Shown: positions 1 to 64,000 of the stretch, one piece after another | Position numbering within the stretch: position 1 is the first letter of the stretch | How the letters are laid out: each line of letters begins with the position of its first letter | Origin: a virus | Direction: 5' to 3' (one strand) | IMG/VR virus record: IMGVR_UViG_3300031469_000005 | Coordinates: 48,887 to 112,886 of that record | Length of the DNA: 64,000 bases | The notes under the pieces: model-generated | The model's input: the letters and a program-made list of their open reading frames with translations, nothing else | What the model was told of the DNA's origin: nothing | Databases searched by the model: none | Translations under genes and position numbers: made by a program

Positions 1-162
1 GCAGGCGAGCTTGTTAGCTCTGCGTGCTGCTTTACGAGATCGGCGGACGTATTCTTTTCGAACGCGTTCCACGCCGTTGTGCCCCGCCTTGACGGTCCCG
101 AACGAGCAACACCCGTAGTAGCAGGACCGATTCTGGATTCGAGAATTTCCGTAGGCTTTCAT
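1..162 (-). CDS. small basic Cys-containing hypothetical protein (runs off window start)
   Basis: Not in ORF track. ATG at 162 follows the recurrent promoter GTGTTC(197-192)-N17-TAGGTT and reads MKAYGNSRIQNRSCYYGCCSFG... Confidence 0.55.
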   Translation of the reverse strand, partial: MKAYGNSRIQNRSCYYGCCSFGTVKAGHNGVERVRKEYVRRSRKAARRANKLAC

Positions 163-376
163 GATCTAAACCTATCACTTTCGACAAGGAAGAACACTTA
201 TTCCGAGAAGTTTTTGCATCAAGCGCATCAACGAAACGCATGTCATGTTGATCGACCGTTTTGTCATTGGGATCGCGAGACGCGTTGTACGTTGCCCTTG
301 CATCTTTGATGCTCATGCCCGTGACATCGATACCGCAGTTCTTCCCGAGAGCAACAATGTTTGCGTTAACCTTCAT
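32..376 (-). CDS. hypothetical protein (true end probably ~176 if the A5 run at 211-215 is one base shorter)
   Basis: ORF track, with recurrent promoter directly upstream (383-410). Confidence 0.5.
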   Translation of the reverse strand: MKVNANIVALGKNCGIDVTGMSIKDARATYNASRDPNDKTVDQHDMRFVDALDAKTSRNKCSSLSKVIGLDHESLRKFSNPESVLLLRVLLVRDRQGGAQRRGTRSKRIRPPIS

Positions 377-382
377 GATCAG

Positions 383-669
383 ATCATATCATGTTCGGAA
401 ACGAAAACACTATGATGTGTAGTAGATCTGCTCGGGATCGAATCCGGCTTTTCTGCATGCCGTTTCGGCTTCCGGGGCACTCGAGAAATATCCGTGCCAT
501 CCGTGCTTTAGGTTACCATCTTTTCCGGCGGCACGGAACCATGTGAATCCTCCGGATCGGTCGTACACCAGCGTGGACTTAGCCTCCACCTGAGCGTCGG
601 TTGCGACCGGTTTATAAATCGCTTTATTCATAGAGAGAATCATATCATGTTCGGAGACGAAAAACACTA
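383..669 (-). repeat. ~30-bp near-identical direct repeats (383-412 and 639-669), both promoter copies, flanking one gene
   Basis: atcatatcatgttcggaaacgaaaacacta vs atcatatcatgttcggagacgaaaaacacta. Confidence 0.85.
410..631 (-). CDS. hypothetical protein
   Basis: ORF track 410..667. Start moved to ATG 631 because the promoter motif occupies 639-667. Confidence 0.6.
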   Translation of the reverse strand: MNKAIYKPVATDAQVEAKSTLVYDRSGGFTWFRAAGKDGNLKHGWHGYFSSAPEAETACRKAGFDPEQIYYTS

Positions 670-972
670 TTTGTTTGGTTCAAATCGAACGGATTCTTCG
701 TTGAAGTACAAGCAACCGAGAGCATGACGATTCTTCCGTCGATCCTGTGTGTAAAGGATGACGGAACCACGATCAATCGCGACCTGATCAAGAACGCCGC
801 GACCCGTTTGTGTCAAATTGATGCTTGAACACATGCTTCCAAGCTTTGTCAAGAATTCGCGATTCGGATCGATCGGAGAGATCTTTATCGTGATTCGATC
901 CGCGGCGATCGTTATCTTGCTGTGACTTCCTCCGTCACGAGTTGGAACGATCTCAATTTTTTTGCCTGACAT
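667..972 (-). CDS. hypothetical protein
   Basis: ORF track, GGAG SD upstream. Confidence 0.6.
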   Translation of the reverse strand: MSGKKIEIVPTRDGGSHSKITIAADRITIKISPIDPNREFLTKLGSMCSSINLTQTGRGVLDQVAIDRGSVILYTQDRRKNRHALGCLYFNEESVRFEPNK

Positions 973-981
973 TGTGTTCTC

Positions 982-1311
982 CTAAAGTTTGAACAGCGAA
1001 TCATCGTTTCGTGAATCGAGGATCGCATTCTCGATCTTGTACCGTCTCACGTTGAATTCGTGAATCCTAAGATCGTTGAGCAACGCTAACATTCTTGTCT
1101 TGAGATCATCGAACGAATTCCCCCTACCCGTGCAAAACGCATCGTTGTTGCTGATCTCGAATTCCTTGCTTTTTCGTTTCTCCATGAGAAGCTTTGCAAC
1201 GTGAAACGATCTTTCCTTGCAAAGTTGCTTGAAAAGATCGAGTCGTTCATCGAACACGGGATCGATGGTAACGTGAGATTCGTAGTAGAGGGAAAATGTA
1301 TCGAGGTTCAT
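982..1311 (-). CDS. phage hypothetical protein (YESHVT...RYKIE motif)
   Basis: ORF track. ATG at 1311 overlaps the upstream stop. Confidence 0.6.
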   Translation of the reverse strand: MNLDTFSLYYESHVTIDPVFDERLDLFKQLCKERSFHVAKLLMEKRKSKEFEISNNDAFCTGRGNSFDDLKTRMLALLNDLRIHEFNVRRYKIENAILDSRNDDSLFKL

Positions 1312-1652
1312 TCGGTTCTTTTTGATCGCTGTAACTTCGCTTCGATGCATTCGAGCGCCGTCTGAAATTCTGCTCGATCGTCACGTTCCGCGGCATCGAT
1401 CGCGTCCTCGAGAAGATCTGTGACGTCGTTCACCGCCGCGGCCTTATCGGCGTTCGATGAATTGTTGTCGTAGTTCGCCAGGAATTGTCGAGGAGTCACA
1501 CCATTGATCGACATCGAGTGGGAGAGAGTCCTGAGAACGTTCACGCTCGTCGATGCTTGTCCGAATTGATCAACGAACGGGGGCTTCTCGACCTCGGCTT
1601 TTCGCACGTACTTGATCTTGAGCTTGCTGTTCGATTCGGGTTTTTGAGGCAT
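1308..1652 (-). CDS. hypothetical protein
   Basis: ORF track, promoter GTGTCA-N17-TACAAT upstream. Confidence 0.6.
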   Translation of the reverse strand: MPQKPESNSKLKIKYVRKAEVEKPPFVDQFGQASTSVNVLRTLSHSMSINGVTPRQFLANYDNNSSNADKAAAVNDVTDLLEDAIDAAERDDRAEFQTALECIEAKLQRSKRTE

Positions 1653-1671
1653 ATTTCATTGTATCATCGTT

Positions 1672-2001
1672 TCAAACAAATGACACGATCCAATCGGCTC
1701 GATGCAATTCTTGGTTGACGTGGTACGTGTGATGCCTCAATTTTTGATTTGAGTTGATCGTCGTGATCTGAACGAAGACGTCATCACTCGGCTTTACGCT
1801 GACTCCAACCGATTCAAGGATACCCGTACACGATACAACTGATATGACGAGCTCCACCGGATATCGAGCCCAAAAATTTGTCGTTCCCGCCGTTCTGGTG
1901 ATGAACATTTTCTTGTTGAGAAGCATTGTTCCCGGCTTGATGTCGAGCCAGTGAATGCGTGTGTCAAGACTTTGCGACATGAGCTTCGTATGCACGGACA
2001 A
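1672..2001 (-). CDS. small LxPG(D) SH3/KOW-like family protein
   Basis: WLDIKPGTMLL...LVISVV. Confidence 0.5.
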   Translation of the reverse strand: MSVHTKLMSQSLDTRIHWLDIKPGTMLLNKKMFITRTAGTTNFWARYPVELVISVVSCTGILESVGVSVKPSDDVFVQITTINSNQKLRHHTYHVNQELHRADWIVSFV

Positions 2002-3343
2002 CTTGCGGATCTACATCACATTCTTCCCGCCACCTTTTAAAAACGGGAAATCTTACTTTGAGATCGGGTGTCAAAAATTGACCCTTAATTTCCATGATCT
2101 TCCCATAATATGTCTCGGGGCCAACGAGCTGAAATTCAGCACGTTGAGCATCCTTCCAACCACCACCGCATCTCGTGGTCACACCGTCCTTCGAGAGGCC
2201 GATGAAGCCCCCGAATTGACCTTCGCGCTTCGTGTTGGTATGTCCTTGGTACCAACCGACGACCACCAACTCGTGAGTGGTCACGGGCTTGAACTTTCGA
2301 ATTGCCTTCGAACGTTCGAACACGTACGGAGAATAGAGATCCTTGAGCATGACACCCTCGAATCCCGCTTCGAGACTTTCGAAGAAGAACTCAAGCAGCT
2401 CGGGCTCGTTCGAGATGATCTTACCTTCAACGGCCACGATGTTGGGGTGATTCAAGGCGGCGACGATTGTTTTCACGTTCGAGATGCGTTCACCGAACCA
2501 CGTTCCACAGAGTTGACTCGACCATTCGGTGATCGTCATCGTGTCGAACACGTTGATCTTGATCTGGCTGTCATCCTTCAGATTCTTGCTCGAAAGCAGA
2601 ACGCTTGCAGACATCTCCCAGTTATCGCACATTGCTTCGCAATCGAGGACGAAGTTATCGAACTTCGACGCTTCAAGAACCTTCTTGATCGTGGGGAGGG
2701 TATCGAATTGCTTCCCGTTGCGGGAGAACATTTCAACGACACCATCTTTCTTGATGACGACGCACCGGAAGCCGTCGATCTTACGGTCAGCGTAGACGGG
2801 GTACGAGATTCGCTCGTTGATCTTCACATCGTAGCCGCGTGGGCTGTCGTGATTCTCCACGACCTTCGCCTCGAGAGGTTCCGCGAGAGATACCGCGAAC
2901 TTCTTCACCAGACCCGGCCAGAACTTCTCGACAAGGTTGTCCGAAACGCCGCAGCGCATGTTCCTGAGCAGGATTCGGTGACACCATTTTTGTTCGAGTT
3001 CGAGCATTTCAGCGAAACTGTTCACGACTGCATCCTTCGCAGCATTCCCCGAAAGTTCTCGAACGTTGAGACGATCCAGCAAGTCAATGAACTTTGAAAT
3101 TTCGCGATCCGATTCCTGCGAAAGATACGCATCGACATCATCAATACCGTCGCAGTAACGTGATGCAGAACCCGGAGCGGAGGGCATCTTGAACTTCACC
3201 ACACCGAAGTTCGCAAACGGGTCGCCCACGATCTGGAAGATCCGCTTCAGAAGCTCGTTGTTCGCGTGTTGCTCGAGAATTGCTTCCTTCGCAAGACGCG
3301 AGTTGTCAGCTTCGAGGGCTTCGAGAATGTCTACTACGTTCAT
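1964..3343 (-). CDS. lig: ATP-dependent DNA ligase (phage replicative type)
   Basis: KIDG motif I, LDCE, VFD, EGVMLK, KFK and RFPVFKRWR motif VI, plus T4 gp30-like N-terminus (SRLAKEAIL). Confidence 0.95.
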   Translation of the reverse strand: MNVVDILEALEADNSRLAKEAILEQHANNELLKRIFQIVGDPFANFGVVKFKMPSAPGSASRYCDGIDDVDAYLSQESDREISKFIDLLDRLNVRELSGNAAKDAVVNSFAEMLELEQKWCHRILLRNMRCGVSDNLVEKFWPGLVKKFAVSLAEPLEAKVVENHDSPRGYDVKINERISYPVYADRKIDGFRCVVIKKDGVVEMFSRNGKQFDTLPTIKKVLEASKFDNFVLDCEAMCDNWEMSASVLLSSKNLKDDSQIKINVFDTMTITEWSSQLCGTWFGERISNVKTIVAALNHPNIVAVEGKIISNEPELLEFFFESLEAGFEGVMLKDLYSPYVFERSKAIRKFKPVTTHELVVVGWYQGHTNTKREGQFGGFIGLSKDGVTTRCGGGWKDAQRAEFQLVGPETYYGKIMEIKGQFLTPDLKVRFPVFKRWREECDVDPQVVRAYEAHVAKS

Positions 3344-3349
3344 GTGTTG

Positions 3350-3378
3350 ATCCTATCATCTTTCGTTGAAGAGAACAC
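3350..3378 (-). promoter_or_regulatory. recurrent phage promoter GTGTTC-N17-TAGGAT
   Basis: ATG of the ligase lies 6 nt downstream of the -10 hexamer. Confidence 0.75.
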
Positions 3379-3670
3379 CTAAAATCTCAACGAGTTCGCA
3401 CGTAATCGATCGCGTACCAGTCGATCGTCGATGATCGTGATCGCTGCGGGATTAAGAGTTTTAATGTGGTACATTGCGATCGGATTTTCTGAACCCCCAC
3501 CCCAAAGAACGCAGATCGTTTGACCGTCATTTGCAATGACGAGACCCGACACGACGTGTATGTTCTTCTTAGTTGGACCGTTGTAAGGTACAGATCGTGG
3601 ACCGCGATTGTCGAACAATAGCGAAGTTCCCCGGCAAAAGGTTCTTAGTGGTTAGTGGTTTGACGTTGTC
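3379..3670 (-). pseudogene. LxPG family protein with +1 frameshift at a G4 run
   Basis: NLLPG in one frame, LFDNRG...GLVIANDG in the +1 frame. Confidence 0.45.
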
Positions 3671-4001
3671 AATCATCGTTCATTTTCGATTCTGAACATG
3701 CGATTTTAACGATCTGTTTTTCGTCAAGTTTCTTTTGGTTGATCACGAAGTCGCAATTGATGTGTCCGACGGCCATGAAAACGATGATCTCCCAATTCGC
3801 TGGAACCGTCTTAACAACCCAAGATTCCAAAGCGAAATGAAAGGCACTTCTCGGGTGACCGATCGTTGACCAGGTCTTGCCTTTCTTTGACCACCTTGGT
3901 GAACCAATACCATCATTCAGAAAAAGGCCCGTGGACCGATCTCGAACCTTGAACGAACACGCAAATTTAGGTGGTTGTTCTTGCCGTGACATTGAATTCA
4001 T
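3669..4001 (-). CDS. phage hypothetical protein (WSKKGKTW motif)
   Basis: ORF track. Confidence 0.6.
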   Translation of the reverse strand: MNSMSRQEQPPKFACSFKVRDRSTGLFLNDGIGSPRWSKKGKTWSTIGHPRSAFHFALESWVVKTVPANWEIIVFMAVGHINCDFVINQKKLDEKQIVKIACSESKMNDD

Positions 4002-4209
4002 TACGATTCTTGTAAATTTGTTTCTCGATGAGACCGTTCGAGATCGTGGTAGCGAGAACTGCTTGTCGATTGGCTGAACACCTGACGATGCTAATGATCA
4101 TTCTAATCTTTGGAACCACGGTATCATCACCGTAATTGACGGGTGCACGATAGACATGATCTACGATCATATCACCCGGTCGAAGCTCATGAAATGATAT
4201 CAGATTCAT
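3967..4209 (-). CDS. small LxPGD family protein
   Basis: FHELRPGDMIV...MIISIV. Confidence 0.55.
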   Translation of the reverse strand: MNLISFHELRPGDMIVDHVYRAPVNYGDDTVVPKIRMIISIVRCSANRQAVLATTISNGLIEKQIYKNRNEFNVTARTTT

Positions 4210-4216
4210 ACATGAC

Positions 4217-4240
4217 TTCGGGGCGATTGCTCGCCCCGAA
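4217..4240 (-). terminator. perfect 10-bp stem with GCAA tetraloop downstream of AAA gene (no U-tract)
   Basis: ttcggggcga-ttgc-tcgccccgaa. Confidence 0.55.
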
Positions 4241-4274
4241 CCACCAACCTAAACGACTCTCAACAACTTATGAA

Positions 4275-5450
4275 CTAAGATTGGTTAGTAAAAATACTCG
4301 GGATGTTCGGTACAACCCCGATCCCAGCCTCCCCGGCGGGGACGCCGAAGACATCCAGGACCAATTCTGCGCACCACTTGTGGACCGCAACCGAAAGGGA
4401 GAGGTTATCGATTCCCTTCGCGGTCATCTCGGTCCAGAACTTGATCCGAAGCTCATGAGGAAGATCCTTCATGAACGCCTGGATGTTCTTTCCCTGCTTC
4501 TCGGTGAGATCGGTCATTCCCGTGGTGTTGCTGTGGGCAACAACCTTGTCGATGAGCTCGTTCCAGAGATCCTGGGTGGTACCGTTTCCCGTGTTGTTCA
4601 ACTTCTTCTGAACCTTCTTCAAGGTATAGGAATTCAACACATCCTCGGCCGAGATCTGGCGGTCGATCGTCTTGACGTAGCTGCGGAACTTCAGCGCGGC
4701 CTCCATGCCGAGGTAACCGATGCAGGTGTTCAGGAATCTGCTATCATCGGGATCCTCGATCAGGCCGTTCTTCTTGAAGGCCAGGTCGACGAACTCCCAG
4801 GATCGACGTGAGGGTGCGACATCCGAGGGATTTGCCTTGTCCTTGGGGGTGTCGAGCCACACCTCATTCGTGCGGATGAAGTCCACGATGTTGGCGTGGA
4901 TTCGTTGCTTCCCCGTCTTCTCGTCCGTTGCCTGTGCCCAATCCATCCAGTCGGAAACGGAGGGGGTCAGATCGACCACGAAGAAGCGATCCAGAAGGGC
5001 GGGATCCATTTCGTTCACCGTGTACTGCGCCGAGGTGTTCACCGCCGCGACCACCATCGTCTCGGGGTGCAACTTTCGACCGGCAAGTTCTCGATCCAGA
5101 ACGATCTGGAAAGCAGCCTGCATGATCTCGGTGTTCGCCCGGTTCATCTCGTCGAGGAACAACAGGCAAGGGGATTCGCATGCCTTGTTGAACCATTCCA
5201 TGGGATTCCACCGGGTGACGTTTCCGTCCGTCGAGGGAAGACCCAGCATGTCACCGTCGGTCATCTGCGATAGACGTTGATCGATTACTTCACGTTCGAT
5301 ACCATCGATCTTCTGACGAAGCTTTGCAAGCAATCGTACGACCTGGCTCTTTCCCATACCGTGGTCCGCCCGAAGCAACAGGCTGGTCTCCACTGGCAGC
5401 GAGGTCGCAACCTCGAGAAACGACTTGATGTTCATTGCTGCGTTAGACAT
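4275..5450 (-). CDS. MoxR-like AAA+ ATPase
   Basis: Walker A variant ADHGMGKS, Walker B LFLDEMNRA, AAVN sensor, DPALLDRF, PSRRSWE. Confidence 0.9.
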   Translation of the reverse strand: MSNAAMNIKSFLEVATSLPVETSLLLRADHGMGKSQVVRLLAKLRQKIDGIEREVIDQRLSQMTDGDMLGLPSTDGNVTRWNPMEWFNKACESPCLLFLDEMNRANTEIMQAAFQIVLDRELAGRKLHPETMVVAAVNTSAQYTVNEMDPALLDRFFVVDLTPSVSDWMDWAQATDEKTGKQRIHANIVDFIRTNEVWLDTPKDKANPSDVAPSRRSWEFVDLAFKKNGLIEDPDDSRFLNTCIGYLGMEAALKFRSYVKTIDRQISAEDVLNSYTLKKVQKKLNNTGNGTTQDLWNELIDKVVAHSNTTGMTDLTEKQGKNIQAFMKDLPHELRIKFWTEMTAKGIDNLSLSVAVHKWCAELVLDVFGVPAGEAGIGVVPNIPSIFTNQS

Positions 5451-5531
5451 TTACGATATTTTTCCTTTGTGAGAGTTGCAGATTTCTGCGGGTTGGTTTG
5501 TTAAGTTTATCATGTTCCTCGAAAAGGAACA

Positions 5532-5864
5532 CTAGATTTTTGGAGTTGGATCACCAAACGCTTCGAGAACGAATGGTGCAAGTGCGTCATGGATTCGTTT
5601 GATTCTTGTGAAGTCTGAACAATCACGAGTCACGAACGTCCAAACATCAAGTCGATCATCGTAGTTCAATGACGCAAATTTTTTGCGAATATTACTAAGA
5701 TCCTCCGTCGAAAGTTCTTCGTTCAAAGCGCAATGAAAGAACTGAAACGTTTCATTGTTCGCGTATTTCGCAATATGTTCATCGTTCGTGAGCATGTTGT
5801 CATTGTGCTCACGAGTGAGCTTACAGTCAAGAGTCCCGCATGAATGAGCCATTTGTTTTATCAT
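5532..5864 (-). CDS. hypothetical protein
   Basis: ORF track, promoter at 5872-5900. Confidence 0.6.
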   Translation of the reverse strand: MIKQMAHSCGTLDCKLTREHNDNMLTNDEHIAKYANNETFQFFHCALNEELSTEDLSNIRKKFASLNYDDRLDVWTFVTRDCSDFTRIKRIHDALAPFVLEAFGDPTPKI

Positions 5865-5905
5865 TTGTTTGATCCTATCATTTCATTGAAGAAAGAACAC
5901 GATTG

Positions 5906-6361
5906 TTATCCACAACAATCTTCGCAACGATATTCTTGCAATTTTGTTTTGCGTGTAACCGTACAATTGTTGTCATTATATTTGCAACCATGAGTTACAC
6001 AACAATGTCGAGTGTGAACATCGCTTTTCAATTCAGAAAGAACTTCGATTTCATCATCATGGTGAACCATTTTACGTGCATTTTCATCACGCTCAGCGTA
6101 ATTCTCGAAACGCCAATTCGTCATTCCGTCCTCGGATTCAAGTTCTGGACCGTTAACACAAATTGCCTTGATCTCGCCGAAATCAGCGAGATGGGATTCA
6201 TCGAGCAACACAATGTAACCGAACACGACGTGCACAAACGAAACACCGACGACGGTTCCGTAATGTCGTTTTCCGAGGTACGAGTCTGGAATCTTCACGC
6301 GAGTGTTCATTGGAACAGGCTTGTGCATTGTGGGCGTGGGAGTTTTGTACGTAGTTGTCAT
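5906..6361 (-). CDS. hypothetical protein with C-terminal Cys/His cluster (HCCxxHGCKY...CEDC)
   Basis: ORF track, promoter at 6372-6400. Confidence 0.65.
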   Translation of the reverse strand: MTTTYKTPTPTMHKPVPMNTRVKIPDSYLGKRHYGTVVGVSFVHVVFGYIVLLDESHLADFGEIKAICVNGPELESEDGMTNWRFENYAERDENARKMVHHDDEIEVLSELKSDVHTRHCCVTHGCKYNDNNCTVTRKTKLQEYRCEDCCG

Positions 6362-6377
6362 GATTTGTTTTATTCTA

Positions 6378-6681
6378 TCACTTCAAAGAAGAAAGAACAC
6401 GAAAATGTTCATCGGCTCGACTGATACCCATTCTGTACAATTTCATGTCGCTTAAAATGACTAGTTCGTAGTAAAAATTCAAACGAAAATCAGAATCCAG
6501 CGTCTTGCTTGAAAGCACAATGAAAGATTGAATTCTTCTTGAAGAACGTATCATCGCTACCCAAACGGCCAGGCCGTTTGTGATCTTTGTACTTTTGTCC
6601 CCAGTGGCCCATACCGCCCACCAACACGATATCACCTATCGTGGGAAAACGAGGGCCATTCTCAGACGGTACGAGTTCCAT
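6378..6681 (-). pseudogene. IGD/PGD family protein split by +1 frameshift at a G4 run (~6600)
   Basis: ORFs 6490..6681 and 6378..6635 join in frame if one G is removed. Confidence 0.4.
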
Positions 6682-6690
6682 CTTCGAATC

Positions 6691-7467
6691 TTATACGAAT
6701 TGACCCTTTTTGAAGAGACCGGTTTCCTCGAGACCGAGGACGAACGTCTTACCGCTGCACCCGAACCGATTCTTCCTGTTCGAGAAGATCCTCTCACCCC
6801 AGGTCTCGGAACGCTTGTCGAGATCGATGTAGAGGTGAAGGTGCATGTCAAGCATGTGCTTCACAGAATTCTTCCCCGCGAACTCCCCGCCCTTAGTAAC
6901 CTGACCGACGAACAAGGCAATGACGTTCGTACGTTGCTTCACGAACTCGGTGATCTGCTTCGCAACCCTGACGTGGGTGTTCCCATTCATTCCACCGTCA
7001 GCGTACTTCCCATCGTTCATGCATTGCAAGGAATCGATGAGCATGAACACCTTCTTGTTCGGATTCTTATCCGAAAGTGCCGCAGTGTACTCGATGAGCT
7101 TGGGTGTCAAGGGTTCCTGTCCCACCATGAAACCGCTCTTCAACTTGAGGCGTTCACGAGTTAAACCGACCTGGTACAGCGATTCCTCAACCGTGTTGAA
7201 GAGGGCAATGTGACCCGTGCTAGTGATTGAATCAGCCAGTTGCAACATGAAGGTGGTTTTACCACCGCCCGGAGAACCCGTGATCATCCCGCAGGTGGTC
7301 GGAGTGAAACCAAATCCGCCGACGCATTCATCGACCCACGGGATTCCGCACGACACCTTTTCCTTGATATGCGTAGGAACGTTGATGTCGAGAACGTTGG
7401 AACCTAGCTCGAACTCCTGAATCGGCTCAAAATCGACGAAATTATCATTCTTGGATGACCTTGCCAT
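6691..7467 (-). CDS. RadA/Sms-like RecA-family ATPase (short form)
   Basis: GSPGGGKT, EES, IDSLQ, GQVTKGG, KNRFG motif. No Zn finger or Lon domain. GAGGA SD before ATG 7467. Confidence 0.85.
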   Translation of the reverse strand: MARSSKNDNFVDFEPIQEFELGSNVLDINVPTHIKEKVSCGIPWVDECVGGFGFTPTTCGMITGSPGGGKTTFMLQLADSITSTGHIALFNTVEESLYQVGLTRERLKLKSGFMVGQEPLTPKLIEYTAALSDKNPNKKVFMLIDSLQCMNDGKYADGGMNGNTHVRVAKQITEFVKQRTNVIALFVGQVTKGGEFAGKNSVKHMLDMHLHLYIDLDKRSETWGERIFSNRKNRFGCSGKTFVLGLEETGLFKKGQFV

Positions 7468-7489
7468 TGAATTCCTCGGGTGAAAGAGA

Positions 7490-7591
7490 ATCTTATCACA
7501 GTTTCCCAGAATGAACAACAAAAAGGAAAATAGCAAAGGATTTCGTGGATGATGGTGTTTTGTTGTTCATTTGTGTTTCGTATGATATGAT
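7490..7591. promoter_or_regulatory. back-to-back divergent promoters (TTGTTC-N17-TAAGAT on -, TTGTTC-N17-TATGAT on +)
   Basis: inverted repeat atgaacaacaaaa / ttttgttgttcat. Confidence 0.7.
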
Positions 7592-7596
7592 TGATC

Positions 7597-7842
7597 ATGA
7601 ATGACAAAACGTTGGTTGCAGCGCAAGAAATTGTGAACGTTCTGTACAGCGATTCCCGCATTATTCTCGACGTGAACGAGGTCGCTGAGATACTTCAGGG
7701 TGACGTCAACATTAACGAGGTTGAACTCCCGACGAGCGATGAGATCAGCATATTGGTGTGCGGTGACGAAGATGGTGTCATTTCAGATGATCTGAAGATG
7801 CGGTACCCCGACACCTACAATTTTCTTGCAGAACAATTTTGA
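7597..7842 (+). CDS. acidic hypothetical protein
   Basis: ORF track, ATG 5 nt after the -10. Confidence 0.6.
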   Translation: MNDKTLVAAQEIVNVLYSDSRIILDVNEVAEILQGDVNINEVELPTSDEISILVCGDEDGVISDDLKMRYPDTYNFLAEQF

Positions 7843-7918
7843 TTGTTTTCTGTTCGCTGTTTGTGATACGATGAATTCTCACTCAGCAATGCGATCACCG
7901 CATTGTGTTAGGACGTAA

Positions 7919-9241
7919 ATGTTCACCTCAGTTCAATCGACATACAACATCCAAAAGCACACGATTCATCTCATGAGCGATGTTCCGTTCTATGCGGAAA
8001 TCTCGAGGCACGTTGCAAAGATGCCGACCGATCAGATTCCGACGATGGCTGTCGCCTACGATCCTCGAACTGAGGATCTTTGCATGGGTTACAATCCCAA
8101 ATTCTGTGAAAAGTTGACCGACTGGCAAGTGAGGAACGTGCTCATCCATGAGTTCCTCCATCTTATCTTCGGACATCTCTCCGCTCGTCGTAAGACTCCA
8201 CCGAAGTTGTGGAACGTTGCAACCGATTGCGCAATCAACTCGCTGATCATTGATGATGCTCAAAAGTTCAAGAGCGGTTACGCAAACGTTGATCGCAATC
8301 GCCCGCTTCCTCCGGGTTGTTTGATTCCCGGTGAGTGGCCCACGATGCCCGATGGTCGTGAATTGAACGAGGAAGAAAAGAAGGGTGCAACCCTGGGTCA
8401 CATCCTTTCGAAGCTGCCTCCGATGAAATCGTCCGAGTTCTACTACTTCAAGATCCTCGAAGAGGCCGAGAAGATGGGCAAGGGGGCCGAGACGGGCGAG
8501 GGTGGTGAGGGATTCGACTTTGATTCCTTCGATGATCACGGTTTCTGGGATTCGGTACCCGATGACAAGAAAGATCTCGTTGAATCGAAGATCAAGGACA
8601 TGCTGGGAAAGGCGGTCAAGAACGCCGATACTTCCGACGGTTGGGGAAACATCTCGGCCGAGCTTCGGGACGACATTCGTCGATCGGTCACCAGGATCGT
8701 TGACTGGAAAGCGGTCCTTCGGCAATTCACGGGTTCCTTGATTCGAGGCAAGAAGCGAACCTCCATCAAGAGGATCAACCGAAGGTTCCCGTACATTCAT
8801 GCGGGTCAAACGAAGGGTTACACCGCACGGTTGTTGGTTTGCATTGATCAATCGGGATCGGTTGATGATGGGATGCTTCAGATGTTCTTCTCCGAACTGA
8901 GAAGCCTCAACAAGAATGTCGAGATCGATTACCTTCCCTTCGATTGCGAGGCTTACGACAAGGACATCGTCACCTGGAATCGAGGTCGGTGTCCCGATGC
9001 GAAAAGGACTCGGGCCGGTGGTACAGACTTTTCGGCTCCTACCAGAGTAGCAAATGATCCGAAGAATCGTGGACGTTGGGATGGGGTTCTGATCTTTACT
9101 GATGGTGAATGTTCGCAACCGATTCCAAGCCGACTGAAACGGGGATGGATTATTGGGCAGGGGCAAAAGTTGCTCTTCAACACAACGGAAACTGTAATCT
9201 CTCTCAACGATGGAAAAATCAATACCGGAGCTTGGCGCTGA
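7919..9241 (+). CDS. metallopeptidase-like + VWA domain protein (MoxR partner)
   Basis: HEFLH, WNVATDCAIN, DDH, MIDAS DQSGS, GGTDF, FTDG. Confidence 0.9.
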   Translation: MFTSVQSTYNIQKHTIHLMSDVPFYAEISRHVAKMPTDQIPTMAVAYDPRTEDLCMGYNPKFCEKLTDWQVRNVLIHEFLHLIFGHLSARRKTPPKLWNVATDCAINSLIIDDAQKFKSGYANVDRNRPLPPGCLIPGEWPTMPDGRELNEEEKKGATLGHILSKLPPMKSSEFYYFKILEEAEKMGKGAETGEGGEGFDFDSFDDHGFWDSVPDDKKDLVESKIKDMLGKAVKNADTSDGWGNISAELRDDIRRSVTRIVDWKAVLRQFTGSLIRGKKRTSIKRINRRFPYIHAGQTKGYTARLLVCIDQSGSVDDGMLQMFFSELRSLNKNVEIDYLPFDCEAYDKDIVTWNRGRCPDAKRTRAGGTDFSAPTRVANDPKNRGRWDGVLIFTDGECSQPIPSRLKRGWIIGQGQKLLFNTTETVISLNDGKINTGAWR

Positions 9242-9311
9242 AGATTGCCTTCTAGGGGGAAATGCTAACTTATTGATCATTCGTGACGGCAAACAAATTT
9301 ATCCCTAACGA

Positions 9312-9340
9312 GTGTTTCTTTTCTGAATTGGTGATATGAT
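9312..9340 (+). promoter_or_regulatory. recurrent promoter GTGTTT-N17-TATGAT
   Basis: ATG 9346 is 5 nt downstream. Confidence 0.75.
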
Positions 9341-9345
9341 CAATC

Positions 9346-9642
9346 ATGCACAAGATTCACATGTTCCTGCAATACGTCTCGGCAACAACCGGTTACGCGG
9401 GAATCATCAAGTTCATCTACCCGGGCAACGTCCGCGTCTGTGCAACGCTTTCTGCGAACATCAACGAATGCTTGATCGCAATTCCTCGTGATAACGGTCT
9501 CAACATGGTGGGGGACAGCGTCATCGATCATCTCGATTCGCTCGATCGGGAAACGACGTTCAGCCTACCAGCGAGCATCATGAACGAAGCAAAGGTACGA
9601 GCATGTGTCTCGATGAAATACCGTTGCGTCAACGTGGGATAA
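9346..9642 (+). CDS. hypothetical protein
   Basis: ORF track plus promoter. Confidence 0.6.
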   Translation: MHKIHMFLQYVSATTGYAGIIKFIYPGNVRVCATLSANINECLIAIPRDNGLNMVGDSVIDHLDSLDRETTFSLPASIMNEAKVRACVSMKYRCVNVG

Positions 9643-9905
9643 TGACCAAGATCTTGGGAGAAGTTCCTCGGAAGAGTCTTGCTGGCTCAACGAGGTTCAT
9701 TGAGAACTTCCAACCGGGATTTCTTATTTCCGATAGAATGGACAAGAAGGTTCTGTTGGTCATCGCGGTCGATAACATGTGCAAGAAAACCTTTCACGTT
9801 GATGGGTACAGCACGACGTTAACATTTCACGATTTGACTCAACTGGATTTTGCGAATGGTACGAGTGAATTTCACGCACAATTGTACGTTGTTGGCATCT
9901 TGTGA
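9642..9905 (+). CDS. small xPG family protein
   Basis: ENFQPGFLI...LVIAVD. Confidence 0.45.
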   Translation: MTKILGEVPRKSLAGSTRFIENFQPGFLISDRMDKKVLLVIAVDNMCKKTFHVDGYSTTLTFHDLTQLDFANGTSEFHAQLYVVGIL

Positions 9906-9939
9906 GTGTTCGTTAATGTTCAACGTGTTAGGATAGATC

Positions 9940-10155
9940 ATGACTGATTCTCACGCTTCGATGGCTCAGGCCTGGCTCGATATTGAAGAAGAGGTTCTTC
10001 AAGGCGGGGTTCCCGAGCTCGAGAACGAGTACTTTCGAATGGTTCGTAACCAGCGTCTCATCAACAGCCAACAGGAACTTGACGAGATCAACGAGGACCC
10101 CGAAATCAACGCTCTTTACGAGCTCGATGCACTCGAGAGGAGCTCGTTTCGATGA
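9940..10155 (+). CDS. acidic hypothetical protein
   Basis: ORF track, promoter GTGTTC(9906)-N17-TAGGAT. Confidence 0.6.
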   Translation: MTDSHASMAQAWLDIEEEVLQGGVPELENEYFRMVRNQRLINSQQELDEINEDPEINALYELDALERSSFR

Positions 10156-10328
10156 CAATCTTCGCTTACTTCGCTGCTCTCGCAATCATCATCTTCATTG
10201 ATGATTCGTACCACAACTGGGAAGCGAATCAATAAATCAACGACGCAAGATAGATCCGCGAACTGGCACCTCAGCAGGCGTTCTGGGGTTTCGTTGTATC
10301 AACCGCTATTAACATTCATTAACACATC

Positions 10329-10763
10329 ATGCCAGGGAAGATAATTTTTGGGACGTACTTTACGAAGGACATGATCGAATCGTCGGTCAACATCAGCCAC
10401 ATGCTTGGAAAGTACCGTGCGTGGTTGTTCACCGAATTGATGTTCGTGAAATGTCCTTACTTGGATCTTGCCTACGTGGGTAAATGCGTGTGCAACATCG
10501 AAAGCGTTGACGACATCAGCAGCGCGTACTCTCAGGATCGATTATCGTTGGATGATCGCTTGAATTCGTTAGTGATGGTCAAGCGAATTCCCTGTGAGTT
10601 GCGAGAAGTCCTGCCACTTGCTGATCTCTACGTCGTCGGGTGTTCGCTGGTGTCGGATCGTCCTCGACCGAAGAATCTCGTTGAAAATGCGAATTATCGC
10701 AAAATTGGTTATTTACACGACTCTGATGTCGTAGATGTGTACACAGACACATTAAAGTTGTAG
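10329..10763 (+). CDS. hypothetical protein
   Basis: ORF track. Confidence 0.5.
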   Translation: MPGKIIFGTYFTKDMIESSVNISHMLGKYRAWLFTELMFVKCPYLDLAYVGKCVCNIESVDDISSAYSQDRLSLDDRLNSLVMVKRIPCELREVLPLADLYVVGCSLVSDRPRPKNLVENANYRKIGYLHDSDVVDVYTDTLKL

Positions 10764-10775
10764 GATCAAGTTCAC

Positions 10776-11111
10776 ATGGCATGGAATGTCGTGATCACGC
10801 AAGTTGATCCAAATGGTGACGGTCACGGATTCGTTGCAACTGATTCAGCCTCTGGCGAGGTGATTCGCGGAACGGTCGGGAGGTATCCGCCTCACTTGAG
10901 GGTGATGCCGAAAGCATTCTTCAATGCTATCGCGATCGCTGTTTCAAACGTCAAACGTGATGAATCGTTCGACGATCAGACACAACCGATCGAGCCTTCT
11001 AGAATGATCGAAATTGTTCAAGAATCTTCTCATCGTGCTGAAACGGTGATAAACGCCCCCTTAGCAAAATGGAACGGATGGAAAACCTTCCAGAAACCAC
11101 GATACAAGTAA
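10776..11111 (+). CDS. hypothetical protein
   Basis: ORF track, promoter-like motif upstream. Confidence 0.55.
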   Translation: MAWNVVITQVDPNGDGHGFVATDSASGEVIRGTVGRYPPHLRVMPKAFFNAIAIAVSNVKRDESFDDQTQPIEPSRMIEIVQESSHRAETVINAPLAKWNGWKTFQKPRYK

Positions 11112-11299
11112 TGTTTAAACGAATCAAGAATGGAATTGAAAAGGTTACGAACGTTGTCGATGCACGAGCAATCGTGAAATCAATGTCGTCGCCTAAGGTC
11201 GTCGCTGTTGCAAAGGTGTTCATCGCCACCGTCGCGCTTTTTCAGGCGCTGGACGCTTTGACTGATTCTAGCAGGAAGATTGGATTCAAGACGAAATGA
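11111..11299 (+). CDS. small hypothetical protein
   Basis: coupled ATG after the upstream TAA, ends KIGFK. Confidence 0.45.
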   Translation: MFKRIKNGIEKVTNVVDARAIVKSMSSPKVVAVAKVFIATVALFQALDALTDSSRKIGFKTK

Positions 11300-12867
11300 A
11301 GTACAATTTGTCTCCTTCGGAACTCTTTGAAGAAGCCATCATCAACGGCGAAGGTTACGTTGGTGAGAACGGGCAACTATGCGTTGCTACCGGAGAACAC
11401 ACGGGGCGAGCAGCGAACGACAAGTACATCGTCAAGAATGATGCATTGACTGATGTTTCCTACGGAAAGGCTGGAACGCCGCTGGAACCGTCAACGTTCA
11501 CGCAACTAGGGGACCTAACGGTAGGTTACCTTAAGGCGAAGGCAACGACGGGATGCTACATTGTTGATTTTTATGCAGCGGGAAAAAAGTGTCGTCTCAT
11601 TGCGGAAAAAGCATGGCATGCATTGTTCGTCACTCGAATGTTCGAACAATCTGAACATTCGCAAGTGACTGCGGAAACGTTGCTTGACCCCTCGATCGAG
11701 CTTGACCACTCGATCGATCTGACGATCATCGATGTGCCAGATCTTCAAGTGAAACTGCCCGAATTGCGCAGTTCAACCTTCATTGCATGCGATTTCATCA
11801 ATGGGTTCGTCTTGATCGGTGGAACTAACTACGCCGGAGAAATCAAAAAGAGCGTGTTCTCATTCCTGGCATACAAGTTTCCAGAAGAAAACATCCTTCC
11901 GATGCATTCGAGCGTGACAGCTTCGAGCAACGGGAACGATTCATGCAATTGCGAAGGTCATTGTAATTGTGCTGGCAAGAACGTGACAGTATTCTTCGGT
12001 CTATCCGGTACGGGTAAAACGACCCTGAGTGCAAACAAGGGAAGTCGATTGCTCGGTGACGATGAACATGGTTGGTCTGGTGACGGCGTCTTCAACTTTG
12101 AAACGGGTTGCTACGCAAAGGTGATCGATCTTTCCGAAAAGAATGAGCCCGCTATCTGGAACGCGTGTAACCAACACTTGACCGTCCTTGAAAACGTCAG
12201 GATGACTGACAACAGAAGGATCGATTTCATGGATCGAACGTTGACAGAGAACACACGTGCTGCATATCAACTGAATCGTATTCAAGGTGCCTTACCAAAC
12301 AATCTCGTGGTAACTCACCCACGAAACATCATCATGTTGACATGCGATGCATTCGGTGTTCTTCCCGCCGTGGCAAAGCTCAATAAATTCTCCGCGGCAT
12401 ATCACTTCGTGATGGGTTACACGGCGAAGGTTGCCGGAACTGAAAAGGGAACGACGGAACCGACAGCGACGTTCAGTTGCTGTTTTGGTGCACCTTTCAT
12501 GCTGAAGAACGTCATGGTGTACGCCGATCTCCTCATGAAGAGAATTGATGAGCACCAACCAGACATCTTTTTAGTGAATACGGGCTGGTTTGGCGGCGGA
12601 TATGGCGTTGGAAATCGAATTTCAATTCAAGAAACGCGAAAAATTATTGACAATATCGTTTCGGGACAATATAAAAATGCGCCTTGTAAACTTAACAAGA
12701 CGTTTAATTTGAACGTCATCGAAGGTTCATTCAATGAAGATCCTCGTTCATCGTGGAATGATAAAAAGTCATACGATGATATGGCCAAAGAATTAGTTGA
12801 AAAATTTCGAGAAAATGCGAAGACATATCAAATGTCGGATGAAATTTTAAATGCCGGAATTTTCTAA
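11296..12867 (+). CDS. pckA: phosphoenolpyruvate carboxykinase (ATP)
   Basis: TGR, YAGEIKK, MHSS, FFGLSGTGKTTLS, GDDEHGW, GCYAK, ENTR, CFGAPF, NTGW. Confidence 0.97.
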   Translation: MKYNLSPSELFEEAIINGEGYVGENGQLCVATGEHTGRAANDKYIVKNDALTDVSYGKAGTPLEPSTFTQLGDLTVGYLKAKATTGCYIVDFYAAGKKCRLIAEKAWHALFVTRMFEQSEHSQVTAETLLDPSIELDHSIDLTIIDVPDLQVKLPELRSSTFIACDFINGFVLIGGTNYAGEIKKSVFSFLAYKFPEENILPMHSSVTASSNGNDSCNCEGHCNCAGKNVTVFFGLSGTGKTTLSANKGSRLLGDDEHGWSGDGVFNFETGCYAKVIDLSEKNEPAIWNACNQHLTVLENVRMTDNRRIDFMDRTLTENTRAAYQLNRIQGALPNNLVVTHPRNIIMLTCDAFGVLPAVAKLNKFSAAYHFVMGYTAKVAGTEKGTTEPTATFSCCFGAPFMLKNVMVYADLLMKRIDEHQPDIFLVNTGWFGGGYGVGNRISIQETRKIIDNIVSGQYKNAPCKLNKTFNLNVIEGSFNEDPRSSWNDKKSYDDMAKELVEKFRENAKTYQMSDEILNAGIF

Positions 12868-12965
12868 AACTCTTAACAATTCTTCGTCGCCCGGTCGTGC
12901 ACGATTATGTTCTAATCGCCATTTCGCTCGTTGTTTTAGTTGAGCGTTGCTGTTGTTTTTATTTT

Positions 12966-13121
12966 GATAAGGATGCATACGATGCGACCGCAACAAAGCT
13001 CGTTGGAATGTTCAACGAAAATGCGAAGCAATTCCTGCTCGATTTGACTGTCTATCAAGCGGGAATGCCGACGTTGGTAACCGCAAGCGAACAACACACA
13101 ATCTTCAAGAAGAATTCATGA
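12966..13121 (+). pseudogene. displaced second copy of the PckA C-terminus
   Basis: DKDAYDATATKLVGMFNENAKQF aligns with DKKSYDDMAKELVEKFRENAKTY of pckA. Confidence 0.7.
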
Positions 13122-13381
13122 ACACATTACCATACAAAGTCATCAACATTGCAACGAAGTTCGTGCAACACGAAGGTCGAATCGGATTCGACGCCGCGGC
13201 CCTGTTGACCCCCAAAAGCATACTGAGCATTCCTTGTGGGCGGTTCATTGTTGTGAACACTGAACTTGATCTCAATGGAAGCGAAGCAAGCTTGATCGTC
13301 TTTGTCAATGTCAACAAGTCCGTACTGCTTGAGGCATCGACCGCCTACGTAAGCTCCAGTCATAATACGATCTTAGCATAA
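13118..13381 (+). CDS. hypothetical protein
   Basis: ORF track. Confidence 0.4.
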   Translation: MNTLPYKVINIATKFVQHEGRIGFDAAALLTPKSILSIPCGRFIVVNTELDLNGSEASLIVFVNVNKSVLLEASTAYVSSSHNTILA

Positions 13382-13402
13382 ACATCTCGTTCACGTAGCT
13401 TA

Positions 13403-14200
13403 ATGAGTTCCTCATACACAAACGTGAGTCGGATAAAGTTCCTCTCAAAAGGAGGCGTTGCAGGTGAGATTCCTGTCGTGAACGAGAAGTTTGATATTCC
13501 CATTCAAGAGATCCGTATCGGCGATTTGATCATTGATCACAACAACCATATTTTCTTATTGATCGCAAGTCAACTTGAATTCGACGGATCGATGCTGATG
13601 ACGTTTGCATACAATTCTTCCAGATGGAATCGTGATTCACAACTTGAATCGAAACGATTCTTGGTATTTACTTTACCGTTTTTTCAACTTTTTACGGAGC
13701 TAAATTCTGGTCAAGGGACGAACAACATGTTTGATTTTGTGTGTGTAGGATTCTTTTTGGGCATCGCAGTGACGTACTTCTCAATTCGCTACGCTCCCCG
13801 ATTGAGGTCGGGCGGTCATTCGTGTGGAACATGTAGGGTTGACAAGACGCTTTCAAAGGTTTCCTATTCAATCTGTGCAACGTTCAGAGATGGTAACAAG
13901 CAAATTTACCACAACGTTGGAGCACATGAATTTCTTGTTCAACGGAACGGCGGAAGATCGGATTTCGTATCAAAAAACGTCTCAGGCGTCTATGATACGA
14001 ATGGAAAGCTCGTAGTTAAAGTTCCGTTCAATTTCATCAAAGAATGGTGGTTCTTGAGCCAAAAAGATCACTTTTCGAAGCTTGAAACGGAAGATGTGAA
14101 TCGAATTCTTGATTTCATCGTCACTGATGCGATCTGTTGGATCAATGCTCCGCCCGACTTGAAGTTGTTGATTGCAAAACTCAAAGAAGACAAAAAATGA
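13403..14200 (+). CDS. probably two genes (IGD-family protein, then a membrane-anchored protein from ~13727) fused by a T6 frameshift
   Basis: QEIRIGDLII...LLIAS, then MFDFVCVGFFLGIAV hydrophobic start. Confidence 0.45.
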   Translation: MSSSYTNVSRIKFLSKGGVAGEIPVVNEKFDIPIQEIRIGDLIIDHNNHIFLLIASQLEFDGSMLMTFAYNSSRWNRDSQLESKRFLVFTLPFFQLFTELNSGQGTNNMFDFVCVGFFLGIAVTYFSIRYAPRLRSGGHSCGTCRVDKTLSKVSYSICATFRDGNKQIYHNVGAHEFLVQRNGGRSDFVSKNVSGVYDTNGKLVVKVPFNFIKEWWFLSQKDHFSKLETEDVNRILDFIVTDAICWINAPPDLKLLIAKLKEDKK

Positions 14201-14379
14201 AACGAAACATCTTAGCTTTACTTTTTATCACATCATGCGTTTCTTCATCGCTTCCTTCCCCCGATCGATTTCGAAAGGATGATCTGTACTGTTGGATCAA
14301 AACCTCTCAAGGCGAATGGGTTGCACGTGGAATCCCAGAATCGTGTCCAGAAGGTACGTCAACGCTTGACGTTGAATGA
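14197..14379 (+). CDS. small putative lipoprotein
   Basis: MKRNILALLFITSC signal/lipobox. Confidence 0.5.
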   Translation: MKRNILALLFITSCVSSSLPSPDRFRKDDLYCWIKTSQGEWVARGIPESCPEGTSTLDVE

Positions 14380-14421
14380 AAATTGATTTGAACGTTGCTT
14401 CAATGATGATTATGGTATCTC

Positions 14422-14541
14422 ATGATCGGTGACCACGCTCGGTGGCGAGGCCGAATTGTTCGCATAACTGACGAGTATTGGGGCGTTGTGATGTTCACGC
14501 TAAAAGGCAAGCATTACGAAGCGATGATTTCAGAGCTCTAA
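14422..14541 (+). CDS. 39-aa SH3-like microprotein
   Basis: MIGDHARWRGRIVRITDEYWGVVMFTLKGKHYEAMISEL, below the ORF-track cutoff. Confidence 0.4.
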   Translation: MIGDHARWRGRIVRITDEYWGVVMFTLKGKHYEAMISEL

Positions 14542-14639
14542 CCGATTCACTTACGAATCTTAAGGTAAAATGACGACAGAATCTTTCAGAAATAAAGTTA
14601 ACAATTTACATTTAGAAAAGTCGAAAAAAAATTAGTCTA

Positions 14640-15422
14640 TTGAACACGGGTGACAGGATCGTTTCGACGTACCTCAACGAACTTCGTAAGTACCCACAGC
14701 TTGAACATGAAGAAGTTGTTGAGCTCTTTAAGAAGATCGAAAACAAGGCAATCGACTGTAACGCAGCAAGAAAGAGGTTGATCGAATGCAACCTCCGTCT
14801 CGTCGTCTCGATTGCAAAGAAGTACAAGAACTACAATCTCCCAATCGAAGATCTGATTCAAGAGGGCAACCTGGGTCTGATCAAGGGCATCGAGCGTTTC
14901 GACTGGTCGAAGGGATTCAAGTTCAGCACGTACGCATCTTGGTGGATTCAACAAGCCATCGGGCAACACGTGTTAAAGCGTCGTAGGACGATCAGGTTGC
15001 CTGGACATGCTGCCACAGCCCAAAGCAAGATCATGAATGTTTCAGAGGTATATCGGTTGAAGTTCAACATGAGTCCCTCAATTGAGGAGATCGTTGCGGC
15101 GACAGGAATTTCTGAGACGATCGTGAAGGCTACGCTTCAATCAACTCGCAACACGATATCGTTTTCCGATCGACCGAATGCAAACAGTTCGGAAACATTC
15201 GGAGACAAGATCGTGGATGACACTAACGATTCTGACCCCTACTTGAACCTCTCAAAGAAAGAGTTGCTGGGTATCGTTGGAAAGGTGATCAAAACGCTTT
15301 CAAAGAAGGAGGCAATCATACTTCGACTGAGATTTGGTCTCATAGACGATGTCGATTGCACAGATTACACAGTTTCCCAGGGCGAGGTTGAATCTATCAT
15401 GGCTGGAAAAGGACTTGAATGA
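14640..15422 (+). CDS. RNA polymerase sigma-70 family factor lacking the region 4.2 HTH
   Basis: YL (1.2), [67 protein letters not shown], then ends. Confidence 0.93.
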
Positions 15423-15724
15423 GCGACGTTGAAAAAATTGACAGTGAAGTTAAAGAGGATGCGTCTGGATCGAACGACGAAGGTGTCAACTACAGGGACA
15501 TTGCTCAATTGATGACCGAAAGTGGGTACAAGATGAACCACTCTTCGGTGAGGAACTACGTGATTCGTATCATGAAAAAGTTCGTCAGTGCCTATGTATC
15601 ACGGAACGATATTAACTTGACGGATGAAAGGATCGATGAGATCGCTAAATCGTCATCATTTCAGAAGGTGATGGCGAACATCCTTCACATGCACTCAATA
15701 AAGGATAAGAATGTCAAACGTTGA
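15419..15724 (+). CDS. HTH protein resembling sigma region 4.2
   Basis: [29 protein letters not shown]-coupled to sigma. Confidence 0.6.
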
Positions 15725-16097
15725 ACTCAAGAACGTGCCCAGCATGAAGCTCGAAAGCGTGCTTCGTCGCAGGAAGACAACATTGAAAAAATTCATTGCA
15801 GATGCGGGCGTACAATCGTACGCCGGTTTGCAATCACTGTGTCAAAGATTTGGTGTAACACCGCCCGATGAGAAAACATTCAATGATGAGATCAATCCAC
15901 CTCTCGTCACTAGTCAGCAGGACGGGATCGTTGTCGTAACATCGTACGAATCGCCAGTCATTGAACAAAACGTTGTTCAACCTCCCGTTGAAAAGAAACG
16001 TTACAAGAAATGGTCAGAAGCGAAGGAAGATCGTAAGAATCGACAAATGGAAAATGTTGTCAGTTCGGACTCGAACAAAGGTTCAAAAGATGAGTGA
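15711..16097 (+). CDS. hypothetical protein
   Basis: ORF track, AGGA SD. Confidence 0.65.
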   Translation: MSNVELKNVPSMKLESVLRRRKTTLKKFIADAGVQSYAGLQSLCQRFGVTPPDEKTFNDEINPPLVTSQQDGIVVVTSYESPVIEQNVVQPPVEKKRYKKWSEAKEDRKNRQMENVVSSDSNKGSKDE

Positions 16098-16443
16098 GGC
16101 TCGTAAAATGAGCAATTTAAACCTCGTTGTTCAAGATGTTCGTCACTTGAACGTTCGGCGTCGCAATCGAAATAAGAAAAACAGGCAGACGCATCTCGAT
16201 GAGAACGGGTTCAGCCTTCCGATGGAAATTCGTCCCGTCATCGACGTTATAATGGCATATGGTAAGAAGACGAATTCGCTTGGTACACTCGGAGCCGCAA
16301 AGATATTGACGGACATTGCTGAGTCGTTGAAAAAGTTAAATTTGCATTCGACGAATGTTGCCATTAAAGAATTGATTGACAACGCTGAGAAGCAAGCAGA
16401 GAATCTTAGATTTCAAGTTGAAGCATCATACGATGAAACGTAA
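16090..16443 (+). CDS. hypothetical protein
   Basis: ORF track, coupled start. Confidence 0.55.
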   Translation: MSEARKMSNLNLVVQDVRHLNVRRRNRNKKNRQTHLDENGFSLPMEIRPVIDVIMAYGKKTNSLGTLGAAKILTDIAESLKKLNLHSTNVAIKELIDNAEKQAENLRFQVEASYDET

Positions 16444-16463
16444 AAGACACCATAGTTACTTGG

Positions 16464-16850
16464 GTGGGAATCATAGACTCGTACTTTGAGCAAAAACTTG
16501 TAAAGTTACCCTGTGATGATGCGGTGAAAGCTTACGTGCAAAGCGTGTTCAAGCAATTTGCTGTATCATCAACAAGCGATCTGAGCGGCGAATCAATCGT
16601 ATTGCTTCACATCGTCGCTAAACGTAAGATGGACTTTTCGATGTTTCAATCGATCGGAGATTTCTCGTTGTGGTCGTCAGTGTTCCGTCCTCGAGCGTTC
16701 GATGAACACGAAGTCGTTTACAAGACGATTGCAAGTGATTCGTATCGAATGTGTCACATGATGTTGAACAAACAATGGCCCTTGTTCGAAATGCTCGCAG
16801 ATGATTTTCCGAGGATAGCGCGAATCTCAAGAAAGATTGTCATTGACTGA
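16464..16850 (+). CDS. conserved hypothetical protein (IGDFSLW...Y...LF..LA..F pattern)
   Basis: ORF track, TAGTTA motif 5 nt upstream. Confidence 0.65.
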   Translation: MGIIDSYFEQKLVKLPCDDAVKAYVQSVFKQFAVSSTSDLSGESIVLLHIVAKRKMDFSMFQSIGDFSLWSSVFRPRAFDEHEVVYKTIASDSYRMCHMMLNKQWPLFEMLADDFPRIARISRKIVID

Positions 16851-16871
16851 ACAACCGTGTTACAATGAAGG

Positions 16872-17060
16872 ATGATTGAATTCGACGCGGATCATGAATT
16901 CTTGAAGAAGATTCGAGCTCATTTCAAGAAGGAATCGAAAAGTTACGTTCTCGAAACACAAGACGAGATTGACATGGCGAAGATCTTCGTCAAGCGGGGA
17001 TTCTTGTACTATTCTGGGGGCACTGAGAGGGTCGCTCCCTTCGATTGCGTGATGAGATGA
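16872..17060 (+). CDS. hypothetical protein
   Basis: ORF track, TACAAT 5 nt upstream. Confidence 0.55.
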   Translation: MIEFDADHEFLKKIRAHFKKESKSYVLETQDEIDMAKIFVKRGFLYYSGGTERVAPFDCVMR

Positions 17061-17366
17061 ATTCCGACCGGGACAGATGCTTCTTGTCATAAGACCGTTC
17101 CATGGTTGGATTGCGTCGAAAATGTTTCCGCAATTACCTCAAAACGAATTTCTCATTTTAAAAATGACATTGTGTTCATCGTGGGAATACAAACCGTCTT
17201 TTATCGCAAAGACTTTAACGATGAAATCCCGGCGCGAGACAAGGTTGACATTCGAATTTCAATGGTCCATAAAGGAACACTCAGGGTGGGTGATCACTCA
17301 CAGATTGACAGGTTGTGGTACGAAACAAAGTTCATGGATGATGTGTTCAAACCAGTTTGTCCATGA
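17057..17366 (+). pseudogene. degenerate xRPG family protein
   Basis: FRPGQMLLVIRP then shift into the ...DIVFIVGIQ frame. Confidence 0.3.
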
Positions 17367-17398
17367 TACAATGAACTCTCACTCAGGAGATTATCAAA

Positions 17399-18175
17399 AT
17401 GGCAAGACGAGCAAGTTGTTCCGCGGTAATTAGTTTCGGTTTGGTTTCGATTCCGGTGAAGTTCTACATCGCAGCAAAGACTGAGAACGTGTCTTTCTGC
17501 CTGTTGTCACCGAAGGGTGATCGAGTCGAGCAACTCTATCGTGAAAAGAGCACGGGCAAGGAGGTAGCTCGCAACGAGATGCTCCGTGGTTACGAGGTCG
17601 GAAAGAACCAGATCGTTCAATTCACAAGCGATGAGATCAAAGCTCTAGAGGAGAAGAACAACGGTGAGATCGAGATCAAGGAGTTCGTTCCTGCATCTTC
17701 GGTGGATCTGCTTCACGTTGAAACCAGCCACCATCTTTCTCCCGGCAAGGGTGGTGATAAGGCATACACTCTCCTCGCTAAGGCCCTTCTGAAGACTGAG
17801 CAGTACGCGGTGGCACAGTACACAGCTCGTGGCAAGCAACACGTTGTGGTCATTCGTCCTTATCAGGACGGTCTCGTCATTCATCAAATGTTCCTGGCGA
17901 ACGAGGTTCGGGAATTCGAGAGCGATGTCGCCAAGGTTACCGTGAAGGACACTGAGGTCGACATGGCATGCATGTTGATCGCTTCCTTGAAGAAGGACAA
18001 GTACGATGTTTCTTCCTACGTTGACACCTACAAGGAACGCGTTGAGAAGGCCGTCGAGGCGAAGTTGGCCGGTACGAAGGCACCCGAGGAACCCGAAGCA
18101 AAGCCCGAGCCAATCAATGACCTCTTCGCGGCTCTTCAGGCGAGTCTCGCAGCTCAAGCCAAGAAGACTGCGTGA
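17399..18175 (+). CDS. ku: Ku protein (non-homologous end joining)
   Basis: ISFGLVSIPVKFY, RGYEV, IEIKEFVP, KAYTLL, DTYKERV, DLFAALQASL. Confidence 0.95.
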   Translation: MARRASCSAVISFGLVSIPVKFYIAAKTENVSFCLLSPKGDRVEQLYREKSTGKEVARNEMLRGYEVGKNQIVQFTSDEIKALEEKNNGEIEIKEFVPASSVDLLHVETSHHLSPGKGGDKAYTLLAKALLKTEQYAVAQYTARGKQHVVVIRPYQDGLVIHQMFLANEVREFESDVAKVTVKDTEVDMACMLIASLKKDKYDVSSYVDTYKERVEKAVEAKLAGTKAPEEPEAKPEPINDLFAALQASLAAQAKKTA

Positions 18176-18270
18176 ACAACTTGAGATTGACCGAGATTTA
18201 ATCATTAATTTTTATTGGTGGAAAAATAATCTCGGTCAATCGAGTGTTCTCAAGTAAACGTCGAAACATC

Positions 18271-18504
18271 ATGATGTATTCAGAATTGCTCCCGGGCGAT
18301 CTTTTAATTCTTTCTACGAAAGAACATCATAACTCGTGGTTCGTAATTTCAAAACATGTCAATGACGTTCGAAAAGATACGATGAAACTCAATGTCTTGT
18401 CATCAAGATCGAAATTGATCGTTTGGAACGCAGTTTTTGCTCGTATTGATGATACGGTACGTATTTTTCGTGAAGGAAAGTGTGTTTTCGACCCTGAGAA
18501 GTGA
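18271..18504 (+). CDS. small LLPGD family protein
   Basis: YSELLPGDLLIL..WFVIS..VRIFREGKCVF. Confidence 0.6.
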   Translation: MMYSELLPGDLLILSTKEHHNSWFVISKHVNDVRKDTMKLNVLSSRSKLIVWNAVFARIDDTVRIFREGKCVFDPEK

Positions 18505-18510
18505 TAGGAT
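18482..18510 (+). promoter_or_regulatory. recurrent promoter GTGTTT-N17-TAGGAT
   Basis: ATG 18516 is 5 nt downstream. Confidence 0.75.
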
Positions 18511-18515
18511 AAATC

Positions 18516-19394
18516 ATGCACATCAAGAGTTACTCTGGCCCAAAGGTTCAGATTCAGCCCGAGGAGCTCGCTGCGTACGATAACGGTCGATGGTCGTGCG
18601 AAGAAAAGCATGACGGCCATTTCTGCGAGATAACGACCGACGATCAGGGGACGATCGTATCGTTGATCGGCAGATCCGGGAAGACGTTCACGAATTCGAA
18701 CGTTCAAGAATTTACGAACTTGAACATCGGAATTCCCAACTCCGTATTCGTCAGCGAGCTCGAAGCGGGTACCGAAGCATCTCGTAGGAAGAACGATGCT
18801 CTCGGCCATTCTCGATTGATCGTGTTTGACGTTGTGAGGCTTTTGGGTCAGTCAACCGTTGACCTACCTAACTCACAACGTCGAGCGCTTCTCGAGCTTG
18901 CATTCACGAAGGAGAATAAGTTCGTGAAGCTCGTTAAGAGAATCACCACGGGTTTCAAGGATTTCTACGAAACGCTAATGAGTGAAGGTGCTGAAGGTAT
19001 CGTGCTCAAGCGAAATGATGCACGATACCTTCATGGCAAGACGGACAACATGATCCGGTGCAAGAAACACCGTTACGTTGATTACGTCGTCATGTCGATT
19101 GCAAAAAGCAAAGGTGGGAGTCCCAACTTTCAGGTAGGACTTTTCATCGAGGGAAAGTTGCAGCGAGTCGCAACGATAAAGAACCTTCCCAATGATTACA
19201 TTCGCCGTTACCTTGAGCTCGATTTCGGTCAAGATTGGATGACGGAAGATCTGCAAGTATTCGTTGGAAAGGTCGTCGAATGCAAGGGAGCAGAGGTTCA
19301 TGATTCAGGAGCTCTTCGTCATGGACATCTCGAACGAGTTCGAGATGACAAGACGGTCGATGAATGCACTCTTGAGGCAGCGTTGAACTCATGA
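18516..19394 (+). CDS. minimal ATP-dependent DNA ligase (LigC/LigD-ligase-like)
   Basis: EEKHDG, GRSGK, VSEL, VFDV, QRRALLE, EGIVLK, LRHGHLERVRDDK. Confidence 0.88.
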   Translation: MHIKSYSGPKVQIQPEELAAYDNGRWSCEEKHDGHFCEITTDDQGTIVSLIGRSGKTFTNSNVQEFTNLNIGIPNSVFVSELEAGTEASRRKNDALGHSRLIVFDVVRLLGQSTVDLPNSQRRALLELAFTKENKFVKLVKRITTGFKDFYETLMSEGAEGIVLKRNDARYLHGKTDNMIRCKKHRYVDYVVMSIAKSKGGSPNFQVGLFIEGKLQRVATIKNLPNDYIRRYLELDFGQDWMTEDLQVFVGKVVECKGAEVHDSGALRHGHLERVRDDKTVDECTLEAALNS

Positions 19395-19699
19395 ATGCCA
19401 TCGGATGGGGAATCGAATGGAAGAACGTCCTCGTTCAAAAGGACGGCCACCCAGCACGATCCTGGATCTACGTCGAAGCTCGCGTACTGAAGCCAGGGGA
19501 CATGATCGGTCTAAATCGTGATGAGAAATTGAACTTCCACATGATCGTTTCGGTTGAACAAGATGGAATTAAACACGGTTCTGTCGTTTTAGACGCACGA
19601 ATCAAACTTACGTTCTTGAATCCCTCGATGGGACTAACAATACTGTATCAGGCACCTTTCCACAACGTTAAAAGATTACAAACGAATTCCAACATATGA
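19391..19699 (+). CDS. small LKPGD family protein
   Basis: ARVLKPGDMIG..MIVSVE. Confidence 0.55.
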   Translation: MNAIGWGIEWKNVLVQKDGHPARSWIYVEARVLKPGDMIGLNRDEKLNFHMIVSVEQDGIKHGSVVLDARIKLTFLNPSMGLTILYQAPFHNVKRLQTNSNI

Positions 19700-19965
19700 A
19701 AAAATTCATTGATACTTCCTTGAATCCGTTCATTGATGCTAGAACCGACGAATTCTTCGCACCTCCTTTCTTCATCCGACAAACCGAATTCATGTCAGTT
19801 TCTCGAAACGCTTACATGAGCGTTTCGGGCATCGTCCTTTCGAACACTGGCGGAGAATGGTTTTGCTACGTTGAATATGCGTCAGCGAACGCTGCGACGG
19901 CAGAGTTAGCATTGCTGATCGCTTTAGCAAAGAATCATACCGCGATCAGTCAAATGTTGACATGA
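19696..19965 (+). CDS. hypothetical protein
   Basis: ORF track. Confidence 0.5.
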   Translation: MKKFIDTSLNPFIDARTDEFFAPPFFIRQTEFMSVSRNAYMSVSGIVLSNTGGEWFCYVEYASANAATAELALLIALAKNHTAISQMLT

Positions 19966-20015
19966 TATGGAACTTGTGTTCAATCGATGTTTTTGTGTTA
20001 CATTCAAAATAGGTA

Positions 20016-20288
20016 TTGTTCATGGCAATTGAACATATCATTGATCAGGTTGACAAGGAAACGACGATGCTTTCAAAAGAAACAAAAGCGGTGCCACGAA
20101 AATGTTCTAAGTTAACCGTGGGAGATATAATCTTGACCACGCGGCCTGGTGACACAGCGAGAGTGTTCAACGTTCATGTTGAAGGTGATTACACACACAT
20201 CACCTACGGGTCGGAGGAATCGAAGCTTTCCGACAAATTTCTAAATGATTTCAAGATTCTTTACGTGGAAAAAAACACGTTGAATTGA
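20016..20288 (+). CDS. small LxVGD SH3-like protein
   Basis: SKLTVGDIIL. Confidence 0.5.
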   Translation: MFMAIEHIIDQVDKETTMLSKETKAVPRKCSKLTVGDIILTTRPGDTARVFNVHVEGDYTHITYGSEESKLSDKFLNDFKILYVEKNTLN

Positions 20289-20548
20289 CGGGCGAAAATA
20301 GACCAATGGCAATCAATCAGAAAAACAGCAGTAACTTAAACGATGACGATTACTTTTTCTTCGTGAATTGTGATCGGTGCGACAAGGCGGCGAAGAAGTG
20401 TGCGAAGGATCATGGTGCCGCCGCAGACAACGCTAGGGCGGAGGGGTTCATTACAATCCCGGGAGCAAAGAGCACCTCTCCACGATCGTGGTTATGCATG
20501 ACATGCAAATCACCTCAAACGGCGATCAACCACGACCCTAGAATTTGA
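20285..20548 (+). CDS. small Zn-ribbon protein
   Basis: CDRC...ARAEGF...WLCMTC. Confidence 0.6.
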   Translation: MTGENRPMAINQKNSSNLNDDDYFFFVNCDRCDKAAKKCAKDHGAAADNARAEGFITIPGAKSTSPRSWLCMTCKSPQTAINHDPRI

Positions 20549-20551
20549 ACG

Positions 20552-21088
20552 ATGGCGATCAACGTCATCTTTGGTAAAGGCGGAGGACGGATCGATAAAA
20601 ATCGCATCAACGATATCGATCTTGCTTTAGACCTACATAATCGAGCGTTCGAGCTTGAAAAGGATCCTCGAACGTTGCACATTGCGAAGCAACTTTACGA
20701 GGAATCAATCAGGATAAATCCGTACCTGTACGAATCGTTGTATAATCTCGCAATCTACGAGCACAAGGAGGGGAACGATGCTCGGGCGGAAGAACTTTGG
20801 CGACGATGTTTTGACTCCCACTTAGGTTCACTTGCGGCTGCGAGTCTGGGACTGATGAATCTGAACAACAAGAATTGGGATGAAGCGGTAATCAACCTAT
20901 CGCTGGCAATCAAATTAAATCCAACAGCAATTGAAGCTTACCATAACCTCGCATTCGTGTACAGCAACGTGGGTTTGGTCATGTCAGAGAAGAGGTGCTG
21001 GCAACGGGTCCTTGAACTTGATCCACAAAACAAGCACTCAAAGATGATCCAAGACCGCCTGAAGTACATCAACAAACATGCAATGTGA
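20552..21088 (+). CDS. tetratricopeptide repeat protein
   Basis: AIKLNP..EAYHNLA, RVLELDP repeats. Confidence 0.85.
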   Translation: MAINVIFGKGGGRIDKNRINDIDLALDLHNRAFELEKDPRTLHIAKQLYEESIRINPYLYESLYNLAIYEHKEGNDARAEELWRRCFDSHLGSLAAASLGLMNLNNKNWDEAVINLSLAIKLNPTAIEAYHNLAFVYSNVGLVMSEKRCWQRVLELDPQNKHSKMIQDRLKYINKHAM

Positions 21089-21093
21089 ACGTC

Positions 21094-21252
21094 ATGAAAA
21101 AGAAGAACGTCAAACCTCGAAATCACGAGCTCGCGGTCGTCCTAAAGAATGATCCTGCGCGGCTCAAGATTCGTACGGTTGAAAGCGAGCAAAAGAAGCT
21201 CATCAAGTCACGTTCAAGACGAAAATCATTGAATCAAGACATTGAGGAATAA
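21094..21252 (+). CDS. 52-aa basic protein
   Basis: open frame MKKKNVKPRNHELAVVLKNDPARLKIR..., below the track cutoff. Confidence 0.5.
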   Translation: MKKKNVKPRNHELAVVLKNDPARLKIRTVESEQKKLIKSRSRRKSLNQDIEE

Positions 21253-21294
21253 TGAGTGTTTTCGTCCGTAAACTATGTTAAGATTGATCTACAC

Positions 21295-21582
21295 ATGATG
21301 AATTCCGCCCCTCCCTCGAAAAAGAAAAGCATGGGCATCGTCCTGGGAGATCACCTTTCCGATGCTGAGGAAATGCTTCCCACAAGGCGTGATACGTTGC
21401 CAAGCGTTCTCGATGGCGTTGAAGGTTCAGCGACGGTAATCGATCTCGATTCGATCCAGTTCAACGATCCCGTCAAATACGCAGAGGTTTCTCGAATCGT
21501 TCATGAGCTCGCGAACGTGCTTGATGGTCGGATCATCTTGAAACACAAGGGTTCAATCGTTCGAGAAATTGGTTCTCGATGA
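21295..21582 (+). CDS. hypothetical protein
   Basis: ORF track 21256..21582. Promoter occupies 21256-21284. Confidence 0.55.
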   Translation: MMNSAPPSKKKSMGIVLGDHLSDAEEMLPTRRDTLPSVLDGVEGSATVIDLDSIQFNDPVKYAEVSRIVHELANVLDGRIILKHKGSIVREIGSR

Positions 21583-21845
21583 AATTGAATCCCGGCGACC
21601 TCGTAAAGACGAGCCTTGTCGCAACGCACATGTCACGTAACACAATTCAATTGACGAATGTTCCGTCATTGCAGATCAAAAATGGACCAAGAACGCCGGG
21701 TACAGCGTTAGTTGTCACGGGTTTATTGGGTCAAAATGACACCGCTATCGTCATTTCAACGACCAACGATTCGCGTTACGCCTTCATCGTTTGTCCGGGT
21801 GGCGTGGGATACGTGTACGGTGCAATGTTGACGTTGGTCGGTTAA
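21579..21845 (+). CDS. small LNPGD SH3-like protein
   Basis: MKLNPGDLVK..AIVIS. Confidence 0.6.
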   Translation: MKLNPGDLVKTSLVATHMSRNTIQLTNVPSLQIKNGPRTPGTALVVTGLLGQNDTAIVISTTNDSRYAFIVCPGGVGYVYGAMLTLVG

Positions 21846-21885
21846 AAAATTTTGTTCTTTCCTCACGAAAGTGTTAGGATCAATC

Positions 21886-22314
21886 ATGCACAACGATACC
21901 AAGTCAAAGTTCAATAAGTTCGTCAAGGAACTTTTCGGTGTTCACTCCACTCGAGACAACACGGTCGAAGAAACTTGGACGATGGGGGGTCTGACGGGAG
22001 GAAGTTGTTGGAGCGCCGACGACGGAGCCGATACACCCGTCGACCCCGATCCGGAACCCGAGCTCGGAGGACTTGACAAGCTGCTCGAAATCTTTTATCC
22101 CAACATCACGTACTTGCAGTACAAGAAGCTCGTAGCTGAGATCGTTCAACGTGAGACGTACCGTCAGTCTGAGTACTACGGCAACTGCTACGTCAAAGGT
22201 GTCAAGAAATTCAACATCGACGTGCTCTGTGACTACCTCGATGATGCTTGTCCCAATTTCACTGAAACTCTCGACAATGTCATCGCGAAGGTCGAAGCGG
22301 GCGAAGAGGTATGA
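21886..22314 (+). CDS. phage hypothetical protein (WxxGGxxGGSCW, EYYGN)
   Basis: ORF track, promoter TTGTTC-N17-TAGGAT. Confidence 0.7.
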   Translation: MHNDTKSKFNKFVKELFGVHSTRDNTVEETWTMGGLTGGSCWSADDGADTPVDPDPEPELGGLDKLLEIFYPNITYLQYKKLVAEIVQRETYRQSEYYGNCYVKGVKKFNIDVLCDYLDDACPNFTETLDNVIAKVEAGEEV

Positions 22315-22691
22315 AAAAGATCACCGCGATCGTGGGCCTTCCCGGCTCAGGAAAGACTGAGTACGCGAAAAGCTTGAACGATCAGGCGATCCTGATCGAC
22401 GATCCCAAGCTCTTCGAAAACGACGTTGAGCCTTTCTTGAATGGTGATAAAGACATCGTCATCACCGACCCGTGGTTTTGTCTAACGGTGGTTCGAGCGG
22501 CGGCGGAAATTCACTTCAAAAACTACGGGTTCGAAGTGACATGGGTTTTCTTTGAGAACGATGTCAAAGCTTGCACAGAAAACTACAAACGACGGCATCC
22601 CACGAAGAACGTGTCACACGACATCAAGTGGTTTTCGTCCAAGTACTCAATTCCCGAAAATACGGTGACGGTTCCCGTCTGGAAGCCATGA
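22311..22691 (+). CDS. P-loop kinase (polynucleotide-kinase-like, AAA_33)
   Basis: VGLPGSGKT, IDD, DIVITD, NYKRR lid. Confidence 0.8.
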   Translation: MKKITAIVGLPGSGKTEYAKSLNDQAILIDDPKLFENDVEPFLNGDKDIVITDPWFCLTVVRAAAEIHFKNYGFEVTWVFFENDVKACTENYKRRHPTKNVSHDIKWFSSKYSIPENTVTVPVWKP

Positions 22692-23110
22692 CAATGAAAG
22701 AGATCAATTCATTTTCGAACGAATTTGCATTCCTTTCAAATTTCTACACGAGCGAAGTGGTGCTTGATGGTTCGTCGTACCCGACCGTCGAACACGCGTA
22801 CCAAGCTGCGAAAACGTTTGATTCGGTTCAAAGAAACGAAATTCGTTCTGCAAAAACGCCCGGAATCGCAAAGAAACTTGGCCGAAAGGTCACGCTTCGT
22901 GATGATTGGGAACAAGAGAAGATCTCAGTGATGAGAAATCTTCTCGAACAAAAGTTTTCACAGCCCGATCTTTTGCTCGCGTTGCAATCAACGAAGGGTT
23001 TCGATCTCGTCGAAGGTAATTGGTGGGGTGATGTGTTCTGGGGTGTGTGTCGCGGCGTTGGACAAAACTGGCTCGGAATTCTCTTGATGGAAATTCGAGA
23101 CATGAAATGA
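22688..23110 (+). CDS. NADAR (YbiA-like) hydrolase
   Basis: FLSNFY, YPTVEHAYQAAK, AKKLGR, KF, LVEGN.W.D.FWG, GQNWLG. Confidence 0.93.
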   Translation: MTMKEINSFSNEFAFLSNFYTSEVVLDGSSYPTVEHAYQAAKTFDSVQRNEIRSAKTPGIAKKLGRKVTLRDDWEQEKISVMRNLLEQKFSQPDLLLALQSTKGFDLVEGNWWGDVFWGVCRGVGQNWLGILLMEIRDMK

Positions 23111-23313
23111 AACAGATCAAAATCAAAAATCTTTTTCCTGGTGATTTGATATTGTCGTCGTCGGCACCTGAAACACGCTGCGTGGTAATTGCAAATCTTC
23201 GTCATATACGAAAAGGTGAAGAAATTTCGGATCAAAGGAAGATAATCTATCTTCAAAATTTCGAGGTGAAACAATTCATTGCTCATGTAGGATCACTTGC
23301 AGATATCGCGTAA
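23107..23313 (+). CDS. small LFPGD family protein
   Basis: IKNLFPGDLIL..CVVIAN. Confidence 0.55.
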   Translation: MKQIKIKNLFPGDLILSSSAPETRCVVIANLRHIRKGEEISDQRKIIYLQNFEVKQFIAHVGSLADIA

Positions 23314-23343
23314 CAAGCATGTCAAAAGTTTGTAGAATTTTAC

Positions 23344-24048
23344 ATGTTTTCACTTAAACAAATCCGTCCCAAAGTTTTCCACCTTGAATTCGATTCCTGG
23401 ATGGAATTGTCAATGACGTTCGTTCGTTACCAGGAATTTTACGAGTCGAAGTACGATCACATTCGTGATAGTCGTTTCACCCTTGTTGAACACATGGGAG
23501 CATACCGTAGAGAGTATCTGGAGAACAATGACGAGCTTTGGTGTTATCCAACCGACTGGGCGGGATATAATCTACCCGCGAGTGTCATCAAGCAAGTTCA
23601 CGATCTCGGAATTCCTGATCCGAATCATTACGATTCATTGATGCTGGGAATCTACGGAATGATCATGTGCGAGACGATGGGCAAAGCCGCGTACATCATC
23701 GGAACCTACGTTCACGAAGGCGAAGACGAGAATGCGGGTGCTTTGACCATGAAGCATGAACTCACCCATGCGTTGTTTGCAACCAATGATGAGTACCGCG
23801 AAAAGGTGCTAGAGATCATTAACTCGGTTTCTGTGGAGCTTCGAGAGAAGCTAATAGGAATCCTTGCAAAGAACAATTATCCTCGTAAGACCGCCCTGGA
23901 TGAGATTAATGCCTATCTAACGACGGGTGGAGGAGGTTACTTTGATCACGTTGAAGATGAACTTCCCGAGTTCGATGATCTCAAAGCAAGTTTGAAAAAG
24001 TTGCACAAGATTTATTACACGAAGTTCATGGAAGATGATGAGGAATAA
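23344..24048 (+). CDS. phage protein with HExxH motif
   Basis: FVRYQEFYES, WAGYNLP, KHELTHA, DEINAY. Confidence 0.7.
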   Translation: MFSLKQIRPKVFHLEFDSWMELSMTFVRYQEFYESKYDHIRDSRFTLVEHMGAYRREYLENNDELWCYPTDWAGYNLPASVIKQVHDLGIPDPNHYDSLMLGIYGMIMCETMGKAAYIIGTYVHEGEDENAGALTMKHELTHALFATNDEYREKVLEIINSVSVELREKLIGILAKNNYPRKTALDEINAYLTTGGGGYFDHVEDELPEFDDLKASLKKLHKIYYTKFMEDDEE

Positions 24049-25023
24049 TTGAAAACAGTTCTGATCACGGGCTCAGCGGGATTTATCGGGAGCAATCTCG
24101 TGTCGCGTTTCTTGAATTTGGGTTGGAGGGTTTTGGGAATTGATGATTTCTCATCATCTTCAATGATCTCAAGACACCACGTTGAACTCTTGAAGAATGA
24201 GAACTACATGTTCAACAAAATGAGCATCGATAACGATACGTTCTACGGCACGTACAAGTACGAGATCGGAAAGATAGATCTGATCCTCAATTTTGCATGT
24301 CCTGCTTCGCCGCCAAAGTACCAAGCTTTACCGTTGAAGACGATGGACACGTGTTACACAGGAACGAAGAACGTTCTTGAACTTGCAAAGACGCTGGGGT
24401 GTCGTGTCATTCATGCTTCGACATCGGAAGTTTACGGTGATCCAGTGTCGTCTCCTCAGGCTGAAAGTGACTGGGGAAACGTGAATTGTTTCGGTCCACG
24501 TTCATGTTACGATGAAGGTAAACGTGTCGCGGAAACGCTGGTCTTTGAATTCCAGAAACGTGACGTCGATGTGAGAATGATCAGGATCTTCAATACGTAC
24601 GGCACGAACATGGATCCCTTCGACGGAAGGGTCGTCACGAACTTCATTCGACAAGCGTTGAACGATGAAAACATTACGATGTACGGCGATGGTTCCCAAT
24701 CACGCAGTTTTTGCTACATCGATGATCTAGTGAACGGTATCGTTTCATTGAGCCAGATCGAGTCGGGTGACGTAAAGCGTCCAATCAACCTAGGCAATGC
24801 AACTGAATTCACGATGTACGAGTTAGCGAACTTAGTCCTGAAGCTCATTCCCGAATCGAAGTCCCAAATGGTGTTCGAATTGCTTCCGATCGATGATCCG
24901 CGACAACGTCGTCCCGATCTTTCAAAGGCGAAGCAATTGCTTGGGTACGAAACAAAATTTTCGCTTGAAGAAGGCTTGATTCGTACGATCGCGTACATTC
25001 GAAGCCTCAAGAGCGGTCTCTAA
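24049..25023 (+). CDS. UDP-glucuronate decarboxylase (UDP-xylose synthase), SDR family
   Basis: TGSAGFIGS, ACPASPPKY, ASTSEVYGDP, GPRSCYDEGKR, RIFNTYG, DDPRQRRPD. Confidence 0.93.
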   Translation: MKTVLITGSAGFIGSNLVSRFLNLGWRVLGIDDFSSSSMISRHHVELLKNENYMFNKMSIDNDTFYGTYKYEIGKIDLILNFACPASPPKYQALPLKTMDTCYTGTKNVLELAKTLGCRVIHASTSEVYGDPVSSPQAESDWGNVNCFGPRSCYDEGKRVAETLVFEFQKRDVDVRMIRIFNTYGTNMDPFDGRVVTNFIRQALNDENITMYGDGSQSRSFCYIDDLVNGIVSLSQIESGDVKRPINLGNATEFTMYELANLVLKLIPESKSQMVFELLPIDDPRQRRPDLSKAKQLLGYETKFSLEEGLIRTIAYIRSLKSGL

Positions 25024-25042
25024 AGAATTTCTGAATCCTTAA

Positions 25043-25315
25043 TTGGGTTTCCCCAATTCAATGAAGCGAATTAATTCTACGACAACGTCGGTAAAGGTGG
25101 CTGATTTGTTACCGGGTGACAATGTTTATTACAGAACTTATTTATCTGTGATAAGTTTTCTTGTCATTAGCTGCGGCGAGAAAGTTCTAATCCTTCAGAA
25201 AAAGGATAACAAATCACCCGAATTCGCAGAAATAGCCATGAGCAACGAAGGTATAATTCGTACTGATGCGTACATCGTACGAAACGGTGAACTCATTTTC
25301 AAAGGCAGATCGTGA
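25043..25315 (+). CDS. small LLPGD family protein
   Basis: ADLLPGD..FLVIS..YIVRNGELIF. Confidence 0.6.
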   Translation: MGFPNSMKRINSTTTSVKVADLLPGDNVYYRTYLSVISFLVISCGEKVLILQKKDNKSPEFAEIAMSNEGIIRTDAYIVRNGELIFKGRS

Positions 25316-25557
25316 AGTACGGTCAACTTCGTCCGGGTGATATGTTTGTTTACGAAACATCCGGACCAGGTCGACAACTACGATCAGTTCTCGTGATTGG
25401 TAATCACGATGATGATCATCACGAAGTTTTGATGGTGAGATCACCCGGTTGCGTATGTAGCGTCATTCGATGGATACTATCGTTCGATAGATTGATCACG
25501 TCAGACGTTAAGGTGATCCACCTTACCAAAGGTCACGAACGAATGGGTCAGTCATGA
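25312..25557 (+). CDS. small LRPGD family protein
   Basis: YGQLRPGDMFV..LVIGN. Confidence 0.6.
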   Translation: MKYGQLRPGDMFVYETSGPGRQLRSVLVIGNHDDDHHEVLMVRSPGCVCSVIRWILSFDRLITSDVKVIHLTKGHERMGQS

Positions 25558-25729
25558 CGTACGGATCGTTCTCGCTCGATGGCGGCACGGGGCCGTAATC
25601 ATTTTCCCAGGTCGTTGATGCGTCCTCGAGATGAGCTGATAGATCCTCGTCATCAGACGTGTCAAGAGCGCCGGTCCCGATGATCATTGCTTCAATGAAT
25701 TTTCGTAAGAGTGCGTGATCGTTCTTCAC
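25523..25729 (-). CDS. small acidic protein with LLRKFI leader
   Basis: ORF track, TAGTTA motif 5 nt upstream. Confidence 0.6.
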   Translation of the reverse strand: MKNDHALLRKFIEAMIIGTGALDTSDDEDLSAHLEDASTTWENDYGPVPPSSENDPYVMTDPFVRDLW

Positions 25730-25769
25730 GAATCTAACTATTCGTTGCTAGACACTTGCTTTCATCACA

Positions 25770-26675
25770 TCAACTGTCAAAGTAAGCCTTAACGTTCCTT
25801 TGGCTTCCAATGATGATCGAACTTCGATCATGGATCGTTTCAGGATGCTTTGAAATGATCGATTCGTTGTTCGTGTCCTTCGCAGTACCCATTGCGGTCT
25901 CGAAAATGAACGCGAACGGGATCGCTTCGTACAACAATCGCAATTTGCCTTGAGGCGTCCTCGAATTCTCAGGATACATGAAAATGCCTCCCTTGAAAAG
26001 AATCCTGTGAAGATCGGCAACCATGCAACCGTAGTTACGCGTGTTGTGTCCAGCCTTCTTCGCATTTTGCACGTAGGAGTTCGTGAGATCATCTTTCGTT
26101 AACCAAATATGTTGGTACGCTTCGTTGATCGAGTAGAACTTTGCATATGCAGGACATTTGATGCTTGAATGCGTGAGGGTGTACTCTTCGCTTTTGAAGA
26201 AACTTCCCGTTTTCTTCAATGCAAAACCTCGAACGATCCCACCTTTTGCGAGGATGAGAAGCGTCGAAGCTCCATAAAGAACGTAGCCCGCTGCAACAAC
26301 GTTATCATGAGAATCCCTGATCGCGAATATCGTTCCCGTTGAAAGGTTCAAATCAACGTTTGAAGAACCATCGAGAGGATCAAGCAACACATGGTAATTC
26401 GCCAGGCGATTCGAGATGACGGGCCGCTCGTTCTCTTCAGAGAGAATCTTTGTGCATAGTTTGCTGTCATCCAGCATCGTTAGGAAGACACTATTGACAT
26501 GAGAATCCAACGTGTTCACATCGTCGCCGTACACGTTCTTTTTTTCGTCGTATATCGTGCCATTCACGACGGCGTCATTGATTGCTTTGCTTGCTTTGAT
26601 CGAAGCATTCGCAATCACGCCAATGATACGATCAACATCCGAACCGTCCAGAAAAATCGACAGTGAAGAATTCAT
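25770..26675 (-). CDS. fbp: fructose-1,6-bisphosphatase class I
   Basis: NVYGD, SEE, DPLDGSSN, GTIF, AAGYVLYG, YSINE, MVADLHRIL, GKLRLLYE. Confidence 0.95.
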   Translation of the reverse strand: MNSSLSIFLDGSDVDRIIGVIANASIKASKAINDAVVNGTIYDEKKNVYGDDVNTLDSHVNSVFLTMLDDSKLCTKILSEENERPVISNRLANYHVLLDPLDGSSNVDLNLSTGTIFAIRDSHDNVVAAGYVLYGASTLLILAKGGIVRGFALKKTGSFFKSEEYTLTHSSIKCPAYAKFYSINEAYQHIWLTKDDLTNSYVQNAKKAGHNTRNYGCMVADLHRILFKGGIFMYPENSRTPQGKLRLLYEAIPFAFIFETAMGTAKDTNNESIISKHPETIHDRSSIIIGSQRNVKAYFDS

Positions 26676-26690
26676 AATGTTTTCAGTTTT

Positions 26691-26945
26691 TTATGATTTG
26701 CGCCAGGTGATACGGCCTCTCGAGAGATCGTAAGGACTAACTTCGCACTTGACTTGATCACCAACAAGAATTCGAATCTTGTTTTGTCGTAGACGACCGG
26801 CGAGACCCGCTAGAATCTGTGTTCCACCGGGAATTTCAACCTTGAACAAGGTTCCGGGAAGTGATTCGACGATCTCACCTTCGAACTCAATTCGATCTTC
26901 GCGTTCGCTTTTTGAGACAGTCTTGTCCTGCTTAGACTTCTTCAT
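26691..26945 (-). CDS. infA: translation initiation factor IF-1
   Basis: IEFEGEIVESLPGTLFKV..GRLRQNKIRILVGDQV..SPYDLSRGRITWR. Confidence 0.95.
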   Translation of the reverse strand: MKKSKQDKTVSKSEREDRIEFEGEIVESLPGTLFKVEIPGGTQILAGLAGRLRQNKIRILVGDQVKCEVSPYDLSRGRITWRKS

Positions 26946-26965
26946 TTCTAGAATATATTCTCTCG

Positions 26966-27193
26966 TTAGACGAATGTGCAATATTTTGAATGAATGAATG
27001 TGAGCTCGTTAGAGAACAACGGGCCCTGAATAGTCCTGCCGAAAAAGACGTAAAAAACATCGAGTGGCGAATTGCTTGTATTCTTTGAAACGTACGAGTT
27101 TGCTGGAACGACGCTGATGACAACACCCACGTTCTTTGTTTTTTTCAGTTGTACTAAATCCCCAATTGAATTCATATGGGATATGTAGCTCAT
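26966..27193 (-). CDS. small IGD SH3/KOW-like protein
   Basis: SIGDLVQL..GVVISV. Confidence 0.5.
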   Translation of the reverse strand: MSYISHMNSIGDLVQLKKTKNVGVVISVVPANSYVSKNTSNSPLDVFYVFFGRTIQGPLFSNELTFIHSKYCTFV

Positions 27194-28812
27194 TACTCAA
27201 CTTCGCGTGAATCTACGTTTTCGGAGTGTACGACAGCGTCCATTGAAAGGTACGTGATTGCCACGGAGGACGCATGCTCAAGAGCGAACCGTGTCACCTT
27301 AACGGGATCAATGATTCCATTTTCAAGCATGTTCACGAACGTTTCATTCCTAGCGTCGTATCCAAAATGTTCATGAGGGGGAATCTTTTCCTTCAACGAT
27401 TCGAAGCTCTTCCCCGCGTTTTCAATGATTCGTTTGAAGGGAGCTTCACATGCATTCTTGACGATCTTTAGCCCCGCTGTGAATGCATCGACATCACGTT
27501 CGCCTGCCCGAGGTGAAAGCGTCATCACGTCCTGAGATGCCTTGTACAAAGCCATACCACCACCCGGTACGATACCCTCTTCAATCGCTGCTCGTGTAGC
27601 ATTCAACGCATCCTCGACCCTGTCCCTTCGTTCGTGCATCTCAAGCTCGGTTGAACCACCAACACGAATTATGGCAACACCGTTGACAAGGGAAGCAATC
27701 CTCGAACGAATGATTGATAGACGTTCGTACGATAATGACACATCACTGATTTGTACCTTGAGTTCCGTGATATGATCGCTTAACGAGTTAGATGAACCAC
27801 CAATCAGCGTCGTTGATGATTTCGAAACAAGAATTTTTTTGCATGTTCCTAACTGGTCACGTTTGACGGATTTCAACGATGTACCATTGAACCTACCGAT
27901 CAACGTCGCTCCAATAAGCGCACAAATGTCAGATAAAAGTTCATTCCTATTGTCACCGAAACCCGGAGCTTTGATTGCAACAACGGGGAGATTTGCCTTC
28001 GAACGATTCAACACGAGCGTTTGCATCGCTGTTTCATTCACATCGTCAGCAATTATCAGCAAGCTTTCCTTGCTTGCGATCATTGCATTCAACAGGTCAA
28101 TGATGTCGCTGAGATCCGAGATTTTTTCGTTCGTAACAAGAACACGACAATTATCGTATTCAACGATCATCTTTTCTTTGTTGTTAATGAAGTATGATGA
28201 AAGGTAACCCCTATTGAGTTGCATTCCGTCGACAATATCGACGGTCGTGTCAATACCTTTACCGTCCTCAATGGTGATAATACCATCGTTCGAGACCTTC
28301 GAGATCGCCAAGGCGATCAATTCACCTATTTGTGTAGAACCATTCGCGCTAATCGTTGCAACGTTCTTCACATCGATGTTCGATGTCACATCGTTCTTGA
28401 TAACTTTCAACCTTGCTAGAACGTGAGCAACGCCCGTAGTGATGCCGTTCTTCATCGAAAACGATGAATTACCAGCAATCGTGAACTTGTCACAATCGTT
28501 CACCAGCGACTGTGTCAGGATTGTTGCTGTCGTGGTGCCATCGCCAGCGAGCTCGTTCGTACGTTGAGCTGATTCTTGAATCAACCTCGAACCCATTTGC
28601 TCGAGAGGATCGCTGAAGTTGATCGATTTGCTAACGGTGACCCCATCCTTCGTGACGATCATTGAACCGTCAGGTTGTTGAATCAACACCGTTTTACCCC
28701 GCGGTCCAAGCGTGCACCCGACCGCATTCGCAGTCGCATTAAGCCCCTTTAACAGTTTTTTTCTAGCGTCACGAATGAACGTTACGTTCGTGAAAGGTTT
28801 TTCAATTGTCAC
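27193..28812 (-). CDS. groL: chaperonin GroEL (divergent phage copy)
   Basis: TLGPRGK, TKDGVTV, GDGTTTA, ISANG, KAPGFGD, EDALNATRAAIEEGIVPGGG, GIIDPVKVTR. Confidence 0.96.
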   Translation of the reverse strand: MTIEKPFTNVTFIRDARKKLLKGLNATANAVGCTLGPRGKTVLIQQPDGSMIVTKDGVTVSKSINFSDPLEQMGSRLIQESAQRTNELAGDGTTTATILTQSLVNDCDKFTIAGNSSFSMKNGITTGVAHVLARLKVIKNDVTSNIDVKNVATISANGSTQIGELIALAISKVSNDGIITIEDGKGIDTTVDIVDGMQLNRGYLSSYFINNKEKMIVEYDNCRVLVTNEKISDLSDIIDLLNAMIASKESLLIIADDVNETAMQTLVLNRSKANLPVVAIKAPGFGDNRNELLSDICALIGATLIGRFNGTSLKSVKRDQLGTCKKILVSKSSTTLIGGSSNSLSDHITELKVQISDVSLSYERLSIIRSRIASLVNGVAIIRVGGSTELEMHERRDRVEDALNATRAAIEEGIVPGGGMALYKASQDVMTLSPRAGERDVDAFTAGLKIVKNACEAPFKRIIENAGKSFESLKEKIPPHEHFGYDARNETFVNMLENGIIDPVKVTRFALEHASSVAITYLSMDAVVHSENVDSREVE

Positions 28813-28826
28813 GTTGAAATTCTAAT

Positions 28827-29093
28827 TCAATCCTTGACAATGTATATGAAAAGCGCCCTCCCGCGACGCCAGGCGACGGCAACCGATCCCGATAGGTACT
28901 TTTCCAACATGTCACTCATATGAAACGTGTAGTTCGTTTTCAACGAATGTCGAATCTTTCGTTCTGAAAAATCGATCGTATTCAAGCCCCTAAATGAACG
29001 GACGTTGTTACAATGAATTTGAAATTCAGTCGTACCGCTTGAAGGTTCGATTGAGGCTGAGCTGGTGTTTCTTGTGACCCTTGTGAGGTTCAT
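28827..29093 (-). CDS. hypothetical protein
   Basis: ORF track, TAGTTA motif 5 nt upstream. Confidence 0.55.
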   Translation of the reverse strand: MNLTRVTRNTSSASIEPSSGTTEFQIHCNNVRSFRGLNTIDFSERKIRHSLKTNYTFHMSDMLEKYLSGSVAVAWRRGRALFIYIVKD

Positions 29094-29128
29094 GATCGTA
29101 ACTATACGATCAACCTCCGATCGAGCAT

Positions 29129-30349
29129 TTAGTTCGAAAAATCGCCGATACCACCGGGTGACGTATGATCAAAATCATCAACCTGCATTTGTGACGTAGC
29201 ATTAACGCTGGTTTCTTCTTCGTAGTCACCTTCAAGTTGACCAACACGAAAGCTTAATTGCTTCATCGTTTCGACCATTTCTTCCGGTGAGTTAACGCGG
29301 CGGCTGTTCTTTGCTTCATTAATGAATGAGATCGGCCATGTTTTCACCTGTTCGAACATATCCATGTTCGATTCACCCAAAAGTTGTTTGATAACGTTCT
29401 CATCCAAGAAATTGATGCAATCGATCTCATCGAATCGTTCGGGTCTGAGCATCGCTTGATCGAACCTATCGAGGTTGTTCGCTGTAACAATAACGATCTT
29501 GAACTGATCATGAAACATTTCAATCGCAGCCAACAACTCATCCTGCCTGTTTGCACGATCAATGTCGTCAATGATCAAAGCTTCGGGTTTAAAGATCTTG
29601 ATAGCATCGTCGACGAGCGTTCCACAAATGTTTCTGTTCAGATCCTGAAGATTGATCCTGAACGAGCGCAAGCCCAATGTACGAATGATCGTCTTTGCGA
29701 TCGTTGATTTTCCGGTACCAGGTTTTCCGTACAACAAAACTGATCGTGGGAGGTTGACATCAATGCATTTTTTTAGGTGGGCAATCTTCCGTGTCGCAAA
29801 TTCTGAATCGAGGTTCTTGATTGATTCGTCAACACGAAAAACGACTCGTTCGGAATTGACTTTTCTTGTTAAGACAACGTGTTTTCCGCCGAACAAGCTC
29901 CAAATTTCGTTACAGATCAATGCTTTCACCGTCTCTAGTTCGCCTTCTTTGACATAGACGGTCGAGCAATCATCTCTGTGCCTATCGGCGTACTTGAGAT
30001 ATCCGATCTTGTACCCTTTCAACGTATGAATTCGAGCAACGCATTCTGAATCGACACCTTTAATGTCGTCGTGTGGGTATTTTTCAATGATCGTTCTAAC
30101 GAGGTCAGAGAGCTCCGAGTCAAACAATTCCGTCCAACCAAAATCGAAGTAGTCCCAAGACGATGCCATGAAATTCTCGTTCAACTTGAGAAGGTTGCTT
30201 GACGCGACCTTCAACACGTTCAACGTACCAAGGTTCGAATGAACGGCTATCATGGTTTCACTGATTCCATTGACAAGGCCCATGCAAACTTTGAACTTTT
30301 TGTCGTTCAACAGATTCATGACAATGATTTTTGCCCTTCGAATGTTCAT
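29129..30349 (-). CDS. AAA+ ATPase
   Basis: LLYGKPGTGKS, IIDDID, TANN, AMLRPERFD. Confidence 0.88.
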   Translation of the reverse strand: MNIRRAKIIVMNLLNDKKFKVCMGLVNGISETMIAVHSNLGTLNVLKVASSNLLKLNENFMASSWDYFDFGWTELFDSELSDLVRTIIEKYPHDDIKGVDSECVARIHTLKGYKIGYLKYADRHRDDCSTVYVKEGELETVKALICNEIWSLFGGKHVVLTRKVNSERVVFRVDESIKNLDSEFATRKIAHLKKCIDVNLPRSVLLYGKPGTGKSTIAKTIIRTLGLRSFRINLQDLNRNICGTLVDDAIKIFKPEALIIDDIDRANRQDELLAAIEMFHDQFKIVIVTANNLDRFDQAMLRPERFDEIDCINFLDENVIKQLLGESNMDMFEQVKTWPISFINEAKNSRRVNSPEEMVETMKQLSFRVGQLEGDYEEETSVNATSQMQVDDFDHTSPGGIGDFSN

Positions 30350-30396
30350 ATGATCACATCATACAATGAAAACTTGATCCATACAATTGAATACCA

Positions 30397-31125
30397 TTGA
30401 ACATGATGCTAAAATTGTTCAGCAATATCATTGCGATCGCTTTTTTGACTCAAGGATGCAACTCAGGGCCTGTAAACGATTCATGTCAAGCAATTGGAAC
30501 GATCTCATCCACAAATGCCGCTCATGTCATACGGGCAAATGAAGTCGCGCTGATTGAGAAAGAAACCATAGTTTGTGGTGGAACTTTTGTAGCGCATGAT
30601 CGGATCCTAACGGCGGCACATTGCATCGAATTCAACGATCTGATCTTCAACTACGCAACGATAAATGATTTTGATACCGAAACGCAAAGAAAATTGCAAT
30701 CCGTTCATGCTAGTCATCTAGTTGCATACGACACGAGCATCGATCTTGCGATGCTAAAAACGGATGAAGATAATTCATCGTTCGCCGTTATTTCACAACG
30801 AACGATCAATCCAGGTGATGAAGTTCAAGTTGTCTGGCACATCAGTGATTCAACCTGGTCGTACAATCAAGGTTTTGTTTCGAATTTAAGGATCGAAAGA
30901 GAACAAAGCGAGCTTCCCGCTGGAGGAATTCGCTTGGAACCCGATCAATCTCTGCAAATCGTGGAATTCAGCATCCTTGCCCATGCCGGAAATTCTGGAT
31001 CGGGCATCTTTGACAAGGATGCGCGGCTCATGGGGGTGACAAGTTGGCTTTCAACCGTCACGCATCTAACGAGCGCGATTCATCGCGACGAGATCTTGAA
31101 ATTCATTGATGATAATTCAATGTAA
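30397..31125 (+). CDS. trypsin-like serine protease (possible lipoprotein)
   Basis: CGGT, LTAAHC, DLAML, GNSGSG, N-terminal hydrophobic stretch + QGC. Confidence 0.88.
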   Translation: MNMMLKLFSNIIAIAFLTQGCNSGPVNDSCQAIGTISSTNAAHVIRANEVALIEKETIVCGGTFVAHDRILTAAHCIEFNDLIFNYATINDFDTETQRKLQSVHASHLVAYDTSIDLAMLKTDEDNSSFAVISQRTINPGDEVQVVWHISDSTWSYNQGFVSNLRIEREQSELPAGGIRLEPDQSLQIVEFSILAHAGNSGSGIFDKDARLMGVTSWLSTVTHLTSAIHRDEILKFIDDNSM

Positions 31126-31422
31126 CTTACGAATGTTCATCGGGTTCTTGATGCTGAACGTCACGACCTGACCCAACGTTAGGTTGTAGAGGAACAGATC
31201 ACCCGATTCAGTGATCGACGTTACCGTGCACAGGTACAATTTCTTGTCATTGAGATGATCCTTTCGAAGGATCACTTCATCACCCGGTTCACATGTCAAA
31301 ATGCCGTCAACGACTGCAGGACTCAACAGATCAAAGTTCACGCGAGGTGGCTTACGTACAGGAATGATGCCGGGGAGGTTGACATGAATCGTTTTTGCGT
31401 TCTTTGGCTCGTGTTTACGCAT
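31117..31422 (-). CDS. SH3-like protein, paralog of the N-terminal domain of 42316..43035
   Basis: CEPGDEVIL..DKKLY..I..GDLFLYNL. Confidence 0.55.
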   Translation of the reverse strand: MRKHEPKNAKTIHVNLPGIIPVRKPPRVNFDLLSPAVVDGILTCEPGDEVILRKDHLNDKKLYLCTVTSITESGDLFLYNLTLGQVVTFSIKNPMNIRKLH

Positions 31423-31690
31423 TTATGATAAAATATCATGATTCATGCCATTGAACACTTTAAATGAATGGTAGTTTTCGAAGAAAATGGCTTCCTTTAA
31501 ATTACCATGCGGAGAACGAACGTTTAATGGACCCGTTCTTAGAAATTGAAGTGATGTTCCACCGTTCACTTGTTTTTGTGAAACAACTAATCGATACAAT
31601 GTATCACCCCGCTCCCCAGTAAAGAACGATGACATCTCCCGGAACGATCCCGTCAGCACGTTTGTAATACCATTGGGGGTACACTTGATT
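31423..31690 (-). pseudogene. PGD family protein with +1 frameshift at a G4 run
   Basis: IVPGDVIVLYW joins ERGDTLYRLVVS if one G is removed. Confidence 0.45.
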
Positions 31691-31700
31691 CGTGTTCTTG

Positions 31701-32138
31701 TCAAGGCGCTTGAACACGTTTTCTCCACGTCCAGTAAAGCATGAGAGCACCATCGCGTGGTGGATCACCACCGAGATTTCCTTCCACAAAGATCTCCCAA
31801 GCTCTAGATGCGTACTCACCGACCCCAGGGAGCTCGACGATGTTCTTCCACTCGTCTTTCATGTATTCCATTGCAAGGTTACGAAGTGTCTTCGTTCGTC
31901 GGTTCTTGAACCCGAGCGGAGCGATCATTTCACGAAGAAAGCTTTCATCACCCTCGATCAAGGCTTCGGGTGTAGGAAATGTTCTCATGAAACTTGGAAA
32001 CACTTTCTCAACCTGCTTTCGACGTGTACAATTCAACATGACGCATGACACGAGAATGAACCATCGATCCGGCCACAAAGATTCCTGAATAAGCCCGTAA
32101 GGGCTCATCAATGGTTGTTCAGTGGATTCTGTTCCCAT
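31701..32138 (-). CDS. HhH-GPD DNA glycosylase, MBD4-like
   Basis: SPYGLIQE..W.LLV....LN.T, PLG, HhH LPGVGEYA, catalytic-position D in PPRDGAL. Confidence 0.85.
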   Translation of the reverse strand: MGTESTEQPLMSPYGLIQESLWPDRWFILVSCVMLNCTRRKQVEKVFPSFMRTFPTPEALIEGDESFLREMIAPLGFKNRRTKTLRNLAMEYMKDEWKNIVELPGVGEYASRAWEIFVEGNLGGDPPRDGALMLYWTWRKRVQAP

Positions 32139-32415
32139 TTCGAAAGATCCTGTAAGAACGAGCGATCGACTTGTTGTATTTTCGTACCTCGTGAGGTGAG
32201 ATTCTTGAATATTGAAAGTCTCCAGGTTCGAATATCTCGTCTAGAATGAATGACCACAAGTAAATTCTACTTGCGAATAAGCACAGGAATGATTGATCGA
32301 CGGGTGATTCATTCGTGAGGTAGAGAAATTGAAAATCTCCCGAATGGTATGAAGAAGGTGCCTTGTACGACACAAGATCGCCGGGTTGAACCTCATCCCA
32401 TCGTTTGATCTTCAT
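32119..32415 (-). CDS. small QPGD family protein
   Basis: WDEVQPGDLV..YRIFRNG. Confidence 0.6.
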   Translation of the reverse strand: MKIKRWDEVQPGDLVSYKAPSSYHSGDFQFLYLTNESPVDQSFLCLFASRIYLWSFILDEIFEPGDFQYSRISPHEVRKYNKSIARSYRIFRNGNRIH

Positions 32416-32646
32416 TCATGCCTTCATTTTGACGTAGATCTGTCGAGCTTCATTGCCATACAGGTTTACAACCCGTGTACGACCCATCAACCCAGCGCGG
32501 TTCAAAACGTCTGAGACGTTCTCTCGAATCCAATCGAGCTCAGCGCCATCGGCCTGGATCTCAACAACGTCCTGAACGTTCAGTTCGGGAACCGTGCTTC
32601 CAACATGCCAAGTTTTTTCAAGGACGTTCGTGACGACGTAAAGCAT
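32416..32646 (-). CDS. phage hypothetical protein (IQADGAEL)
   Basis: ORF track, promoter 32653-32681. Confidence 0.65.
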   Translation of the reverse strand: MLYVVTNVLEKTWHVGSTVPELNVQDVVEIQADGAELDWIRENVSDVLNRAGLMGRTRVVNLYGNEARQIYVKMKA

Positions 32647-32764
32647 TGGTTCAATCTACCACGTTCTTTAATGAATGACACCTAATTTTTTGAAAATTCT
32701 TATCTGGTTCAAGTTTAATGAAGATTAATTCGAGCATTGTTTATAAGGTGATTCACCGCTATAA

Positions 32765-33187
32765 TCAAACGATTTTGAACAATTCTTGATTGTAATCAGC
32801 GAATGGAGAAATTTGAGGATTTAACAACATTTTTCTTGTAACCCATTGAATTTTACCTTCTTCATCTGAGTGAATCGTTCCCGTGATTGAACCTACAAAA
32901 GTAGTTGTTTCATACCCCTGTTTATCAACTCTTGAAAAGATTTTTTGAAGATTTGTTGCAACAAGACCCGTTTCTTCAAACAATTCTCTTTTTGCTGCTT
33001 GAGAAGCAGTTTCTGGAAAATCCACTTTTCCGCCCGGGAGTCCGATCTTAGACGCGTCATCCTTGCGAGAAACCGAAAGGACCAAACCTTTTTCGTTCTG
33101 GATGAAGACGATCGCAGCCTTCTTCTGCTGAACTACCTCTGATAGCAACGAAACGTACGTTCTGATGAATTCTTTTAGAGATGACAT
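32765..33187 (-). CDS. NUDIX hydrolase with N-terminal LKEFIR..LLSE leader
   Basis: Nudix box PGGKVDFPETASQAAKRELFEETGL. Confidence 0.9.
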   Translation of the reverse strand: MSSLKEFIRTYVSLLSEVVQQKKAAIVFIQNEKGLVLSVSRKDDASKIGLPGGKVDFPETASQAAKRELFEETGLVATNLQKIFSRVDKQGYETTTFVGSITGTIHSDEEGKIQWVTRKMLLNPQISPFADYNQELFKIV

Positions 33188-33211
33188 GCACGATTACGTA
33201 TCATGATGATT

Positions 33212-34069
33212 TTAAAACAAAGGATCGAATGTATCGACGAACTTTGTCCACGACTTGTCGTTGACGATTGACTGAAACCCGCAAGCCGTGAAAAAGTTCT
33301 TTGCGAGATCCCAATCTCGCTTACCGACCTTCGTCATGACGTTGATCGTCTCTTCCTCGGTGAAATCATGGAATCTGATCTGTTGAACGTTACGTTCGAG
33401 CTGTGCCTTGTTTTCGGGATCTCCTAACAAGGCTTCTAGCAAACCAACATTATTCAAGTACTTCTCGGCGGTCTTGTCACCAACTCCTTTGATCCCCTTA
33501 ATATTATCCGTTCCGTCACCACGAAGAGCTTTCCAGGTCACGTAGGGGTACGAAGGAGCGGTGATGTGCTTCTTTTGAACTGGATTGTAGAGCTTCACGT
33601 TCTCGAGCTCGAGAAGTTGAATGAAGTCCGTATCTGAGCTAACGACCGTTATCGGTACGGCTCGGGTTGAACGTTTGACAACGTTGTAGATCAGATCATC
33701 ACCTTCAAAGTCTGAATGTTGCATCAGATTCAAAGGAAAGCAGGTGACGAGAAGATCAATGATCATCTTCTTTTGCTTATGAAATGAATTCAACGAATCG
33801 ATCTTCTTGGGATCCGTTTCTTCAACACGACGATTGGCCTTGTATTCGGGGTCGAGAACGAACTGACGTTTCGGTTCACCTTCAAGCACGAAGATGACAC
33901 GAGTGGGATCGTGTTTCTCGATCTCAGATCGTATCGAACGAAAGAAGTTGAAGACGACGTTGAATTCACCGAGCTTGAATCCGCTTCGAGCTCGATGCAA
34001 CATATTGTAACCATCAAAAACAAGAGTATGAGGTTGTTTCATGTCAAAAATTTCCGTTATTGTTTCCAA
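33212..34069 (-). CDS. 5'-3' exonuclease / flap endonuclease (PolI N-terminal / T4 RNase H type)
   Basis: FDGYN, YKANR, EGDD, SSDTDF, GDGTDNIKGIKGVGDKTA. Confidence 0.92.
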   Translation of the reverse strand: METITEIFDMKQPHTLVFDGYNMLHRARSGFKLGEFNVVFNFFRSIRSEIEKHDPTRVIFVLEGEPKRQFVLDPEYKANRRVEETDPKKIDSLNSFHKQKKMIIDLLVTCFPLNLMQHSDFEGDDLIYNVVKRSTRAVPITVVSSDTDFIQLLELENVKLYNPVQKKHITAPSYPYVTWKALRGDGTDNIKGIKGVGDKTAEKYLNNVGLLEALLGDPENKAQLERNVQQIRFHDFTEEETINVMTKVGKRDWDLAKNFFTACGFQSIVNDKSWTKFVDTFDPLF

Positions 34070-34138
34070 CGTCGTTCAAACGTGAAACGAGTTCATGAAT
34101 GATGTTCATGTACGCTTCGCATTCATCGTAGTGATCAA

Positions 34139-34411
34139 TCAAACAACGCTTAACAGTCGCTTGATCACTTCGAACAACACAGCTTCATTCGCTCGATCTT
34201 GCTTGATAAGTTCAAAATCATAGCAATCAGTTCGAGAACTATCAGGCCACAAAACATTGAATTTCCCCGTCGTATTGTCAATACAGACGATCAAACCAAG
34301 ACCATCACGAAAAGATGAATGAAGATATCGTTTAGGATCAAACTTAACGATATCACCTGGTAACAATGAATTCATATCATGAATCGTATCATGCATTTCA
34401 ATGATAAACAC
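34139..34411 (-). CDS. small LLPGD SH3-like protein
   Basis: SLLPGDIVKF..GLIVCID..VLW. Confidence 0.55.
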   Translation of the reverse strand: MFIIEMHDTIHDMNSLLPGDIVKFDPKRYLHSSFRDGLGLIVCIDNTTGKFNVLWPDSSRTDCYDFELIKQDRANEAVLFEVIKRLLSVV

Positions 34412-34559
34412 TAAAACGTTGGACGATTAACCGTGAAAATCGTTTTAGCGAGACACGATGGACACGTGTGCTCGTACACTCCATTTTCAAGAACGATGTG
34501 TGATGGAGGAACGTGTTCAGGACTGAGACATGATTTCGGAATATCCGCGATCTTTCTTA

Positions 34560-35024
34560 TCATAAGTTCACCTTCACTCGACGAACTTTTCCATCGATTT
34601 CCACGTTCATGTAGCCATTTTCATCGATCTCCGTCGAAACTTCGTCAAGAGAACGATTTAACTCCTGCCGAACCCCCTCAGAGGTTTCAAGCGTTTCCAC
34701 GTTACCCTCTGAATTGAAATCAAGCTTCGCTTTTTCGACGGCATTCGCAACGATTTGAACCATCGATGCGGAGACACGAGCAATGAGAACCTTCTTCAAC
34801 TTCTCGGGTGAGGTGAAAATTTCTCCTTTGACCTTTGAAAGGTCAACCAGCGAACTTTCACCCTTAGAATTCACGTGTTTCACGATGTACGTTACCTCAT
34901 TCCCGTTCATCGTCTTCTTTGTAACTTCTTCGGCAACTTGAACCGGAGCGATCTTTGCAGAATCATTTTGCAGGATGAAAAGAACCTGAGAAATTTTGTA
35001 CGTCATCTCGTCACCGTTTTGCAT
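34560..35024 (-). CDS. hypothetical protein
   Basis: ORF track. Confidence 0.65.
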   Translation of the reverse strand: MQNGDEMTYKISQVLFILQNDSAKIAPVQVAEEVTKKTMNGNEVTYIVKHVNSKGESSLVDLSKVKGEIFTSPEKLKKVLIARVSASMVQIVANAVEKAKLDFNSEGNVETLETSEGVRQELNRSLDEVSTEIDENGYMNVEIDGKVRRVKVNL

Positions 35025-35226
35025 TGCTTCGTCTTATCCGATTAGTGATTGAATTCTTTTCGTACCAGCCAGCATCCCGATAAAAACATGTCTCAGTATT
35101 ATAGCCTGTGTACGATGGAGCTTCCCAACGACCCGTACCACAGCACAGGTTGCATGGTTGCCAGAATGGTTTACCCCACGCATCATCAATGCGTTTCTTT
35201 TGAACGAGATAAAAGTACCCGAACAT
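35011..35226 (-). CDS. small protein with CxxCxGxG motif
   Basis: CNLCCGTG. Confidence 0.5.
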   Translation of the reverse strand: MFGYFYLVQKKRIDDAWGKPFWQPCNLCCGTGRWEAPSYTGYNTETCFYRDAGWYEKNSITNRIRRSNAKR

Positions 35227-35233
35227 GAATTCC

Positions 35234-35560
35234 TTATGAATTGGTGAGATTGTTGACGAAGTCGTCCTTCAGAACCTCAACGAACGAATCGTAATTTCCT
35301 TTGAAAGCGACGGTCGACTCAATCTGAAGAACCTTCATTGCAGTAGCGAGCGTTTTTACGTCTAACTTTTCAGAAAATTCTTCATACAAAGCTTTACGAT
35401 CTTCTTTCAATCCTGCAATTTCATTGTCAAGATTTTCAAGACGTGAAAGAAATTCCTTAACCACGATCTTGAGTTCACCGAGCTCAGATGGTTGTAGGGT
35501 TGCAACATCAACTTGAGGTGTCTTAACTTGCTTTTTCATGTGAATCATTGTATGACCCAA
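35234..35560 (-). CDS. GapR/DsbA-like dsDNA-binding protein
   Basis: F..RLENL..EI..LKED.K.LY.E...LDVKTL. Confidence 0.7.
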   Translation of the reverse strand: MGHTMIHMKKQVKTPQVDVATLQPSELGELKIVVKEFLSRLENLDNEIAGLKEDRKALYEEFSEKLDVKTLATAMKVLQIESTVAFKGNYDSFVEVLKDDFVNNLTNS

Positions 35561-35572
35561 ATGATGTGATGT

Positions 35573-35926
35573 TCAAAATACCTTGATCGATTTTACGTTG
35601 CCAATCACCTCATCAACGTTGATGTGCAATTTCCGTGTGAATTTAGCATTCCACTCTTTTTCGAATCTAACCGCGAGATCCCACGCATGTAGTAAAAGGT
35701 CGTACGATCTATCAACGGGCACGACCATTAGGTCGACGTCTGATGAATTGTCACCATTTCTATCAGGCATTCGTCGAGAATCTTGATTCGCCCACGATCC
35801 GACAACAAACGCTCCTGAGAACACATCACGATGATCTTTGAACCAGTCTCGAATGAACGAAATCTCATCATCGATCGATGTTGATTCCGTAAGAACTGAT
35901 TTCACGAATTCTCGAAGCAGTTTCAT
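35573..35926 (-). CDS. minimal nucleotidyltransferase with LLREFV..LTES leader
   Basis: VVGSWA...SDVDLMV. Confidence 0.75.
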   Translation of the reverse strand: MKLLREFVKSVLTESTSIDDEISFIRDWFKDHRDVFSGAFVVGSWANQDSRRMPDRNGDNSSDVDLMVVPVDRSYDLLLHAWDLAVRFEKEWNAKFTRKLHINVDEVIGNVKSIKVF

Positions 35927-36906
35927 ATTGCCTTGATCTTTTGCATCGCTTGGTGATAATCATCGATCATGACGTGTTCGCGAGGAACACCGGATTCGAA
36001 CGCAGACTTGATCTGATCATTCAACTTCTTCACGTAGAAGTTCTTCATCGCCGCCTTGACAGCTTCCACGACCTTCGATTCTACCTGAGATCTTTCGGGA
36101 TCCTTGAGTTTCTTCACTGCGTTCAATTGTGGAATGTTCTTACCGACAACCTTCATCAGATCGTCGACGGTCTGCGCTTTTCCGATCACGTTCACAGCAT
36201 CGAACATCTTTTCAAGCGAGCTTCTCACGATCTTTCGAGCGTCATCCTTCATGCTTTGAATCTTTGGATTGTCCTTAATCATGTCTGCGACACGAGAATC
36301 AATTTCAGAAGATTCTCCGATGATGCGAGATTCATGTTTCTTAACACTTGAGAACAATGCAGATAGTTGAGAAAAATCGAAATCGTTCTTTTTTGAATTC
36401 TTTTTCTTCAATTTTTCAACGTAATTGTTGAGTTTTCCGCCCGTTAACGTGTTCAACAGACCAACGACGACCTTTGGTGATTCCTTTGCGATCTTTGATG
36501 TGATGAGGCTCGTAGGATCATATGCGAACGCTCCGGCAAGTATATCGTTGTCCTTAACGGCTTTCCAAGTACGGTCATAAACGTCACGATATTTGTCCTT
36601 TAGCTTAGAAAGTTGTTCCTTTTCGTCTTTGAAAATTTTGTCATAATCAGAAGACATCCCGGGAAGAATTGTCGTTCCTATGGCTTCGAATGCGACCTTT
36701 CCGACGGTCTGAAGCCGGTTCGAAAGTTTTTCAACACCGTGTTTCGCGGTCGAAAATACGTCAGCGAATGGCTGAAGAAACACATTATAAAGTTTCTTGG
36801 GATCTCCGCCAGTGAAATCGATACCCATGTCAGATGATGAATCAAATCCACCATAGTCCTCTCGAAGAACACGACGCACATACTCTCTCAATAAAACATC
36901 GTTCAC
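35923..36906 (-). CDS. probable virion (internal head) protein with LLREYVR..LRED leader
   Basis: GTG 36906 is 5 nt after TACTTA. Confidence 0.65.
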   Translation of the reverse strand: MNDVLLREYVRRVLREDYGGFDSSSDMGIDFTGGDPKKLYNVFLQPFADVFSTAKHGVEKLSNRLQTVGKVAFEAIGTTILPGMSSDYDKIFKDEKEQLSKLKDKYRDVYDRTWKAVKDNDILAGAFAYDPTSLITSKIAKESPKVVVGLLNTLTGGKLNNYVEKLKKKNSKKNDFDFSQLSALFSSVKKHESRIIGESSEIDSRVADMIKDNPKIQSMKDDARKIVRSSLEKMFDAVNVIGKAQTVDDLMKVVGKNIPQLNAVKKLKDPERSQVESKVVEAVKAAMKNFYVKKLNDQIKSAFESGVPREHVMIDDYHQAMQKIKAI

Positions 36907-36921
36907 GTCAATAAGTATAAT

Positions 36922-37731
36922 TTGATACACGCAGTGGACTATTTAACCGCCTATAATCGAATCATCTATGATCCTCGAAATCACCTCTTGAAAAAAGGTG
37001 AATACGACGTTCATCACATCGTTCCGCGCTCGATGGGAGGAAGTGATGATCATGAAAATTTGATGAAACTTTCTCATCGTGCACATTTCATTGCTCACCA
37101 CCTTTTATGGTTGATGAGTGAAGGCAAAGACAAGATCAAGATGAGAACTGCGTTCTATTTAATGTCACATTTTCACGGTAACAAACTTAATTCATCTCGA
37201 AACTTTGCAAAACTCAAAATTGACGTCAAAACAAATACATCAAAATGTCTTTCTGAGTGGAATAATCTTCGTGTTAGAAATGGTACCCATCCGGGAAGTG
37301 GCGAAAAGGGTTCAAAACATTTCAGCAAAATATGGGCAAATATGTCAAAAGAAGAACACACGCGACGATGTAGAATGATTTCCGAATCACGGAAACGAGA
37401 TTGGCAAAATCTATCAACACAAGAACGTTCACTCATTAACTCAGAACGAAATAAAAAACGTTACTCAAACCCAGAAGAGCGTAAAAAAACTTCTGATTTG
37501 AATAAGAAGATCTTTCAAAATCCTGAACTGAGAAAAAAAATTTCTGAATCTGGAAAAGGCAAATTAAAACCTGGAACCTCACATTCGATGAAAAAGCTTT
37601 GGGCAAATATGTCGACCGAAGATCGAATTAGTAGAGGTAAATCATTTTCAGAAAAAATGTGTAAACGTTGGGCCAAATGGCGACGTGATAACAACCGTCC
37701 TCCGAAACCGGGGGACGAGAATTACTTATAA
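36922..37731 (+). CDS. HNH homing endonuclease with NUMOD3-like tail
   Basis: HHIVPRSMGG..NL..L..RAHFIAH, RKKISES repeats. Confidence 0.88.
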   Translation: MIHAVDYLTAYNRIIYDPRNHLLKKGEYDVHHIVPRSMGGSDDHENLMKLSHRAHFIAHHLLWLMSEGKDKIKMRTAFYLMSHFHGNKLNSSRNFAKLKIDVKTNTSKCLSEWNNLRVRNGTHPGSGEKGSKHFSKIWANMSKEEHTRRCRMISESRKRDWQNLSTQERSLINSERNKKRYSNPEERKKTSDLNKKIFQNPELRKKISESGKGKLKPGTSHSMKKLWANMSTEDRISRGKSFSEKMCKRWAKWRRDNNRPPKPGDENYL

Positions 37732-37772
37732 TTGACACGTGTAGTAGGGGCACGAGTTGTCAAAAAGAACGA

Positions 37773-38060
37773 TTGAAAACGATACTTCATCTGATGCCTG
37801 AAATTCCCTCTGAAGAATGGGGACATCCAAACTTGAACAGAAGGTTGGTTCCTAGCGATCTCGTATTCTACAATGGATTCGCGTGGTTGGTCATCGCTGT
37901 CGAAAACATCTACATGACGGATTTCCACCCAAATGACAGCTACACGATCAAGGTCATTTTTGATGGTGTGATAGATGAACACATTGTGAGCTCAATGTTC
38001 TTTCACATCAAAGATGGTATCATCCATATGTTGGCGACGAATCGAACAAAGCTATGGTGA
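37773..38060 (+). CDS. small LVPSD family protein
   Basis: RLVPSDLVF..LVIAVE. Confidence 0.5.
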   Translation: MKTILHLMPEIPSEEWGHPNLNRRLVPSDLVFYNGFAWLVIAVENIYMTDFHPNDSYTIKVIFDGVIDEHIVSSMFFHIKDGIIHMLATNRTKLW

Positions 38061-38852
38061 AATCGAAATTTCAAGCTTGGTGCAAAAACGTTTACGATCG
38101 AATCGTTTATGATCCTCGAAACAATCTAATTGAAGACAATTATGAAATTCACCACATTGTACCCCGCTCGATTGGGGGTACAAATGACACGAGTAATCTT
38201 GTTAGATTGACATATCGTCAACATTTCATTTGTCATTGGTTGTTGTGGAAAATGTTTTCGGGACTTAAACAACGAAAAATGTGTCATGCATTTCATATGA
38301 TGTCTCACCAACCTCGATTTATCAATCGAGGGCAAAGATTAAACTCAGTTTCATATGCAAGTTTGAAAAAAAATGTTTTGTGAAAATCAGAGTGAAAAAT
38401 CGATTTTCACGGATAAAAATTTTCAATCTAAAATGTCAAAACGATTTTGGAAAAAAATAACGTTAGAACAACGACAATCTAGAAGTGAAAAAATATCAAA
38501 AGCGGTGAAGCTTTTTCAGTCTCAACTTGTTACCAACAATGAACATCATTTTCAGGGTGAACGGGGAAGAATTCACGTTGCCAAGCAAGTCAAAGAAGGA
38601 AGACATCCTTGGTCTTCAGATTCTAAAAAGAATTGGTGGAAAATGGCATTTACAGATGAGGAACGATCTATTGAGATGAGTAAACGAGGTAAAAAACGAT
38701 ATTCGTCATCGATTGCTAAGTCGAAAACTGGAGAAAAAAGTAGGAGTGATTGGGCAAAATACACACCCGAACAACGACAAAATCGTATTCAAAAAATGAA
38801 AGACGGACAAAAAGCTTATTACGCGAAATTGAAATTAGAAGGTGCTAAATGA
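38054..38852 (+). pseudogene. HNH homing endonuclease paralog split by +1 frameshift at A8 (38366-38373)
   Basis: HHIVPRSIGG..RQHFICH in 38054..38383, DNA-binding tail in 38373..38852. Confidence 0.75.
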
Positions 38853-39463
38853 ATTTTCGTGTAGGAATTATCGCACTGAGCGCGAAGCCACCCCATGCAG
38901 GTCACTGGTCATTGATCAACATCGCGGCGAAAGAATGCGATGAGGTCATGTTGTTCGTTTCTCTGAATGATCGTAAACGACCTAACGAGGTCGAGATCTA
39001 CGGAAACGACATGGAAACGATCTGGAAGGACTACATGGAACCTTCGTTACCAAAGAACGTTGAAGTGATTTACGTCTCCAACGAAACACCTGTTCGAAAG
39101 GTCTACGAGTTCCTGGGACTCAAAAAAGAAAATGGGACCGACGACACGTTCGTGATCTACTCCGATCCAGCGGATCTGAACAAATCATTCTCAACTCAAC
39201 AACTCGAAAAGTACCTGAACGATCTGTACGTAAGCGGTAAAATTTCTCTCGAACCAGTGAGTCGTTCAGAAACAGTCGACATCAGCGGAACGAAGATGAG
39301 AAAGTTCCTTGAAACGGGAGCGAAGGAAGAATTCATTGAGAACTTGCCGGATATCATCCAATCGCGCGGCGAGAGCATTTGGAATCAGTTGCAAATTAGC
39401 ATCGCTACGAAGTCAAAATCGATCGTTCCCAAGAAGAACAAGGTGTTTCGTGTCAAACGGTGA
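38849..39463 (+). CDS. cytidyltransferase-like (HIGH-family) protein
   Basis: KPPHAGH, ISGTKMR. Confidence 0.8.
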   Translation: MNFRVGIIALSAKPPHAGHWSLINIAAKECDEVMLFVSLNDRKRPNEVEIYGNDMETIWKDYMEPSLPKNVEVIYVSNETPVRKVYEFLGLKKENGTDDTFVIYSDPADLNKSFSTQQLEKYLNDLYVSGKISLEPVSRSETVDISGTKMRKFLETGAKEEFIENLPDIIQSRGESIWNQLQISIATKSKSIVPKKNKVFRVKR

Positions 39464-39689
39464 CAAATTTTATGGTACAACGATATTTCCGGGCGATCTT
39501 GTAATTCTTGAAGATGACAGTATGGACGGGAAATGTCTTCGTTTTGTCATAACAAATGATATCTCAGCAAGGTACGTCACTGTCATGAATTTCAATACAA
39601 ATCACATGTACCAGATTTGGTACGAATCGCATTCAATTCGTGACATAGAACGAATCATTCCAGTAAAGTGTACTTCGTCAAACTTCTGA
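39430..39689 (+). CDS. small IFPGD family protein (start uncertain)
   Basis: TIFPGDLVIL..FVITND. Confidence 0.5.
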
Positions 39690-39704
39690 AGTATATTTAC
39701 GTTC

Positions 39705-40481
39705 ATGTCAAAGATTACGTACGGCATCAAGTGTTGCATTCGGTATGAGGATCGCCTGAATGCCTGTTTGGAGACTTGGGCGAAGGACGAAGACGTTCTT
39801 TTGTCGACGGATCTTGTTGAACAGGATTTGGTCGAGAAGTACGACAGCCTGACGAGGAAAACGAAGCGTTTGTTTGCGACGACGACGTTCACCCCCGGTA
39901 ACTGGTTCATGTACGCAGATGACGACACGTACGTTAACACAGATGCCCTTGGATTGTTTTGTGAACATCTCGATTCCAGCAAGATCACCGTCATCGGTAA
40001 GGGTTGTATGCCGTGTCCTGCGAAGACGAAGAAGTTCGTGAGCAGCGAAGCCAATGCGATTAAGATGAAGAACGTTCCGAAACACACCCTTTTCCAGGGT
40101 GGAGCAGGTACCTTGTTGTCGTATTCTGCATGCATCATGATTCAAACAATGATCTGGGCGGGGCGAGCCCCCGAGACCGATCTTTACCTCGCCGAGGACC
40201 AATGGCTCACCGCGACAATAGGTTCGTATACCCATCTCATGTCAACGTACTTGGGAAACAAGAAGACCGTTCAATGGGGAGGTCGAGGCTTGATCATGAA
40301 TCCTGGTGAGCTTCCGATCGAGGAACGTTTTCAAACGACGCAAAAGAACAACAAAGGCTGGGAACAAGCGATCGAGAACGTTGCGACTGGCAAAGCGTAC
40401 ACGTTGCATCACGTGCTACCGGATGACATGCGTTTGATTCACGCTCGCTATAATGCTTTTTGTATGGGTAACCCGGATTGA
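39705..40481 (+). CDS. Fringe-like / GT31 glycosyltransferase
   Basis: R..AC.ETW, KT, WFMYADDDTYVN, GGAG.LLS, ED, TLHH. TATTTA motif 5 nt upstream. Confidence 0.8.
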   Translation: MSKITYGIKCCIRYEDRLNACLETWAKDEDVLLSTDLVEQDLVEKYDSLTRKTKRLFATTTFTPGNWFMYADDDTYVNTDALGLFCEHLDSSKITVIGKGCMPCPAKTKKFVSSEANAIKMKNVPKHTLFQGGAGTLLSYSACIMIQTMIWAGRAPETDLYLAEDQWLTATIGSYTHLMSTYLGNKKTVQWGGRGLIMNPGELPIEERFQTTQKNNKGWEQAIENVATGKAYTLHHVLPDDMRLIHARYNAFCMGNPD

Positions 40482-40506
40482 TGACAAAGATCGCTCATAC
40501 TTATGA

Positions 40507-41034
40507 GTGATGAGATGCTTTGATCGTTCAGTCTGGTTCGAAAAGGCCCTGATTCACAAGAATAGGTACTCTGATCCTCAAGAGGCTCAGAAAGCTTACG
40601 AGCTCGACATCAAAGCAATCGACGGAATTGAAACGCTCGTAAAGTGGTGTGAATCCGAGGAACTGAACGTCATTTTTTCAAAGCAAAGTGACGCTGAATA
40701 CGATTCTGCGAAGAAATCAATCGAGATCAACTTCAACACGTCGAACTTCAATCAATTGACGATGATCTCTCATGAGATCGGTCATTACTTGATCCGCAAG
40801 GAAGGCATTTCTGGGTTGAAATGGTCGAGCTCAGGATACGCGAAGGGGAAGTTTGAGAAGGATCGATCGTTGCACTACAAGATCGATGTTCTCGAGGAAG
40901 AATACCTCGCATGGGACAAAGGTCTCGCAAAAACAAAAGAGTTGGGTGTTGAACTTGACATGTCTCGATTCAACGAGTACAAGGTCAGTTGCATCAAGGG
41001 TTACGTCCTCTGGGCGGCGGGTTGCATCAAATAA
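40507..41034 (+). CDS. zinc metallopeptidase-like protein (ImmA/IrrE-like)
   Basis: HEIGH and EEYLAW. Confidence 0.7.
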   Translation: MMRCFDRSVWFEKALIHKNRYSDPQEAQKAYELDIKAIDGIETLVKWCESEELNVIFSKQSDAEYDSAKKSIEINFNTSNFNQLTMISHEIGHYLIRKEGISGLKWSSSGYAKGKFEKDRSLHYKIDVLEEEYLAWDKGLAKTKELGVELDMSRFNEYKVSCIKGYVLWAAGCIK

Positions 41035-41070
41035 GTTGTTTTGTTCGCCACACAGTGTTACAATGAATTC

Positions 41071-41355
41071 GTGAAACTCTCACAAGAGGAACAAGAACGC
41101 TTAGGCGATGAAATGAAGGCTGAGTTCAAACGAATTCTCAAGAAGATTGAAGAGGAATCGAAAATCTACGATGAGGCATCCGAGAAACGCGCCCTTGAAA
41201 AACGTGATGCATTGCGATCGGCGATACAAATCGAAGAAGAAAAACCTTCGTTACTCTTGGTCGCTCGGGATATCGTCCTTGTCTCGCTTGCGGGAAGCTT
41301 TTGCGTCATCTTGATATTCATGATCGTTTATGGAATCATAGGTCTCATCAAATGA
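41071..41355 (+). CDS. membrane-anchored hypothetical protein
   Basis: C-terminal TM segment, promoter TTGTTT-N17-TACAAT. Confidence 0.55.
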   Translation: MKLSQEEQERLGDEMKAEFKRILKKIEEESKIYDEASEKRALEKRDALRSAIQIEEEKPSLLLVARDIVLVSLAGSFCVILIFMIVYGIIGLIK

Positions 41356-41705
41356 AACACTGCGTCTATCTTGATGATGAAAGAGCCACGCCCGCGGATA
41401 CAGATGACACGACGTGGCATCGTGTGTACACTGCGAAGCAATGCATAAATTACCTTAAGAAGGTTAATGAAGAACCTTCTGAGACCGTTGTCGTTGACCT
41501 GCTGTCTCTCGATCATGACTTGGGAGAGCCCGAGCACGTCGTGGGGACGGGTTACGGTGTTGTTTGCTGGCTCGAGGAAGCGTATCATACAGATCCAACA
41601 TTTCGCATGCCTCTCAAGATCGTTGTTCACAGTGCGAATCCCGTGGGAAGAAAAAGGATGCAGATCGTCATAGATCGTTTGAGTGTTCTTTCCGGAAAAG
41701 CGTGA
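41352..41705 (+). CDS. cyclic-phosphate-processing receiver-like domain protein
   Basis: YLDDER.TP, SLDHDLG, TGY, VHSANPVG. Confidence 0.8.
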   Translation: MKHCVYLDDERATPADTDDTTWHRVYTAKQCINYLKKVNEEPSETVVVDLLSLDHDLGEPEHVVGTGYGVVCWLEEAYHTDPTFRMPLKIVVHSANPVGRKRMQIVIDRLSVLSGKA

Positions 41706-41717
41706 TACGATTGATCT

Positions 41718-42347
41718 ATGAAACCGAAGGTTGAATGGAACGTTTGCAAGGAACTCCAATCGACAAAACCCAAGCGTATCCCCAAGAGCAAACGCAGGAA
41801 GCCTGAGCCGGGAATCATAGAACAGAACGGTTCCATCGTCAAACCCGTGAAGGCGAAATTGCAGCTCAATAGCGGTCAAACGCTTGCAAAGAGAACGTAC
41901 GTTGCGCCGCAGCCCGTTGCTGCGAATCCGCTTGTTCCCTTGAGCAAGTGGAAGTTGATGCCACAACACGTCAAAAACCTCGATCATACACGGCTCGCGC
42001 CGGGTCTTTACGTTGCACAATGCTTCTTTGCAAACGAGAGCACAAGTCACGCATTCAAGAATTTCCCGTATCCCTACCACAAGGCCTGGACGGGAATCAA
42101 CTCTTCAACGCACGATCCCGGGTTCAGCAGGGGAACGATACTCACCTTCATCAAGTACATTGATGTCGAGGAAATTGATGCGAGCGCGGTGGATTTTTCG
42201 TACCACCAAAATGAACCCCCCAAGATCATTCAATGCAAACGAGCAGTATTTCTATATGCGGGACGTTTGATCATTATTGGTGACACCCAGTACGTTACTG
42301 TGATAGGATCAACTAATGACAAGTCCCGAATCGAAGTCGCTTGCTGA
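41718..42347 (+). CDS. hypothetical protein
   Basis: ORF track, promoter GTGTTC(41683)-N17-TACGAT. Confidence 0.65.
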   Translation: MKPKVEWNVCKELQSTKPKRIPKSKRRKPEPGIIEQNGSIVKPVKAKLQLNSGQTLAKRTYVAPQPVAANPLVPLSKWKLMPQHVKNLDHTRLAPGLYVAQCFFANESTSHAFKNFPYPYHKAWTGINSSTHDPGFSRGTILTFIKYIDVEEIDASAVDFSYHQNEPPKIIQCKRAVFLYAGRLIIIGDTQYVTVIGSTNDKSRIEVAC

Positions 42348-43035
42348 AATTCTGTTGCGTGATTCGAACTCGATGCTCGAAAGCAAGAGCGACGACGATG
42401 ATGATGTTGAAAACTTTCTCAAACTCGTAGAGAAAGAAAAAGCGAGAACGTCGAAGCAACCGCAGATCGACAAGCTCGATGATGCGATCGTCCTCGACAA
42501 GGACGGGAACCCTCAATTCCTGCTCAAGTTGGGTGACTCGATCATCATCGAACGTTACACTGACTACGGTTCTCAACCTCGTTGGTTCGACACGAAGGTT
42601 TACGAGATCAAGAACATTGACACATTGACAGGCGCTGTTCGCCTGTTCGATCTCGAGAACAAGAACTACGCTGCCACGAACTACATCACTGGGTTCACCA
42701 ACAACTTGCATCGATTCAAGATCGCCCCTTCGAAGGCGAACAAGTTGAAGAGGCGGGGGAACAAGAAGGTTCAGCAAAAGTACGTTGCTGATGAACCTGT
42801 CAAAACAACAGCTTCTTCATCGAAGAAACCGCGTAAGATGGCGAACGGATTACGAAGGGTTTACGATTCTCGAGGAACCATCCATACGCGAATTACGGGA
42901 GTTGCATACGGCCCTTCGGGATCGACGAAAGCGAAGGACGGTGATCGCCTCACGATGGTTCTTGAAGTGAACGTTTTGAAAGTGACAGATACAGCGTCGG
43001 GTTGGACTGAATCATGGAAAGAAATAAACCTCTGA
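42316..43035 (+). CDS. two-domain hypothetical protein
   Basis: N-domain like 31117..31422, C-domain like the end of 62984..64000. Confidence 0.65.
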   Translation: MTSPESKSLAEILLRDSNSMLESKSDDDDDVENFLKLVEKEKARTSKQPQIDKLDDAIVLDKDGNPQFLLKLGDSIIIERYTDYGSQPRWFDTKVYEIKNIDTLTGAVRLFDLENKNYAATNYITGFTNNLHRFKIAPSKANKLKRRGNKKVQQKYVADEPVKTTASSSKKPRKMANGLRRVYDSRGTIHTRITGVAYGPSGSTKAKDGDRLTMVLEVNVLKVTDTASGWTESWKEINL

Positions 43036-43230
43036 GGTGGAATGATCTTCGTCCCGGTGATGTTTATTAACAATTCATACAGTGACAACTACTTTTGGTT
43101 AGCATTGAACGATGACGGTGTCATCGTGGATGATTCCATTCACGTTGAATTTGATTGTAAGATAAGTCGACACTCTCATTCGATAATTCGAACTCATTCG
43201 ATAATTCGAAACGGGAAAATGATATGGTGA
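43030..43230 (+). pseudogene. LRPGD family protein with +1 frameshift
   Basis: WNDLRPGDV then +1 frame INNSY...IIRNGKMIW. Confidence 0.5.
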
Positions 43231-43236
43231 TGATGA

Positions 43237-43467
43237 ATGATGAAATGGTCAGAGTTGTTACCGGGCGACATTTACATTGACAAGGATGTTCGTAACAACA
43301 CTCGATTCGTCATCACCAATCCTACTCGAGATGATTCGATGCATGGATTCATTTGGCTGACATGGGATCAAACGTTCAAAAACGTCGTACACGATACCGT
43401 TTATGATGATTTAATGATCAACCACTATACGTACTGTGTAATTAGAAAAGGAAAGCAAATACTATGA
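43237..43467 (+). CDS. small LLPGD family protein
   Basis: KWSELLPGDIYI..FVITN..VIRKGKQIL. Confidence 0.65.
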   Translation: MMKWSELLPGDIYIDKDVRNNTRFVITNPTRDDSMHGFIWLTWDQTFKNVVHDTVYDDLMINHYTYCVIRKGKQIL

Positions 43468-43769
43468 ATAACGACTCAGGAAAGGCAACATTGCTCGCAA
43501 GGTCCCTCACACACACGAAGGCGAATGAACTGAGGTCGTTGTTGATGCGCTCAGTGAGAAACGTTTGGGTGATGGTGATGTCCACCAAGGACAGGGATAA
43601 GTTCGATGTTTACATTGCGAACGAATGGGGAGGTTCTCCGACTGAATTGCAATCAAGCTTGTCAATGACGCTAGCGACGGGCCTCGATGCATTGGGTGAT
43701 GATGAAGAGATCACGAAGGATCAGATCATCGAATTGCATGACGATGACATCTTGCCGTTGAGCGAGTAA
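43464..43769 (+). CDS. hypothetical protein
   Basis: ORF track. Confidence 0.55.
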   Translation: MNNDSGKATLLARSLTHTKANELRSLLMRSVRNVWVMVMSTKDRDKFDVYIANEWGGSPTELQSSLSMTLATGLDALGDDEEITKDQIIELHDDDILPLSE

Positions 43770-43778
43770 GAAAAATCA

Positions 43779-43901
43779 ATGCCTTTCCATTTCTGCATGG
43801 ATGAACTTTTGATGATCATGGCTGCGATCCCGTTCGTAGGGGCGGGATTTCGTAAGCTACACGATTGGTGGCACGTGAAATTCAAGCACAAGAAGCATTG
43901 A
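43779..43901 (+). CDS. 40-aa membrane peptide with basic C-terminus
   Basis: MPFHFCMDELLMIMAAIPFVGAGFRKLHDWWHVKFKHKKH. Confidence 0.45.
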   Translation: MPFHFCMDELLMIMAAIPFVGAGFRKLHDWWHVKFKHKKH

Positions 43902-45024
43902 TTCGATCAAGCAGGATTTTGATGCCGAATTCTTTGAATTCAATGTCAGTGATTCGAATAAGTTTTAACTTGTGTTGATCAAAGAATTCGTCTTGTTTTC
44001 GATCAAAGAACCATTTATTGTAGATTGATCTGTCACGAGGATTTTTGAATTCTTTGATCAAGTCTAAAGATCGATCTAAACCGTGCCAATAAACACCGTC
44101 AAGTTGAACATATGTGTCGATCGATTTGATGTAAAAATCAATAGGCCATGATTGATTGATAACACATTGACGTTCAACATCATTTTCTCCGAAATATTCT
44201 ACCAAAACAAGAAACATTGATTCTTCGATCTTTGAAATCTTGTAAGAATCATTTCGCTTCATTGTTTGGTGGCGTTTATTCCACGCTTGTTTTGATTTAG
44301 CTTTTAGTTTTACGCTCTCAACATTTAAGTTGGATTGAAATCCAATCAGTTTTAGATTTGTTTCTTTCTTTTTTAGCTTGACACTTTCATCCTTTGATAC
44401 GTTGTCAACCCCTCGAGACAACCGCACAGAATCCCGAGACTTTTTACGAATTTCCGCACTTTGTTGGGGAAATTTCACACCAAAATTTCGCATGCAAGTT
44501 TCTTGAGATTTTAATTTACTTGATTCGAGTTGTGATGGATTCGTAACGCCTTTACTGAGCCAAACTTGTTTACATTTTTCTTGAATTTCTTTTTTACAAA
44601 ACCCGTAAGTTCCAATTCTTCGATCTAAAATTCGTTGAGGGTGTGATTTACCACAACAAACGTAACGAACGATTTCATTGAATTCCCCATGTTGAGAATC
44701 AATGAACATTGCTATTTTTAAGAATTTTGTAAACGTTGATTCAATAATTCGAACTGTCGAACCGTGTTTTTCTTGAATACGTTTTTTGACTTCGTCAAGA
44801 TCGATTGAAATTTTTTGTTTAGCATTTCTTCGTCCCCGTTGAGGATGACCATGACCATTAAAAATGTTTCCGGGTGATGCGATCCATTCGCCAAATTCAA
44901 CATCAACGAATGAACATTTCGTATTTGCGTCAACAAATGTAGAATCAACTAATTTTAGTTGTTCACCGTGCTTTTCTAAAATACGTTTTTTAGCTTCTTC
45001 GAGAATGACTTTTTTCCATGTCAT
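43882..45024 (-). CDS. Vsr/DUF559-like PD-(D/E)xK free-standing endonuclease
   Basis: IDFY, VQLDGVYWH, DRKQD, LIRITD, N-terminal repeated K.RI.EKHG and (F/Y)GV..P.Q units. Confidence 0.8.
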   Translation of the reverse strand: MTWKKVILEEAKKRILEKHGEQLKLVDSTFVDANTKCSFVDVEFGEWIASPGNIFNGHGHPQRGRRNAKQKISIDLDEVKKRIQEKHGSTVRIIESTFTKFLKIAMFIDSQHGEFNEIVRYVCCGKSHPQRILDRRIGTYGFCKKEIQEKCKQVWLSKGVTNPSQLESSKLKSQETCMRNFGVKFPQQSAEIRKKSRDSVRLSRGVDNVSKDESVKLKKKETNLKLIGFQSNLNVESVKLKAKSKQAWNKRHQTMKRNDSYKISKIEESMFLVLVEYFGENDVERQCVINQSWPIDFYIKSIDTYVQLDGVYWHGLDRSLDLIKEFKNPRDRSIYNKWFFDRKQDEFFDQHKLKLIRITDIEFKEFGIKILLDRINASCA

Positions 45025-45050
45025 TCTCGAATTGTACAAAATTATTCGTA

Positions 45051-45323
45051 CTATAGGTTATCTGGATCGAGTTCGAGGTGAGCGTTGTGTGCTTCTTCAG
45101 GTTCGTAACTATGGTCGTACGAACAGATCCCGCACTGCTCGTAATCACAACCTTCAGCTTCATGACCTTCTGAATCAAGACCACACATTGGACAAGTATC
45201 CGTCAATTCGTCATCAACCCCTAACCATGGACCACTTTCAACGATGATAGGTTTTGCGAATCGTTGAGCTTCCTCGTTTATGAGATTTTGAAGCTCTTTC
45301 ATGCTAAAAGATTTATGGTTCAT
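45051..45323 (-). CDS. small putative head protein with MKELQNLINEE leader and Zn-like CxxC
   Basis: leader motif, CPMC...CGIC. Confidence 0.6.
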   Translation of the reverse strand: MNHKSFSMKELQNLINEEAQRFAKPIIVESGPWLGVDDELTDTCPMCGLDSEGHEAEGCDYEQCGICSYDHSYEPEEAHNAHLELDPDNL

Positions 45324-45621
45324 TGTAGTCGTCCATGATTGAATCAATAACGTTGTCAAGTTCATCGAGTACCTTCATTAAACGTTGAGAATTTTTCAAT
45401 CGTTCCCCCTTTGGGGGCCCCCAAGAGTTCGCGTTGAGTGCAATATCCATATCACTCATTCCCATCGTATCATCGAATGCGATTTGGAAGTTCATGATAT
45501 CGTTTCTTAGCGCGTCAAGTGCTTGGATCGTATCAGGTGACCAAACACCGACACGACCAGGCATGTGCGCAGCCTCTTCTTTGATCAATTGCTTGAGTTC
45601 TTTGATCGTGATCTTCATCAT
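45313..45621 (-). CDS. putative head protein with MKITIKELKQLIKEE leader
   Basis: leader motif. Confidence 0.65.
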   Translation of the reverse strand: MMKITIKELKQLIKEEAAHMPGRVGVWSPDTIQALDALRNDIMNFQIAFDDTMGMSDMDIALNANSWGPPKGERLKNSQRLMKVLDELDNVIDSIMDDYNEP

Positions 45622-46805
45622 TCTTCCTTCGGTGATTCGTTGAAAGCCCTAAGGTAATCGCTTTCCTTGTAGGCGTTTCCGTAGTACGATGAGGGTTCAA
45701 CCTCGAGCTCGCCCGTCTCGTTGTAACGAGGATCGACGATCATGACGTCGCCGTGAACGAACGGGAACCTGCTGTTCAGGAACGAGTCTCCGTAGAATTC
45801 GACCGGATCGCAATCATTTCCGTTCAAATCGACCAACGGGTTCGTCACGTGGCTTCCTTCGTGATCGAATCCCCATTCACCCGGTGGATGGAATCCCGTG
45901 TTCGTTTCTTGTTTCGACGTCGGTTCGACAGAAACTTGTCGTTCGGTATAGGATAACATTTCATCCAACACGTCAAAGACCTTCGTGTTGTTACGTCGTG
46001 CAAACGATTCGAGATTCTCGTAGATCGTTTCGAGCTCAGTCTTCTTATGAGATTCATTCAGGTGCATTTCACTGACCTTCGAAAAGTCACGTGAAAGTAT
46101 GACCGTTACGCGGCCTTTTGAGGTGATCACGGTGTAGTAAGGATTCGATTCTAAGTTTCCGTTTCCGTCCTCACACTTGCTGTCCTCGTAATGGACTTCC
46201 TTGACCTTGCCGTACTTCTTTTGAATTTGCGACTTGATCTCGTTGCTGAGGTCGTACTTGCTTTCGTTCAACTTTCTTTCAAGCAAACCTTTTGCTGCAC
46301 GATCAACGAACGTATGAACGTCTCCCAAGGTTAGACCGTACTTCTTTCCTAGAACGGACGACACGATTCTGTCTTCGGGGGTTCCACCGTTTACGAGATC
46401 CGCGACCTTCTTCATGACATCGTTCGTGATTTGCTTTGATTCACTTTGAACGCTGTGAACAACTGAAACATCGCTCTGAACGGGATTCGCCTTACGTTGA
46501 CGTGCCCACTCAGCGAACGCGAGTTCGATGATCCTCCAATCGGGATGGTTCTTTGACTTGAGGCTGTGACGAAACGCCTTGAGGTTACCCGAGAACTTTT
46601 GATCAGCACGATCGCCCGCATTGAGCGATTTGATCATCGTCTTCAAAAGTGAAAGCATCAGCTTTTCATCGCCACTTGCAGCCTTGATGTCGCGATGGAA
46701 GTTTGAGCCTTGTTCGAGAGGAACAAGCACCGCAGCTTCGTTCAACATCGAACGAACTTGTTGGCGTATCGTTTTCTCTGCTAATTCATGAACGTTGATC
46801 GTCAT
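45618..46805 (-). CDS. putative head polyprotein with repeated LNE(S/A) sites
   Basis: IRQQVRSMLNEA, VQSES, KLNES, HLNES. Confidence 0.65.
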   Translation of the reverse strand: MTINVHELAEKTIRQQVRSMLNEAAVLVPLEQGSNFHRDIKAASGDEKLMLSLLKTMIKSLNAGDRADQKFSGNLKAFRHSLKSKNHPDWRIIELAFAEWARQRKANPVQSDVSVVHSVQSESKQITNDVMKKVADLVNGGTPEDRIVSSVLGKKYGLTLGDVHTFVDRAAKGLLERKLNESKYDLSNEIKSQIQKKYGKVKEVHYEDSKCEDGNGNLESNPYYTVITSKGRVTVILSRDFSKVSEMHLNESHKKTELETIYENLESFARRNNTKVFDVLDEMLSYTERQVSVEPTSKQETNTGFHPPGEWGFDHEGSHVTNPLVDLNGNDCDPVEFYGDSFLNSRFPFVHGDVMIVDPRYNETGELEVEPSSYYGNAYKESDYLRAFNESPKEE

Positions 46806-47074
46806 TAGATCCTAACTAGAGTTGTTGCCGGTTGTTTATTCGCGGGATCTCTGAGACCCAGCGTTACTTCAGTACCTCGTGAATCCATGAACGTGACAGT
46901 TCCATCATTGTTTTTTCGAATGCTTTTCACGACAGTGTCGCGTCCGCCAGACGTAGAGACAAGAACGTCTCCCACTTGAATTTCTGAAACCTTTTTGCTG
47001 GAAGAATTCGATTCTCGTAGATGTTGAATTTCTTCCTTGATGACCTGTTTGAGTTGTCTTAGAGAGATTTTCAT
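46805..47074 (-). CDS. putative head protein with MKISLRQLKQVIKEE..LRES leader and SH3-like IQVGD domain
   Basis: leader motif. Confidence 0.65.
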   Translation of the reverse strand: MKISLRQLKQVIKEEIQHLRESNSSSKKVSEIQVGDVLVSTSGGRDTVVKSIRKNNDGTVTFMDSRGTEVTLGLRDPANKQPATTLVRI

Positions 47075-47078
47075 TTTC

Positions 47079-47669
47079 TTACCCGTGCTTTCCAACAGTT
47101 GCAATCACGTCATCAACTGCAGATTCCGCCACAGACAATGATTGTAGGACATCTTTCCATTCAGGATGCTTCTTTTTAATCGCTGTCGTAGCATCAGAGA
47201 AAAAGTTCGCTGTATCCTGCAATGTCTTACGAATTTGCTGTGCGAGTTGATCGAATCCCGCACGTTCGTGGAGAAGCGAGAGATCAAGTTGCTTCACCGT
47301 TGATTCACCGAAGCGGTCTTTACCACCCATGTTCGAATCATCCCATTCACGTTCATCGCTTCCGTACATACCTTCACTTTGATCGTAAGATCCGTCGCAC
47401 TCGGGACATCCCAAACATTCCACCCCCAGGCATTCACCCGCGGCGGAGGTTGGTCCGGCGTCGGGTTCAAGATCATCATTGTAAAGATCGAACAATGGAT
47501 CTTCGTGCTCATCAAGAACATCATCAGATTCGTGCATTCCGTGTTCAATGTCGCTGTCGACACCACCCGAATGCATTCCAGCTTCGATATCCCATTCAGT
47601 TTCCTTCAATGGAACTCGATCCATTTCTTCCTTGACGAGCTTCTTCAATTGATTGATGTTAATCTTCAT
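47079..47669 (-). CDS. putative head protein with MKININQLKKLVKEE leader
   Basis: leader, TACTTA upstream (47692-47697), AAGGA SD. Confidence 0.7.
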   Translation of the reverse strand: MKININQLKKLVKEEMDRVPLKETEWDIEAGMHSGGVDSDIEHGMHESDDVLDEHEDPLFDLYNDDLEPDAGPTSAAGECLGVECLGCPECDGSYDQSEGMYGSDEREWDDSNMGGKDRFGESTVKQLDLSLLHERAGFDQLAQQIRKTLQDTANFFSDATTAIKKKHPEWKDVLQSLSVAESAVDDVIATVGKHG

Positions 47670-47690
47670 TTTGATTCCTTTGAACTGAGC

Positions 47691-48494
47691 TTAAGTATTC
47701 TTGATCCAAGCATTGATATCGTCGTGTTCATACAACCAGATGTGATTTCTATGAATTTTATTTTTTTGATCACGAGTACGTCTGCTCACTTGTAATCCGG
47801 AAAATCCATCCTCTGAAACGCCTCCAGTAAAATCGTATCGTTTTACGAAATTTCCGTCAAGAGAATACGAACAAACAGGTTTTCGAATTGCCTTTAATTG
47901 TGCAATCTTGCATTTTTGAGGAATTCCCTGGCCAAGTAATTTTTTTGTTTGACTGACCTTTTTTCCCATCTCGGGGTCGCGTTTTTTCCCACGAAAAGGT
48001 GATGGCTTACCAAAATTAGGATTTCTCTCTCCCGATCGTGATTTACTCATTTGAACGATTGATTCTAGTTTGTGTTTTCTTCCAACCATTGAAAATCGAA
48101 ATTTATCCAAATTTTGAGGGTTTTCGATCTGGTATTTTTTAACTGATTCGCTGATTTGTTTTCTCACGGACGACGGAATTGTTTGATTGTTTCCACCCAA
48201 CATGATGTTATATCCCCAATTTTCATCCGTTGAATTTGCGTCACGTATTAATGAAATTTCAGCTTCATTTAAAATTCGTAAAAGTTCGTGTTTGTCATTT
48301 GATCTTACTGTATACAAAACGGAGAAATCAAAATTTTCAATTCCGTGCTTTTGCATTGAGTGACACAAATGACGATTATGTCCTCCTAGCCTTTTTATGT
48401 GTTCATGCCAACGTTGTTCGACAGAACGAGATGTTTGTCCGATGTAAACCTTGTCATTGACAAGATTTTTGATTTGATAAACATGACCTAACAT
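47691..48494 (-). CDS. GIY-YIG homing endonuclease with NUMOD3
   Basis: VYQIKN..NDKVYIGQT, RW.EH, E..LI, GYNI..GG, NPNFGK. Confidence 0.92.
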   Translation of the reverse strand: MLGHVYQIKNLVNDKVYIGQTSRSVEQRWHEHIKRLGGHNRHLCHSMQKHGIENFDFSVLYTVRSNDKHELLRILNEAEISLIRDANSTDENWGYNIMLGGNNQTIPSSVRKQISESVKKYQIENPQNLDKFRFSMVGRKHKLESIVQMSKSRSGERNPNFGKPSPFRGKKRDPEMGKKVSQTKKLLGQGIPQKCKIAQLKAIRKPVCSYSLDGNFVKRYDFTGGVSEDGFSGLQVSRRTRDQKNKIHRNHIWLYEHDDINAWIKNT

Positions 48495-51400
48495 TACTCA
48501 GCCGTGACGTTGTTTGTCACGACGAAATCCAGGGAGATGAATTCCATCGTGCGAGTGGGTTGAACGAATATCATACCCCTGATTACACCATTCAAAATAT
48601 CTTGTTGCGTCGTCGTGCTTGAATCGATCACGACCTTGAATGATTCAAGACCAGCAAGGGCTTGAACACGTTGCAATTTTGGGGTGACGGCAGATGAGAA
48701 CCTTGCCAATGTGACCTGGCGGTTCGGTTCGAACACCATCGTCCGAGCGATCGCTCTCACATCTCGACGTAGATCGATCAGCAACCTACGAACGTTAACC
48801 CGATCAAGGGCGGAAGCAGCAACCTGGAGAGTTTTCTGACCCCAGACCACAACACCACCCTTTGCATTCGTACCGGCACTTGCGTTGCCCGGGAATGCAA
48901 CGAGAGGATTAACGTCAACATCGTAAAGGGAATCCATGTTCTCCTTTGAAAGACCCACTCGAGCCTCTTGGACGGTTGGAAGGGCGCCTCGTGTGAACCC
49001 TGCCGCTGCGAACCATGGATGACCGACCGAGTCGTTGAGAGCGAACGCTCCAAGAACCGCGACGGAAGGAGGACAAACGACGTTCGTCTTCGTGGTTGGA
49101 TCTTGCATGACAACGTCCGGGAAGTACGCCGCTGCAAAGCTGGAATCCATCGAACGATTTGCGAATCGATCCACGGTCTTGCTGACGTCGGGCAGCTGAG
49201 AATCAGCTGTGACAATGTCGGAGTTCGTATCAAGCTGCTCGATGTCCATGATGTACATGGCATCTCGACGATCATCGCTTTCCATCGCTTCGACGGCGGA
49301 GTTAGAGATGATGGGGTGGCGAATTCCGGGAATTGCGAGAAGTTGAATGTCAACCTCAGTAGCATTCTTGATCAGATCAAGAGCCTTGAGGTACGTACGA
49401 ACGTTCGGTCCGTTCGACGTTCCACGGTTCGAGTTGTTCATGTCAGCGGTCACCGCAGTGTTATTTAATTCAGCCTCATCGCGATCGAATAGATTGGTAC
49501 CATTGAATCCACCCTGAATGAAGGTGGTGAATTTCAAAAAGCTTCGATTCGATTGATTGAAGTCTTCAAGTGCAAGTCTTCGAGTCTTTGTTGAATCACT
49601 CGTGACAATGTTTCCATCACGAACGTAGACAGCATCGTCCCATTCTTGAGCATCAGCAAGAAGGTTTGATCCGGTTACTACCTTGATGTTGTCAAGCGAG
49701 AAGGCACCGAGGTTGAAGCGATCAGCATCGAGGATACCGTTCGCAGTCGTATCAGATGTGCCTTCGTTTCCACCAGCAACAACGTTCTGAGTCGATGTCA
49801 TGAAATCGGGATAGTACTTCGCATGTGAAGCAAGAGCCTTATTCACGAGAGTTGAACCGTTCGGAGTTGTGGGTGAGGTTACATGCTCGAATTGAACGCC
49901 CCAGTAAAGGAGGGGATTCACTGCACGTTTCTGTCCGGTTCCCGTTGAAATGTTCTGACGGAATGGAACGGGTGGCGTGACAACGTTCTTCATCGGCGTT
50001 ACGCTGATCAATTGCGTTGAAACAACCGGTGAAAGTGGTGCCGAACCCGAGGTCACAAGGTGAGCATGTCCTCTGAAACCAAGAGGAAGTGCGGTTGCAT
50101 CAACTGTTTGATTGTCAACGTCGCTCGACATTTCAACTCGAATCAGGTTAGAATTCGCTGGGAATTGTCCCTGAATCGCAATCTTTTGCGATGCTTCCGA
50201 TTTATCAAAGTCAAAGTAAACGTTCGCATCGCCGATGATCTTTGCAATGTAACGATCCGAAGAAGGATTAAGATCGAGTCCGCGCCAGGCTTCTAAAGGC
50301 TTCAGATCCGTATCACGATCGAACCAATCACGAACAACCAGATCGAACGTACCGTAACGATTCGCAGGATCACTTGAAGGGGAGATGTTTTCGATCGACA
50401 ACTTGTAGCTCGTTGAAATTCCCGAACCATCATCCAAGGCATGAACCTTGAATAGGTTCGTTCGATTTCCACCGAAACGTTGCGAGGTGAACCACGGCGA
50501 AGCAGCATGACGGAAACGATCCTCAAAGTTCTCGAAGTTGGGAACCGTCGAAGAACCAACGTTACGAGCCAAAGAACCCGTCAGCAGGAATGCTGCAGAT
50601 TCAGTTCCCGACTTTTGATTCGTACTAGCACCCGAACCGCTCAACGTGCTGATGATACCTGAACCCGTGACAGTCGCCGTGGAAGGGTGAACGTCCCAGT
50701 ATGAATAAAGGTAATGACCAGCTTGTTGCAGGCTGTACGGGTCCTTGTTCAAAACGTTACCAAAGTAGTTCGGTGACGTCAGGTCGAATGAAGCGGTGAT
50801 CACGTTCGGATACGCAACGTTAGTTCCCTTGTGACCGTTCAACAAGAGGACGAAATCTTGCTTAGCAACACCGTTCGCAAGAAGCACAACCGAACCTTGC
50901 GCTGTACCTTGACCGCTCGTGTCACTTGCAATCGCAGTCGAGGTTGGAGCGACGCTCGTGCCTTCAAACGAAGACGATAGACGAAGAACCACGCCAGAAG
51001 CCGCCATCAACACTCCACGAAGAATCGGCAGCGCGGTGTTACCTGATTGCAAAGACGCCGAACTGAAAACACCTGAACCAGCGGATTCCGACATCAAGCA
51101 ACCTAGCATGTACGTACGTCCAGGAATGCCATTTGCATTCGCGTAGGGATTCGTAGCCAAGATACCGTCGGCATTGTTATCAGGTTGCTGTTCACCAACA
51201 ACGAACCCCGCGGAGGTTACTGAACCCGCAGTGTTGCCAGTTAGGTTACGCCTCTTACCATCACCAACGCCGAGAACCTTCACGAAGGTAGCAGCACCAG
51301 CGTTTCTGAGCCATTCAGTCACCGCCAGCGGACCGAATTTCTTGCCGTCGGTGTTACCGAACTTTGCGTAGAAATCATTGATTAGACCGACAGTTACGGG

Positions 51401-51538
51401 AACGAATGCGGGGCCTCGCGTCGATGTTCCAATGACACCAGCAGGAACACCCGTGGGGGTCGCATTGACCGCACCCGAAAGGTCGATCTCTCTAGCGGTA
51501 ACGCCCGCACTTCCAAATTTAACGTTAGCGTTTGACAA
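48494..51538 (-). CDS. contractile tail sheath protein (paralog 2)
   Basis: SAGV..REID, GT..RGPAFVP, PWFAAAGFTRG, NPL, WGQKTL, LDRVNVRRLL, FEPN, EFI. Confidence 0.93.
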   Translation of the reverse strand: MSNANVKFGSAGVTAREIDLSGAVNATPTGVPAGVIGTSTRGPAFVPVTVGLINDFYAKFGNTDGKKFGPLAVTEWLRNAGAATFVKVLGVGDGKRRNLTGNTAGSVTSAGFVVGEQQPDNNADGILATNPYANANGIPGRTYMLGCLMSESAGSGVFSSASLQSGNTALPILRGVLMAASGVVLRLSSSFEGTSVAPTSTAIASDTSGQGTAQGSVVLLANGVAKQDFVLLLNGHKGTNVAYPNVITASFDLTSPNYFGNVLNKDPYSLQQAGHYLYSYWDVHPSTATVTGSGIISTLSGSGASTNQKSGTESAAFLLTGSLARNVGSSTVPNFENFEDRFRHAASPWFTSQRFGGNRTNLFKVHALDDGSGISTSYKLSIENISPSSDPANRYGTFDLVVRDWFDRDTDLKPLEAWRGLDLNPSSDRYIAKIIGDANVYFDFDKSEASQKIAIQGQFPANSNLIRVEMSSDVDNQTVDATALPLGFRGHAHLVTSGSAPLSPVVSTQLISVTPMKNVVTPPVPFRQNISTGTGQKRAVNPLLYWGVQFEHVTSPTTPNGSTLVNKALASHAKYYPDFMTSTQNVVAGGNEGTSDTTANGILDADRFNLGAFSLDNIKVVTGSNLLADAQEWDDAVYVRDGNIVTSDSTKTRRLALEDFNQSNRSFLKFTTFIQGGFNGTNLFDRDEAELNNTAVTADMNNSNRGTSNGPNVRTYLKALDLIKNATEVDIQLLAIPGIRHPIISNSAVEAMESDDRRDAMYIMDIEQLDTNSDIVTADSQLPDVSKTVDRFANRSMDSSFAAAYFPDVVMQDPTTKTNVVCPPSVAVLGAFALNDSVGHPWFAAAGFTRGALPTVQEARVGLSKENMDSLYDVDVNPLVAFPGNASAGTNAKGGVVVWGQKTLQVAASALDRVNVRRLLIDLRRDVRAIARTMVFEPNRQVTLARFSSAVTPKLQRVQALAGLESFKVVIDSSTTTQQDILNGVIRGMIFVQPTRTMEFISLDFVVTNNVTAE

Positions 51539-51648
51539 TTTATATCTTCTCCGTGGGAAAAATTACCTAACTTAAGTATGAATTAGGTATGGCGACTTCA
51601 GGGGAAAATATCGTGAATGATTCTGATATCGTTCATAGATAATCACAT

Positions 51649-52419
51649 ATGATTCACGTTATTCGTTCGTACGTTAGAATTCTTCTTGAAAATTGGGAGA
51701 ATGAGGATGAATTGCCTGATTACAAGAAAGTAACTGGTAAGACTTCATGGGCAAATCTACATAATGCCGCTCATAGAATGAACGACGAGGTCGATCGAAT
51801 GATGATGTACGGCGGAGGCGTTTCAGAAGTTGATGCTGAGACTGCAAGAAAATTGCTAAACATGCATGGTGGTAACAGTCATCAACAAAAGCATGGAGAT
51901 GAAAAGATCATTGAACACGTTGACGCTGAAGACGGTGTTGGTAAAGCGCTTAAAAGATACATTGAATGGGAAACGAACAATTACCTTAAATGGAAAGCCA
52001 TGTTTGATAAGCGGCGCGAATTTCTCGATAATAAACTTGAAACGATGCGAAAGAAATGGGAAAACCCTCCGAACGAAAGTTATCGTGAATACGAATTGTT
52101 AGACATTGGATTCAATAATTTTTCTGAGGATCGAGAAGGTACGTTTCAGGACATTGTAGATTTTTACGAAAATCAATTTAATGAAGAAAATGAACCTCCG
52201 ACCGTTCATCGTAAAACGACAACGAACGACAACGAACGTAGGATCCTATCGTACACGACGGATTCACGAGGAGCTTGGACTGGAAACGGTGGAAGGATTC
52301 GTCCGAACAAAAGCATCACAATAGATGAATTACTCGCGAACGGTTATAAAATCCTTGGTGGTGTGGGCCGAATGATGGGGGCGCCAGGCGAAAGCGAAAT
52401 CACGTTTATTAAAATGTGA
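51649..52419 (+). CDS. hypothetical protein with IRSYVRILLE leader
   Basis: ORF track, TAGATA motif upstream. Confidence 0.65.
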   Translation: MIHVIRSYVRILLENWENEDELPDYKKVTGKTSWANLHNAAHRMNDEVDRMMMYGGGVSEVDAETARKLLNMHGGNSHQQKHGDEKIIEHVDAEDGVGKALKRYIEWETNNYLKWKAMFDKRREFLDNKLETMRKKWENPPNESYREYELLDIGFNNFSEDREGTFQDIVDFYENQFNEENEPPTVHRKTTTNDNERRILSYTTDSRGAWTGNGGRIRPNKSITIDELLANGYKILGGVGRMMGAPGESEITFIKM

Positions 52420-52762
52420 AGTTATTCACGTTCACGTATTTCCAAGCATGTCCACCTTTTGTGGATTTTGTGATTCCGCGAGCACAATTGATGATGCTCA
52501 TCTTGCTGATTTCATGACACGAGATGCCTCACTGATTGATTCAAATGTTGAGATGATTTGATCATTCTGTAATTGGTGGACCGGTATTTAACGCTGAATA
52601 AAGGTGCAATTTCCAGCGTTCGCTCATCAGAATTTTTGACTTACAATCAATTTGTTCTTGATTCATTTCGTTTAACGGAACAAGGTCAATGGTGTCTCGA
52701 GGGGTGAATCCCACATAAACCTTGCCATTGACCTTGTTCGTATGCTTGTAAACGATGTACAC
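52420..52762 (-). pseudogene. decayed GIY-YIG/NUMOD1 endonuclease
   Basis: YIVYKHTNKVNGKVYVGFT..RW..H, then frameshifted FESISEASR and ISKMSIINCARG..GGHAWKY. Middle of the gene is missing. Confidence 0.7.
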
Positions 52763-52793
52763 AGTTAATTGTACATCGTTTCGTCATTGAGAG

Positions 52794-55700
52794 TTAGACG
52801 AACTCGACACCGCTTTGAGTGACGATGAATGAGATCTCCACGAATTCTGCGACTCGAGTTGGAACCACAACGATTCGACCATTCATTCGATTCAGGTCAA
52901 GATCCGCTTTCGTATTATTACTCTCGTTACAAACGACCTGGAATCGTTCAATTCCTTGTTGAGCTTGAATGAGACCGAGTTGTAGAGTAACATCACCGAC
53001 AAACTTATTTCGAATGTTCGGAGTATTCTGTTCGAATGTTAGACCGTTAGCGATGTTGACAACGACTCGTTTTACCTCTAGAAGGGTTCTACGAACGTTG
53101 ACTCTGTCAAGACTGCTTTTCGCGATCTGCAGTGTTTTTTGACCGTAAATGACAAATCCTTGTCGAGGAAATGTTGCGATTGGATTAATTCTTGATTCAT
53201 AAAGCCTATCTCGTTCAGGTGATGATAACCTGACCTCAGCGTTTTTAACAAAATCCAATGCTGCGCGATTAAATCCTGCGGGCGCGAACCATGGATAAGA
53301 GATCCTGTCATTAAACCCTATCGCTCCGAGAGCGACGACCGAGCTCGGCACCTTCACTCGACGCTTGTTGAATTCGTCATCGATGAAGCAATCCGAATAG
53401 TAACAACCAGCGTAGTTGTTATCGATTGCACGTGAATCAAGGGCGGAGGCCGTCTTGTCAACATCCGGTGTGACCGTACCATCCTCAAACAAACGAACAG
53501 CGTTCTCATCGTACGACGGGATGTCCATGATGTAGAATGCGAACCCGTAATTCTTTGCACGTTGTGCGGCGAGATCGGTCAAGAATGGTTCACGAATTCC
53601 CGGCATTACGAGGAGGTTCGTGTTCATCGTTTGCTTGTCGGTCATGATCTTCAGTGCGGTATTGAAAGATACCACGCCGTTGTTCTGTTGACCGGTTCCA
53701 GCTGCGTTGACAAGCAATCCCGGCGAAACGTAGGATGAATTAGCACCACCACCCGTATCGAACGAAGTTGACTTATCGTTCAGCTTAGTAGCATCACGAT
53801 CGAGGAAGTTTGTTCCATCGTATCCACCTTGCATGAAGGTCACGAACTTGGAGAATCCAACGAATTTATTGAAGTTAGCAGGAGAATCCTTCGCAAGGAT
53901 CGTAGCAAGGGTGACTCGACGACCCAATACACCATCATCGATTCGGTAATCGGTTGAATCCGAGATACCGTTTCGTAGGTAAGCAACCTCCTTCATGTGA
54001 TCGTTGACGGATGCCGTCAACTGCGTGATGGAGGAGTTAGAGAATGCAACCCTTGAAAGTGAGAACTTGTTGTTGTTGAAAGTGTCGGCACCCGAGCCAG
54101 TGACAAGAACATCCAACTTCTCAATTCCCAGGAACTTTGTGTACGATGCTAGGAGCTCGTTCTTCTCAGAAACGATGTTCGCGTTCAGAGGATTCGTGTT
54201 CCTTTCGAACTTAACTCCCCAATACAATTGCTGGCTCGCAATCTCAGTCGGACCAGGTTGACCCGGCCAGAGAGGATTCGAAATTGTTCCCTTGGTTACC
54301 TTATACCTAAACGGTACGGGAGGAACGATCGAACCCGAGAGTACCTCTGCGACAGCTCCCTGCAACACTCCACCGATACGAGCCCCCGTTGACGTCGTGT
54401 CAGTCAATGTGTTGTTCGTCTTCAATGCATGCAGACCACGGAAACCAAAGGGAAGTGAATTCTGAGGAATCGTACCGTCATCGACGGCGGAATTCATCAC
54501 AATCCTGATTCGTTTGGAGACGTTATTGTATTTACCAAAAGTCACGATACGACGTTCGGTATCAACCGTGGCGTCAAAGTTGTAGGTGACATGGCGATCG
54601 CCGATCAACTTAGCAACGTAACTCTCATCGCTTGGATTCAAAGTGCAATTCGGAAACCGCTCAAGTACTTGTGGATTCACGTCGGTGTCGTTGTAATCAC
54701 GAACCTCGACAGTGAATGAACCGAATGGATTCGACTCATCAACCGATGCCTTGATGTTGCTGATCGCAATCTTGTAAAGTTGATTAGCGAATTCGCCATC
54801 GTCAAGCGCTTGGAAACTGAAAAGATCGTACTCAGCAGAACCGAAAGGTTGGGAGATGAACGACGTGGTCGAAGGCGTCTGGTAACGAGAATCGAATGCA
54901 CCGAACGCTTGACGCATTGTCGTGGTCGGTTCACCCGAATTCGCGGATGTTGCAGTCGTTCCTGATAGGACACCAACCGTCGTGGGGAATGCAATCTCGT
55001 CATCAACCGCAAAATCAGCAAGCAAGTAATGTTGATCCTGAACGAATCGATCTGGATCGCGGTTCATCACCTTGGCGAAGTAATCAACGTCGGAAGGATC
55101 GAACGAAGCAGTGAAGATCTTCACGCCCGAGGCTCCATCAACGTTTGAGAACGTATTTCCAAGCGTTGACGAGATGACGATCTTGATCTTGTCATTCACA
55201 ACGAGAGCGCTGTCATTCGGTCCCGCAGCAGTGAATGCACCGACCGCTGATTCATTACCATCAAGAACCATCAACCGTGAACCAGAAGCCATCATGACCA
55301 TACCACGAACAAGCGATACCGCTGATCCCTGGAATGAATCGTTATCTGTGAACATTGGCATTCCGAATGCTTCGTTCGCCTGCAACGTGTGACGTGCAAC
55401 TAAGAACTGTACAGCACCGTTATGACGACCGCGAGAATCGTGTGCAGCAACCGTACCTTCAATCTTGACACCAGCCGCGGCCGTTCGGCCTGTCAACGCA
55501 GTGGTAGAAATTTGTGCGTCAGTCTGATTAGCACCAGCCCCAAGAACACGAAGGTACGTCAGCGACGTTCGATGCTTGAGGAACTCATTGACCGCGTACG
55601 GACCCATCTTCTTTGGATCAAGATCCCCAAAGACTGCACGGAATTCGTCCATGCTTCCGATCGTCACGGGAACGAAGGCGGGACCGCGTTGAGCGGTACC

Positions 55701-55802
55701 AATGACGCCAGCGGGAGTGCCCACCGGATTCTGTGGGACGACCGTTGATCTGTCGATCTCACGATCGTATGCGTTTGGACTGCGAAAGGTTTCGTTTGAC
55801 AT
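52794..55802 (-). CDS. contractile tail sheath protein (paralog 1)
   Basis: SPNAYDREID, RGPAFVP, PWFAPAGFNR, INPI, YGQKTL, LDRVNVRR, FEQN. Confidence 0.93.
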   Translation of the reverse strand: MSNETFRSPNAYDREIDRSTVVPQNPVGTPAGVIGTAQRGPAFVPVTIGSMDEFRAVFGDLDPKKMGPYAVNEFLKHRTSLTYLRVLGAGANQTDAQISTTALTGRTAAAGVKIEGTVAAHDSRGRHNGAVQFLVARHTLQANEAFGMPMFTDNDSFQGSAVSLVRGMVMMASGSRLMVLDGNESAVGAFTAAGPNDSALVVNDKIKIVISSTLGNTFSNVDGASGVKIFTASFDPSDVDYFAKVMNRDPDRFVQDQHYLLADFAVDDEIAFPTTVGVLSGTTATSANSGEPTTTMRQAFGAFDSRYQTPSTTSFISQPFGSAEYDLFSFQALDDGEFANQLYKIAISNIKASVDESNPFGSFTVEVRDYNDTDVNPQVLERFPNCTLNPSDESYVAKLIGDRHVTYNFDATVDTERRIVTFGKYNNVSKRIRIVMNSAVDDGTIPQNSLPFGFRGLHALKTNNTLTDTTSTGARIGGVLQGAVAEVLSGSIVPPVPFRYKVTKGTISNPLWPGQPGPTEIASQQLYWGVKFERNTNPLNANIVSEKNELLASYTKFLGIEKLDVLVTGSGADTFNNNKFSLSRVAFSNSSITQLTASVNDHMKEVAYLRNGISDSTDYRIDDGVLGRRVTLATILAKDSPANFNKFVGFSKFVTFMQGGYDGTNFLDRDATKLNDKSTSFDTGGGANSSYVSPGLLVNAAGTGQQNNGVVSFNTALKIMTDKQTMNTNLLVMPGIREPFLTDLAAQRAKNYGFAFYIMDIPSYDENAVRLFEDGTVTPDVDKTASALDSRAIDNNYAGCYYSDCFIDDEFNKRRVKVPSSVVALGAIGFNDRISYPWFAPAGFNRAALDFVKNAEVRLSSPERDRLYESRINPIATFPRQGFVIYGQKTLQIAKSSLDRVNVRRTLLEVKRVVVNIANGLTFEQNTPNIRNKFVGDVTLQLGLIQAQQGIERFQVVCNESNNTKADLDLNRMNGRIVVVPTRVAEFVEISFIVTQSGVEFV

Positions 55803-55917
55803 TACAATGAATTCTCCATATGGACTATTGCGACTGAGCGAAAGTCCTTTGCTTCCAATAAATAGGTTATTGAAAGTCAGAAGTAAAAATCAACGTCAAA
55901 CGAGTGTCAAGAATGAA

Positions 55918-57186
55918 TCAATCTTCGATCGTCGTTATCGCAACACCATCAATTTCAGAAATGCTTGAATAGATTGTTTCTCCCGTCGCAGCATTCTGGT
56001 TCTTGATCTTTAGGTACCTCTTCGTTTTCTTACCATTTGAATCAACGCCCGTGAACGTTCGGTACCGTGTTGCGATCCTCTGTCGAGATTGCTTGATCGC
56101 GGGATCGTTTTCCCCCGTCTTGTAAAGCAACGTATCGTTCGTCTCCCTTTGATCGCGACGTTTCGATGCCTTCAACGATGACGGTATGGTTGGATCGTCG
56201 GCACCCAAGAAAACATCTTCGCCAGCAACTGCGTCGGGATCGTTGAAGGACGATATCGAGAACGAGATCGAAGGATTGCTGACGTACCGGCGAACCGCGA
56301 TCGGTTGACCGGGAGATTCCCCCGCAAGGATGTAGCTTGGAACCGTGATGTTGAACGTGTACTTGATCGTCCTTTCATCGTTCGCCATGTTATCGAAGTT
56401 GTTTTGGGGAGAATACGAATTCCCATCAACGGTTGCAATGACCCAATAACCCTTGTTCGAATCAATGCGCCAGGAATTTCCCTGTGGTAGGAACGAGGAG
56501 ATGATTGACGTGATGATCTCGTTCATTTGAGTGATGTACTGACACCACACAATGACCTCGTACGTTGCCGTGTAGAATTGTGGTTGAGGAAGTACGATCG
56601 TTTCCCATACCTCGTTTCCAAGATCAGGTAACAACAACCCGTTTTGTCTCACGGTTGGATCTTCCTTCATGTCACCGATTTCCGATGATGTTGAGATCTG
56701 ATCATCAAGCAATTCGTCATCATTGTTCAAAGCGACGTTCGATTGATTCTTCACGAGAAGACGATTGATCAAGCTTTGATGCGAACGATTTCGCCCGTTC
56801 AGACGACGCTTGATCTGCATCGATCCAGTGTTCTGGTTCATGCCCCTGCCGGTGACGTCGTTCTGAACGTTCTGTTCAATGCTTGTACGACCCATCACGA
56901 TTGCGGGGATGATCAGCGTTCCGTTCTTGTCACGAGGTGTAGCTTTACGTAGCAACGCCCACTTCTCACCAGATGTGAATATGACGGGAACACGTCTCAC
57001 GCCTTCACGTGTGTTGACCATCAACGGAAGCTCAGAATTGAAGAATTCAAACAACGCGCGGTCAGTGTCCTCTATTCCGAATGACGGAACGTGAAGATCG
57101 CCTGATGAGGAACTACCTTCGAATCCTGTTTCTAAAGGGGGAACTCCGAAACGTTGTTGCGATCGAGGATTGTAACGGGTAGGCAC
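55918..57186 (-). CDS. tail terminator/completion-like protein (T4 gp15-like)
   Basis: VPVIF..GEKW, P..Y..TYE..VW..Y..QMN.I, R..KY.F. GTG 57186 is 5 nt after TACTTA. Gene context supports the call. Confidence 0.6.
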   Translation of the reverse strand: MPTRYNPRSQQRFGVPPLETGFEGSSSSGDLHVPSFGIEDTDRALFEFFNSELPLMVNTREGVRRVPVIFTSGEKWALLRKATPRDKNGTLIIPAIVMGRTSIEQNVQNDVTGRGMNQNTGSMQIKRRLNGRNRSHQSLINRLLVKNQSNVALNNDDELLDDQISTSSEIGDMKEDPTVRQNGLLLPDLGNEVWETIVLPQPQFYTATYEVIVWCQYITQMNEIITSIISSFLPQGNSWRIDSNKGYWVIATVDGNSYSPQNNFDNMANDERTIKYTFNITVPSYILAGESPGQPIAVRRYVSNPSISFSISSFNDPDAVAGEDVFLGADDPTIPSSLKASKRRDQRETNDTLLYKTGENDPAIKQSRQRIATRYRTFTGVDSNGKKTKRYLKIKNQNAATGETIYSSISEIDGVAITTIED

Positions 57187-57199
57187 ATAGTTAAGTATG
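57186..57199. promoter_or_regulatory. overlapping divergent late-type motifs (TAGTTA on +, TACTTA on -)
   Basis: near-palindrome CATAGTTAAGTATG between divergent structural genes. Confidence 0.6.
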
Positions 57200-57236
57200 A
57201 TATGAATTTTCTTTACGAACTTGCGAGTGTGTTCTG

Positions 57237-57920
57237 ATGGCAAGGTTATTTCTGGGACCGAGAGAAATAGCGTTCGTGAACGATATTACCAAGGAACTTA
57301 TTTCCGACGTCAACGACCAAAATATTTTTCTGTATACAATTTCAGAAAAAATGACTCTCGCTCACGACGTTTACCATGAAAGTCAACACAAGGCATTCAA
57401 CAATCCCGTAAAACTTGCTTGTTTTGTTGACGCGATCCTACAGGAAGATACAAAGATCGATCAATTCGGTATTGATTCAACGTACAAGGTTGAATGCTAC
57501 GTTCAGTACAAGGATCTCGTTGATCGCGGCATCGAGATCAACGTTGGTGATTTCTTTTCTTTCAGCGACATATTTTTCGAGATCACGCAAATGAAGGCGA
57601 TCAAGAACATATGGGGTCAAGCTGAACACAAGAACGGTTTAGTTTTCGTTGGAACGAAGGCTCGTGATGATCAATTCAAAGCATTGCTACACGGACCAAC
57701 CGATATCAAGTACACCGATGAGGACGCGGTTCAAAAGAAGTTCGTGCAGGAGCGCGGAGAGAGCGAGAATTCCGAAGGTCTCACGGGAGATACAAGAGAA
57801 TTGCGTGAAGTCCTCGGAAAACCGATCACTGGACCGAAAGAAGTTTCAGAACGAGGTGCCGTACTGGATGATTCTCACTACAAGTCTAGTTTTTACGGCG
57901 ATTCTGACGACGATCAGTAG
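57237..57920 (+). CDS. neck/head-closure-like protein (T4 gp14-like)
   Basis: KELI..V..Q, VYHES..K.F, FG, VGDF..F...FFEI, context. Confidence 0.55.
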   Translation: MARLFLGPREIAFVNDITKELISDVNDQNIFLYTISEKMTLAHDVYHESQHKAFNNPVKLACFVDAILQEDTKIDQFGIDSTYKVECYVQYKDLVDRGIEINVGDFFSFSDIFFEITQMKAIKNIWGQAEHKNGLVFVGTKARDDQFKALLHGPTDIKYTDEDAVQKKFVQERGESENSEGLTGDTRELREVLGKPITGPKEVSERGAVLDDSHYKSSFYGDSDDDQ

Positions 57921-58019
57921 TACACGTAACGCTTACAATTTTACAATTCAATTGAACCCTTTCCAATAAAAAGATACGTGTACATGTTCGCATGACAATG
58001 TCATCAGCATTAATCGTTT

Positions 58020-59009
58020 TCACGTACCACTTTCAATCAATGATGCACGAGTGACGTTCACGAATTCTGGATCGATCTTCAGATCCATCAAGTTATCAAC
58101 GCCTTGGTACGACATCCCACTTCTCACACCTTGCATCAGTTCATCGATCACCGACTCAGTCGAACCCTTGAATGGAACGAACTTGGAAACACCTTCAACG
58201 TGATGATTCTTCAAGGTTGATGAACCAGAGTACTGCTTGTACTTCTTTCCTTCGAATTCAATCACCTCTCCAGGCGATGAATCAGTTCCCGCTAAAATAC
58301 TTCCTAGCATCACAGCGTGAGAAAAACAGAGCGCCTTCACAATGTCTCCTGACGTTCGGAACCCGCCATCGGCTATGATCGTTGGTTTCTTGCCCGCTTT
58401 CGTTTCGAACGATGACCAGACATTATCTAATGCTGTCAATTGTGGAACTCCATTACCAGTCTTGATTCGAGTCGTGCACAACGATCCCGGACCAACACCG
58501 ATCTTGACCACATCCGCTCCCGCGTTGACAAGATCCCAGGCACCCTCGGGAGTACAAACATTTCCTGCAATCAACAGTATGTTCGGAAATTCCCCCGCTA
58601 TCATGTTCGTCATTTCTAAACATGCTTCCATGTGACCGTGTGCAACGTCAATGCAAACGATACGTGCGTTCGTCTCATTGAGCAAGAACCTCGATTCGAC
58701 AACATCGTTGACTCCGATCGAAATTCCAACATTGTTCGGATGAACCTTGGAAGCGTACTCGTAATCACGAACCTGTTGACTTGTACTCGTGAACCTATGC
58801 AATAAACCAAGACCTCCAAGTTTAGCGATGTTCATCGCCATATCAGGTCCCGTGACCGTTTTCATGTTAGATGAAACGAGAGGAACTGAAAGAAATATTC
58901 CTTTCCCCAGATCAACGTTTGTGTTAACGAGCGATCTGGATCTTATCGTGCTATGTTTTGGCACGAGCAAGACATCATCGAACGTGAATGCGGGTGAAAT
59001 TCGAATCAT
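58020..59009 (-). CDS. GMP reductase / IMP dehydrogenase family (no CBS domains)
   Basis: [43 protein letters not shown]. Confidence 0.92.
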
Positions 59010-59221
59010 TCTATCGATTTTATCTCATGCATCAACCAATGTTCATCAATTTGATTATCATACAGTATAACGGGAAAAACACGGAGCGCGCTCGAGGTGC
59101 ATTCGTACGCTATTATTTTTTGATGACCGTCATTCGATACGATCAAGTACTGAACCTTTTTGTACTGGCTCAATTTGTTGCTGGTTAACAGAACACCCGG
59201 TTTGAGTTCGCTGAACTTCAT
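59006..59221 (-). CDS. small LKPG family protein
   Basis: MKFSELKPGVLL..LIVSND. Confidence 0.55.
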   Translation of the reverse strand: MKFSELKPGVLLTSNKLSQYKKVQYLIVSNDGHQKIIAYECTSSALRVFPVILYDNQIDEHWLMHEIKSIE

Positions 59222-59679
59222 GGAGTTACTGAACGACGTTTCTCGTAATCTCTGCACCATACCTTTGCAGCCTGTTGAGCACGATTCGGAAATCGAACCT
59301 CTGTTTCAACACCGTTCACACCGTTCACAACGGTAACGGTAACAACTGGAAGGTTGATTGTAATGTTTTTCATGATCTCGTAAGTAACCTCAATCGCAGT
59401 GAACTTCTCGGGCAACGTGACAGTACGCCGTTCAAAGTTAGACACTTCCAAGCGACCCACTGCGATCTTACGTGCCATCTTTTTATCGAAATTTTCCCGT
59501 GAATTCACGACAGAGATTGCAAACAAAACCTGACGATCTTGTTCATCCTTGACACCGGTGACGTAGGATGCGATGCATCCAATCGGATCGCCACGATGTC
59601 CCGCGTTTGAATTCTTGACTCGAATGTACGTGATCTTGTAGTTGTTATTCATGTTTTCTCTTTCTTTTAAGGTTTCCAC
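59218..59679 (-). CDS. phage hypothetical protein (FDKKMARKIAVGRL)
   Basis: ORF track. Confidence 0.65.
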   Translation of the reverse strand: METLKERENMNNNYKITYIRVKNSNAGHRGDPIGCIASYVTGVKDEQDRQVLFAISVVNSRENFDKKMARKIAVGRLEVSNFERRTVTLPEKFTAIEVTYEIMKNITINLPVVTVTVVNGVNGVETEVRFPNRAQQAAKVWCRDYEKRRSVTP

Positions 59680-59731
59680 TTATGTTCTGTTAATTTTTGA
59701 CCTGCACGAAAAATGTCGAAATGGTTGTTGA

Positions 59732-59914
59732 TCAATCCCAGATTCCGATCGTACGATCGTTGTTTTTTGTTCTTGCCAAACGAAATATCGAATTTTCCCA
59801 AAAAAATGTCGTGATTTTATCATCGTCGACACATACAACGATTTCAATCGTTCTGTATATTCCGAACGTGCAAATCATATCACCCGGAATAATTTGGCTC
59901 CAGAATTGGATCAT
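59732..59914 (-). CDS. small IIPGD family protein
   Basis: WSQIIPGDMIC..IVVCVD. Confidence 0.55.
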   Translation of the reverse strand: MIQFWSQIIPGDMICTFGIYRTIEIVVCVDDDKITTFFWENSIFRLARTKNNDRTIGIWD

Positions 59915-60141
59915 AAATCACCGAAAAAAGAAACATACGATCTTTCCAATGAAGAATCCCAGAAAAAGACACAAGATCAAGAATCCGATTGTCAACATTG
60001 TCTCCTTCATTTAACATGGTATCATGCTTCAATGAGAAAGAACACAACTTCAATGAACGGTCAAGATTGTTCTTCTTTGAATGATTAAGTTTCCATAATC
60101 AAAACTAAGAAAATTAAGTTAAGACCGATCTAGAAATCGTA

Positions 60142-60534
60142 TTATGCCTTACGGGCTGGTACGATGGAGAATGTGGGACCGAACATCTCGAATTGATCAT
60201 TTCCACCCGCACTCATACGAGAATCACCCACATAACAATCGTATCCCATGTAATAGAGAACCTCGTTCAAATTTGGATCCCTTGCTGAACCTCTGAGGTG
60301 TTCATTGTTGATCTTTTGAGGAGGTTTAATGAATTGCAATTTCAACGTAAAAAAGCGTAGCGTGATAGCGGGATTCGGTTTGCACGGTTCACTGTGGGTC
60401 TCAGTTCTCTCCAAGATCGTTACAAGAGAACCGCTAGACAGAAAGATCTCGCCCTCATTTCTTGAGTAATTGTGATTCGCAGAAACGTGCGCATCGAAAC
60501 GAACCGTGTTACACTCTGGTACGAAATTATTCAT
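60142..60534 (-). CDS. hypothetical protein
   Basis: ORF track. Confidence 0.5.
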   Translation of the reverse strand: MNNFVPECNTVRFDAHVSANHNYSRNEGEIFLSSGSLVTILERTETHSEPCKPNPAITLRFFTLKLQFIKPPQKINNEHLRGSARDPNLNEVLYYMGYDCYVGDSRMSAGGNDQFEMFGPTFSIVPARKA

Positions 60535-60635
60535 GACTCATTCTAACAATTTCTTGAACGAAAGAACACCAATAAAACACGTCGTAGATGTTCTTCTTTT
60601 GGAGATTATGATTCCCCAATCAAAGCATCAAGAAT

Positions 60636-61748
60636 TCATTGAGATGAAACGTGAGTCAATCGAGATGCGATCAAATCATGTATCGATGCTTGTTTGATCG
60701 CTGTTTTTACCTCAGCATCGGTGAAACGGACTAAATTCAACGAATTATCTCTGAACCAAAAATCTTGTTCACGATCCGTTTCGTACTTTCGAAGTATGAC
60801 GACATCACGAGATGTCTTGAACTTTTTGATTTCATCGAGCGAACGATCAAGACCATGCCAGTAAACGCCGTCGAACTGAACGTAAGTGTTGATCGATTTG
60901 ACGTGAAAATCAATTGACCACTTTTTATTGATCATGATCTGACGTTCAACATCATGATCACCAAATTGAATTGTCAGGATTTTGAAGAATTCGTCCTCGG
61001 TTCGCGATTGACGATACGAACCGTTTCGTTTCATCGTTTGGTGTGCCTTTTCACTGAATTTCGGGTGCTCGAGTGGAGAATTAACTCCATAACGTTCGTT
61101 CAATGATTTTTTACGTTCGATTTTGAATTTAGTAGTTGTAACATACTCAGGTGTTCCATAGCGATCTTGAATTGTGGCATTTCTTTTAGCACGTACTTTT
61201 AGATTTTGTAGCGCGTTATCACATCCGTAAATTTCATTAATTGTTTGAATTTGTTTTTGACGAATCAATGGAACCTTTGACACATGATCAACACCATAAC
61301 GTTCAAGACATGTCATTTTCTTTGCATTCTTGGTGATCTCGCTAGAATGTGCCAAAGAAATTTTATCTCGTACTTCCTTCGATTGTGAAGGTCGTTCCGT
61401 TCCATACCTTTCAAGGGACGTTTTCTTGATTCGTTCTTGAACGTCAAGATTTTGTCCAGGACTATCGCAACCGTAGATTCGATTGTTCGTGTTTTTAATC
61501 TTATCTCTTACGTTTTTTGATTGTGCGGCGGGATGACCGTACCGCAGGATGTTTGTTGCTTTTCGCTGAAGTTTTACACGTTCTGGATGCGATTTATTGT
61601 ACTTTGAAACGTATTCACCATACTGAGAATCGAACATTCGAACCTTGTAGGTTGCGCGAACGTACGAAGTTTCATCCAGTTGAACCTGTTCACCATGAAT
61701 TTCGTGAATTCGTGATTTTATTTCTTCGACAGAAACCTTCAATGTCAT
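60636..61748 (-). CDS. Vsr/DUF559-like free-standing endonuclease with RYG repeats (paralog of 43882..45024)
   Basis: IDF, VQFDGVYWHGLDRSLD, DREQD, ~6 (R/I)YG repeats. Confidence 0.8.
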   Translation of the reverse strand: MTLKVSVEEIKSRIHEIHGEQVQLDETSYVRATYKVRMFDSQYGEYVSKYNKSHPERVKLQRKATNILRYGHPAAQSKNVRDKIKNTNNRIYGCDSPGQNLDVQERIKKTSLERYGTERPSQSKEVRDKISLAHSSEITKNAKKMTCLERYGVDHVSKVPLIRQKQIQTINEIYGCDNALQNLKVRAKRNATIQDRYGTPEYVTTTKFKIERKKSLNERYGVNSPLEHPKFSEKAHQTMKRNGSYRQSRTEDEFFKILTIQFGDHDVERQIMINKKWSIDFHVKSINTYVQFDGVYWHGLDRSLDEIKKFKTSRDVVILRKYETDREQDFWFRDNSLNLVRFTDAEVKTAIKQASIHDLIASRLTHVSSQ

Positions 61749-61772
61749 AAAAGCTAATCATTTCAACAACTT

Positions 61773-62984
61773 TCACCCCACGGTGATGGCCTTTCCCAAT
61801 GGTACGACCATGTACTTAAGTTGTTTGTTCAGATTCTCTGCAATTGAGGCTTCACGTTCAACAATTTTATCGTACATTAACTCACCCAAGTATTCAAGAA
61901 GTTGATCAACCAGTTTTGACTGGTCTTCCCGACCTTGTTGAACTAGTTCAGCACCGTTCAAACGAACTTCGGCATTTGGAACGGGAATTGTATCGAATTT
62001 GGAACGAATTAGCCCCAAGAGTTCTTTACACAAAGCAAGAACGTATTGGCGGATCCATTGTCTGCCTGGCTGGGTGATTGTAGTGAAAGGAAGGACTCCG
62101 AATGGAATGTTGCTGGGTCCCGAGATACCGTAGATCGAATCGTCTTGATACGCGATACCGTTGAGAGCTCCATTACCAGATGCGGCTAGAGGATCGACGT
62201 ACGGAAAGACACGAACGAACAATTTTTGTCCAGGCATGAACGACGTTGGGATGGGATAGATTCGAATCTTGCTACCCGTTATTCGGTACGAGTAATTCGA
62301 TCTTCGTACTCGAAACGATGTTTCGAGCATTTGTCGTCTAAGGACATCTTCAAACACGGGATAGACGTAGAAAATTGAACTATTAATGTAACTTTCATAG
62401 TTGAAGTTCGTCGCGAGGAAATTCGTGATGTTACTAGAGTTCAACAGGTACCCCTGAGCCGCCAATGGTTCAAAGTGCATGATCTCGAGAACTGTCAACT
62501 TCCCCTTCGAGCCGGAAGGAATTGCATCAACAACAAGCGACCCGCTCATCGTCCCACTAAAGATTCGCAGCTCGGTGTAAAGATCGTAATCTTGTCTTCC
62601 CGCCTCTAGGTCAAAGTAACCCTCAATTGCGTTGAACGCACCACCGATGCCCGTGAACGAGGCGTACGGTTCAGCCATGCGATTCAGGAATTCAAACGTT
62701 CTGTGGGGGTAGAGGTTCGTGAGATCCAAAGTGCCAGTTGGAAGCCCCAGCACACCAACGAGCTCGTTCTTTGTACGTAGTTCGTGAATGTATCGAGCAT
62801 ACGTCAAACATGCCTGTTCGAACATTGCCCAAATTTGCTTCGAGGTCAGCTCGACGCTGAGAACATCATCGCCCAGGGCCCTCTTGACGAACAGAACCAT
62901 GTTGTCAGCTTCTGAGCGAAAAGATGCCTCGTTATCAAAAAATGAAAAAGGAGTTGGATGTATCGTCTGAGCGAAAGTTGTCAT
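61773..62984 (-). CDS. neck/head-tail adaptor protein (T4 gp13-like)
   Basis: LG..VL.VELT, YDL, WIRQY.LAL.KE.LG.IRSKF..P....LNG..L. Confidence 0.75.
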   Translation of the reverse strand: MTTFAQTIHPTPFSFFDNEASFRSEADNMVLFVKRALGDDVLSVELTSKQIWAMFEQACLTYARYIHELRTKNELVGVLGLPTGTLDLTNLYPHRTFEFLNRMAEPYASFTGIGGAFNAIEGYFDLEAGRQDYDLYTELRIFSGTMSGSLVVDAIPSGSKGKLTVLEIMHFEPLAAQGYLLNSSNITNFLATNFNYESYINSSIFYVYPVFEDVLRRQMLETSFRVRRSNYSYRITGSKIRIYPIPTSFMPGQKLFVRVFPYVDPLAASGNGALNGIAYQDDSIYGISGPSNIPFGVLPFTTITQPGRQWIRQYVLALCKELLGLIRSKFDTIPVPNAEVRLNGAELVQQGREDQSKLVDQLLEYLGELMYDKIVEREASIAENLNKQLKYMVVPLGKAITVG

Positions 62985-64000
62985 TACTTCTTTTCCCACT
63001 CCTGCGTGTGTCCGTCAGACGGTCGCGTGACCTTCAACTTATCACCGTCAAGCGCGACGTTCGCCTTCTCACCCGGCTTGAACTTTGAGTTATTCTTTCC
63101 GAATATATTGCTGTCGAATCCCGTGTGAACGTCGAACCCATATTTCTTACCGTAAACTTTACGAGATTTTGCGAATGCTGGATCAACTGGAGACGTTTTT
63201 TGAGCAGTTTCACCTGAATACGCTCCTACGCCCGGACTCTTTGGTTTTCGAGGCCCCATTCCGTCAGCATACGACGTATCGTACTTCTTTTGTGGGGGTT
63301 CCGGTCGCTTCATTTGCTCTTGGTAACCCTTGGCGAGCTTTTCGGAGATCTTTTTGTTAATGAATTCTTGTGCCTTTGCCTTTGACATGAATGGATAATC
63401 CGCATGTTGTCCTTGGGTTCCAATTCGTCCCCAATTCACACTAACATCGAACGCATCAGCTTCGATGTTCTTCGCAGGTTCCATCTTCACGCTCCAGAAC
63501 TTCGATGAATTACCTCCAATGAAGGTGAAACGACGTTCGGTGTACATGGGACTCTCGTAATCTTTCTTTGCTTGTGCCCATTCACGAGCCTCAGCCTCAG
63601 CTCTTGCATATGATCTGGCCGCTTTAGCTTCTTTTTCAGCTGCACGTCGTTTATCATCAGCGGCCGCCGCTGATTTATTACGTTCACGTTCACGTTTCGC
63701 TGCATCTCTGCGTGCTTGATCCTCCGCGGCGGTGGGATTACGTGCGGCATGTTGTTGCGTATGTTTGGACTTAAAGAAATCTTCCCAAGGATTTGCGTTG
63801 TGGGTTGAACTGCGTGTATTTGATGAGGTAGTAGATCCCAATTCCCTGTCGAGGTTCGCTCTTTTAGTGGGGTCACTGAGAATCGCTTTCGCCGCATTGA
63901 CACGTACCATATCGGTCGTCGCAGTGGGAGACTTGTTGACATCGGGATGCATTTCACGAGCCTTCTTTCTGTAGGCGATTTTAATCTCGTCTTCAGAGGC
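62984..64000 (-). CDS. J-domain + WGR domain protein (5' end outside window)
   Basis: ASEDEIKIAYRKKAREMHPD..VNAAKAILSDP.KR, then SSKFW..VNWGRIGTQGQ..EKLAKGY. Confidence 0.88.
   Translation of the reverse strand, partial: ASEDEIKIAYRKKAREMHPDVNKSPTATTDMVRVNAAKAILSDPTKRANLDRELGSTTSSNTRSSTHNANPWEDFFKSKHTQQHAARNPTAAEDQARRDAAKRERERNKSAAAADDKRRAAEKEAKAARSYARAEAEAREWAQAKKDYESPMYTERRFTFIGGNSSKFWSVKMEPAKNIEADAFDVSVNWGRIGTQGQHADYPFMSKAKAQEFINKKISEKLAKGYQEQMKRPEPPQKKYDTSYADGMGPRKPKSPGVGAYSGETAQKTSPVDPAFAKSRKVYGKKYGFDVHTGFDSNIFGKNNSKFKPGEKANVALDGDKLKVTRPSDGHTQEWEKK

Follow-up and report, generated by a model that had tools for sequence, protein, structure and literature searches.

The DNA analysed here, referred to as the window, is the final 64 kb of a 112.9-kb contig from an uncultured soil jumbo phage. 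Dispersed along it are small genes, designated type A, whose products start with the motif aromatic-x-E/D-L-x-P-G-D-h-h. Table 1 lists them together with a related type B gene, the broken copies, a bare C-terminal remnant and a lineage-specific island. The solid copies are all co-oriented with the local strand, as the first-pass annotation had stated, and are packed tightly in operons in which stop and start codons overlap. Overlapping gene junctions are the general rule in this phage. Most copies sit singly between genes, as had also been stated, with the exception of three tandem pairs. The frequent overlap with the next promoter claimed at first reading is found for a single intact copy, 18271; of the decayed forms, the broken copies as well as the remnant do end at promoter-like motifs of this kind.

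Table 1. Type A and type B copies, decayed or doubtful copies and the accessory island, by position in the window (LOO, leave-one-out)
Coordinates	Strand	Feature	Profile evidence	Setting and remarks
1672..1980	-	type A, LxPGT variant	HMM 45 bits though no seed; LOO E 0.065	start overlaps end of DNA ligase gene 1964-3343
3379..3651	-	frame-broken copy		LLPGNFAIV and GLVIAN...CVLW body in different frames
3967..4209	-	type A	HMM; LOO E 0.004	downstream of MoxR-like ATPase gene 4275-5450
9270..9308	+	bare C-terminal remnant, LLIIRDGKQIYP then stop	one of only 6 tail-regex matches (0.25 expected)	spacer after gene 7919-9241, immediately before promoter-like motif 9312-9340
13403..13650	+	borderline; N-terminal IGDLII barrel-like domain of 265-aa protein	hhalign 51% over 38 columns; HMM E about 5
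18271..18504	+	type A	top LOO score, E 2e-6	between Ku and LigD-like ligase genes; final codons overlap promoter-like motif 18482-18510
19391..19699	+	type A, extended N-terminus	HMM; LOO E 0.009	ATGA overlap with ligase gene 18516-19394
21579..21845	+	type B, PGDLV ... AIVIS ... GY	G003-family HMM E 3e-6; hhalign 98.4% to A3
23107..23313	+	type A	HMM; LOO E 0.014	overlaps end of NADAR gene 22571-23110
25061..25315	+	type A (25043 at first reading), C-terminal IVRNGxxI	HMM; LOO weak, E 0.66	first member of tandem pair, after epimerase gene
25312..25557	+	type A	HMM; LOO E 2e-4	second member of tandem pair, 4-nt overlap
31423..31690	-	probable decayed copy	profile support weak	IVPGDVIVL then stop; hVVS/LQFL body in other frame; ends on promoter-like motif 31430-31458
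32119..32415	-	type A, C-terminal IFRNGxxI	HMM; LOO E 0.033
34139..34375	-	type A	HMM; LOO weak, E 1.9	likely start ATG 34375, 7 nt past own promoter-like motif 34383-34411
39450..39689	+	type A (39430 at first reading)	HMM; LOO E 0.0075	overlaps end of gene 38849-39463
43011..43230	+	frame-broken type A (43030 at first reading)		N-terminal motif in one frame, ending at T-run; remainder in other frame, ending IIRNGxxI; internal 18-nt tandem duplication
43237..43467	+	type A, C-terminal VIRKGxxI	HMM; LOO E 1e-4	intact partner of upstream broken copy
57921..61772		lineage-specific accessory island		3.85 kb; flanking genes adjacent (empty site) in G001, G003, G005
59006..59221	-	type A, LKPGV variant	HMM; LOO E 5e-5	within island, just upstream of GMP-reductase-like gene
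59732..59914	-	type A, short (60 aa)	HMM; LOO E 0.03	within island

The N-terminal motif is strongly over-represented. A regular expression applied to the six-frame translation returns 14 matches, against 0.22 +/- 0.46 expected and a maximum of 2 in 100 dinucleotide-preserving shuffles, which corresponds to an excess of about 60-fold within one genome. A second motif at the C-terminus, h-h-R-[DNEK]-G-x-x-h, is matched six times with 0.25 expected, and all six matches lie close to a stop codon, only a few residues away. The iterated HMM that the first-pass annotation had proposed as a check recovers 21 ORFs at E<0.01 on the contig, 13 of them inside the window, and no match among reversed and shuffled control sequences. 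When each copy is left out in turn, 12 of the 21 are still recovered at E<0.01.

These counts have to be weighed against the possibility that unrelated small beta-barrel ORFs were grouped by a generic start of PGD plus a hydrophobic strand, such as KOW, Tudor, Hint and SH3b domains all have. The seeds of the HMM were chosen by the motif, although two members were found that had not been seeds. The bulk of the sequence signal lies in the first ~16 residues, and with the motif masked no single copy is significant by profile when taken one by one; only the 59006 copy still ranks first. An intein Hint segment (E 0.003) and repeat proteins that carry PGD give matches to the family HMM as well. Against such a chance grouping, the parts after the motif resemble one another collectively, with a median rank of 8 among the 87 small genes of the phage (p=1.2e-6). 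The ORFs are similar in size and place the motif equally far from their start codon, and the C-terminal motif is common to six copies. In addition, the structure model of the 18271 protein reaches pLDDT 93 only with the alignment of its paralogs, compared to 0.57 for the single-sequence Atlas model. Together with the size of the motif excess in a single genome, this makes a collection of unrelated ORFs improbable. We conclude that the type A ORFs are real genes and form one paralog family. About 25 paralogs had been listed at first reading; the family is real, but roughly one in three of those listed cannot be shown to belong to it.

For the ORFs at 20016, 37773, 26966 and 9603, hhalign gives 3-9%, compared to 0.1-0.7% for control ORFs. 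Those at 6378 and 9346/9642 are unsupported as read. That several copies are broken is borne out by 43011 and 3379, more weakly by 31423, and by the bare tail at 9270-9308, which is very probably a true family remnant. The body of the 3379 copy is type B-like and ranks third with the type B profile once the motif is masked. For the 43011 copy, no indel is reported in the contigs from four runs. A SNP at 31650 lies immediately before the motif of the 31423 copy. The codon fit of the type A copies is half the value of other small genes (p=1e-5). This fits lowly expressed or weakly constrained accessory genes, and some copies could already be non-functional.

The AF2 model of 18271-18504 contains six strands with pLDDT 93 and pTM 0.78, from an alignment that holds paralogs only. 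Its best structural match is the 2B SH3-like subdomain of TraI (Z 6.9, rmsd 2.6, 64 aligned residues), followed by domain I of EF-P (Z 5.9) and by CarD and Tudor domains (Z about 5). Structures that bear KOW appear as mid-list neighbours only. Since these Z values lie in the range of a common arrangement, the match of type A is one of fold class only. The model supports a confident prediction of a six-strand SH3/Tudor/KOW-like small beta-barrel, and this places type A, as predicted, in the structural class of SH3-like small beta-barrels with five or six antiparallel strands and ~60-80 residues. In such a barrel, the N-terminal L-x-P-G-D-h-h would form a turn and the first strand, the hVIS and hxVL segments would be core strands, and the h-h-R-N-G-x-x-h tail, where retained, would be the closing hairpin. 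The SH3/KOW-like pattern suspected at first reading thus holds for the fold but not for the KOW family, as no member matches PF00467 at E<=1 in the Pfam profile search.

For type B, the AF2 model of 21579 reaches pLDDT 89.6 and is SH3b-like with Z 9.2. The best matches of this model are bacterial SH3b and GW domains, with Z 9.2 to the phiSM101 endolysin (4KRT) and about 6.9 to the GW repeats of InlB and AtlE, besides the N-terminal SH3b domain of NlpC/P60 proteins. Type B keeps the Gly-Trp pair before the last strand as in SH3b/GW, whereas type A has no GW pair and stays at Z 4-7 in matches to generic SH3-like barrels. Unlike the SH3b/GW proteins, both types stand alone and lack a catalytic domain as well as, judging by the translations, any obvious N-terminal hydrophobic signal segment. 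None of 38 type B or 21 type A sequences matches the SH3b models of Pfam (SH3_3 and related) at E<=1; given the good structural likeness, the SH3b fold resemblance of type B holds without family membership. PHROG offers no family for either type at E<=0.01, and Pfam offers only two marginal single-member matches below gathering scores, one of them SH3-C_UBE2O for the 34139 copy (E 9e-4). Among 1.84 billion representative proteins, only two short outside ones match.

The first-pass annotation had also suggested a self-spreading mini-element, in which each copy would be a small mobile cassette of DNA and insert itself between genes in the manner of MPMEs or homing cassettes. MPMEs, mobile elements of mycobacteriophages, are near-identical DNA units of ~440 bp with inverted-repeat ends, and they are likewise small ORF-bearing units scattered between phage genes. 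The dispersal of the type A copies at gene boundaries, their partial breakage and the presence of two copies in the island, next to a DUF7487 paralog, would suit such an element. At the DNA level the likeness ends: when the 21 genes are compared all against all by blastn, 150-nt flanks included, nothing is returned beyond 15-21 nt of motif codons and the common flanks of adjacent pairs, and no terminal, flanking or inverted repeats were found around the copies. The encoded proteins are plain barrels of 60-100 aa with no nuclease or transposase domain, and no joints or alternative forms occur in the contigs from four runs. As the copies share neither DNA similarity nor flanking repeats, a mobile mini-element is not supported, and we regard this reading as very improbable.

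The first-pass annotation had proposed comparing relatives for empty and filled sites, and the evidence supports a lineage-specific repertoire whose copies are not positionally fixed. The type A profile has no match in the records of nine relatives, relatives with a tail-sheath identity of 45-66% lack the subfamily, and the site of the island is empty in three relatives. Besides two type A copies, the island holds the GMP-reductase-like gene, two small ORFs and the DUF7487 paralog. The type A subfamily is confined to the lineage of this phage. In the wider clade, which is abundant in soil and freshwater, tail-sheath homologues at >=60% identity number more than 2000. Type B has a different distribution, with 36 copies, 29 of them consecutive, in the complete 369-kb relative G003, one copy in G006 and three in G007. 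Comparison of type A with type B by hhalign gives 59-67% over 11-13 columns, and the cross-test with the motif masked gives p=0.039. The two types may be linked, judging from the common motif and collinear strands only.

The proximity of many copies to enzyme genes could point to partner-specific accessory subunits, each copy being translationally coupled to the adjoining gene (ligase, Ku/LigD, NADAR, epimerase, exonuclease, GMP reductase) as a putative adaptor, clamp or chaperone. The copies 1672, 19391, 23107 and 39450 overlap the stop codon of the upstream enzyme gene, 34139 and 59006 directly precede one, and a small SH3-fold gene is conserved beside a jumbo-phage DNA polymerase (Iyer et al., PMC7824862). 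Yet the ligase, NADAR, epimerase and exonuclease homologues in G003 have no such neighbour by either profile, tandem pairs and copies beside small ORFs of no assigned kind do not fit, and overlapping junctions are general among the genes of this phage. We therefore consider subunits of this kind doubtful, with a low probability.

A close parallel in size and setting is the GoF/MotB.1/Frd.2 group of phage T4 (2025, PMC12152347), likewise small phage accessory proteins with a five- to six-strand SH3/LSm-type barrel. These comprise several paralogs beyond the reach of BLAST, are non-essential in T4 and have RNA-related roles that are at most suspected (PMC12152347). Their nearest structures are SH3 barrels of the FeoA/IdeR type (PMC12152347), which also occur in the structural match list of type A. 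That type A belongs to this group, with a putative RNA-related role, is thus suggested by fold class, size range and the small accessory genomic setting. In contrast, hhalign of A1 gives only 0.2% against GoF and 0.3% against MotB.1 and so finds no homology to these two members of the T4 LSm-like family. T4 has three copies compared to at least 21 here, its proteins carry extra C-terminal domains, and the N-terminal LxPGD signature of type A is not in the T4 alignments obtained. The surface of the type A proteins is not consistently basic, with pI ranging widely from 4.5 to 9.5, and wild-type GoF and MotB.1 have no RNA-stabilising effect, which is seen only for the GoF(D25Y) mutant (PMC12152347). 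Membership in this group is consequently unlikely. In copy number, the family resembles the zinc ribbon of Bacillus phage G with ~35 copies (Iyer et al. 2021, PMC7824862), where one tiny domain has likewise reached tens of copies within a lineage of jumbo phages. The copies of phage G are zinc ribbons and clustered, while those described here are SH3-like barrels and dispersed.

We favour the reading that type A is an orphan, lineage-specific paralog family of single-domain SH3/Tudor/KOW-like barrels of ~60-100 aa, which probably serve as diversified small binders. The family would have grown by tandem duplication, of which three tandem pairs persist. Copies would then have moved to accessory islands and to the borders between genes, diverging deeply and in some cases decaying. 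Type B, as an older SH3b-like minigene of the whole clade, may be the ancestor of type A; it has one to three copies in some distant relatives and would have been amplified independently to 36 in one. Of the fast birth-and-death proposed at first reading, only death can be seen, in one remnant and three broken copies. Signs of fast birth are lacking, as no two copies have DNA similarity outside the motif codons. Across assembled contigs of metatranscriptome runs from four soil samples, the phage is nearly clonal and neither gain nor loss of copies was seen. With no recent duplicates and no variation in copy number in the four samples, turnover is not demonstrably fast.

The copies most likely act as small binding proteins, each dispensable on its own, whose loops and surfaces would have diversified, in keeping with the wide pI range. 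Every copy would recognise its own target, a host or phage protein or RNA, and act in host takeover, regulation or counter-defence. A more far-reaching and rather speculative extension, which we rate as unlikely on present grounds, is that an SH3-type minigene present across the clade was amplified independently in different lineages of this very large environmental clade, to 36 copies, mostly in one array, in a relative and to more than 21 dispersed copies in this phage. These sets would then be evolvable binder libraries, the phage-side equivalent of a diversified immune repertoire, in which each copy neutralises or redirects a host factor of its own.

Much of what is unexplained in big phage genomes consists of small orphan genes. 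Here, about 20 orphan genes of one phage are traced to a single protein family with a confidently predicted, simple fold, and a block of 'hypothetical proteins' is turned into one testable question, namely which targets these barrels bind. If they are diversified binders of host factors, they would amount to a natural series of compact scaffolds and offer a way into the study of host takeover in this clade.

The small LxPGD ORFs of this phage form a real family, here called type A, whose copies are named by their start positions in the window. Translation in six frames yields 14 matches to the N-terminal motif, whereas 100 dinucleotide-preserving shuffles give 0.22 ± 0.46. The C-terminal motif h-h-R-[DNEK]-G-x-x-h is found 6 times against 0.25 expected, each time beside a stop codon. 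The first-pass annotation had called for a copy count by iterative HMM. Seeded with 19 motif-bearing ORFs and iterated over all 1442 ORFs of the contig, the entire record, at a threshold of E<0.01, the HMM converged at 21 ORFs, two of which were never seeds; when the 1442 sequences were reversed or shuffled, it gave zero matches. A profile search of the phage's own record returned 22 places and reproduced the 21 copies. The products are 60-109 aa long, and in nearly all copies the motif begins 5-10 residues past a plausible start codon.

The relationship beyond the motif is detectable for the group. With leave-one-out profiles, only 12 of the 21 copies reach E<0.01, and single copies are unrecognisable by profile once the motif is removed. 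As a group, the motif-less parts beat 86 other small phage genes (median rank 8 of 87, p=1.2e-6), and 16 of 21 fall in the top quarter of this ranking. A weak match of the family profile (E 0.003) lies in a Hint/intein segment reading KPGDLVLS... at contig 22069-22158 (L003:2069-2158). As this match illustrates, the start motif by itself is generic to several small beta folds.

Copies and associated features (window positions unless marked as contig)
Feature	Position	Remark
Solid type A, window	1672, 3967, 18271, 19391, 23107, 25061, 25312, 32119, 34139, 39450, 43237, 59006, 59732	
Solid type A, upstream	contig 1666, 2882, 5576, 7007, 7230, 19319, 27325, 48467	
Type B copy	21579-21845 (+)	G003-family profile, E 3e-6
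Type B copy	contig 21143-21391	G003-family profile
Borderline	13403	N-terminal domain; hhalign 51%
Weak	20016, 37773, 26966, 9603	hhalign 3-9%
Unsupported	6378, 9346	hhalign at control level
Frame-broken copy	43011-43230	Motif frame stops at T-run; remainder, ending IIRNGxxI, in other frame
Frame-broken copy	3379-3651	Divided between two frames
Weaker broken case	31423-31690	
Bare-tail remnant	9270-9308	In spacer
Tandem pair	25061/25312	
Tandem pair	43011/43237	
Tandem pair	contig 7007/7230	
Promoter-like motif, examples	3350-3378, 9312-9340, 18482-18510, 41683-41711	
Paralogs matching one G003 gene	43882-45039, 60636-61748	Pfam DUF7487
Paralogs matching one G003 gene	contig 22323-23396, 31051-31932	

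The first-pass annotation had listed about 25 paralogs. The core of this claim stands, but not every listed ORF does: 13 positions are solid type A and one belongs to a second subfamily, type B, whereas two are unsupported and four are weak. Several copies are broken, as had been read from the sequence. The copy at 43011-43230 carries an internal 18-nt duplication, and contigs from four runs report no indel at the breaks at 43,0xx and 31,6xx; at 38366 these contigs do record a difference of 1 nt. At window 31650, a C>T change in three of four runs turns the Gly directly before IVPGD of the decayed copy 31423-31690 into an acidic residue, in line with the family consensus there.

An AlphaFold2 model of the 18271-18504 protein, calculated from an alignment of 20 paralogs only, is all-beta with six strands (pLDDT 93.1, pTM 0.78). 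The single-sequence model from the ESM Atlas has a pLDDT of 0.57, and the paralog alignment therefore carries real information. Neighbours found with Foldseek and VIA-align are SH3-like barrels, namely the TraI 2B subdomain (Z 6.9), EF-P domain I (5.9) and CarD (5.0), followed by Tudor, PWWP and FeoA domains. The SH3/KOW-like character proposed earlier is thus borne out by the prediction, with scores that indicate the fold class and not the function. No family was matched in Pfam, PHROG or PDB sequence families, where the PDB profile search gave chance matches only, and the ESM Atlas search returned only unnamed viral clusters, all under the Atlas's own reliability line.

In the relative G003, type B comprises 36 small ORFs that read PGDLV ... 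ALVIA ... LGW, with no matches among controls. Among them are 29 consecutive paralogs of ~80-100 aa, which occupy 11.4 kb on the minus strand (86,746-98,113; L089:6746-18110) and adjoin a gene homologous to window gene 6691-7536. One copy is present in G006 and three in G007, both distant relatives. The AF2 model of type B (pLDDT 89.6) is a clear SH3b-type barrel that aligns with the phiSM101 endolysin SH3 domain at Z 9.2 and with NlpC/P60 SH3b and the InlB and AtlE GW domains at Z ~6.6-7.2; Pfam and PHROG gave no match. The two types have a common start motif, and their strands run in collinear order. Their profile comparison (59-67%) is confined to the motif, and with the motif masked the cross-test is of marginal significance (p=0.039). 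On these comparisons, type A may plausibly descend from type B.

All solid copies are co-directional with local transcription, in agreement with the first-pass annotation. They leave little space to the adjoining genes, and at many junctions stop and start codons overlap; these adjoining genes encode DNA ligase, MoxR-like ATPase, Ku, LigD-like ligase, NADAR, epimerase, exonuclease and GMP reductase. Three tandem pairs occur. The gene at 7919-9241, labelled HNH endonuclease in PHROGs, is assigned a DUF2201 metallopeptidase and a VWA-like domain by Pfam and looks like a partner of the MoxR-like ATPase at 4275-5450. The contig has 21 occurrences of a promoter-like motif, GTGTT-N14/15-TGnTAnnnT, most of them at a distance of 5-7 nt from the start codon that follows, a spacing that implies very short leaders. 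Type A start codons show no obvious Shine-Dalgarno sequence upstream. The suggestion that copies often overlap the next promoter holds in part: the motif overlaps the 3' end of 18271 and abuts the ends of broken copies and the remnant, but the other intact copies do not follow this pattern. It probably drives the intact copy 34139, from ATG 34375. Per codon, the family scores 0.051 in codon usage, half the 0.107 of other small genes (p=1e-5).

A self-spreading mini-element had been offered as one explanation for the dispersed copies. Blastn of every gene against every other, each with its 150-nt flanks, found nothing beyond 15-21 nt of motif codons, and the copies are without flanking repeats and without enzyme domains. 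No joints were seen in contigs of four samples, the Logan contigs of the four best metatranscriptome runs with gaps in cover disregarded, and variation among them over 20 kb is limited to three SNPs and one indel. These results speak against a mobile element. The type A paralogs are 15-30% identical and saturated, and at this identity the copies are old.

The record (112,886 bases, the window being bases 48,887-112,886) is 33% complete according to CheckV. In the window are genes for two ~1000-aa tail-sheath paralogs, GroEL (42% identity to the best isolated-phage match), ATP-dependent DNA ligase, Ku, a LigD-like ligase, a NADAR protein, a sugar epimerase, class I FBPase, a 5'-3' exonuclease, PEPCK and a GMP-reductase-like protein. 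The tail sheath has >2000 homologues at ~60-80% identity, on contigs that reach 357 kb, and the phage therefore belongs to a large clade of environmental jumbo phages; its nearest relatives by this protein are 72-80% identical, on contigs up to 76 kb. Sheath DNA and one family member found nothing in the isolated-phage collection (megablast, tblastn). Thirteen 2017 soil metatranscriptome runs contain the same DNA, which in one case lies within a contig of 174,695 nt. In run X1, ~55 nt at window 38201-38259 are also ~90% matched by contigs of 81,838 and 24,222 nt, and these and the 174,695-nt contig have equal depth. The two shorter contigs are probably the rest of the phage genome (at least 280 kb), with a common short repeat or paralogous segment. 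At window 38366, contigs of all four runs have one base fewer than the window; this difference may mean that the overlapping ORFs 38054-38383 and 38373-38852 form a single gene, or it may reflect an indel in the IMG contig.

Relatives were taken from 80 IMG/VR loci recovered with a tail-sheath alignment (A2). The type A profile has no matches in the five closest records, including the complete 369,475-bp G003 with terminal repeats, nor in four more distant ones. In a search of 1.84 billion representative proteins, the only matches outside this phage are P0017 and P0018, whose contigs measure 1.3-1.5 kb; three large repeat proteins were rejected as members, showing spurious PGD repeats or wrong-frame translations. 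A broad homologue search with the family alignment returned this phage's own proteins only. With GroEL, P0017 and P0018 as queries no loci were found among viral contigs, and with the LigD-like ligase none among metagenome contigs.

Syntenic relatives allow empty and filled sites to be compared. The block sheath1-sheath2-441aa-227aa-408aa is contiguous in G001, G003 and G005; the 227aa and 408aa genes are separated by a 0.9-kb gap in G002 and by 3.85 kb in this phage. This island (57921-61772) contains copies 59006 and 59732, the GMP-reductase-like gene, two small ORFs and a DUF7487 paralog, and by gene order it is a filled site that is empty in G001, G003 and G005. The 227-aa gene (57237-57920) lies on the strand opposite to its neighbours and is co-oriented with them in G001, G002, G003 and G005; it is thus a local inversion adjoining the island. 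One G003 gene is matched by four paralogs in this phage, one at the edge of the two-copy island and another adjoining the 43011/43237 pair.

The pI of type A proteins spreads from 4.5 to 9.5, and loop lengths between the conserved strands vary among copies. The copies would be dispensable, because broken copies exist and relatives are without the family. Wide pI, variable loops, weak codon fit and implied dispensability are consistent with diversified accessory binders. Among described systems, the early LSm-like set GoF/MotB.1/Frd.2 of T4 (PMC12152347) comes closest, although GoF and MotB.1 have no detectable sequence relation to type A. The zinc ribbon of Bacillus phage G is a precedent for the expansion of a small domain to tens of copies in a jumbo phage (PMC7824862). 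No description of a multigene phage family of PGD or SH3-like type turned up in literature searches. We conclude that type A is a real, orphan and lineage-specific family of SH3-like minigenes, with some copies decayed, and that it is no mobile element; we infer that its function is diversified binding.

Follow-up and report, generated by a model that had tools for sequence, protein, structure and literature searches.

We found that five tandem minus-strand genes of an uncultured soil jumbo phage (positions 47669 to 45051), located downstream of a tail-sheath gene, begin with a common helical leader of about 15 residues and continue into unlike proteins. By analogy, this leader is probably an equivalent, specific to this lineage, of the T4 capsid-targeting sequence (CTS), and its carriers would be loaded into the head, cut and in part injected. 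Such a role had been put forward in the initial annotation, and it is supported by the N-terminal position of the tag, its [LIV]-x-E end, the unrelated bodies that follow it, the presence of a gp21-type protease and a gp23-type capsid protein in relatives, and the promoter-like box common to leader and structural genes. Positions are those of the window, that is, the whole stretch of 64,000 nucleotides analysed, unless they are given as genome positions.

The initial annotation had described five consecutive genes sharing an N-terminal helix, with unrelated bodies behind it. The first point is borne out by the translations and by pairwise BLASTP, in which likeness between the five proteins was confined to the first ~19 residues (47-58% identity). 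The first gene (47079..47669, minus strand) encodes an acidic 196-aa protein (pI 4.3) with a Cys-rich centre, whose leader occupies residues 1-15 (MKININQLKKLVKEE; 13.2 bits with the iterated leader HMM) and which has no family match in Pfam or PHROG; the gene is preceded at a distance of 22 nt by an ATACTTA box (47692-47698). It is followed on the same strand by genes for an 89-aa protein of pI 10.0 (46805..47074; leader MKISLRQLKQVIKEE, 17.7 bits), a 395-aa protein with a longer leader variant (MTINVHELAEKTIRQQVRSMLNE followed by A, which includes EKTIRQQVRSMLNEA; 45618..46805, 7.2 bits), a 101-aa protein of pI 4.5 (45313..45618; MKITIKELKQLIKEE followed by A, 18.6 bits) and an 83-aa protein of pI 4.1 with a four-Cys zinc-ribbon-like body and a truncated leader (45051..45302; MKELQNLINEE followed by A, 13.2 bits). 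That the bodies are unrelated was upheld insofar as pairwise BLASTP found no mutual similarity among them, but they are not all orphans. The 89-aa body weakly matches (10.4 bits) the expanded LxPGD small-barrel family of this phage, and the 395-aa protein, for which the ESM Atlas gave no usable neighbour, has five distant metagenomic homologues, all of which keep the L-x-E-[AG] site. The 395-aa protein is the only one of the five with metagenomic homologues, and tblastn detected none of the five bodies in any of the relatives' loci taken in. The same proteins are also found on a 174.7-kb contig.

The array is anchored upstream by tail sheath paralogue 1 (48494..51538, minus strand, 1014 aa), which has an ATACTTA box 34 nt before its start. 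A GIY-YIG homing endonuclease gene (47691..48494, minus strand) is inserted between the two, and a second homing-endonuclease-like gene (43882..45039, minus strand; DUF7487, HNH PHROGs) closes the array. The order of sheath gene followed by array was found in 34 of 44 relatives and, in most relatives, sheath and tube genes directly flank the array. The number of leader copies per array ranges from 0 to 7. No DNA-level relatives were found among cultured phages. In Microcystis phage Mel-JY01, the nearest cultured relative, the tube gene directly follows the sheath gene, and the leader was not found in the 50-kb structural region.

Searches with profile HMMs showed that the leader is not restricted to the array. 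A model built from the five seeds and used to search, in six-frame translation, the entire 112.9-kb fragment from which the window derives recovered the five array genes and one more at genome position 13175 (14.7-23.7 bits, the next match having 4.6). The iterated model yielded 7 matches in the fragment (33% complete) and 22 in a 309-kb relative (G001, 91% complete) above the best reversed-sequence decoy, all of them within 10 residues of the start codon. At a threshold of at least 9 bits, there were 116 matches in the fragment, G001 and the sheath loci of 79 other relatives; 110 lay within 10 residues of the start codon and 73 directly after the Met. In the phage of the window, the carriers comprise the five array genes and about a dozen elsewhere. 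The consensus, M-[KR]-[IL]-[TS]-x-x-[QE]-L-[RK]-x-[IL]-I-[RKN]-E-[EA]-h, extends over the first ~15-20 residues, with near-invariant columns at L7 (91/93), I11 (84/93) and E13 (77/93). In 52 of 93 leaders, the Glu of the first [LIVM]-x-E is residue 14, and in 91 it falls somewhere in the stretch 10-21. Two features count against the capsid-targeting reading: 16 of the 93 leaders have no Glu at the consensus position and depend on a later [LIV]-x-E, and the P1' residue is usually Glu, whereas that of T4 is usually Ala.

The leader is a short peptide in which K, E, I and L abound, and T4-type phages carry mobile regulatory cassettes, so that its recurrence might be put down to chance or low complexity, or else to a cassette repeated at the DNA level (a promoter, ribosome site or recombination box). 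We consider the likelihood of this next to negligible, as the matches score far above the reversed-sequence decoys and are almost all N-terminal. A DNA repeat or regulatory cassette was ruled out, since the copies diverge both in the 30 nt upstream and at third codon positions. Selection on the leader acts at the protein level, and the leader is kept among relatives with only 45-69% sheath identity. The cargo bodies, on the other side of the junction, fall into 61 BLAST clusters among 89.

A second form of the leader (class 2, LLREYVRxVL) occurs on scattered genes. The variants listed in the initial annotation at five positions (36906, 35926, 33187, 51649 and 25729) are all present as quoted, and a class-2 HMM built from four of them matched the independent genome G001 at four N-termini above the best decoy, plus once in a spurious frame. 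The carriers are a 327-aa basic protein (35923..36906, minus strand; VNDVLLREYVRRVLRE, 17.2 bits) with an ATACTTA box 5 nt upstream; a 117-aa protein with a minimal nucleotidyltransferase (NTase)-like body (35573..35926, minus strand; MKLLREFVKSVLTE followed by S, 18.6 bits), which weakly matches the Pol-beta NTase family (E 0.022); a 140-aa Nudix hydrolase (32765..33187, minus strand; MSSLKEFIRTYVSLLSE), in which the Pfam NUDIX domain begins at residue 22 and the AF2 model depicts a separate helix at residues 4-19 followed by the Nudix fold; and a 256-aa protein encoded between the two sheath genes (51649..52419, plus strand; MIHVIRSYVRILLE followed by N, 13.9 bits). A 68-aa acidic protein (25523..25729, minus strand), with an ATAGTTA box 5 nt upstream, carries a looser leader (LLRKFIE followed by A) that is recognizable by eye and lies below the HMM thresholds. 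The two forms are interchangeable, tandem double leaders occur occasionally, and linkers reach ~50 residues.

The leader occurs on enzymes whose nearest relatives are without it, and the Nudix family illustrates how it is grafted. At least 58 homologues have no N-terminal extension, and others carry 15-70 extra residues; the extended ones begin with either a class-1 or a class-2 leader on the same core. Both the Pfam NUDIX and superoxide dismutase (SOD) domains begin after the leader. Further cargo includes an Fe/Mn SOD, a candidate Alt-like ADP-ribosyltransferase and a 1019-aa repeat protein. A leader on enzymes also recalls metabolic compartments, as the class-2 pattern LLREYVRxVLxE is amphipathic in the same way as microcompartment encapsulation peptides and Pdu and Eut enzymes have comparable peptides at their N-termini. 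That the leader serves to bring proteins into a microcompartment-like shell, or into some other protein shell that is not a capsid, is nonetheless very improbable, and a microcompartment was rejected because no PF00936 shell domain was found in the fragment or in the relatives G001 and G002, whereas both controls, E. coli and Synechococcus, gave positive results.

The leader-bearing candidate R-S-E ADP-ribosyltransferase is encoded outside the window (genome 20201-21136). Its only detectable relative is P0112, a fusion of a Mu-F head protein with Pfam ADP-ribosyltransferase (ART) repeats, and alignment to one such repeat placed R, S-x-S/T and Q-x-E in register (E 6e-6 pairwise, 8.5e-7 library-wide). 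The ten best ESM Atlas neighbours all belong to PF03496. Pfam HMMs were negative for ADP-ribosyltransferase, a PDB sequence search retrieved nothing relevant, and the single-sequence AF2 model had a pLDDT of 33. The predicted assignment thus draws on the ESM Atlas neighbours and the P0112 alignment.

With respect to expression, the late motif that the initial annotation had placed on every leader unit and before the sheath genes is real in the form ATA[ACGT]TTA. There are 23 copies of this box versus ~102 expected, and 17 of them sit 3-7 nt before an ORF start. In the fragment that contains the window, however, it precedes sheath 1 and not sheath 2, and four of the five array genes lack a copy of their own, because they form one operon behind the first gene. 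In G001, the box is found before both sheath genes and the tube, gp13-like and scaffold genes, and the co-occurrence that the initial annotation had proposed to examine is seen: 9 of 22 leader genes carry it versus 18 of 451 others (odds ratio 16.7, p = 5e-7). Leader genes thus share a putative late-type promoter box with structural genes.

The head machinery that would handle such a tag is seen in relatives. Peptidase_S77 scored above the cut-off in three of them (G001, G002 and G005), which also encode a gp23-type capsid protein and a scaffold, and G001 has a protease (phrog_207; G001:171074-171736), a portal and a capsid protein (phrog_138) 30% identical to T4 gp23, in which LLE53 and LKE62 align beside the T4 cut site LTE65. 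Leader genes of ~157 and ~85 aa lie between the protease gene and that of the candidate scaffold (585-667 aa) in both G001 and G005, and one of ~100 aa between terminase and portal in both G001 and G002; the protease-to-scaffold stretch of G002 is poorly called, and the 196-aa product of the terminase-portal gene of G005 is leader-like only by eye. Neither a protease nor a capsid gene was found in the window's own fragment, where the S77 search was negative, and the head machinery is therefore deduced from relatives whose sheaths show the divergence given above.

The position of the array between sheath and tube genes, outside the head module, counts against capsid targeting and would suit an uncleaved two-heptad coiled coil, that is, a docking or oligomerisation module for a non-capsid partner (tail lumen, sheath-tube assembly, a phage chaperonin or J-protein, or a host factor). 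The hydrophobic residues of the leader do have heptad-type spacing, and genes resembling chaperonins and J-domain proteins are visible by eye in the fragment. We regard this as quite unlikely, since a plain oligomerisation helix needs neither a start at residue 2 nor a conserved Glu, leader genes are conserved in the head module of three relatives, and the phage tail lumen is occupied by the tape-measure protein. Moreover, the known packing signals of contractile injection systems are longer and disordered.

The same head-module genes, which adjoin those for protease and scaffold, bring in another explanation: that the leader does target the prohead, but that its carriers are for the most part dispensable components of the core or accessories of the scaffold, comparable to T4 gp67 and gp68, degraded and expelled rather than injected. 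Like T4 gp67, many carriers are acidic helical proteins of small size (median ~106 aa), and the most conserved leader group (12 members) has extra L-L-E sites just past the leader. Folded enzymes bearing the tag (Nudix, Fe/Mn SOD, the candidate R-S-E ADP-ribosyltransferase and an NTase-like protein) would be odd as disposable scaffold, however, and the turnover of bodies and of copy number per array resembles arms-race cargo more than assembly parts. We therefore hold this explanation to be unlikely, although it retains some weight.

The capsid-targeting reading draws its main analogy from T4. There, the CTS on IPI, IPII and IPIII (MKTYQEFIAE followed by A in IPII and IPIII) is removed by the prohead protease gp21 (Mullaney and Black 1996, in PMC9026906, PMC3012670), which cuts after L/I-x-E (PMC9026906) and also removes the short N-terminal propeptides of Alt, gp24 and gp22 (PMC9026906, PMC3012670). 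Both systems have a short tag at the extreme N-terminus of unrelated proteins, with an M-K start, amphipathic character and an [LIV]-x-E end; both have a gp21-type protease and a gp23-type capsid protein (here in relatives), fast cargo turnover, late expression (here predicted in silico from the box) and an ADP-ribosyltransferase cargo (Alt in T4, predicted here). The leader HMMs nevertheless gave at most 2.2 bits for the N-termini of T4 IPI, IPII, IPIII, gp22, gp23, gp24, gp67 and gp68, compared with 6-8 bits for decoys, and the likeness to the T4 tag is thus one of pattern and analogy. An origin of the leader from a capsid N-terminus or the T4 CTS was likewise set aside as unsupported, since the capsid proteins of G001 and G002 (TLDQL and IRE) and T4 gp23 and gp24 are alike by eye only and not significant with the leader HMMs. 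The T4 tag is 10 residues long versus 15 here, where P1' is mostly Glu, and about five carriers per genome in T4 compare with ~22-27 here. Two interchangeable leader forms, tandem double leaders, long linkers, a cargo that includes Nudix, SOD and NTase-like enzymes and a 1019-aa repeat protein, and a dedicated sheath-tube array also set this system apart from that of T4.

Other systems offer partial parallels. In phiKZ, 201phi2-1 and SPN3US, head and ejection proteins have long N-terminal propeptides that are cut by gp175- or gp245-type proteases and thought to target the prohead, and the SPN3US paralogues gp53 and gp54 share identical N-termini (PMC5694885, PMC9026906). Many head proteins of these giants are cut after Glu by a diverged gp21 homologue, whereas here cleavage is predicted; their propeptides are mostly of 80-160 residues with the motif [SAG]-x-E, and no single short leader is common to dozens of unrelated proteins. 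Judging from capsid and sheath similarity, the present lineage is a branch of the T4 superfamily and not a relative of phiKZ. ADP-ribosyltransferases fused to Mu-F-like minor head proteins, such as P0112, would also place the enzyme in the capsid for delivery, in that case by structural fusion and here by a 15-residue leader.

Since a common helical tag ends in a T4-type protease site, the carriers are most likely loaded into the forming capsid. The amphipathic helix, made late, would attach its carrier to the scaffolding core while the prohead is being assembled, and would then be removed by a gp21-type prohead protease through a cut behind the conserved Glu of I-[RKN]-E. The mature cargo would then stay inside the head, and at least part of it would be delivered with the DNA into the next host. 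In this scheme, in which we infer core binding, cleavage, virion retention and injection of leader proteins, the genes at 47669-45051 would be part of a fast-turnover cargo-gene array kept downstream of the sheath throughout the lineage. The co-injection proposed in the initial annotation goes one step further than loading, because some carriers may belong to the core and be lost by degradation and expulsion. A broader version holds that the two-form portable tag loads some 25 or more different proteins per genome as a kit injected with the DNA, in which an ADP-ribosyltransferase, a Nudix enzyme, an SOD and an NTase-like protein would travel alongside dozens of fast-evolving orphans that may be anti-defence factors; we find this quite possible, while stopping just short of favouring it.

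Capsid targeting as a principle has been familiar from T4 since the 1990s, and the present case adds to it in scale, in the types of cargo, in the exchangeable leader forms and in the conserved position of the array in an uncultured lineage. If the tag works as in T4, enzymes such as Nudix hydrolases, SOD and ADP-ribosyltransferase would have been recruited to the virion by the grafting of a 15-residue peptide, and sequence alone would mark the head-carried, and probably injected, proteins of an uncultured jumbo phage, so that candidate early effectors and anti-defence proteins could be shortlisted, many of them of no known family. The leader would also be a natural, compact candidate packaging signal for loading foreign proteins into large capsids. 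Should the kit exist as proposed, the injected proteome of uncultured jumbo phages of the T4 superfamily would become readable from sequence, and the sheath-proximal array would represent a catalogue of candidate proteins for host takeover and anti-defence in the first minute of infection.

The window forms the last 64 kb of a viral contig (hereafter this fragment) of 112,886 bp and 33% CheckV completeness. The five genes described in the initial annotation as opening with one leader form a tandem minus-strand array (47669-45051) downstream of a 1014-aa tail sheath paralogue (48494-51538, minus strand), with a GIY-YIG homing endonuclease gene (47691-48494, minus strand) in between and an HNH/DUF7487 endonuclease-like gene (43882-45039, minus strand) after it. 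The second sheath paralogue (52794-55802) lies on the same strand as the first, and past it come neck genes of gp15-like and gp13-like type. Both paralogues, each about 1000 aa, also occur in G001, a 309-kb, 91%-complete relative, and a divergently transcribed leader-type gene (51649-52419) lies between the two in the window. By N-terminal sequence only, candidates for a GroEL-like chaperonin (27193-28812), a Ku-like protein (17399-18175) and, adjoining the neck genes, a J-domain protein (62984-63952) were also seen.

The five genes are tightly packed (intergenic gaps of -1 to 11 nt). Translation, BLASTP and HMM confirmed their common leader: similarity was confined to residues 1-19 (47-58% identity by BLASTP), and a five-leader HMM run against all six reading frames of the contig returned the five seeds plus one extra gene (position 13175 of this fragment, outside the window; leader MKITLKQLKDIIKE) at 14.7-23.7 bits, the next-best match reaching only 4.6 bits. 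The bodies, proposed to be unrelated, indeed gave no BLASTP match to one another (E > 0.2). Pfam and PHROG searches of the five proteins disclosed no significant family, and none could be given a function; for the 395-aa protein the ESM Atlas had no usable neighbour either. Leader gene 1 encodes an acidic protein of 196 aa with a Cys-rich centre, and leader genes 4 and 5 small acidic proteins, the latter with a four-Cys motif and a leader four residues shorter. The 395-aa product of leader gene 3 has five metagenomic homologues, all of which keep Glu10, Arg14, Arg18 and an L-x-E-[AG] site (residues 21-24). Since the body of leader gene 2 (46805-47074; 89 aa, basic) weakly matches the LxPGD small-barrel family (10.4 bits), one member of that family may have acquired the putative head-loading tag. 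About 18-25 copies of the LxPGD family, in many small ORFs, are found between 1672 and 59914.

Relatives were taken as 80 IMG/VR loci whose encoded sheaths are 45-69% identical to the window's sheath. Leader genes lay directly downstream of the sheath gene and on the same strand in most of these loci, with one to seven of them within 4 kb past the sheath gene in 34 of the 44 relatives with sufficient flank; in G001 the array is placed between the sheath and tube genes. After three iterations the consensus was M-[KR]-[IL]-[TS]-x-x-[QE]-L-[RK]-x-[IL]-I-[RKN]-E-[EA]-[ILV], and Leu7, Ile11 and Glu13 were conserved in 91, 84 and 77 of 93 unique leaders, respectively. In G001, 22 matches exceeded the best reversed-sequence decoy, all within 8 residues of the start codon. 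The HMM scan, which covered this fragment together with G001 and the remaining 79 sheath loci, bore out the proposal of one N-terminal peptide on many unrelated bodies: 110 of 116 matches of at least 9 bits began within 10 residues of the start codon (73 directly after Met), most of the exceptions being the second copy of a tandem double leader, and 89 bodies from the 93 unique carriers (22-289 aa) fell into 61 BLAST clusters. The leader is a family spread across the lineage. A DNA cassette or chance likeness was excluded by the scores above decoys, the N-terminal placement, the varying third codon positions and the unconserved upstream DNA, and the last two show selection on the peptide. A tail-related or generic docking helix would fit the position of the array, but is at odds with a leader kept strictly at the N-terminus, with its conserved Glu and with the conservation of leader genes in the head module. 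Some small proteins carry double leaders, the two copies being adjacent (MKLSQLKEIIKEE-VQLHRLRKLIREA) or separated by about 40 residues (G001 L093:16225-16452; also L012, L072 and L027-L029 downstream of the sheath gene), so the leader is a unit that duplicates as a module.

Every leader variant quoted for the scattered genes was found. An HMM of this second class, built from four variants (LLREYVRRVLRE and similar) with G001 left out of the seeding, gave four N-terminal matches above the best decoy in G001 plus one in a spurious frame; the scattered genes thus carry a signal of the same type as the five-gene (class 1) leader. The clearest test of grafting was provided by the Nudix gene at 32765-33187, where the Pfam NUDIX domain begins at residue 22 and the AF2 model (pLDDT 94) depicts a separate helix (4-19) followed by the Nudix fold. 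At least 58 of 104 Nudix homologues open directly with the core (GLPGG at residues 28-36), and others bear a 15-70-residue extension opening with the leader, orthologous cores carrying class 1 in proteins P0006, P0011 and P0020 and class 2 in P0005, P0018 and P0030. An Fe/Mn superoxide dismutase (position 35053 of this fragment, outside the window) has an extension of about 28 residues like that of the Nudix proteins. By far the largest candidate cargo is a 1019-aa G001 protein (L090:10345-13401) with leucine-rich-repeat-variant domains (PF01816, E 3e-10), leader MKVTLGTLRESILE and a late-type box (see below) 6 nt upstream. As a live alternative, many of the carriers that are small and acidic would be expendable core proteins and not injected cargo. 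The tagged enzymes favour delivery of at least some of the set. We disfavour a microcompartment-type encapsulation peptide, for which a shell gene was not found in this fragment, G001 or the relative G002.

A further protein (20201-21136 of this fragment, outside the window) begins with MNSEQQLRTFIKE and has a box 5 nt upstream. Among 1.84 billion representatives it had a single remote relative (P0112), a Mu-F-like head protein of 1571 aa that contains four ART-type repeats (one of them Pfam-called as ART and ADPrib_exo_Tox), and the [FY]-R-G, S-x-[ST] and Q-x-E motifs of the two were in register; its ten best named ESM Atlas neighbours were all PF03496. Because the Pfam search was negative and single-sequence AF2 yielded no usable model, we consider it only a probable ADP-ribosyltransferase. 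T4 Alt is likewise a head-packaged ADP-ribosyltransferase, processed by the prohead protease gp21.

The late-type box ATA[ACGT]TTA is about 4-fold under-represented in this fragment (23 copies versus some 102 expected), and nearly every copy lies just upstream of an ORF (47692-47698, 51573-51579, 36912-36918, 25735-25741, 57192-57198 and others in the window, and throughout G001), 17 of the 23 at 3-7 nt. That gap is seen at many dispersed genes, and one of 15-34 nt at structural genes. The box precedes sheath-1, the gp15-like gene, the first cluster gene and eight other leader-type genes here, and both sheaths, the tube, the gp13-like gene and the scaffold candidate in G001. The proposal that leader units share the motif of the sheath genes held as regards co-occurrence, since in G001 the box stood ahead of 9 of the 22 leader genes, compared with 18 of the 451 other genes (odds ratio 16.7, p = 5e-7) and unboxed leader genes were mostly in operons behind boxed structural genes; sheath-2 of this fragment, however, has no box. 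If it acts as a -10-like promoter, a box at 3-7 nt would yield leaderless or near-leaderless mRNAs, and several such genes have GTG starts. The phage's truncated sigma factor (14640-15422) could be the reader of the box.

Since this fragment gave no Peptidase_S77 match and lacks head machinery of its own, the latter was taken from relatives. Peptidase_S77, the T4 gp21 family, was above cut-off in G001, G002 and a further relative, G005. The G001 head module runs from terminase through a 103-aa leader gene, portal, 284-aa gene, protease, 134-aa gene, peptide deformylase, 157-aa leader gene, 83-aa acidic leader gene, 187-aa gene and 667-aa scaffold-like protein to the capsid protein. Leader genes of about 157 and 85 aa again follow the protease in G005, and one of about 100 aa again lies between terminase and portal in G002, whose protease-to-scaffold stretch was poorly called; the 196-aa gene at the terminase-portal position of G005 is leader-like by eye only. 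The deformylase of G001 (L095:10163-10666; phrog_2890, E 1e-42) and its putative counterpart in G005 (L110:8171-8647; by position and N-terminal sequence only) both lie in the head module, after the prohead protease and ahead of the core genes with leaders, and are oddly located for an N-terminal processing enzyme. Packaging genes are greatly lengthened in these relatives (portals of 1503 aa in G001, L095:12577-17088, and 1052 aa in G005, L110:3076-6234; terminase of 937 aa in G002, L109:1000-3813), and HNH-endonuclease matches within the G001 portal suggest inteins.

In T4, a 10-residue capsid targeting sequence (CTS) guides its carriers into the core of the prohead before being cut off, gp21 cleaving after L/I-x-E (PMC9026906); in NC_000866 it reads MKTYQEFIAE, followed by Ala. 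In our leaders the first [LIVM]-x-E ended at residue 14 in 52 of 93 and at residues 10-21 in 91 of 93. The capsid protein of G001 shares 30% identity with T4 gp23, whose maturation site LTE65 aligns beside LLE53 and LKE62 of the G001 protein. The N-termini of capsid proteins look similar to the leader by eye, but this had no statistical support with the leader HMMs, which detected no homology with the T4 tag either. We found no paper on this lineage or its leader. Phages of the phiKZ type are known to have long propeptides (PMC5694885). In principle the system is standard T4 biology, the CTS letting T4-like phages package varied proteins (PMC9026906, PMC3012670); what is notable here is the scale, the candidate enzyme cargo, the exchangeable leader forms and the conserved sheath-proximal array.
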